NCBI GenBank assembly: GCA_035458965.1
Contig: DATHYU010000256.1
Coordinates: 1-27,011, forward strand
Length of the DNA stretch: 27,011 nucleotides
Source of the DNA: Acidimicrobiia bacterium
Lineage (GTDB): Bacteria > Actinomycetota > Acidimicrobiia > Spongiisociales > UBA11373
Direction of reading: 5' to 3'
The notes under the pieces are model-generated. The model was not told the DNA's origin, did not search any database, and saw only the letters and a list, made by a program, of their open reading frames with translations. This document shows positions 1 through 27,011 of this stretch, piece by piece. Every line of letters starts with the position of its first letter. Position 1 is the first letter of the stretch. The position numbers were made by a program, and so were the translations under genes.

Positions 1-738
1 TGCGATGTTGTACACCGCATGGGGCAATCCCTGCGCCTCGAGGAGCGCCGCCCCGGCAATCGCCACATCCCGGCTGTAGATCCAGTCCTGAGGCGACCCG
101 GGTCCGACGCGAGCATGCCCGGAGCGCAGGGCGATCGCGGCTGCCGCCATGATCGGACTCAGCGTGTCCCGCGACCCCGTGTCCCGCTCCCACGGCCCGA
201 AGACGGCGGCGATCCGCGCGCAGGCCGTCTCGATGCCCCACAGCGCCCCGTAGCGTCGCACGAGCATCTCGCTTGCGTACTTCGTGATGCCGTACATCGT
301 CGCCGGCTCTGGACAGGCCGTCTCGTCGACCGGCTCGGGGTCGTAGCGGATGTCGCCGTACACGGCCCCGGAGCTCGCATAGACGAATCGGCCGACTCCG
401 CAACGACGCGACGCCTCGAGCACCGACTGCGTCCCCATCACGTTGACGTCCACGATCGTGCGGGCGTCGGATCGTTCACGGTCGACGCCCGCAGTGACGA
501 TCGCGGCGTGGAAGACCCGCGAGACGCCGTGCTCGACCATGAGCGCGGCAACCGCCCGACCGTCGCGGACGTCGCCGCCGGCCACCGTGATGCGCCCGGG
601 GCCCCTCGACATCGCCTCGAGAGCCCCCGGTGGAAGGGGACCGCGGCTGAGAGTCACGACGTCGGTTCCTCGGGCCACGAGCAGCTCGGCCAGGTTCACG
701 CCGACGAACCCGTTCCCTCCGGTGATCAAGACCGTCAT
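1..738 (-). CDS. NAD-dependent epimerase/dehydratase (extended SDR), 3' end runs off the window
   Basis: Not in the ORF track; translated by hand from ATG at 738 (SD GAGGAGGAGG upstream): MTVLITGGNGFVGVNLAELLVARG... with TGxxGxxG Rossmann motif, HAA, NVMGT, SSGAVYG and catalytic YGITK (YxxxK). Open to position 1. Confidence 0.9.
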   Translation of the reverse strand, partial: MTVLITGGNGFVGVNLAELLVARGTDVVTLSRGPLPPGALEAMSRGPGRITVAGGDVRDGRAVAALMVEHGVSRVFHAAIVTAGVDRERSDARTIVDVNVMGTQSVLEASRRCGVGRFVYASSGAVYGDIRYDPEPVDETACPEPATMYGITKYASEMLVRRYGALWGIETACARIAAVFGPWERDTGSRDTLSPIMAAAAIALRSGHARVGPGSPQDWIYSRDVAIAGAALLEAQGLPHAVYNIA

Positions 739-787
739 CGAGTTCCTCCTCCTCGGAGGCCGCGCCGTCCGGCCCCGGCCGTGCCGG

Positions 788-810
788 TATAGTCGCGCGC
801 CCGGAGGAGG
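788..810 (+). promoter_or_regulatory. Putative -10 box (TATAGT 788-793) and SD (GGAGGAGG 803-810) for the hydrolase-deacetylase pair
   Basis: TANNNT hexamer in a short divergent intergenic region, followed by a strong SD. Confidence 0.55.
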
Positions 811-816
811 AGTGCA

Positions 817-1626
817 CTGACCACGGTTGCGCGCAGCTACGTGGGTACGCCGTGGGGGCAGGTCCACGTGCTGACGACCCGCGGTGGTGACGACCTCCCG
901 GTGCTCGTGATGTCGCACCAGAGCCCGCTCCACGCCGGCCACTATGAACGCGTCCTGCCGCTGCTCGGAGCTTTCTGCCGCCCCATCGCCTTCGACACGC
1001 CGGGGTACGGGCTGTCCGACCCTGTGCCAGACGGATGGGAGATCACCGACTACGCCGACCTGCTCTGGGAGATCGCCGATCACGCCGGCGGCGATCGGGC
1101 GATCGTGTTCGGTCGTGCGACCGGTTCGATCATCGCCTTGGAGGCCGCTCATCGCCGACCCGATCGGACACTCGGCCTGATCCTCCACGGGCTCCCCGTC
1201 TACTCGGCAACCGAGCGGCGCGAGCGTCTCGCCTCCGATTTCGCCGAGCCGATCCCTCCCCGGAGCGACGGTTCACACCTCATCGCTCTCTGGGAGCGGG
1301 TCCTCGGGCAGTACCCGTACCTGACACCGGACGAGGTGCAGTGGCATGTCGACGCCTACCTCCTGTGTGGCCCGGATTACGCGACGGCGTACCGGGCCAT
1401 GTGGCGATACGACCCGGAGCCGGCCATGAGGTCACTGGCCGTGCCGGTTCACCTTCTCGGCGGAGACCGCGATCGGGTGGGTCACTGGTTCGAACCGGCG
1501 CGAGCTCGAATCCCGGCCGCCACGAGCCATTTCTTCGAGGCCGCGACCGACTTCATCGCACACGACGATCCCGAACGGTTCGCCGGCGAGATCCACCGAT
1601 TCGTCCGATCGGTCACGCAGCACTGA
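817..1626 (+). CDS. Alpha/beta-hydrolase fold protein with non-canonical active site (start CTG 817 or GTG 841)
   Basis: TPWGQVH, SHQSP oxyanion region, FDTPGYGLSD and PVHLLGGDRD are typical of the fold. The nucleophile elbow reads GRATG and the His-loop reads ATDFIAHDDP. Confidence 0.8.
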   Translation: MTTVARSYVGTPWGQVHVLTTRGGDDLPVLVMSHQSPLHAGHYERVLPLLGAFCRPIAFDTPGYGLSDPVPDGWEITDYADLLWEIADHAGGDRAIVFGRATGSIIALEAAHRRPDRTLGLILHGLPVYSATERRERLASDFAEPIPPRSDGSHLIALWERVLGQYPYLTPDEVQWHVDAYLLCGPDYATAYRAMWRYDPEPAMRSLAVPVHLLGGDRDRVGHWFEPARARIPAATSHFFEAATDFIAHDDPERFAGEIHRFVRSVTQH

Positions 1627-1653
1627 TCGACCCGACCCACCGGAGGCAGGACC

Positions 1654-2472
1654 ATGGCCGAATTCGATCACTACCTCGAGGGGGGATACGACCCCTACCG
1701 ACTCGAGTTGTACTGGTTCACGAAGGACATCTTGGAGAGCGAGCCAGACCTGGGACAGCGAAAGATCTGGCTCCACTCACGCTGGTACGAGGACCATCAC
1801 TACGACGAGTGGCTCGACGCGGCGCGCGAGGTCGACGCCCGGATGAGCTTCTGTTTCCTCGGCCGTGATGTCCGCTACCGCAGGAATGTGATCCGCCGCA
1901 TGGTCGACGAAGGCCACGAAGTCGGTACCCACGGGTTCCTCCACTACCTCGTCGACGACACGACCACACGAACCGATCTCCGAGCCGACCTCCAGGCGTG
2001 TGTCGATGAACTCGGCGACCTCGGGGTGCGGCCCCGCGGCCTGTGGATCGGTGCCAAGGGGTACCTGAACCCCGACGCGGCCCTTGCTCTGGTCGACGTC
2101 GGCATCGACTGGTTCTCCAGCGTGCGGCCCCACGACCAGAGCGAACTTCCTGGCGGCCTCACGTGGGTCCCGGCGAAGGCTCCCCACGACGTCGAGATGC
2201 TGTTCTACCACCCGCGTCCCGCCGCCGAAGCGGTGGAGGTCTGGAAACGAGGATATGACGCCGACCCCGGAGGGGCGTTCATGTTCCACCTCTTCACCCT
2301 CACGATGCTCGACGGTGGAACCAACATGGACGCCTGGAAGGAGCTCATGCTGCACACGGGAGGGAGCGTCCCGGTCGCCGAGAAGCTGGACACGGCGACC
2401 ACTCGCCCCTCGATCGTGAGCGACGCGTCGCTCCACCTTGCGATGGGCAGGGCGCACAAGACACCCGATTGA
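1654..2472 (+). CDS. Polysaccharide deacetylase (CE4/NodB)-like protein, divergent
   Basis: MSFCFLG (TFF-like strand), GHEVGTHGFLH (H-x-x-x-H metal motif 2), FMFH (motif 5-like); SD GGAGG upstream of ATG. Confidence 0.7.
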   Translation: MAEFDHYLEGGYDPYRLELYWFTKDILESEPDLGQRKIWLHSRWYEDHHYDEWLDAAREVDARMSFCFLGRDVRYRRNVIRRMVDEGHEVGTHGFLHYLVDDTTTRTDLRADLQACVDELGDLGVRPRGLWIGAKGYLNPDAALALVDVGIDWFSSVRPHDQSELPGGLTWVPAKAPHDVEMLFYHPRPAAEAVEVWKRGYDADPGGAFMFHLFTLTMLDGGTNMDAWKELMLHTGGSVPVAEKLDTATTRPSIVSDASLHLAMGRAHKTPD

Positions 2473-2511
2473 GAGCGGGTCTCCGACCGAGGGCGGCGCA
2501 CCTGCTCGGTT

Positions 2512-2551
2512 GCGGAAGGTCCGGGTTTCGAATCCCCGCCTCGGCTCCGCC
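2512..2551 (+). other. Degenerate tRNA-3'-half-like sequence in a structured convergent intergenic region
   Basis: GCGGAAGGTCCGGGTTTCGAATCCCCGCCTCGGCTCCGCC resembles variable loop + T-arm (TTCGAAT) + 3' acceptor strand, but has extra bases and no matching 5' half or anticodon arm. Confidence 0.3.
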
Positions 2552-2580
2552 GTTGCGCCCGTGGGCCACCGAGCGCGCGG

Positions 2581-3963
2581 TCAGCCCTTGCCGCGCAGCC
2601 AGTTCCCGATCCGCGCCAGCCGGGACGGCGCCTGACGGCGCTCCTCGGACCGGTCGGCCCGCTTGGCGAGCTGCAGCCCGGCGTTGATCCCGACCCACCG
2701 CAGGGGCTCGATCTCCCATCGGCGCGAGGTGTGGCCGACCCACGGCAGCGAGGTCCGCTCGGTCTCCTCCCCTGCGATGAGCTCCGCGAGTGTCCTGCCG
2801 GCGAGCTGGGCGGTGGCGACGCCGTCGCCGACGTAGCCGCCCGCCCACGCGAACCCGGCATCGTGGTCGCAGACCACCGACGGGCGCCAGTCCCGCGAGA
2901 CGCCGAGCGGCCCGCCCCACCGGTGCGTGATCTTCGTGCCCTCGAGGACCGGGAACATCTCGAGGAGGACCCGGACGAGCTCACGGTGCACGCCGTCATG
3001 GATGTCGAACGACGGCTTGACGGTCGAGCCGAAGTGATACGGCGCGCCCCGGCCACCGAAGGCGAGCCGATCGTCCGCGGTGCGCTGGCCGTAGATGAGC
3101 AGGTTCCGGAAGTCGCAGAACACCGGGCGGTCGGCCAGCCCGATGACATCCCAGACCTCGGGCGGCAGCGGCTCCGTGGCGACCATCAGCGAGTACAGCG
3201 GGACGATCTCGCGCCGCCGGCCCGCGAACCCGGCCGTGTAGCCCTCGGTGGCCCGTACGACCATCCCGGCCGACACTCGGCCTGCGTCGGTCTCGACCAC
3301 GCGATCGCCGATGGAACGGACCGGCGAGGCCTCGAAGATGGTGACGCCGCGGCGCTCGGCGGCGGCGGCGAGGCCGTGGACGAGCTTGGCGGGCTGGACG
3401 GCGGCGCCGTGGGCGTGCCACACGCCGCCAACCACGGAGGTGGCACCGAGCATGGCCCGCGCCTCGTCGGCGTCGAGATGGCGGATCTCGGCAGGGTCGT
3501 CGCCGAACTCGACCGCGGAGGCGACCTCCTCCCGGGCGACCCCGTCCTGGAACCCGAGGCGGGCGACCGCCAGCACCCCGCCGAGGTGGTAGTCGCACTC
3601 GATGCCCTCGGCGGCCGCGAGGGACCCGACGTCGCGGACGCTCTGGCGGAGGGCGTCGATGTGGGCCCGTGCGGCGTCGCGGCCGTGATCGGCTTCGAGC
3701 ACCTCGCGCCCGAGCGGGTACTCGGCGTGACACCAGCCGCCGTTGCGCCCCGACGCCCCGAAGCCGACGTGGGTCGCCTCCACGACGGTGATGGCGAGGC
3801 CGGGGCGCAATCTCGCGAGGTGATAGGCGCACCACAGGCCGGTGAACCCGGCGCCGACGATGACCACGTCGGCCTCATGGGCCCCTTCCAGACGCGGCCG
3901 GGTCGGCTCGGTCGGGACCGCGTCCCACCACAGCGGCCGGGTGACGGCGCCGTCGAGCTTCAC
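2581..3963 (-). CDS. FAD-dependent amine oxidoreductase, PuuB (gamma-glutamylputrescine oxidase)-like, DAO family
   Basis: VIVGAGFTGLW FAD motif, GASGRNGG, QPAKLVHGLA, RATEGY, WGGPLG, GGYVGDGV. GTGA start/stop overlap with the upstream ureohydrolase; polyamine cluster context. Confidence 0.85.
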   Translation of the reverse strand: MKLDGAVTRPLWWDAVPTEPTRPRLEGAHEADVVIVGAGFTGLWCAYHLARLRPGLAITVVEATHVGFGASGRNGGWCHAEYPLGREVLEADHGRDAARAHIDALRQSVRDVGSLAAAEGIECDYHLGGVLAVARLGFQDGVAREEVASAVEFGDDPAEIRHLDADEARAMLGATSVVGGVWHAHGAAVQPAKLVHGLAAAAERRGVTIFEASPVRSIGDRVVETDAGRVSAGMVVRATEGYTAGFAGRRREIVPLYSLMVATEPLPPEVWDVIGLADRPVFCDFRNLLIYGQRTADDRLAFGGRGAPYHFGSTVKPSFDIHDGVHRELVRVLLEMFPVLEGTKITHRWGGPLGVSRDWRPSVVCDHDAGFAWAGGYVGDGVATAQLAGRTLAELIAGEETERTSLPWVGHTSRRWEIEPLRWVGINAGLQLAKRADRSEERRQAPSRLARIGNWLRGKG

Positions 3964-4919
3964 GCTCCCACCTTTCGTTCCGCCATGCCGTTGAGGATCT
4001 CGAGCACGACCCGGTTCGCCAGGAAGGCGGTGACCTGGCCCGGGCCGTCGTAGGGCGGGGACACCTCGACGATGTCGGCCCCGACGATCGGGAGCTGGCG
4101 GGCGAGACGCCGGACCGTGTCGAGCAACTCGCGCGACATGAGGCCTCCGGGCTCGGGCGTCCCGGTGCCGGGCGCCATGCCGGGGTCGACGACGTCGACG
4201 TCGATCGACAGGAACACGCCGATCGCGTCGGGATCGGTGGCCGCCGTCACGGCGTCATCGACGACCGGGCGAAGCCCTCGCTCCACGATCTCCGACATGA
4301 GGAAGGTCCGCATCTGCTGATCGGCCATCCAGGTGACGACATTCGGCGGCGGCCAGTACCCGCGCAGGCCGATCTGCACGAAACGGTGACCGGGCACGGC
4401 CCCGGACTCGATGAGGCGGCGCATCGGCGTGCCGTGACCGTGGAGCGCCCCCATGCTCGTCTCGCCCGTGTCCGCATGGGCGTCGAAGTGGACGATCCCG
4501 AACGACCCGTCCCCGTGCACCCGTGCGAGACCGGTCCCGTTGCCGTACGTGATCGAGTGATCACCGCCGAGCACGATCGGCACCGCGCCCGCCGCCGCGA
4601 TCGCGGCGACCGTCTCGGCGAGCGTGGCGAGCCCCGCCTCGAGGTACCCCGGGGCCACCGCGATGTCGCCTGCGTCGACGACCGACAGCACGGAGAGCGG
4701 GTCGATGCCGGTCGACAGGTGCGGACGCACCCCGTCGGCGCCGAGGTAGTCCGCCTCGCGGATGGCCTTCGGCCCGAATCGGGCCCCGGACCGGTAGGTG
4801 GCACCCCAGTCGATCGGAGCGCCGAGCACGACCACGTCGGGAGCCTGCTCGGCCAGGGAGTCGATGCTCGCCTCGGGCACCCCTGCGAACGTGGGGAAGG
4901 TTGCGAAACGGCGCGTCAT
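3960..4919 (-). CDS. speB: Agmatinase / ureohydrolase (arginase family), exact guanidino substrate uncertain
   Basis: GARFGP, GGDHSIT, DAHAD, HGTPM, SIDVDVVDPGMAPGTGTPEPGG Mn-binding motifs. Start re-assigned to ATG 4919, which overlaps the GNAT stop (ATGA). Confidence 0.85.
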   Translation of the reverse strand: MTRRFATFPTFAGVPEASIDSLAEQAPDVVVLGAPIDWGATYRSGARFGPKAIREADYLGADGVRPHLSTGIDPLSVLSVVDAGDIAVAPGYLEAGLATLAETVAAIAAAGAVPIVLGGDHSITYGNGTGLARVHGDGSFGIVHFDAHADTGETSMGALHGHGTPMRRLIESGAVPGHRFVQIGLRGYWPPPNVVTWMADQQMRTFLMSEIVERGLRPVVDDAVTAATDPDAIGVFLSIDVDVVDPGMAPGTGTPEPGGLMSRELLDTVRRLARQLPIVGADIVEVSPPYDGPGQVTAFLANRVVLEILNGMAERKVGA

Positions 4920-5563
4920 CCGCGTCCTCGGGCGGCGTTGTCCGGATGATGCGGGTTGAGCCACACGATGAAGGAAGCGTAATTGTCGGTGGTGGGGTCG
5001 AGGACGTAGTCGGCGATCACGCCGTGGACCTCGAACCCGTTGGCGAGCTGCGCCGTGAGCGTCGGGTCGGTGAGCCGCCCATCGGCGACGGCGTCGACGT
5101 ACTCGCGGGCCGTCATCTCGTCCTTGTGGTCCCGGTACCCGGGGATGACGCCGCCGGCGATGATGCCCCGCTTGCCGTGATCGATGACGAGCTGCTTGCG
5201 GAGGTCGTAGAGGCGCCGGGCGATCCCGCGCCGCCGGTACTCGGGGTCGACGGCGATGTCGATGCCGTAGTACCAGTCGCCGTCGGGATCGTGGTTGCCG
5301 ACGCCCTCGTCGCCGACCACCTCGTGGAGGTCGTGCTGGGGCTCGGAGATGTCGTAGTCCACGAAGACCCCCGACGCCATGCCGACGACGCGGTCGCCGT
5401 CGAGGACCATGAAGCCGCCGGCCGGGAACAGCTCCTCCTGGAGCCGGACCCCGGCGACGGTGATCAGGTCCGCCCGGTCGACCGTCGGGAAGCAGCGAAG
5501 CTCGAGGTCGACGAGCTCCTCGGCGAAGTCCGACGACGCGGTGCGGAACTCGAGCTCACCCAT
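4916..5563 (-). CDS. GNAT-family N-acyltransferase (paralogue 1)
   Basis: YGIDIAVDPEYRRRGIA acyl-CoA motif A, LYDLRKQLV, DPTLTAQLANGF; SD GGAGGG upstream. Confidence 0.85.
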   Translation of the reverse strand: MGELEFRTASSDFAEELVDLELRCFPTVDRADLITVAGVRLQEELFPAGGFMVLDGDRVVGMASGVFVDYDISEPQHDLHEVVGDEGVGNHDPDGDWYYGIDIAVDPEYRRRGIARRLYDLRKQLVIDHGKRGIIAGGVIPGYRDHKDEMTAREYVDAVADGRLTDPTLTAQLANGFEVHGVIADYVLDPTTDNYASFIVWLNPHHPDNAARGRG

Positions 5564-5806
5564 GACCGGCCCCCTCCGCGCTCTTCGATGCCCCCGGCCC
5601 CGCAGGGCCCGGACGCCCGGATCTGTCGCTCGGCATGGGAGCCCCCTCTCGGTCCTCCGTCGGACGGCTCGCCGCCAGTATCGTCGAAATAGGCCCCCCG
5701 CACAAGCGATGCGATGGTCGCAAGGGGTGAAGTAGGCGTTTTCGTGTGCGACCGACCGATCTGGCGTCTATATTGATCGTGCGCATTCACACCACGCGGA
5801 GGAAGC

Positions 5807-7120
5807 ATGAGCGACATCCGGAGCGCCGCCAGGGACCACCTCTGGCTCCACTTCGCCCACGTCCCCCAGGCCGGGCCCATCATCATCGAGCGAGGCGAGG
5901 GGTGCTACCTCTGGGACAGCGACGGCAACCGCTACCTCGATGCGCTGGCCGGGCTGTTCGTCACCGCCATCGGCCATGGCCGGTCGGATCTCGCGAACGC
6001 CGCGAGCAAGCAGGCAGAGACCATGGCGTACTTCCCGGTGTGGGGCATGGCCCACGCCCCTGCGGCGGAACTGGCGACGAAGCTCGCCCAGCTGGCCCCC
6101 GGGGACATGGACCGCGTCTTCTTCGTCTCCGGCGGCTCCGAGGCGGTCGAGTCGGCGTGGAAGCTCGCACGGCAGTACTACCTGGCCAAGGGCGAGCCCC
6201 AGCGCATGCGCGTCATCGGACGCAAGACCGCCTACCACGGGACGACGCTCGGGGCGCTCTCGATCACGTCGATCCCTCCCATCCGCGAACCGTTCGAGCC
6301 CATGCTCAACCAGCTGACGACCCACGTCTCCACGACGGACAACCCCCGCGCCGCCGAGGAGATCGAGGAGGCGATCCTGGCCGTCGGGCCCGAGACCGTC
6401 GCCGCCGTCTTCCTCGAGCCGGTGCAGAACTCGGGCGGCTGCTTCACCCCCTACGAGGGCTACTGGCAGCAGGTCCGCGAGATCTGCGACCGCTACGGGA
6501 TCCTGCTCGTCAGCGACGAGGTGATCTGCGCCTTCGGCCGGCTCGGGACGTGGTTCGGCGGACAGAAGTTCGACTACGTGCCCGACATGATCACGTTCGC
6601 CAAGGGGGCGACCTCGGGGTACGCGCCGCTCGGCGGCGTCATCACCCGGCCCCACATCGCCGAGACCATTCGCGACGCCGGTGAGCTCGTCTGGCACGGG
6701 ATCACCTTCGGCGGGCATCCGGTGTCGTGCGCCGTCGCCCTCGCCAACATCGAGGCCATGGAGAGCGAGCGCATCGTCGAGCACGCGGCCGCGAACGAGC
6801 ACCGCTTCCGCGCCGCGCTCGAGGGCCTGCTCGACCATCCGATCGCCGCCGAGGTGCGCGGCACCGGCTACTTCTACGCGGTCGAGCTGCAGAAGGATCC
6901 CGAGCGGGGCATCCACTTCACCCGCGAGGAGGCGACCGAGCTGGTGGCCCGCCTCAAGCCGCTCCTCGTGGAGCTCGGCATGATCGCCAGGGCCGACGGC
7001 CGCGGCGCCCCGATCCTCCAGTACTCGCCGCCGCTCATCGCGGGCCCGGAGGAGTTCGACGAGATCGCGCGGATCTCGCGCGAGGCACTCGACCGGGTCT
7101 GGAAGGAGTGGACGGCATGA
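5807..7120 (+). CDS. Class-III PLP aminotransferase (omega-amine:pyruvate type, SpuC/PatA-like)
   Basis: SGGSEAVE, AYHG, EPVQ, SDEVICAFGRLG and TFAKG (PLP lysine); SD GGAGGAAG; coupled to ald. Confidence 0.9.
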   Translation: MSDIRSAARDHLWLHFAHVPQAGPIIIERGEGCYLWDSDGNRYLDALAGLFVTAIGHGRSDLANAASKQAETMAYFPVWGMAHAPAAELATKLAQLAPGDMDRVFFVSGGSEAVESAWKLARQYYLAKGEPQRMRVIGRKTAYHGTTLGALSITSIPPIREPFEPMLNQLTTHVSTTDNPRAAEEIEEAILAVGPETVAAVFLEPVQNSGGCFTPYEGYWQQVREICDRYGILLVSDEVICAFGRLGTWFGGQKFDYVPDMITFAKGATSGYAPLGGVITRPHIAETIRDAGELVWHGITFGGHPVSCAVALANIEAMESERIVEHAAANEHRFRAALEGLLDHPIAAEVRGTGYFYAVELQKDPERGIHFTREEATELVARLKPLLVELGMIARADGRGAPILQYSPPLIAGPEEFDEIARISREALDRVWKEWTA

Positions 7121-8205
7121 CGACGGTCGGCATCCCCACGGAGACCAAGCAGGACGAGCGACGCGTCGCGCTCACCCCGGGCGGCGCCGCCGAGCTGACG
7201 GCACGAGGCATCGACGTCGTCGTCCAGTCGGGCGCAGGGCTCGGATCGGCCATCGCCGACGAGGAGTACGCCGTCGTCGGCGCCCGCATCGTCGAGCACG
7301 CCGAGCAGGCCTGGGCATGCGACATCGTGTGCAAGGTCAAGGAGCCGCAGTCCGGCGAGTTCGGGTACCTGCGCGACGACCTCACGCTGTTCACCTTCCT
7401 GCACCTCGCCGCCTACCCGGGCGTGGCCCGGGCGCTGCTCGACGCCGGCACCACCGCCATCGCGTACGAGACGGTGGAGGTGGACGGCACGCTCCCGCTG
7501 CTCGCGCCCATGAGCGAGATCGCCGGCCGGCTGTCGATCCAGGCCGGGGCCTCCCACCTCGAGGCGCCCCACGGCGGACGCGGGGTGATGCTCGGCGGCG
7601 TGCCCGGTGTCGCGCCCGCGAACGTCGCCGTGATCGGGGGCGGGCACGTCGGATGGAACGCCGCGCGAATCGCGGCCGGCATGGGGGCCACCGTGACGAT
7701 CCTCGACATCAACGTCGCCCGGCTCCGCACCCTCGACGACCTCCTGTTCGGCCGAATGACGACGCGTGCCAGCAACCGCGCCGACGTCGAGGAGGCCATC
7801 GCGACCGCCGACCTCGTGATCGGTGCGGTCCTCGTCCCCGGCGCCAAGGCCCCCCACGTGGTGACCGAGGACCACATCCGCACGATGCGCCCGGGTTCCG
7901 TGGTCGTCGACGTGGCCATCGACCAGGGCGGCTGCGTCGCGACCAGCCGGGAGACGTCGCACCGCGAGCCCACGTACGTCGTCCACGACGTCGTGCACTA
8001 CGCCGTCGGGAACATGCCCGGGGCCGTCCCCCGCACCTCCACCTTCGCACTGACGAACGTGACGCTCCCCTACCTCGTCGCCCTCGCCGCCCACGGGGTC
8101 GACGGGGCGATCGATGTCCGTCCCGAGCTCGCCGGCGGACTCAACACCCGCGCAGGGGCGATCACCCACCCGGCCGTCGAGGTCGCGCTGCACGCGGTGG
8201 CGTGA
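7117..8205 (+). CDS. ald: Alanine dehydrogenase
   Basis: VGIPTETKQDERRVALTP, KVKEP, FTFLHLAA, AYETV, PMSEIAGRL, GAVLVPGAKAP, DVAIDQGGC, HYAVGNMPGAVPRTST. ATG 7117 overlaps the aminotransferase stop (ATGA). Confidence 0.95.
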   Translation: MTTVGIPTETKQDERRVALTPGGAAELTARGIDVVVQSGAGLGSAIADEEYAVVGARIVEHAEQAWACDIVCKVKEPQSGEFGYLRDDLTLFTFLHLAAYPGVARALLDAGTTAIAYETVEVDGTLPLLAPMSEIAGRLSIQAGASHLEAPHGGRGVMLGGVPGVAPANVAVIGGGHVGWNAARIAAGMGATVTILDINVARLRTLDDLLFGRMTTRASNRADVEEAIATADLVIGAVLVPGAKAPHVVTEDHIRTMRPGSVVVDVAIDQGGCVATSRETSHREPTYVVHDVVHYAVGNMPGAVPRTSTFALTNVTLPYLVALAAHGVDGAIDVRPELAGGLNTRAGAITHPAVEVALHAVA

Positions 8206-8648
8206 TGAAGATCGACACCACCGACAAGCAGATCATCGCCCTGCTCCAGGACGACGGCCGGATGCCGTTCTCGGCGCTCGGGCCGAAGGTCGGGCTGTCG
8301 CCGGCGGCGGCGCGCCAGCGCGTGCTCCAGCTCATCGACCAGGGCGTGATGCAGATCGTCGCCGTCACCGACCCGACGACCCTCGGGTTCCACGTGCAGG
8401 CGATGGTCGGCATCACCGTCGACGGCAGCGTCGAGGCCGTCACCGCCGAGATCACCGGCATGCCCGAGGTCGACTACACCGTGATCGTCGCCGGGCGCTT
8501 CGACATGCTCGTCGAGGTCGTCGCCGAGAACGCCGAGCACCTGATCTCGATCATGGAGCGCATCAGGGCGATCCCCGGCGTGGACGGAGCGGAGATCTTC
8601 ACCTACCTCCGGCTCGCCAAGCAGACCTACGACTGGGGAACCCGCTAG
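8205..8648 (+). CDS. Lrp/AsnC family transcriptional regulator
   Basis: MKIDTTDKQIIALLQDDGRMPFSALGPKVGLSPAAARQRV HTH, plus C-terminal RAM domain (VAGRFDMLVEV). TGATG overlap with ald. Confidence 0.92.
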   Translation: MKIDTTDKQIIALLQDDGRMPFSALGPKVGLSPAAARQRVLQLIDQGVMQIVAVTDPTTLGFHVQAMVGITVDGSVEAVTAEITGMPEVDYTVIVAGRFDMLVEVVAENAEHLISIMERIRAIPGVDGAEIFTYLRLAKQTYDWGTR

Positions 8649-8691
8649 GTCACCATCGATCCGGGCAGTCCCGCCCGGGTCACCACGCGAA

Positions 8692-8723
8692 CGGGCCGGG
8701 CGGCCCCTCGACCGCCCGGCCCG
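8692..8723. terminator. GC-rich hairpin between convergent genes, likely bidirectional terminator
   Basis: Perfect 12-bp inverted repeat CGGGCCGGGCGG (8692-8703) / CCGCCCGGCCCG (8712-8723) with an 8-nt loop; no U-tract, as is common in actinobacteria. Confidence 0.7.
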
Positions 8724-8741
8724 CTCTCGCGTCTCGCTCCG

Positions 8742-9821
8742 TCAGCTCTTCGCCTGGGCGAGCGCGTCCGTGTAGTTGATCTCGTAGTCGCCCTGGTCCT
8801 GGATCACCTCGGTGTTCGCCGAGCCGGTCGCCTCGTAGAAGTCCACGACCTCCTGCTCGAGGAACGGGACCGACGCAGCGTTCGGGCTGCCGTAGTAGTT
8901 CCAGTTCGTGAGCGCCGCGCCGTTCTCGGCATCCAGGAGGAAGTCGATGAACGTGTGCGCGGTGCACACCGACTTCGCGTTCGTCGGGATCGCCATGTTG
9001 TCGATCCACAGCGTCGCGCCCTCCTCCGGGAGGACGTACACGAAGTCGTCGGGGTTCTCGGCCTCGCCCATCGCCACGATCATGTTGCCCGAGTACCCAT
9101 GGGCCACGGCGACGTCGCCGGCGGCGAGGGACTCGTCGTACTGGTCCGAGTCGAAGGTCGCGATGTTGGCCTTGGCCTTCTGGATCACCTCGACGGCGGC
9201 CGCGAGATGGTCCGCGTTCGTGTCGTTCAGCGAGTAGCCGAGGTACATGAGCGCCGCGCCCATCGTCTCGCGCGGGTCGTTGAGCACCGACACGCCGCCC
9301 GCGAAGTTCGCCGTGAGAGCCGGATCGAACAGCAGGGCCCACGAGACCGGGAAGTCCGCGCCGACCAGCGCCGTGTTCACGCCGAGCCCGGTCGTGCCGT
9401 ACTGGTAGGCGATCGAGTAGTTCGCCCCGTCGTCGTAGGGCTGTGACGTGAACGCCGGGTCCAGGTTGCCGTAGTTCGTGAGCGCGCTCTTGTTGAGCTC
9501 CACGAGCAGGTCCTCGGACTTCATGACCGAGACCATGTAGTCGGACGGCACGATCAGGTCATAGGACACACCGCCCTGGATCTGCGCGAGCATCGCTTCG
9601 TTCGACTCGTAGAACGACTCGACCACGTCGACGCCGTACTGGCCCTCGAACGCCTCGATCAGATCTGGGTCCATGTACTCGGACCAGTTGTAGAAGTTCA
9701 GGTCGCCGTCGACCTGGCCAGGTGCACAGTCGGCAGCCGACACGGCGTCGGCGTCATCGCCTCCGCACGCCGCCGCAACCAGGGCGAGCGCGGCAACCAC
9801 CACGAGGATCTTCCTCATCAT
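8742..9821 (-). CDS. potD: Polyamine ABC transporter substrate-binding lipoprotein (PotD/PotF-like)
   Basis: Signal peptide with lipobox (LVAAAC), LNFYNWSEYMDP, YESNE, YDLIVPSDY, YQYGTTG, LNDPRE, HGYSG, EGATLWIDN. Start re-assigned to ATG 9821/9818 behind an AG-rich SD. Confidence 0.88.
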   Translation of the reverse strand: MMRKILVVVAALALVAAACGGDDADAVSAADCAPGQVDGDLNFYNWSEYMDPDLIEAFEGQYGVDVVESFYESNEAMLAQIQGGVSYDLIVPSDYMVSVMKSEDLLVELNKSALTNYGNLDPAFTSQPYDDGANYSIAYQYGTTGLGVNTALVGADFPVSWALLFDPALTANFAGGVSVLNDPRETMGAALMYLGYSLNDTNADHLAAAVEVIQKAKANIATFDSDQYDESLAAGDVAVAHGYSGNMIVAMGEAENPDDFVYVLPEEGATLWIDNMAIPTNAKSVCTAHTFIDFLLDAENGAALTNWNYYGSPNAASVPFLEQEVVDFYEATGSANTEVIQDQGDYEINYTDALAQAKS

Positions 9822-9853
9822 TCTCTTCCTTTCCTCCCTTTCAGTGGTCCCGG

Positions 9854-10699
9854 TCAAGACGTCTCGACCGCGGACCCTCCGGTGCGGTCCCGCTGAAAGA
9901 TCAGCGAGAACGCGACCAGCAGCATCGATGCGCTGAGCATCACCACCGAGACCGCATTGATCAGTGGGGTGACGCCACGGCGCACCAATCCAAACACATA
10001 GACGGGCAATGTGGTCGAACCGGGCCCGGCGACGAAGCTCGTGACCACCACGTCGTCGAGCGACAGGGTCAGCGCGAGCAGCGCCCCGCCGGCGACTGCC
10101 GGGGCGATGAGCGGCAGGGTCACCCGGCGGAACGCGGCCCAGCGGCTCGCATACAGGTCGGCGGCCGCCTCCTCGAGCGACGGGTCGAGCTGGGTGAGGC
10201 GGGCCCGCACCACGATGGCCACGAACGAGATGTTGAAGGCGATGTGGCTCAGCGAGATGGTCAGGAGACCGAACGAGATGTCGAGGCCGAGGCTGCCGAT
10301 GATCCCGAAGGCCTGACTGAAGAAGAGCAGCATCATCACGGCCATCGTGACGTCGGGAATGATCACCGGGAGGTACACGAGCCCGTCGAACGTGCGCTGG
10401 CCCCGGAAGCGGTACCGCTCGAGCGCGACCGCCGTCGCCGTGCCGAGCACCGTCGACACCGTCGTCGAGATGAACGCGACCACGAGCGAGTTCCGTAGCG
10501 CGTTCATCACGGCGTCGTTACGGAACATCTCGCCGTACCACTTGAACGAGAACTCCGTCCAGATGCCCACGTTGTCGTTCCCGTTGAACGAGAAGACCGT
10601 CAGCACGAGGATCGGGGCGTACAGGAACGCGAAGACCAACCACGTGTGGCCGGCGAGCCATCGATCGACCCCGCTCTTCGGACGCACGCCGACGCTCAC
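9854..10699 (-). CDS. potC: Polyamine ABC transporter permease (PotC-like)
   Basis: FLYAPILVLTVFSFN, SLSHIAF, EAA motif LEEAAADLYA, FTLSLDD-like LTLSLDD. GTG 10699 overlaps the potB stop; the ORF-track 5' extension to 11389 is spurious. Confidence 0.88.
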   Translation of the reverse strand: MSVGVRPKSGVDRWLAGHTWLVFAFLYAPILVLTVFSFNGNDNVGIWTEFSFKWYGEMFRNDAVMNALRNSLVVAFISTTVSTVLGTATAVALERYRFRGQRTFDGLVYLPVIIPDVTMAVMMLLFFSQAFGIIGSLGLDISFGLLTISLSHIAFNISFVAIVVRARLTQLDPSLEEAAADLYASRWAAFRRVTLPLIAPAVAGGALLALTLSLDDVVVTSFVAGPGSTTLPVYVFGLVRRGVTPLINAVSVVMLSASMLLVAFSLIFQRDRTGGSAVETS

Positions 10700-11592
10700 A
10701 GCGATCGCGCTCCGCGCCGGAAGTACACGATGGTGGCGACGAGCATGACCACCATCACGGCGACGGACAGCGCCGAGCCGAACGGCTGGTTCCTCGCGGC
10801 GAGGAACTGACTGACGATGTAGTCGCCGAGCAGCGTCGTGCGCGCCCCGCCGAGCAGCGCCGGGGTCACGTAGGCGCCGAGCGCCGGGATGAAGACCAGG
10901 ATCGAGCCCGCGATCACGCCCGGCATCGAGAGCGGGAGCGTGACCCTGCGGAAGGCCTGCCAGCCCGACGCGTACAGGTCGCGCGCTCCCTCGACGAGCG
11001 TCCAGTCCATCCGCTCCAGTGCGGCGTAGATGGGCAGCACCATGAAGGGGAGGAACCCGTACACGAGGCCGATGAGCACGGCGGGGTTCGTGAACAGGAT
11101 GCGGATCGGCTCGCCCCCGAACGCCTGGGAGAGCTGCGACAGCGGCCCGTCGTTGCCGAGCAGGACCCGCCACGCGTAGGTCCGCACGAGGAAGTTGGAC
11201 CAGAACGGGATCATGACGAGCACGAGCAGCATGCCCCGCCACTTGGCCGACCGCGTCGCCATGAAATACGCGAGCGGGTACGAGGCCGCCAGGGCGATCA
11301 CGGTCGTGAGGACCGCCATCGTGAGCGAGCGGAGGGCGATCTGGCCGACGAGCGGGTCGAACAGCCGCCGATAGGACTCGAGGTTCCACGACTCGAGCAC
11401 GGTCCTGCCGGTGCTCGACCGGGTGGCGAACGAGTAGACGACGACGATCACGAGCGGGATCGCAAAGAAGAGCACGAGGTAGAACGCCGACGGCGCGGCG
11501 ATCAACATTCCCCGCCGCGCCTCGGCCCGGATCGCGGCCTGCTCGAGCTCCGGAGTGACCGGAGCCTCACCCGTCTCGACGGGCACGGTCAT
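10696..11592 (-). CDS. potB: Polyamine ABC transporter permease (PotB-like)
   Basis: LVMIPFWSNFLVRTYAW, YGFLPFMVLPIY, LVEGARDLYA, VTLPLSMPG. ATG 11592 overlaps the potA stop. Confidence 0.88.
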   Translation of the reverse strand: MTVPVETGEAPVTPELEQAAIRAEARRGMLIAAPSAFYLVLFFAIPLVIVVVYSFATRSSTGRTVLESWNLESYRRLFDPLVGQIALRSLTMAVLTTVIALAASYPLAYFMATRSAKWRGMLLVLVMIPFWSNFLVRTYAWRVLLGNDGPLSQLSQAFGGEPIRILFTNPAVLIGLVYGFLPFMVLPIYAALERMDWTLVEGARDLYASGWQAFRRVTLPLSMPGVIAGSILVFIPALGAYVTPALLGGARTTLLGDYIVSQFLAARNQPFGSALSVAVMVVMLVATIVYFRRGARSL

Positions 11593-12698
11593 TCGTCGAC
11601 CACCGTCGTGGCGTCCGGGCTCCAATGGACGACGACCCGGTCCCCTTCGTTCCACTTGGCAACGGTCGGGCGGTTCTCCTCCTTGACCTCGAGGGTCCCG
11701 ACGGGCGAGTCCACGTCGTAGAAGAAGAAGTCGCCGTGGTACACCCTCCGGACGACGGTGCCGGGGAGCGAGTTGCGGCCCTCGCCCGCGTCGTCGGGCG
11801 CCGCGAGCGAGAACCGCTCGGGGCGGACCCCGACGGTGATCGCCGCGCCCTGCTCCCGGCCCGAGACCTTGCGCGCGCGGTACCCGTCGGCGAACTCGAT
11901 CGTCTCGGCGTCCACCACGGTGGCGGGGACCAGGTTGATCTCGCCGATGAAGTCCGCCACGAAGCGAGTCCGGGGGTGCTCGTAGAGCCCCTCGGGCGTG
12001 TCGAGCTGCAGCAGCTTCCCGTCGCTCATCACGCCGATGCGATCGCTCATGGTGAGCGCCTCCTGCTGGTCGTGCGTGACGTACACGAAGGTCACCCCGA
12101 CCCGGTGCTGGAGCTCCTTGAGCTCGATCTGCATCGACTGGCGCAGCTTGAGGTCGAGGGCGCCGAGCGGCTCATCGAGGAGCAGGACCGCCGGCTCGTT
12201 CACCAGGGCCCGGGCGAGCGCGACGCGCTGGCGCTGCCCACCCGAGAGCTGTGCGGGCTTCGCATCGGCGCGGGCGGACAGCCGGACCATGTCGAGGGCC
12301 CGCATGGCGCGCTCGCGGATACCGAGACGATCCGCTGACGACACCCGTCGAGCGAGGGGGTTGAGACCCGACGACTCGGCCCGCTTCGCCATCTCGAGCC
12401 CGAACACGACGTTGTCGAGGATCGTCATGTGGGGGAACAGCGCGTAGGACTGGAACACGGTGTTCACCGGCCGCTTGTTGGCCGGCAGCAGCCCCATCTC
12501 GGAGCCGTTGATCGCGATGGAGCCCGTCGTCGGGAACTCGAATCCGGCGATCATCCGCAGCGTGGTCGTCTTGCCGCAGCCGGATGGACCGAGGAGCGAG
12601 AAGAACTCGCCGTCGCGGATCTCGAGGGTCAGGTCGTCGACGGCCACGATGTCGTCGAAGCGCTTCGTGACGTTGCTGAGATGGACCGCGGCCTTCAC
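11589..12698 (-). CDS. potA: Polyamine ABC transporter ATP-binding protein (PotA-like)
   Basis: Walker A GPSGCGKTT, VFQSYALFPH, signature LSGGQRQ, Walker B LLLDEP, VTHDQQEA, C-terminal TOBE-like region. Start assigned to GTG 12698 behind GGAGG. Confidence 0.9.
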   Translation of the reverse strand: MKAAVHLSNVTKRFDDIVAVDDLTLEIRDGEFFSLLGPSGCGKTTTLRMIAGFEFPTTGSIAINGSEMGLLPANKRPVNTVFQSYALFPHMTILDNVVFGLEMAKRAESSGLNPLARRVSSADRLGIRERAMRALDMVRLSARADAKPAQLSGGQRQRVALARALVNEPAVLLLDEPLGALDLKLRQSMQIELKELQHRVGVTFVYVTHDQQEALTMSDRIGVMSDGKLLQLDTPEGLYEHPRTRFVADFIGEINLVPATVVDAETIEFADGYRARKVSGREQGAAITVGVRPERFSLAAPDDAGEGRNSLPGTVVRRVYHGDFFFYDVDSPVGTLEVKEENRPTVAKWNEGDRVVVHWSPDATTVVDE

Positions 12699-12829
12699 GA
12701 GCCTCCCGTCTCCCTCCGGCGTCGTGCGAGCATAGAGGCCGCCGACCGGTTCGTCCTGCCGAGCGGCGACAGTCGCCTGCATACAAACGATTCCATCGGA
12801 TATGTGAAGGAACACGGCAGTATGACAGT

Positions 12830-12858
12830 GTGACAGGTGTGCCTGCAACTGATACGAT
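12830..12858 (+). promoter_or_regulatory. Sigma70-type promoter for the ALDH-C45-GNAT-ALDH operon
   Basis: GTGACA (12830-12835), 17-nt spacer, TACGAT (12853-12858). Confidence 0.6.
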
Positions 12859-12886
12859 CCCAAACAGGCCGATCTGCGAGCGACTA

Positions 12887-14332
12887 GTGGGCACGACGGA
12901 GCTGAACCGCCAATTCATCGGGGGCGCGTGGGCCGACGCGGCGACCGGGGCGACCCGGGATCTCGTGAACCCGGCGACCGAGGACGCGATCGGCGCCATC
13001 GCCCACGGCGGCGCCGCCGACGCCGCCGCCGCGATCGAAGCGGCACACGATGCCTTCGAGGCCTGGGCCGCACGAGGACCATGGGCTCGCGCCGAGATCC
13101 TGCTGCGGGCGGCGGACCTCATGGCCGAGCGGGCCCCGCTGCTCGGGACGATCACGTCCGAGGAGTCCGGCAAGCCGATCCGGGAGGCCGTCGCCGAGTG
13201 GGCGTCGGCGCCCAACTACCTCCGATTCGCAGCCGAGGAGGCCAAGCGGATCGGCGGGAGGATCATTCCCAGCCGGGTGCCGGGCCGCCGCATCGAGGTG
13301 ACCTACGCCCCGATCGGGGTCGTCGGGGTCATCGCCGCATGGAACTTCCCGGTCTACAACGTGAACCGGGCGGCGTCCTCGGCCCTCGCGGCGGGGTGCA
13401 CGGTGGTCGTCCGGCCGAGTGAGCACACGCCGCGTTCCGCGCTCGCGTACGCCTCGATCCTCGCCGAGGCCGGCGCACCCGCCGGCGTGGTCAACGTGGT
13501 CCTCGGCGATGCCGCCGCCATGGCCGCGACGATGCTCGACGACCCGCGATTGAGAAAGCTCCAGTTCACGGGCTCCTCCGGCGTCGGCAAGCGACTGATG
13601 GAGGGTGCCGCCCGCACCGTCACGCGCCTCTCTCTCGAGCTCGGGGGCAACGCCCCCGTCATCGCCATGCCCGACGTCGCCGACGTCGCCGCGGTCGCCG
13701 CCGGGGCCGTCGGCGCGAAGTACCGCAACGCGGGCCAGGTCTGCATCGCCCCGCAGCGATTCCTCGTGCACGAGTCGATCGCCGGGGAGTTCGAGGCCGC
13801 CGTCGCCGACCGCACCGCGGCCCTCGCCGTCGGGGACCCGTCCCTCGAGACCACCGACATCGGCCCGATCATCAGCAGCCGCCAGCGCGACGCCGTCGAG
13901 CGGATCGTCGACGAGTCGGTCGGGCTCGGCGCGGCCGTGCGAGCGGGCGGGCGGCGCATCGACGGGAAGGGATTCTTCTTCGAGCCCACCGTGCTCTCCT
14001 CGACGCCGCCCGACGCTCCCGCCATGACGGAGGAGATCTTCGGGCCGGTGCTGCCGGTGACGACGTTCACCGACGTCGCCGACGCGATCGCGGTGGCGAA
14101 CTCGGTGGAGCTGGGGCTCACCGCCTTCGTCTGGACGACCGACCTCCGAACGGCCTTCTCGGTGTCCGACGCGCTCGAGTACGGCATGGTCGGGATCAAC
14201 GACTGGTACCCCGTGACGGCCGAGGCGCCCTTCGGCGGCGTCAAGGCGTCGGGGCTCGGGCGGGAGTCGGGATCCGAGGGCGTGCTCGAGTACCTCGAGT
14301 CCAAGACCCGGTACTTCGGCGGCGTGACGTGA
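12887..14332 (+). CDS. NAD(P)-dependent aldehyde dehydrogenase, succinate-semialdehyde dehydrogenase (GabD)-like
   Basis: AWNFP, FTGSSGVG, LELGGNAP (catalytic Glu), RNAGQVCI (catalytic Cys), EEIFGPV, APFGGVKASGLGRE. Start moved to GTG 12887 because the promoter overlaps the ORF-track start. Confidence 0.88.
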   Translation: MGTTELNRQFIGGAWADAATGATRDLVNPATEDAIGAIAHGGAADAAAAIEAAHDAFEAWAARGPWARAEILLRAADLMAERAPLLGTITSEESGKPIREAVAEWASAPNYLRFAAEEAKRIGGRIIPSRVPGRRIEVTYAPIGVVGVIAAWNFPVYNVNRAASSALAAGCTVVVRPSEHTPRSALAYASILAEAGAPAGVVNVVLGDAAAMAATMLDDPRLRKLQFTGSSGVGKRLMEGAARTVTRLSLELGGNAPVIAMPDVADVAAVAAGAVGAKYRNAGQVCIAPQRFLVHESIAGEFEAAVADRTAALAVGDPSLETTDIGPIISSRQRDAVERIVDESVGLGAAVRAGGRRIDGKGFFFEPTVLSSTPPDAPAMTEEIFGPVLPVTTFTDVADAIAVANSVELGLTAFVWTTDLRTAFSVSDALEYGMVGINDWYPVTAEAPFGGVKASGLGRESGSEGVLEYLESKTRYFGGVT

Positions 14333-15396
14333 CGAGCCCCATCGTCCTCGTCGCGGCCGGGGACCCGCGATCCATGGGGACCGCCCACGGGCTGGCGTTC
14401 GCCGACGAGATCCGCGCCTACACCGACAAGCGGGTCCGGCTGTCCCTGGAAGGGACCGGCATGTCACCGGCAGAGGCGCTGGCGGTCGCCGAGCTGATGC
14501 TCGACGCCCACCGCGACTACGACGCCGACCTCTTCACCGAGATGCTGGCCATGGCCGCCGCCGCCGGGATCAGCCCTGCCGAGGCGGTGATCGTGGGCGG
14601 CTACACCGACTTCATCGACACCATGCGCCGCCGTGCCGGCGGATCGGCGTTCGAGGACACGTGCACGACGGTGATCACGCCGGACACCGACTCCGGGGGC
14701 GCGGGCTTCCTCGCCCAGACGTGGGACATGCACGCGTCGGCGACCCCGCACGTCTTCATGCTCGATGCCCGGCCCGGGGGCCGGCCCGGCAGCCTCATCT
14801 TCACGACCCACGGAACCCTCGGCCAGATCGGGATGAACGACGCCGGCATCGCCATCGGCATCAACAACCTCACGATGGACGACGGGGACATCGGCGTGAC
14901 GTGGCCCTTCGTGGTGCGCAAGGCGCTCGACCAGACCGACTTCGAAGCCGCACTCGAGGCGGTCGTCGACGCCGACCTCGCCGGAGGCCACAGCTTCCTC
15001 CTCTTCGACGCGCGCGGCAACGGCGCCGTCGTCGAGGCGACCACGACGACGACCTCCATCGAGCGCCTCGACGGCCGGCCGCTCGTCCACACCAACCACT
15101 GCCTCACCGAGGCGGCCGCCACCGTCGAGTCGGCGCGGCCCGACTACCTGGTCGAGTCGTCGGACCTCAGGCTGGAGCACGCCACCGCCTACCTCGCCGC
15201 CTCGCCGGCCCATACCCTCGAGAGCCTGACGGCGCTCCTGCGCGACGAGGCGTCGATCTGCCGCCGGTCCGCCTCCCTCGACGACTACGAGAGCTCCGGA
15301 GCCGTCATCATGCGGCCGCGTACCGGCGACATGTGGGCCTGCTGGGGCGTCCCCGCCGACAACGACTTCGAGCACTTCCGGATCCCGCGGGGATGA
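14329..15396 (+). CDS. Peptidase C45 family Ntn hydrolase (acyl-CoA:6-APA acyltransferase / Tan-like amidohydrolase)
   Basis: Internal D-T-C-T autocleavage-type Cys, LAQTWDM, GQIGMNDAGIAIGINNL, VHTNH. GTGA overlap with ALDH1 and ATGA overlap with GNAT2. Confidence 0.82.
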   Translation: MTSPIVLVAAGDPRSMGTAHGLAFADEIRAYTDKRVRLSLEGTGMSPAEALAVAELMLDAHRDYDADLFTEMLAMAAAAGISPAEAVIVGGYTDFIDTMRRRAGGSAFEDTCTTVITPDTDSGGAGFLAQTWDMHASATPHVFMLDARPGGRPGSLIFTTHGTLGQIGMNDAGIAIGINNLTMDDGDIGVTWPFVVRKALDQTDFEAALEAVVDADLAGGHSFLLFDARGNGAVVEATTTTTSIERLDGRPLVHTNHCLTEAAATVESARPDYLVESSDLRLEHATAYLAASPAHTLESLTALLRDEASICRRSASLDDYESSGAVIMRPRTGDMWACWGVPADNDFEHFRIPRG

Positions 15397-16028
15397 CCGC
15401 GCTCCGCTACGTGCGCCTCACACCGGACCTCGTCGAGCAGTGCGCGGCGCTGGAGCTGCGGTCGTTCCCGACGGCCGACCCCGACGAGCTCCTGTCGGCG
15501 GACGACATCGCCGCGTACGCCGAGACGTTCCCGGAGGGGTTCTTCGTCTGCCTCGACGGGGACCGGGTCGTCGGCCAGGGAGCCGGCATCTTCCTCGACT
15601 TCGACTTCGACGACTACCAGCACTCCATCGTGGAGATCACCGGCGAGCACCAGTGCGGCAACCACGACCCCGACGCCGACTGGTACTACGGCACCGACAT
15701 CGTGGTGGATCCCGACTACCGGCGCCGGGGCATCGGCAGGACCCTCTACGACCTCCGCAAGCAGCTCGTGATGGACGGCGCCAAGCACGGGATCATCGCC
15801 GGCGGCCACATGCACGGGTTCGTCCATCACAAGCACGCCATGACGGCCGACGAGTACATCACCGAGGTCCGCGAGGGCCGCATCTACGACCCGACGCTCA
15901 CGTTCCAGATGAACCAGGGATTCGAGCTCGTCGGCGGGCTCGAGAACTACCTCGCCGACGAGGCGACGGACGGGTGGAGCGCCCTCATCGTGTGGCGCAA
16001 TCCCCGGCTCGCGACACGGACCGACTGA
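15393..16028 (+). CDS. GNAT-family N-acyltransferase (paralogue 2)
   Basis: ATG 15393 overlaps the C45 stop. YGTDIVVDPDYRRRGIG motif A; gapless alignment to 4916-5563. Confidence 0.85.
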   Translation: MTALRYVRLTPDLVEQCAALELRSFPTADPDELLSADDIAAYAETFPEGFFVCLDGDRVVGQGAGIFLDFDFDDYQHSIVEITGEHQCGNHDPDADWYYGTDIVVDPDYRRRGIGRTLYDLRKQLVMDGAKHGIIAGGHMHGFVHHKHAMTADEYITEVREGRIYDPTLTFQMNQGFELVGGLENYLADEATDGWSALIVWRNPRLATRTD

Positions 16029-16043
16029 ACAAGGGGGAAGGCC

Positions 16044-17480
16044 ATGGTCGACACCGTCGGGCTCTACATCGCCGGAGAGTGGACCGAAGGCACCGGCGAG
16101 GACGTCCACCACCTCCGCTCTCCTGCCACGGGCGAGCACATCGCCGACATCCCCGTGGCGTCGGCGGCGGACATCGATCGCGCCGTCGCCGCCGCCCGGG
16201 CCGCCCAGGACGAGTTCCGGCACTGGTCGGCCATCGAGCGGGCGGGCCTCAACCACCGCATCGCCGCCGAGATCGAGCCACTCATCCACGAGATCGCCCG
16301 TATCCAGACCCTCGAGCAGGGCAAGCCGTTCCACGCCGAATCGCTCGAGGACGTCGCGGAGGCCAACACCTACTTCACCGAGGCGGCGGAGGACGTGAAG
16401 CGCCTCGAAGGGGCGGTGATCCCCGCGAGCGACCGCAGCGTCCGCATGTTCACCTTCCACCGGCCGGTGGGCGTCTGGGCGGCCATCACCCCCTGGAACT
16501 TCCCCGTGACGATCCCCCTCGAGTACATCGGTCCCGGCCTCGCGACCGGAAACGCGGTGATCGCGAAGCCGCCCTTGCACACGTCGTGGGCGCTCCTGAA
16601 GCTCGCCGAGGCGTTCGACGCCGCCGGTGTGCCGAAGGGGCTCGTGTCGATCATCCCCGGCGGGGCCGCGATCGGTGAACGCCTCGTCACCCACTCCGGC
16701 ATCGACGCGATCGGGTTCACGGGCTCGTCGGAGACGGGCAGGCGGATCATCTCGATGATGGGGATCAAGCGGTCGATCATGGAGATGTCCGGCAACGGGC
16801 CGACGATCGTCACCGCGGACGGCAACGTGGCGGCCGCCGCCGAGGCCGCGGTGTACGGCACCTACTACAACGCCGGGCAGGTGTGCTGCGCCACCGAGCG
16901 CGTCATCGTGCACCGGGAGGTCCACGACGAGTTCGTCGAACGGTCCCTCGAGGCCGCGCAGGTCGTCCGCCTCGGCGATCCCTTCGACCCCGAGACCACG
17001 ATGGGCCCGCTGAACAACGAGGAGACGGCGGCCAAGATGGACCGCCACCTCGCCGACGCGCGCGACCGCGGCGTCGACGTCCTGGTCGGCGGCGGGCGGG
17101 CGCCCGGGTACCCCACCGACCTCTACTACGACTTCACGATCCTCGACGGCGTCCCCGAGGACTCGGCCGTGGCCAAGGAGGAGTCCTTCGGGCCGGTCAT
17201 GCCGATCCTCACGGTGGCAGGGGACGAGGAGGCCGTCGCGGTCGCGAACCGAAGCAACCTGGGCCTCCAGGCCGCCGTCTTCACCCGAAGCCTCGACACC
17301 GCGTTCTGGTACACCGACCGGCTGCGCACCGGCTCGGTGATCGTCAACGACTCGACCGACTTCTGGGAGACCTTCCAGCCCTTCGGAGGGGCGTCGGGGA
17401 CCGACACCGGATGGGGCCGGGGCAAGGTCCCCGAGTTCACCGACATCCAGACGATGGTCGTGAACCTCGAGAACACGTAG
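16044..17480 (+). CDS. NAD(P)-dependent aldehyde dehydrogenase (second, divergent paralogue)
   Basis: TPWNFP, FTGSSETG, MEMSGNGP (Glu), YNAGQVCC (Cys), EESFGPV, QPFGG; SD-like AAGGGGGAAGG. Confidence 0.88.
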   Translation: MVDTVGLYIAGEWTEGTGEDVHHLRSPATGEHIADIPVASAADIDRAVAAARAAQDEFRHWSAIERAGLNHRIAAEIEPLIHEIARIQTLEQGKPFHAESLEDVAEANTYFTEAAEDVKRLEGAVIPASDRSVRMFTFHRPVGVWAAITPWNFPVTIPLEYIGPGLATGNAVIAKPPLHTSWALLKLAEAFDAAGVPKGLVSIIPGGAAIGERLVTHSGIDAIGFTGSSETGRRIISMMGIKRSIMEMSGNGPTIVTADGNVAAAAEAAVYGTYYNAGQVCCATERVIVHREVHDEFVERSLEAAQVVRLGDPFDPETTMGPLNNEETAAKMDRHLADARDRGVDVLVGGGRAPGYPTDLYYDFTILDGVPEDSAVAKEESFGPVMPILTVAGDEEAVAVANRSNLGLQAAVFTRSLDTAFWYTDRLRTGSVIVNDSTDFWETFQPFGGASGTDTGWGRGKVPEFTDIQTMVVNLENT

Positions 17481-17532
17481 CCGGTCGCCCCGGCGAACCC
17501 GTCCGCGCTGCCAGGGCTCCTCGGGACGCGAG

Positions 17533-17548
17533 TAGGTTCGATCCCATG
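17533..17548 (+). promoter_or_regulatory. Putative leaderless promoter for the crotonase gene
   Basis: TAGGTT (17533-17538), 7 nt, ATG (17546); no SD. Confidence 0.55.
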
Positions 17549-18328
17549 GAGACCCTCACGCTCGACGTTCGCGACGGCGTCGCCTGGTGCACCCTCGACG
17601 GGCCCGCCCTCAACGCCCTCGACACCGCGATGTTCACGGCGCTGCTCGACACCGCCGAGGCCCTGCGCGAACGCAGCGACGTCCGCGTCGCCGTGATCAC
17701 CGGTGCCGGCCGGGCGTTCTGCTCGGGTCAGAACCTGAAGACCTTCACCGAGGAGGTGGACGTCTCGAATCCCAACGACGTCCGCCGCTACCTCCGCTTC
17801 GTGGGACGTGTCGTGATGGCCTGGATCCAACTCGACATCCCCACGATCGCCGCGGTCAACGGCCTCGCCGTCGGGGGAGGGGCGAACCTCGCCCTGATGT
17901 GCGACCTCGTCGTGATGCGCGAGGACGCCGTCATCAGCGAGATCTACGCCCGGCGGGGGTTCGTGCTCGACATGGGGGCGAGCTGGCTCCTCACCCGCCG
18001 CGTCGGGCTGACCCGCGCCGCCGAGCTCGCCCTGCTCGGCGAGACGATCACGGCCGACGAAGCCGAGCGCATCGGCCTGGTCAACCGCTCGGTCCCGATC
18101 GACGGATTCGACGGGTACGTCGAGGCCGTGGCATCGCGTCTCGCCGCATCACCGACCGCGGGCCTGGCGATGATCAAGTCCCAACTCCGCCACGCCCACC
18201 TGATGGACCTCGAGGCCGCCCTGGAACAGGAGGCCTACGCCATGTCGATGGCCTTCGCCACCGAGGACGTCTCCGAGGCGATGACCGCCTTCCGGGAGGG
18301 TCGCGAGCCGGAGTTCCGGGGCCGTTGA
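17546..18328 (+). CDS. Enoyl-CoA hydratase/isomerase (crotonase) family, PaaG-like subgroup
   Basis: ITGAGRAFCSG, IAAVNGLAVGGG, LALMCD, AEEA-like ADEAERIGLVN, AFREGREPEFRG. Start re-assigned to ATG 17546. Confidence 0.88.
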   Translation: METLTLDVRDGVAWCTLDGPALNALDTAMFTALLDTAEALRERSDVRVAVITGAGRAFCSGQNLKTFTEEVDVSNPNDVRRYLRFVGRVVMAWIQLDIPTIAAVNGLAVGGGANLALMCDLVVMREDAVISEIYARRGFVLDMGASWLLTRRVGLTRAAELALLGETITADEAERIGLVNRSVPIDGFDGYVEAVASRLAASPTAGLAMIKSQLRHAHLMDLEAALEQEAYAMSMAFATEDVSEAMTAFREGREPEFRGR

Positions 18329-18446
18329 CTCCCCCGTAGCCGGCTCCCCGGACGCCAGGCGCCCCTGGCACCGTCCCCTCCGCCACAGCATCGGATCGAG
18401 GATCCAAGGGGGTCGGTTGGGATCCGCGCCGGCATCGGTGAAGGCG

Positions 18447-18462
18447 TAGTGTCCAATGCATG
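18447..18462 (+). promoter_or_regulatory. Putative leaderless promoter for the lipoprotein gene
   Basis: TAGTGT (18447-18452), 7 nt, ATG (18460); no SD. Confidence 0.55.
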
Positions 18463-20064
18463 GGGCGCCCTGCGGCAACCCTCGCCCTCGCCATCGCCCT
18501 CTTGACGGCCGGATGCGTCGGAGCGTCGACCGAGACGACGCCGCCGATCGCCGGCTCGACCTCGACGACGAGCACGACCTCGACCACCATTGCTCCGACC
18601 ACGACGACGACCTCGCCGGCCCAGACCGTCGGCGACGAGATCCTGACCCTGCAGATCCCGCCGGGACACCCCGGGATCACGGTCACGAAGGGGGACGCGT
18701 CGGTCGACCGGGGCGGCGTCGACGTCGTCGCCGCGTGGGATCTGGACCCGGCGGGAACGGGGTTCGAGCCTCCGATCACCGCCACCGTCGCGCTCGACGG
18801 CTTCGACGGGCTCGACCTGCTCTGGCTCGCCGTCGCAGGCGGCGGATCGTGGTCGATCGCCCCGGACATCGAGGTCGCCGAGACGCCGAACGGGGCACTG
18901 GTCACGACCGAGCTCCCCCAGACCGGCCGGACGGCTCTCGTGCGCGGGCCCTCGTTGGCAGCGTGGCCACCGGACCTCGGTGAGGTCGGCGTGGGGACGG
19001 AAGCGGACTTCGACGTGGTGACCACCAGCGGGAGGTCGACGTACGGCTTCGTCACCGCGATCGACGTCGATCTCGAGGTCTTCGGCCCGGCGACCCTCGT
19101 CTCGACCTCGCGTGACGGGACGATGCCCGCCACTCTCACGCTGCGCTGCGACGACATCGGAGCCGTGCACACCCACATGTCCATCGACGTGACCGGCGGG
19201 TCCTCGAACGGAACGTGGGCCGACGCCCTCGGGGGGTGGTTCGGCGGACTGCAAACCGGATTGGGCGGTCTGCCGGTCGACCCGCCCGCTTCGTGGCGCA
19301 TCACCGCCGAAGGCCCCGGCCCGACGGTCGACTGCATCTACGTGTGGACGATCCTCGACGACATCGACGGTCCAATGGCATCGGTCTCCGACCGGATCGA
19401 TGTCCCGGTGCCGGAGGGAGTGCTCTGCGAGACCCTGACCAACGTCGGGGTCGAGCCCTCCGACTGCTCGGCGGACACGACCGTCACGGGGATCACCCGG
19501 CTCGCGGGGACCTGCGGAGCCGCGAGCGTCCCCTGCACCGATCTCGTCGTGGAGACCGCATCCGGCCGCCGGCCGGGCCCCGACGGCCCATGGCAGGAGC
19601 TCCAGGTCGAGATCGTCCACGCCGACGGGCTCACCACGGTCTGCTGGGATCGGTTCCTCCAGGGCCGACGATCGGTGGGATGCCAGACCCTCGGCCCGCG
19701 CGACGCCGAGGTGCCGTCGGCGGTGCTTCCCGTTCCGGGCGACGGCTGGCTCGGGCTCATCGACTGCGAGGTCGCCGGCAACGGGCTCGAGGTCGTGGAG
19801 GCGATCGCCGCGACCTACGGGCTCCCGGGAACGGCCGGGACCGCCGACCACCTGCGATCGGCCTACCTCTCCGCCGAGGGGTGCGCCCCGCCGGCGCCGC
19901 CTGCCTCGATCTCCCTCTGGGCCTTCTTCGCGGAGGAGGCCGGGGGCAGGAGTGTGCGGGTCGATCTCACCGACGAGCTCGAGAACGGGCTGCTCGAGCA
20001 CCTCACCGGCCGGGGGATATGGGTGGTCGAGCTCCAGGAGACGGGATTCTCCGCGGAGGAGTAG
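18460..20064 (+). CDS. Hypothetical secreted lipoprotein (Thr-rich linker, ZU5-like domain, Cys-rich C-terminal half)
   Basis: Signal peptide ending LLTAGC (lipobox), Ser/Thr-rich linker at aa ~23-53, codon usage consistent with coding, fills the gap between the crotonase and the pirin. Confidence 0.75.
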   Translation: MGRPAATLALAIALLTAGCVGASTETTPPIAGSTSTTSTTSTTIAPTTTTTSPAQTVGDEILTLQIPPGHPGITVTKGDASVDRGGVDVVAAWDLDPAGTGFEPPITATVALDGFDGLDLLWLAVAGGGSWSIAPDIEVAETPNGALVTTELPQTGRTALVRGPSLAAWPPDLGEVGVGTEADFDVVTTSGRSTYGFVTAIDVDLEVFGPATLVSTSRDGTMPATLTLRCDDIGAVHTHMSIDVTGGSSNGTWADALGGWFGGLQTGLGGLPVDPPASWRITAEGPGPTVDCIYVWTILDDIDGPMASVSDRIDVPVPEGVLCETLTNVGVEPSDCSADTTVTGITRLAGTCGAASVPCTDLVVETASGRRPGPDGPWQELQVEIVHADGLTTVCWDRFLQGRRSVGCQTLGPRDAEVPSAVLPVPGDGWLGLIDCEVAGNGLEVVEAIAATYGLPGTAGTADHLRSAYLSAEGCAPPAPPASISLWAFFAEEAGGRSVRVDLTDELENGLLEHLTGRGIWVVELQETGFSAEE

Positions 20065-20077
20065 CCGGGGCGCCCGC

Positions 20078-20096
20078 TAGTTGCAGAATGCAACTA
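20078..20096. promoter_or_regulatory. Palindromic operator upstream of pirin
   Basis: Perfect 8-bp inverted repeat TAGTTGCA-gaa-TGCAACTA, AT-rich for this genome, overlapping a -10-like TACAGT (20095-20100), 33 nt before the pirin ATG. Confidence 0.7.
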
Positions 20097-20129
20097 CAGT
20101 CGGTACTGCCGAATCCAAGGAGCACCGCC

Positions 20130-21083
20130 ATGCCGGCCATCACCGTCGACGACCTGCTCGTCCTTCCCTCCGTCGACGAGCCCGTCGAAGCCCGCGACCG
20201 GACCGTGAAGTCGATCACCACGGCGCCGCGGGGGTACGAGGGCGAGGGGTTCCCGGTACGGCGCGCCTTTGCCGGCGTCGATCTCGCCGACCTCGACCCC
20301 TTCGTCCACCTCGACCAGATGGGCGAGGTCGAGTACGCGCCCGGCGAGCCCAAGGGCACGCCGTGGCACCCCCATCGAGGCTTCGAGACCGTCACCTACA
20401 TGATCGACGGCGTCATGGATCACCAGGACTCCAACGGTGGCGGCGGCACGATCACCAACGGCGACACCCAATGGATGACCGCCGGGTCGGGCATCCTGCA
20501 CATCGAGACCCCGCCCGAGTGGCTGGTCGTGAAGGGCGGGCTCTTCCATGGCTTCCAGCTGTGGGTGAACCTCCCGCGCAAGGACAAGTTCCTCGCCCCG
20601 AAGTACCAGGACCTGCGCGGATCCGACGTCGCCCTTCTCCGCTCCCCCGACGGTGCGACCCTGCTTCGCCTGATCGCCGGTGACCTCGCCGGCCACCAGG
20701 GCCCCGGCGCCACCCACACGCCCATGACGATGGTCCACGCCACGATGCACCCGGGGTCGCGGGTCCGCCTGCCGTGGCGCCCGGACTTCAACGCCCTCGT
20801 CTACGTCCTCAACGGACGGGTCCGATTCGGCCCCGAGCGTCGCGAGGCAGGGCTCGGACAACTCGCCGTGTTCGGGCCCGGCGACGCCATCGTCGCCGAG
20901 GCCGACGCGTCCCAGGAGAGCCGCAGCCCCGACGTCGACCTGCTCGTCCTCGGCGGGCTTCCCATCCAGGAGCCCGTGGCGTGGGCCGGCCCCTTCGTCA
21001 TGAACACCAAGGCCGAATTGGTGCAGGCGTACGAGGACTTCCAGGCCGGGCGCCTCGGATCGATCCCGGCCGCCCGCAACTGA
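20130..21083 (+). CDS. Pirin family protein (bicupin, Fe-binding)
   Basis: EGEGFPVRR, DPFVHLD, WHPHRGFETVTY, HQDS, QWMTAGSGILHIE, QLWVNLP, GPFVMNT. ATG 20130 behind AAGGAG. Confidence 0.93.
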   Translation: MPAITVDDLLVLPSVDEPVEARDRTVKSITTAPRGYEGEGFPVRRAFAGVDLADLDPFVHLDQMGEVEYAPGEPKGTPWHPHRGFETVTYMIDGVMDHQDSNGGGGTITNGDTQWMTAGSGILHIETPPEWLVVKGGLFHGFQLWVNLPRKDKFLAPKYQDLRGSDVALLRSPDGATLLRLIAGDLAGHQGPGATHTPMTMVHATMHPGSRVRLPWRPDFNALVYVLNGRVRFGPERREAGLGQLAVFGPGDAIVAEADASQESRSPDVDLLVLGGLPIQEPVAWAGPFVMNTKAELVQAYEDFQAGRLGSIPAARN

Positions 21084-21222
21084 CGGCGCCGGGCCATCCG
21101 CCGGCAGCGATCGACCGCGGCCCAGACGGCGAGCGAGGCGAGGGTGACGTCGACCCCGCAGTCCGGGCCCGACGACGCCTGCTCCGACAGCGGGGCATCA
21201 CAGCGAGGGCACGAACGCACGG

Positions 21223-21246
21223 TGCTGTCAGCGGTCTGCTGTCAGC
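21223..21246. repeat. Tandem 10-bp direct repeat TGCTGTCAGC x2
   Basis: Copies at 21223-21232 and 21237-21246. Confidence 0.6.
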
Positions 21247-21247
21247 C

Positions 21248-21267
21248 CACCGATCCACGGATCGGTG
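21248..21267 (-). terminator. Hairpin immediately after the stop of the 117-aa ORF
   Basis: CACCGATCC-ac-GGATCGGTG perfect 9-bp inverted repeat abutting the TGA at 21270-21268. Confidence 0.5.
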
Positions 21268-21621
21268 TCACACCGCCTCTTCGTCGAGGAGCTCTGCGTC
21301 CTGGTGGTCGAAGACCCGGGGATATTCGCCGGTCGGGGTGTCCCCGGGGACCAGTTTGAAGCCGGGATCGAGCTTTGGGGGCACTGCGTCGCGCCGGACC
21401 TCGAGGAACACGCAGTCCGGGTAGCGGAGGTCCTCGTACACCTCGACGACGAGATCGGCGGGGAGGAGCTCGGCGACCTTGAGCATCTCCTTGCGGGCGT
21501 GGGCGTTCCGGCCGACGAAACGGACGAACCCGGTCGCGTCGACCCTATCGGTCAGATGGGCGGCGACCTCTCGCCGCCACAGTCTCCTCGATCGCTTTTC
21601 ACGGAACAGCGGCACGCTCAC
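21268..21621 (-). CDS. Hypothetical protein (117 aa)
   Basis: Fills an otherwise empty interval, has protein-like (non-shadow) composition, an upstream -10-like TATAGT (minus strand 21649-21644) and a downstream hairpin. No family recognised. Confidence 0.6.
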   Translation of the reverse strand: MSVPLFREKRSRRLWRREVAAHLTDRVDATGFVRFVGRNAHARKEMLKVAELLPADLVVEVYEDLRYPDCVFLEVRRDAVPPKLDPGFKLVPGDTPTGEYPRVFDHQDAELLDEEAV

Positions 21622-21714
21622 CCCGCCGAATCACACGGCTGTAACTATAGGACGTCGTCGAGTTCGCTTCACGGCATTGTGGTACCAGGTCTTCGCGCTC
21701 TCGAGATTCGCCCA

Positions 21715-22887
21715 TCACCGGGGCACCTCGGACCACGGCAGGTCCTTGTCGACCCGCGGCTCCCCGGGGAGGCCGAGCACACGCTCGCCGAGGATGTTCT
21801 TCATGATCTCCGACGTCCCGCCCTCGATCGAGTTCGCCCGGGCACGCAGGAAGGCCTTGCGGAGGTCGGTGATCGAGGCGAACTCCTCGGGACGCACCAA
21901 GTCGTAGGACTCGTAGAGCATCGCCTCGGGGCCCATGAGGTCGGTCGCCACCTCGTAGATCTTCTTGTTGAGCTCCGCGTAGACGAGTTTCGCCGTCGAG
22001 CCCTCCGGTCCCGGCGTGCCCCGGTGACGGTTCGAGGCGGCACGCAGGTTCGTCAGCCGGGCCGCCTCGAACTCGACCCACAGGCGGGCGACCTCGTCGC
22101 GCGCCGACTCGTCCCCACCGCGGGTTCGCCAGACCTCCAGGAGGTCACCGATCGTCCCGGCGTTGCGGGGCTGCACGGTCGCCCCGATCGCGACCCGCTC
22201 GTTCATCAGCGTGGCGAGGGTGACCCGCCACCCGTCCCCCACCTCGCCGACGCGGTACGCGTCGGGGATCCGCACGTCGTTGAAATAGACCTCGTTGAAC
22301 TCCGCCTCACCCGTGATCTGGCGGAGCGGCCGAACCTCGACACCCTCGGCCTCCATGTCGACGATGAAATAGGTCATCCCCCGGTGCTTGGGCACGTCGG
22401 GGTCCGTCCGCGTGACGATCATGCCCCACTTCGAGACGTGGGCGATCGTCGTCCAGACCTTCTGACCGTTGACCACCCACTCGTCGCCGTCGCGGACGGC
22501 TCGTGCGCCCAGCGCCGCGACGTCGGATCCCGCCCCGGGCTCGGAGAAGAGCTGGCACCAGATCTCCTCCCCCGTGTACATCGGCCGCAGCCAGCGTTGC
22601 TGCTGCTCCGGGGTGCCGTGGGCGAGCAGGACCGGGGCACCCATGCCGATGCCGAGGATGTTGTACTTGATGGCCGAGGGTGCTCCGGCGGCCAAGAGCC
22701 GCTCGTCGACGACCCGCTGCAGGCCGCGGGACACCTCGAGGCCGCCCAGGCCCTGCGGGAACCACACGAAGGCGAGGCCGAGGTCGAACTGGGCACCGAG
22801 GAAGGCAAACCGGTCGGACGGGTCATGATCCGAGAGCAGGATGTCGAGCTGCGTCTCGACGAGCTCCCGATCGGTCGTGGTCGTCAT
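21715..22887 (-). CDS. Acyl-CoA dehydrogenase (actinobacterial FadE type)
   Basis: WCQLFSEPGAGSD, VNGQKVWTT, EFNEVYFNDV, TLMNER, SIEGGTSEIMKNILGERVLGLP; SD GAGGAG. Confidence 0.93.
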   Translation of the reverse strand: MTTTTDRELVETQLDILLSDHDPSDRFAFLGAQFDLGLAFVWFPQGLGGLEVSRGLQRVVDERLLAAGAPSAIKYNILGIGMGAPVLLAHGTPEQQQRWLRPMYTGEEIWCQLFSEPGAGSDVAALGARAVRDGDEWVVNGQKVWTTIAHVSKWGMIVTRTDPDVPKHRGMTYFIVDMEAEGVEVRPLRQITGEAEFNEVYFNDVRIPDAYRVGEVGDGWRVTLATLMNERVAIGATVQPRNAGTIGDLLEVWRTRGGDESARDEVARLWVEFEAARLTNLRAASNRHRGTPGPEGSTAKLVYAELNKKIYEVATDLMGPEAMLYESYDLVRPEEFASITDLRKAFLRARANSIEGGTSEIMKNILGERVLGLPGEPRVDKDLPWSEVPR

Positions 22888-22910
22888 GAGTCTCCTCTGC
22901 CCCTACGGGG

Positions 22911-24155
22911 TCAGGCTACCCCCTGCCCAGGCGCGCCGAGATCCGCCGCGACGGCCTCCGCCGCCCGCCGGCCGGACCGCAGCGCCCCGTTGATCGACGC
23001 GCTCGTCCGATGGTCGCCGGCGACGTACACACCGTCCCGCAGTCGCGCCGGCCGCGCCCCCGGGAACGGCGGGCGCTGGTCGGGCTGGGCATGGTGGATG
23101 CGGTACTCCCCGACGAGCTCCCACTCGTCCACTCGCAGCCCGAACCACCGCCGCAACTCCTCTCTGGCGAGCGAGACGGCGCCACCGCCGGTCCCGAGGG
23201 CCTGCACGGCCACGAGCGCCCGGCCGCCCGGCGCGTACTCGGGCGCCACGTTGCTCATCACCGCGACGTTGTTCATCGGTCCCTTGTTCTCCCCGTCCAG
23301 CATGAGCACCGGGTCGGCGATCGGCGCCTCGTCGGCAGCGAAGTAGAGGCCGGTGACGCCCCGCGACGCGGGCTCGTCGATACCGGTCAGCGCGGCCGCC
23401 GCCGGACCTTCCGTGGCGACCACCACCGCTCGGGCCGTGACCTCCGGCCCGCCGGCCACGCCGACGTGCCCACCGTCCACCCGCTCGACGGTGGCGCCGA
23501 GCCGAACCGTTCCGTCGGGAAGACCGTCGGCGAGCTGCTGCGGGATCGCGCCCATGCCGGCGGCAGGCACCGCGGCATCACCGGACGACAGCATGGCGAA
23601 GACGAACCGGAAGACCTTGGCCGAGGTGTCGAGGCTGCGATCGAGGGTGATCCCGGCGAAGAGAGGCCGGAAGAACCGGTCGATCATGCGATCCGAGAAG
23701 TGCAGTTCTCGGAGCGCTTCGATCGTCGTGCGGTCGTCGTCGGCCTCGATCAACTCCGACGGCTCGGCCTTCCTCAGGGCAGATCGCAGGCGGGCCACCC
23801 GAAGCTTGTCGAACGGTGATCCCACGGGTGCCCGGAGCGTCGACCAGAGCGCCCCCGGCTTGCGGAACGGGTCGGCCACCCGATGGAGGCGCCCGTCGTA
23901 CCAGATGAGGGCTCCTGGCTCGAAGGGCCGCAGATCGAGGGCTTCGTGGTCGAGCGCCGCCCGGCCCTCCGGATAGGCCGTCAGATAGACCTGGAACCCC
24001 CGGTCCATCTGGAAGCCGTCGACCCGATCGGTCCGAACCCGGCCGCCGACGCCGTCGGACGCCTCCAGGACCGACACCTCGAAGCCGCGCCGGTTGAGCT
24101 CACGGGCGCACGAGAGGCCGGCCAGGCCGGCTCCGACGACCACGACATCGGGCAC
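22911..24155 (-). CDS. NAD(P)/FAD-dependent oxidoreductase, amine oxidase / protoporphyrinogen oxidase-like fold
   Basis: [53 protein letters not shown]. Start re-assigned to GTG 24155, 1 nt after the upstream stop. Confidence 0.85.
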
Positions 24156-24156
24156 G

Positions 24157-25077
24157 TCAGCCCAGTTCCTCGGCGAGTGCGGCGTCGAGATCCGAGTCCT
24201 CGAAGACGAAGCCCGAGGCCTCGAGCTTCTGTGACGACGCACGGGTGCTGTCGAACAGGGTGCTCTTGGCGAGACCGGAGCCGAGGAAGATCCGCATGGC
24301 GAACTTCGGGATGGGCAGCCATACCGGCCGGCGAAGCGCACGGCCCACCGCCTTCATGAACTGCTTGTTGGTCGCCGGCGCCGGGGAGACGACGTTGACC
24401 GGTCCGGAGACGTCGGAGGTGAGGAGGTGGACGAAGGCCCGGATCGTGTCGTCCATCGAAACCCATGACCACCATTGCCGGCCGCTGCCGATCCACCCGC
24501 CGAGACCCCACTTGTACGGACTGAGCCATGCCGGACCGAACGGGGCGAGCAGCCGGCCGAGCGCTCCCCCGCCGCCATCGAGGACGATGCCCGTCCGGGG
24601 CGTGACGACTCGGATGCCGGCGTCGGCGGCCGGAGCGGTCTCTGCCTCCCAGTCCGCGCAGACCTTCGGGAAGAACCCCTCACCCTGGGACATGTCCTCC
24701 GTCAGCACCTCGTCCCCGCGGTCGCCGTAATACCCCACCGCGGAGGCGCTGAGGAAGACGGACGGCTTGCGGTCGAGGCCGGCCAGGGTCTGCGCCAGGA
24801 GCCGGGTGGTCTGGATGCGGCTGTCGTACACGAGCTCCTTCTCGGCGGCGGTCCACCGCCGCTCCCCGATGCTGCGCCCGTTCAGGTTGATGACGGCGTC
24901 GACTCCCTCGAAGGCCTCGGCGTCGATGACGCCGGCGGCCGGGTCCCAGGTGATCTCCCCGGGTGTGGCGCCGGAGGCGGAACGCGTCACGCGACCGACG
25001 GTATGGCCTGCGGCCTCGAGCGCGGCGACGAGCTTCGTCCCGATGAGACCGCTCGAGCCGGTGATGACGATGTGCAT
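24157..25077 (-). CDS. TIGR01777 family oxidoreductase (YfcH-like atypical SDR)
   Basis: [67 protein letters not shown] 25077. Confidence 0.92.
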
Positions 25078-25124
25078 GGGACTCCGATCCGGCGGGTGTC
25101 CGGAGCGTAGGAAGCCCGGCGACG

Positions 25125-25778
25125 CTACTCGTCGCGGAGCTCGTCGAGTGCCGCTTCGATCCGAACTCGCCATGCATCGGCCATCGCCCCGAGCGGGTCC
25201 TCGTGACCGGTGAAGTCGCCGGGGAAGATCGGCTCGCACACCATCGTGGCCATCGGCCGGCGCTCGATGCGCATCTGGCCTCGCCCCATGGCGTCGTCGC
25301 TGCCGGAGACGGCCACCGGAACGAGGGGCACCCCGGCCTTGCGGGCGAGCCAGGCGGCACCGCGCTTGGGAGCCATCTCTCCCCAGGTCCACACCCGAAC
25401 GCCTTCGGGGAAGAGGCCGACGCTCCCGCCGTCGCGCAGCTCCTCGAGGGCCGTCCGGAGGGCGCCGAGCGGAGCCCGGGTGCGCGACATGGGAATGGCG
25501 CCGAGCCAGGTGGTGAGCCAGTCGAAGAACGCCGACGATCCGTACAGCTCGTCGACGGCGAGGTACCGGACCGGGCGGCCGACGGTCGCACCGACGAGAA
25601 CGGGATCGAGGTGCGAGAAGTGGTTCGCGGCGAACACCACGGGTCCGTCCGGGATCCGCTCGCGGCCGTGGATCCGAAGGGGAAACCAAGTGCGCATGAG
25701 CAACCGCGCAGGCCGCGACATCGCCTGCCAGAACACCTTCCCGCCGCCAGGGAACGGATGGTCAGCCGGTGGCGACAA
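25125..25778 (-). CDS. Lysophospholipid acyltransferase (PlsC-like); start uncertain
   Basis: NHFSHLD (HxxxxD), GAIP, LFPEG, KRGAA motifs. Confidence 0.88.
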   Translation of the reverse strand: MSPPADHPFPGGGKVFWQAMSRPARLLMRTWFPLRIHGRERIPDGPVVFAANHFSHLDPVLVGATVGRPVRYLAVDELYGSSAFFDWLTTWLGAIPMSRTRAPLGALRTALEELRDGGSVGLFPEGVRVWTWGEMAPKRGAAWLARKAGVPLVPVAVSGSDDAMGRGQMRIERRPMATMVCEPIFPGDFTGHEDPLGAMADAWRVRIEAALDELRDE

Positions 25779-26826
25779 GGTCGGAGAAGAGCGCCGCGAA
25801 CGCGATGTCGGGACGCTGGTTGGCTTCGAGGGACTCGATGGTGGCGAGCACGCGCACGGCGTGCTCGACGGCGACCACGGGACGGATCGATGCGAGCGCG
25901 GTGCCCGACACCTCCCGGTTGCGGACGGGAGCGCCGAACTGCGCCGCGGCCGCGTCGCGATACCACGACGCGAGGATCTCGAGGCCCGTCACGTGCAGTG
26001 CCGACGCCGCCCTCCGCCGCTCACGCTCGTGACGCTCCTTGACCACCCTGGTCGAGCCGCCGTCCTCCTCCGCCACGGCGAGCTCCGCCGCCTGGCGCTC
26101 CGCGAGCGCCTCCATCAGCGGCTTGGCCGCGGTGACGAGCTCCTCCGCGAGACGGAAGGCATCCCCCGGCCGCTCGGTGAGGCGCTGGGGCACGTCGAGC
26201 CATGCGGCCCGGAACGCCGCCACCTCGGGACGGGTCGCCAGCATCCGGGCGAGGCCGGGGCGTCCTCCCGACGTCGCCGCCGCCCGGACCGCCTGGTCGT
26301 GGCCGACGCCCGCCGCCTCCAACGCGGCGACGACCTCGTCCTCGGTGACGCGGCCGAAGAAGACCGTGCGACACCGACTGGCGACCGTGGCGGGGAGGTC
26401 GTCCTCCGATTCGGTGACGAGCAGGAACACCGTCGTCGCGGTCGGCTCCTCGAGGGTCTTCAGGAGAGCGTTCGCCGCCTCGTCGTTCATCATGCCCGCC
26501 TCCTCGAAGAGGAAGACCTTGCGTGGTGCCTCCACGGGCGACAGCACCGCCCGGGAGACCGTGGCGCGCGCCTGATCCACCGTCAGCGACGTCCGGCCGT
26601 CCGGTTCGACGAGGTGCAGGTCGGGATGGAGACCCTCGACGACCCGCCGCGTGCAGGACGGGTCCTGGCCCGGGCAGAGGAGGAGCGAGGCGAACCGTCG
26701 CGCCACGGTGGCCTTGCCGACCGAGGAGGGCCCGACGAACAGGTAGGCCTGGGCGGGAGCCGACGCCTCCCGATCGAGGAGCGCGGTGACGGTGCCGTGT
26801 CCGATCACGTCGGCGAACCCGGTCAC
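25762..26826 (-). CDS. holB: DNA polymerase III subunit delta'
   Basis: AQAYLFVGPSSVGK, HPDLH, AANALLKTLEEP, TVASRC (SRC motif); directly downstream of tmk with GTGA overlap. Confidence 0.92.
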   Translation of the reverse strand: MTGFADVIGHGTVTALLDREASAPAQAYLFVGPSSVGKATVARRFASLLLCPGQDPSCTRRVVEGLHPDLHLVEPDGRTSLTVDQARATVSRAVLSPVEAPRKVFLFEEAGMMNDEAANALLKTLEEPTATTVFLLVTESEDDLPATVASRCRTVFFGRVTEDEVVAALEAAGVGHDQAVRAAATSGGRPGLARMLATRPEVAAFRAAWLDVPQRLTERPGDAFRLAEELVTAAKPLMEALAERQAAELAVAEEDGGSTRVVKERHERERRRAASALHVTGLEILASWYRDAAAAQFGAPVRNREVSGTALASIRPVVAVEHAVRVLATIESLEANQRPDIAFAALFSDLVATG

Positions 26827-27011
26827 AGACGGCCCCTGATCGCGTCGAGTGCTCTCGTGACGGTCTCGGCGAGCGGCGCCGAGGCATCGACGACGACGAA
26901 TCGCTCGGGGTCGGCCGCGGCCAGGGAGGCGTAGGCGGCGGCCACGCGCCGCTGCAACTCCGCACCCTCCACGCTGATCCGATCGGCCGTGTCCTCACGC
27001 GCCAGGGCCGC
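26823..27011 (-). CDS. tmk: Thymidylate kinase, C-terminal fragment (5' part outside the window)
   Basis: Manual translation AALAREDTADRISVEGAELQRRVAAAYASLAAADPERFVVVDASAPLAETVTRALDAIRGRL* matches the Tmk C-terminus; tmk-holB synteny. Confidence 0.85.
   Translation of the reverse strand, partial: AALAREDTADRISVEGAELQRRVAAAYASLAAADPERFVVVDASAPLAETVTRALDAIRGRL

Follow-up and report, generated by a model that had tools for sequence, protein, structure and literature searches.

In the Puu pathway of E. coli and the Pau pathway of Pseudomonas, an amine is capped, its other end is oxidized, the resulting aldehyde is oxidized in turn, the cap is removed, and the GABA that is released is converted to succinate. 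The E. coli oxidase PuuB is annotated as acting on gamma-glutamylputrescine, an N-acylated diamine. In the AST pathway (AstA-E), a transaminase and an ALDH act after acyl-CoA-dependent N-acyl protection, and a deacylase completes the sequence. Yeast also has a route from acetylputrescine to GABA, known from older biochemistry. In mammalian astrocytes, putrescine is converted through N-acetylputrescine and N-acetyl-GABA to GABA by PAT/SAT1, MAO-B, ALDH1A1, and SIRT2 (PMC11734448). No bacterial catabolic version of this acetyl-protected putrescine route was found in the literature searched.

The locus considered here lies in a window of 27,011 nucleotides, which is a complete 27-kb contig of a 69.7%-complete MAG from an uncultured soil/sediment actinobacterium. 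Because the window is the whole contig, sequence just beyond it cannot be read in this MAG. We give about even chances to the reading that positions 2581–17480 form an accessory amine-catabolic cluster of Acidimicrobiia for the acyl-protected breakdown of agmatine- or putrescine-type amines.

Gene content and coupling of the cluster

Genes were identified by Pfam and NCBIfam profile matches, with bit scores compared with the cut-offs of the models (Table 1). The region holds four tightly coupled operons: GNAT1, ureohydrolase, and PuuB-like oxidase on the minus strand; class-III aminotransferase, alanine dehydrogenase (Ald), and AsnC regulator on the plus strand; a PotABCD-like importer on the minus strand; and ALDH1, C45, GNAT2, and ALDH2 on the plus strand. 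All of the genes listed in an earlier, sequence-only reading of this DNA were recovered where it had placed them, with the start of the ureohydrolase corrected from 4964 to 4919. The stop/start overlaps that it described were also borne out. ATGA joins the GNAT1 stop to the ureohydrolase, whose own stop is joined to the oxidase by GTGA; the aminotransferase stop is joined to Ald by ATGA, and Ald meets the regulator at a TGATG junction; and 4-nt overlaps flank C45, GTGA with ALDH1 and ATGA with GNAT2. RNA-library contigs from three studies (0–2 mismatches) cover the cluster and cross the C45/GNAT2 and GNAT2/ALDH2 junctions, which is only suggestive of its expression. Membership of the enoyl-CoA hydratase-family gene in the system is doubtful, and its adjacency to the module is not conserved among relatives.

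Table 1. Genes of the candidate amine-catabolic region and their profile matches.
Feature	Position	Strand	Profile evidence and remarks
DAO-family FAD oxidoreductase, PuuB homologue	2581..3963	-	PF01266 195.7 bits; last gene of its operon
Agmatinase-family ureohydrolase	3960..4919	-	PF00491 276 bits; TIGR01230 175.9 bits (cut-off 174.3)
GNAT1, oxidase-linked paralogue, YkwB/YhcX-type	4916..5563	-	PF00583 40 bits
Class-III (omega-type) aminotransferase	5807..7120	+	PF00202 306.7 bits; PRK06541 614 bits (cut-off 574)
Alanine dehydrogenase (Ald)	7117..8205	+	TIGR00518 equivalog 501.7 bits (cut-off 391.85)
AsnC/Lrp-family regulator	8205..8648	+	PF13404 and PF01037
PotD/PotF-like periplasmic binding protein	8742..9857	-	PF13416 113 bits
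Two ABC permeases, PotC-like and PotB-like	9854..11655	-	PF00528 in each ORF; boundary near 10696-10699, starts approximate
PotA-like ABC ATPase	11589..12650	-	PF00005 and TOBE_2; start approximate, longest ORF to 12863
ALDH1, resembles succinate-semialdehyde and aminobutyraldehyde dehydrogenases	12830..14332	+	PF00171 508.7 bits
C45-family Ntn (Cys) amidohydrolase/acyltransferase proenzyme	14329..15396	+	PF03417 79 bits; NF040521 188.6 bits (cut-off 85)
GNAT2, C45-linked acyl-CoA N-acyltransferase, YkwB/YhcX-type	15393..16028	+	PF00583 36 bits
ALDH2	16044..17480	+	PF00171 457.9 bits
Enoyl-CoA hydratase-family gene, 3' of ALDH2	17570..18328	+	PF00378 179.5 bits

The oxidase aligns with E. coli PuuB over 374 amino acids (32% identity, E 2e-40) and is the sole PuuB match in the genome. 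For the binding protein the best NCBIfam models are PotD (199 bits) and PotF (172 bits), both below cut-off, while the ATPase scores 353.6 bits with the TIGR01187 potA model (cut-off 355.6). The best NCBIfam model for ALDH1 is SSADH, at 450 bits and under its cut-off.

The catalytic core is intact in both C45 and the GNAT. In an alignment with fungal isopenicillin-N acyltransferase, the invariant Cys112 of C45 falls on Cys103, and the two proteins have WD and HTNHC motifs in common. In GNAT2, the CoA motif R110xxG113 is conserved and Y155, a tyrosine at the catalytic position, is invariant. The AF2 model of GNAT2 (pLDDT 96) gives a TM score of 0.92 with Bacillus subtilis YkwB. Among solved structures, the best GNAT matches are decarboxylase-type GNAT-like domains (TM 0.79–0.84), and GNAT2 matches the polyamine acetyltransferases PaiA (0.50–0.55) and yeast Paa1 (0.64) more weakly. 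GNAT1 and GNAT2 are paralogues with 51% identity without gaps. No member with a known substrate was found among the YkwB/YhcX-type GNATs or the bacterial C45 enzymes.

Conservation of the C45-GNAT module

Related loci were scanned for a glutamine synthetase-like (GS-like) gene within 10 kb (80 loci) and scored for the order of C45 and GNAT (75 loci), and counts of partner genes were restricted to the 40 loci flanked by 6 kb or more on each side. C45 and GNAT form a conserved module, with GNAT directly 3' of C45 in 66 of the 75 loci. The tie of this pair to polyamine-type clusters, raised by the sequence-only reading, is strongly conserved: transporter, aminotransferase, ALDH, ureohydrolase, and oxidase genes recur around it. 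The ABC ATPase is present in 33/40 loci and the binding protein in 31/40, the aminotransferase in 30/40 (two copies in 14/40), ALDH in 26/40 (two in 9/40), and the oxidase in 22/40. The ureohydrolase occurs in 18/40, often immediately 3' of the C45-linked GNAT, the AsnC/Lrp regulator in 17/40, and an Amidohydro_3 gene in 15/40; Ald is a variable member (only 2/40). The gene immediately 5' of C45 is an ALDH or an aminotransferase, and in several loci these are SSADH-like and GabT/PuuE-like, respectively. Oxidase-adjacent GNAT copies are found in six further loci, and GNAT1 clusters with one such copy (L066) with support of 100/100.

Natural fusions extend this picture. C45 and GNAT form one ORF in the closed genome of L133. 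Members of this GNAT family are also fused to, or lie next to, a flavin amine oxidase (L097), a class-III aminotransferase near an amine dehydrogenase (an identical protein in three samples), and three unrelated amidase folds, namely C45, CN_hydrolase, and Amidohydro_3. In L101, which shares the pairing of GNAT with flavin amine oxidase seen in L097, PAD_porph replaces the ureohydrolase. The PF01593 gene of the window was considered as a counterpart of these GNAT-linked oxidases and is not orthologous.

The proposal that GNAT and C45 act in place of PuuA and PuuD holds in part. As the sequence-only reading stated, the window contains no GS-like or class-I amidotransferase gene: PF00120 and PF07722 (C26) have no match on the contig, and neither do E. 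coli PuuA and PuuD by tblastn. A GS-like gene was found within 10 kb in 0/80 loci, and the genome-wide GS set of this MAG and its closest relatives comprises only one GSI plus GlnII, where absence of a gene from a MAG that is ∼70% complete carries no proof. The predicted anti-correlation with puuA-type genes fails across the order, since GS paralogues are no scarcer in carriers (2.79 GS-family genes on average) than in non-carriers of the same order (2.30). Furthermore, a C26 (PuuD-family) gene is present elsewhere in the MAG and in four of five relatives. That of the MAG scores 109 bits with the PuuD model (cut-off 266), and no amine-catabolic genes flank those of the nearest relatives. In three loci a C26 gene lies inside the cluster, after the transporter and an ALDH; this, together with the number of GS paralogues in carriers, indicates that the module may coexist with gamma-glutamylation.

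Proposed route and competing explanations

We infer the following substrates, acyl donor, order of steps, and C45 reaction. The PotABCD-type importer would take up agmatine, putrescine, or similar amines, and the agmatinase-family ureohydrolase would strip the guanidino group. A YkwB/YhcX-type GNAT would draw on acyl-CoA, at the simplest guess acetyl-CoA, to cap one of the amino groups, and the PuuB-like FAD oxidase or the class-III aminotransferase would turn the free amino end into an aldehyde; Ald would regenerate pyruvate if the transaminase is pyruvate-dependent. The aminoaldehyde could not cyclize, because its other nitrogen is capped. An ALDH would convert it to an N-acyl omega-amino acid, from which the C45 Cys-Ntn hydrolase would take off the acyl group, and the free GABA or beta-alanine would be transaminated and converted to the acid by the second ALDH.

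Such a route uses transamination and aldehyde oxidation twice, on the capped and then on the free intermediate, which matches the loci with two aminotransferases and those with two ALDHs. The GabT/PuuE-like and SSADH-like genes 5' of C45 fit release of GABA by C45, and the linkage of GNATs to amine oxidase, aminotransferase, and amidases fits a logic of acylation, oxidation or transamination, and deacylation. The recurrence of a second GNAT paralogue beside the PuuB-like oxidase also fits. Two non-homologous agmatine enzymes, the ureohydrolase and the PAD_porph of L101, point to agmatine and putrescine. Against the acyl-protected route, the predicted GNAT structure is closer to decarboxylase-type domains than to polyamine acetyltransferases, the binding protein and ATPase fall under the Pot equivalog cut-offs, and the Amidohydro_3 gene could encode the deacylase instead of C45.

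A further point against it is that GNAT and C45 would catalyze steps 1 and 4, whereas fused or coupled enzymes are more often consecutive. The single-ORF fusion and the 4-nt coupling would be more usual for enzymes that act in succession or are physically linked, as expected if the back-to-back pair is an acyl-exchange or acyl-shuttle unit. C45 might release the amine of an imported conjugate, N-acyl or aminoacyl, for GNAT to re-acylate, or hand the acyl group of the N-acyl amino-acid product to CoA or a fresh amine, so that the protecting group is recycled. The sole solved C45 relative is, by its molecule name, an acyl-CoA-dependent acyltransferase; this fungal enzyme swaps acyl groups on an amine, and the fusions of CN_hydrolase and of Amidohydro_3 to GNAT are further examples of an amidase paired with a GNAT. 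However, the context suggests no conjugate substrate and passage from amide to thioester is energetically uphill, and we regard an exchange unit as unlikely, if the least so of the alternatives. The proposal that C45 retains a gamma-glutamyl-type route from which the ATP-dependent ligase has been replaced, acting as a gamma-glutamyl-type or similar aminoacyl transferase/hydrolase on amines, is the most improbable of them. The fungal C45 enzyme recognizes an aminoadipyl amide, which closely resembles a gamma-glutamyl amide, and C26 genes do occur in carriers lacking a PuuA-type paralogue, as well as in the three clusters; but the isolation of the nearest relatives' C26 genes from amine catabolism and the low PuuD score of that in the MAG speak against it, and GNAT is left without a role.

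Bacterial polyamine acetylation is regarded as detoxification (PMC8998196), which favours an ordinary direct route (transaminase or oxidase, ALDH, GabT, and GabD) in which GNAT is no more than a safety valve of the SpeG kind for excess polyamines, and C45 is an amidase that handles a side substrate or rescues acetylated amines. The transaminase, ALDH, GabT-like, and SSADH-like genes would suffice on their own. Detoxification leaves unexplained why C45 and GNAT are almost always adjacent, why a second GNAT is coupled to the PuuB-like oxidase, and why GNATs are fused to amine oxidase and aminotransferase, and we consider this account improbable, ranking below the exchange unit. Lower again, and doubtful, is a non-classical imported substrate on which GNAT and C45 act, such as guanidinobutyrate or guanidinopropionate, an aminophosphonate, a taurine-type amine, or a diamino acid. 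The top curated model for the oxidase is ‘putative aminophosphonate oxidoreductase’ (205 bits, far under cut-off), the ATPase also matches PhnT-type models, the binding protein scores under both PotD and PotF cut-offs, and the ureohydrolase clears the agmatinase model only narrowly. Yet the top transporter models are PotA, PotD, and PotF, the oxidase is the PuuB homologue of the genome, the ureohydrolase and PAD_porph both indicate agmatine, and no phosphonate-specific genes were seen.

Comparison with described systems

The proposed route shares its order of capping, oxidation, and uncapping with the Puu and Pau routes. Like them, the cluster has homologues of PuuB (32%) and PuuC-type ALDHs (34%) and a class-III aminotransferase, but their GS-like ligase and C26 hydrolase are absent from it. 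In the proposal, capping falls to an acyl-CoA-dependent GNAT in place of their ATP-dependent ligase, and uncapping to a Cys-Ntn C45 in place of a hydrolase of class-I amidotransferase fold. The AST pathway parallels the N-acyl protection logic of the proposed route, but involves other acyltransferase and desuccinylase families and has arginine as its substrate. SpeG, PaiA, and SSAT with acetylpolyamine oxidase, as in eukaryotic back-conversion, resemble the GNAT-flavin amine oxidase pairing of L097 and L101, although GNAT2 is structurally distant from PaiA (TM 0.50–0.55).

The characterized C45 enzymes are fungal isopenicillin-N acyltransferase (PDB 2x1c, 2x1d, and 2x1e) and Drosophila Tan, which cleave or exchange N-acyl groups on amines. 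The fungal enzyme matches in family and in position of the nucleophile cysteine (profile E 2.4e-22), but the similarity is distant and covers the C45 core only (82.7-bit profile match, fungal residues 5–305). Unlike either, the C45 described here is bacterial, and its gene, part of a catabolic operon, is joined to that of a GNAT by coupling or fusion. The GNAT family includes B. subtilis YkwB and YhcX (TM 0.92 and 0.90, 29–31% identity), and YhcX, in which a GNAT is fused to a carbon-nitrogen hydrolase, again pairs an amidase with a GNAT. Both are uncharacterized, the link of YhcX to auxin production being genetic only, and to our knowledge neither is known from a polyamine cluster.

The astrocyte route likewise oxidizes putrescine to GABA under acetyl protection and deacetylates last (PMC11734448), but its enzymes are all unrelated to those proposed here (SSAT-type versus YkwB-type GNAT, MAO versus DAO-family oxidase or transaminase, and sirtuin versus C45), and it yields a signalling molecule rather than serving as a growth pathway. 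The literature search found no paper describing a C45-GNAT enzyme pair, and a coupled GNAT acyltransferase and C45 amidase would be new in the role of capping and uncapping amines.

Gene content, family assignments and origin of the amine cluster

The window has a G+C content of 70% and comprises the longest of the 495 contigs of a metagenome-assembled genome (MAG) of 2.46 Mb and 69.7% completeness, the contig being assigned to the class Acidimicrobiia from the names of homologues. Domain and family searches yielded the map summarized in the table. Together with checks of the junctions, they bear out the gene content first described for positions 2581-17480, and the glutamine synthetase (GS)-like and class-I amidotransferase (C26) genes that the sequence-only reading found missing from the window are indeed absent from the contig. 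Within operons all junctions are overlaps of 1 or 4 nt or gaps of ∼15 nt, and these tight junctions, the gene map and the lack of GS and C26 genes confirm the original observation. Its gene boundaries stand except for two starts, which lie at 4919 for the ureohydrolase and 8205 for the AsnC gene. One further candidate, the flavin amine oxidase at 22911-24341, was considered as an SSAT/PAO-like partner and rejected, as it is HpnE/CrtI-like and has only the FAD motif in common with GNAT-linked oxidases.

Genes mapped in the window by domain and family searches.
Feature	Position	Strand	Remarks
alpha/beta-hydrolase and polysaccharide deacetylase-family gene	841-2472	+	adjoin the cluster on its upstream side; strand opposite to that of the oxidase
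GNAT1, agmatinase-family ureohydrolase, DAO-family FAD oxidase	5563-2581	-	
class-III aminotransferase, alanine dehydrogenase, AsnC/Lrp regulator	5807-8648	+	
PotA/B/C/D-like importer	12650-8742	-	
ALDH1, C45, GNAT2, ALDH2, then enoyl-CoA hydratase-family gene	12830-17480 (first four)	+	
534-aa ORF	18460-20064	+	third-position G+C 0.90 (coding-like); without Pfam match
ORFs without family	20081-20683 and 20774-21424		
HpnE/CrtI-like flavin oxidoreductase, acyl-CoA dehydrogenase, small ORF	21268-24341	-	

The oxidase is of the PuuB type, with 32% identity over 374 aa (E 2e-40), and is the only PuuB match in the genome, while the alanine dehydrogenase passes its equivalog model TIGR00518 (501.7 vs 391.85 bits). 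The ureohydrolase narrowly exceeds the cut-off of the agmatinase (SpeB) equivalog TIGR01230 (175.9 vs 174.3 bits) and lies under that of the PRK02190 subfamily (206 vs 302 bits); these scores suggest an agmatinase-family enzyme, which could also be a guanidino-acid hydrolase. For the importer proteins Pot models rank top, yet every score falls under its cut-off: 353.6 bits against 355.6 for the PotA subfamily model and, for the binding protein, 199 against 582 bits for PotD and 172 against 636 bits for PotF.

The holB gene of the contig is closest to the MAG's own family (64–70% identity), which shows that the contig is correctly binned and rules out a mis-binned origin. The genomes compared for holB include G210, flagged as unpublished, on which none of the conclusions depends. 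C45 was found in none of the eight other genomes of that family, and its closest homologue (67% identity) belongs to another family of the order. With G062, a closed genome from the MAG's family, synteny is limited to the segment from orf117 and the acyl-CoA dehydrogenase gene to holB, at ∼21.3-26.8 kb of the window; the dehydrogenase is 73% identical, and the order shared with holB ends left of ∼21.2 kb. The amine cluster is therefore an accessory region.

Metagenomes of soil, sediment, and marine sediment contain DNA nearly identical to the locus, in about a dozen studies, and such sequence is found in RNA libraries too. In sequencing runs X1-X20, 87–96% of the 31-mers sampled from 12830-17480 were matched, and the population is widespread. 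RNA contigs from four libraries in three studies, with 0–2 differences, extend over the locus and bridge the C45/GNAT2, GNAT2/ALDH2, and aminotransferase/alanine dehydrogenase junctions. Cover of the locus in RNA libraries is low and even. These contigs are no more than compatible with expression, as they may also stem from DNA carry-over.

The C45 and GNAT proteins and their association

C45 scores above both curated cut-offs for its family (79.2 vs 23.2 bits for PF03417; 188.6 vs 85 bits for NF040521). All 23 homologues compared share its Cys112. This residue lines up with the nucleophile Cys103 of fungal isopenicillin-N acyltransferase, the sole solved relative, with which C45 also has WD and HTNHC motifs in common. 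C45 is thus predicted, from its sequence, to keep the N-terminal nucleophile Cys at the self-cleavage site. A complex prediction for C45 with GNAT2, run without controls, scored 0.00 and counts neither for nor against the pair. Literature searches on C45 with polyamines, 4-acetamidobutanoate deacetylase, fusions of GNAT and carbon–nitrogen hydrolase domains, and YhcX/YkwB found no characterization, and no paper was found on a C45-GNAT enzyme pair; an apparent match to ‘C45 and putrescine’ was a molecular formula, not the enzyme.

The two GNAT proteins of the cluster are 51% identical without gaps and score 36–40 bits against the superfamily model PF00583 (cut-off 20.7). The acyl-CoA pyrophosphate-binding motif of the GNAT fold is R/Q-x-x-G-x-G/A, and in this family R110 is conserved in 89% of members, G113 in 94%, H91 in 98%, and T168 in 79%; Y99 and D166 are likewise conserved. 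Tyr155, on helix 152-160 of the GNAT2 model (mean pLDDT 96), is invariant and presumably occupies the usual GNAT catalytic-acid position. GNAT2 is probably active as an acyl-CoA enzyme. Among reviewed proteins, the nearest to it are the uncharacterized Bacillus subtilis proteins YkwB (TM 0.92) and YhcX (TM 0.90); the latter is a GNAT fused to a carbon–nitrogen hydrolase and, from the literature search, is known only through genetic links to auxin production. A sequence search of the PDB with the GNAT gave nothing significant, and the best fits among solved structures are GNAT-like decarboxylase domains, those of CurA, GphF, and SxtA (TM 0.79–0.84, 16–19% identity). Such domains have a catalytic His/Thr pair, to which H91 and T168 may or may not correspond. 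Likeness to amine acetyltransferases is weaker (AANAT, TM 0.66; PaiA, 0.50–0.55; yeast Paa1, 0.64), and with no NCBIfam match and TM values lower than that for YkwB, the protein does not group with SpeG, PaiA, or SSAT. We read this as lowering the case that it is an SSAT, not the case that it acetylates polyamines.

A scan of one genome per species identified 80 loci with C45 homologues (46–67% identity), mostly in MAGs of the Acidimicrobiia and in a few cases in bins labelled Myxococcota, Dehalococcoidia, or Proteobacteria, and gene content was recorded by tblastn with the window's proteins. Of the 75 loci with room for it, 66 have a GNAT gene directly 3′ of C45, and the immediate 5′ neighbour of C45 is an aminotransferase or ALDH gene. 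Partners were counted in the 40 loci that extend 6 kb or more in both directions. These include GNAT (37), the transporter ATPase (33) and binding protein (31), aminotransferase (30, doubled in 14), ALDH (26, doubled in nine), DAO oxidase (22), ureohydrolase (18), AsnC (17), and Amidohydro_3 (15), with C26 in one and GS in none. A common layout is a single aminotransferase-C45-GNAT-ureohydrolase-PotABCD operon with a divergent oxidase. An oxidase-side second GNAT paralogue is present in six other loci, and GNAT1 groups with one of these copies at 100/100 support. Association of GNAT and C45 with polyamine-type clusters, anticipated from the window alone, is therefore conserved in adjacency and in the recurrence of the same partners.

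Gene fusions provide a further view of these associations. An index-free search of 1.84 billion representatives returned 966 GNAT2 relatives, several of them multidomain, among which carbon–nitrogen hydrolase-GNAT fusions are many and a C45-GNAT fusion occurs once. A C45-linker-GNAT fusion in a single ORF (P0395; L133:9392-11200, + strand) was checked by translation in a closed 4.8-Mb genome (G071) that is 99% complete and belongs to another family of the class, and it is flanked divergently by an oxidase and an aminotransferase. Another candidate, in locus L050, was rejected as translation revealed a stop codon between two same-frame genes. An identical 678-aa fusion of GNAT and class-III aminotransferase was found in three separate metagenome samples (L098:5013-7049, L099, and L100), where its neighbours are an amino-acid permease on one side and a quinohemoprotein amine dehydrogenase on the other; in L098, C45 is 4 kb away. 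Locus L097 has a flavin amine oxidase-GNAT fusion beside a Pot-like transporter and an aminotransferase, and L101 an Amidohydro_3-GNAT fusion in a locus that also contains C45, an agmatine-deiminase-family gene, a Pot-like transporter, a second GNAT, and an amine oxidase. Clustered at 90% identity, the fusion proteins form singletons, so that some could be artefacts of read-through; the amine oxidase and Amidohydro_3 fusions in particular may reflect read-through of overlapping genes, in which case adjacency is still demonstrated.

Other observations were made in the same set. The agmatine-deiminase-family (PAD_porph) gene of L101 (L101:560-1648) adjoins C45 and replaces the ureohydrolase, as an alternative agmatine entry step. 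Members of the GNAT family are also fused to phosphoenolpyruvate-carboxylase-like segments in P0318 (570 aa) and P0354 (996 aa) and, in P0290, to a HAD hydrolase; these fall outside a reading in terms of amine catabolism, and neither kind is explained by it.

Relation to gamma-glutamylation genes

The sequence-only reading proposed that GNAT and C45 act in place of PuuA and PuuD, and the E. coli puu locus served as the reference for comparison. No match to PF00120 was found on the contig, and no GS gene lies within 10 kb in any of the 80 loci. The only PuuA match in the MAG is a fragment of an ordinary GSI; at 69.7% completeness, its GS genes are GSI fragments and GlnII. A short GS-like ORF (contig C450:219-1253, locus L011) was considered as a ligase and rejected, being a eukaryote-like GlnII (645 bits vs a cut-off of 500). 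Similar short ORFs in G001 and G002, two of the relatives, are divergent from an adjoining GSI gene. Five relatives with the cluster and with fuller genomes were compared: a single GSI is present in four, and in three of these a short ORF of the GlnII kind occurs too, so that the closest relatives have one GSI plus GlnII. The fifth, G005, has four GS paralogues, one of them 4 kb from C26 and ALDH genes and remote from its C45 locus.

For PuuD, no C26 gene is present on the contig, and the only match in the genome, on contig C334 beside an SDR gene, reaches 109 bits with the PuuD model (cut-off 266). C26 occurs inside the cluster in three of the 80 loci (L080, L091, and L094), from Microthrix-like and marine Acidimicrobiales MAGs. 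Here, next after the Pot-like transporter of the aminotransferase-C45-GNAT-ureohydrolase operon, come an ALDH gene and a C26 gene of the PuuD family, so that C45/GNAT and C26 coexist in one cluster. The idea that C26 marks a hidden gamma-glutamyl route was set aside: in G001, G002, and G004 it is without amine-catabolic neighbours, and an ALDH-C26-GS grouping occurs only in G005.

A survey of 201 genomes of the class, each at least 85% complete, found the C45 subfamily in 35, concentrated in three families of the same order. Carriers have a mean of 2.79 strong GS-family genes (at least three in 22 of 33) compared with 2.30 in non-carriers of the order, a difference with a Mann–Whitney p of 0.10 among related, non-independent genomes, and the predicted anti-correlation with puuA-type genes is therefore absent. 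A narrower statement holds: in no locus is the module linked to a GS-type ligase, and it is found also in genomes with housekeeping GS genes only, and is independent of PuuA while often coexisting with GS paralogues.

A candidate protected route and its rivals

The best-supported reading, to which we give an even chance, is an acyl-CoA-dependent protected route for amines of the agmatine/putrescine type. After import of the amine and removal of the guanidino group, a GNAT would N-acylate the amine, and the PuuB-like oxidase or a transaminase would turn the free amino end into an aldehyde, with alanine dehydrogenase recycling pyruvate. An ALDH would oxidize the aldehyde, C45 would deacylate the product, and a second transaminase/ALDH round would lead to the acid. 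Such a route would explain why aminotransferases and ALDHs are doubled, why one GNAT paralogue is linked to the oxidase, why GabT-like and SSADH-like genes lie immediately upstream of C45, and why GNAT is fused to an oxidase, to a transaminase, and to three different amidase folds.

Fused enzymes usually catalyse adjacent steps, and here lies the chief weakness of the scheme: its GNAT and C45 steps are not adjacent, which keeps alive a role for the pair as an acyl-exchange or acyl-shuttle unit. In one specific form, which we consider improbable, GNAT would prime a protecting-group shuttle from acyl-CoA, and C45 would remove the acyl group from the completed N-acyl amino acid as a Cys thioester and return it to CoA or straight to the next amine. 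The cap would then be recycled and amines oxidized at little or no net cost in ATP or acyl-CoA. Amine catabolism would gain a new principle, and bacterial C45 enzymes their first physiological role. Other rivals to the protected route are a substrate that is not a polyamine, to be set beside the sub-threshold Pot scores and the guanidino-acid alternative for the ureohydrolase, and a ligase-free route of the gamma-glutamyl type, beside which stand the three loci with an in-cluster C26. A plain direct route, with GNAT as a detoxifier, is a further rival; current reviews view bacterial polyamine acetylation as dead-end detoxification (PMC8998196).

If the protected route is correct, a productive acyl-CoA-dependent pathway would be added to established bacterial polyamine catabolism. 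Polyamines and agmatine are major sources of nitrogen and carbon in soils, sediments, and seawater, habitats in which Acidimicrobiia abound, and the established bacterial routes are those of gamma-glutamylation, transaminases, direct oxidation, and spermidine dehydrogenase. Genome-based predictions of polyamine consumers search for puuA/puuD, spuC, or spermidine dehydrogenase genes, and would be corrected. The route would also provide first functions for two widespread, uncharacterized families, the bacterial C45 proteins and the YkwB/YhcX-type GNATs, and candidate genes for N-acyl-GABA and N-acyl-beta-alanine deacylase activities. In its logic it would match the Puu, Pau, and AST pathways and the mammalian SAT1/MAO-B/ALDH1A1/SIRT2 route to GABA (PMC11734448), though by way of unrelated enzymes.
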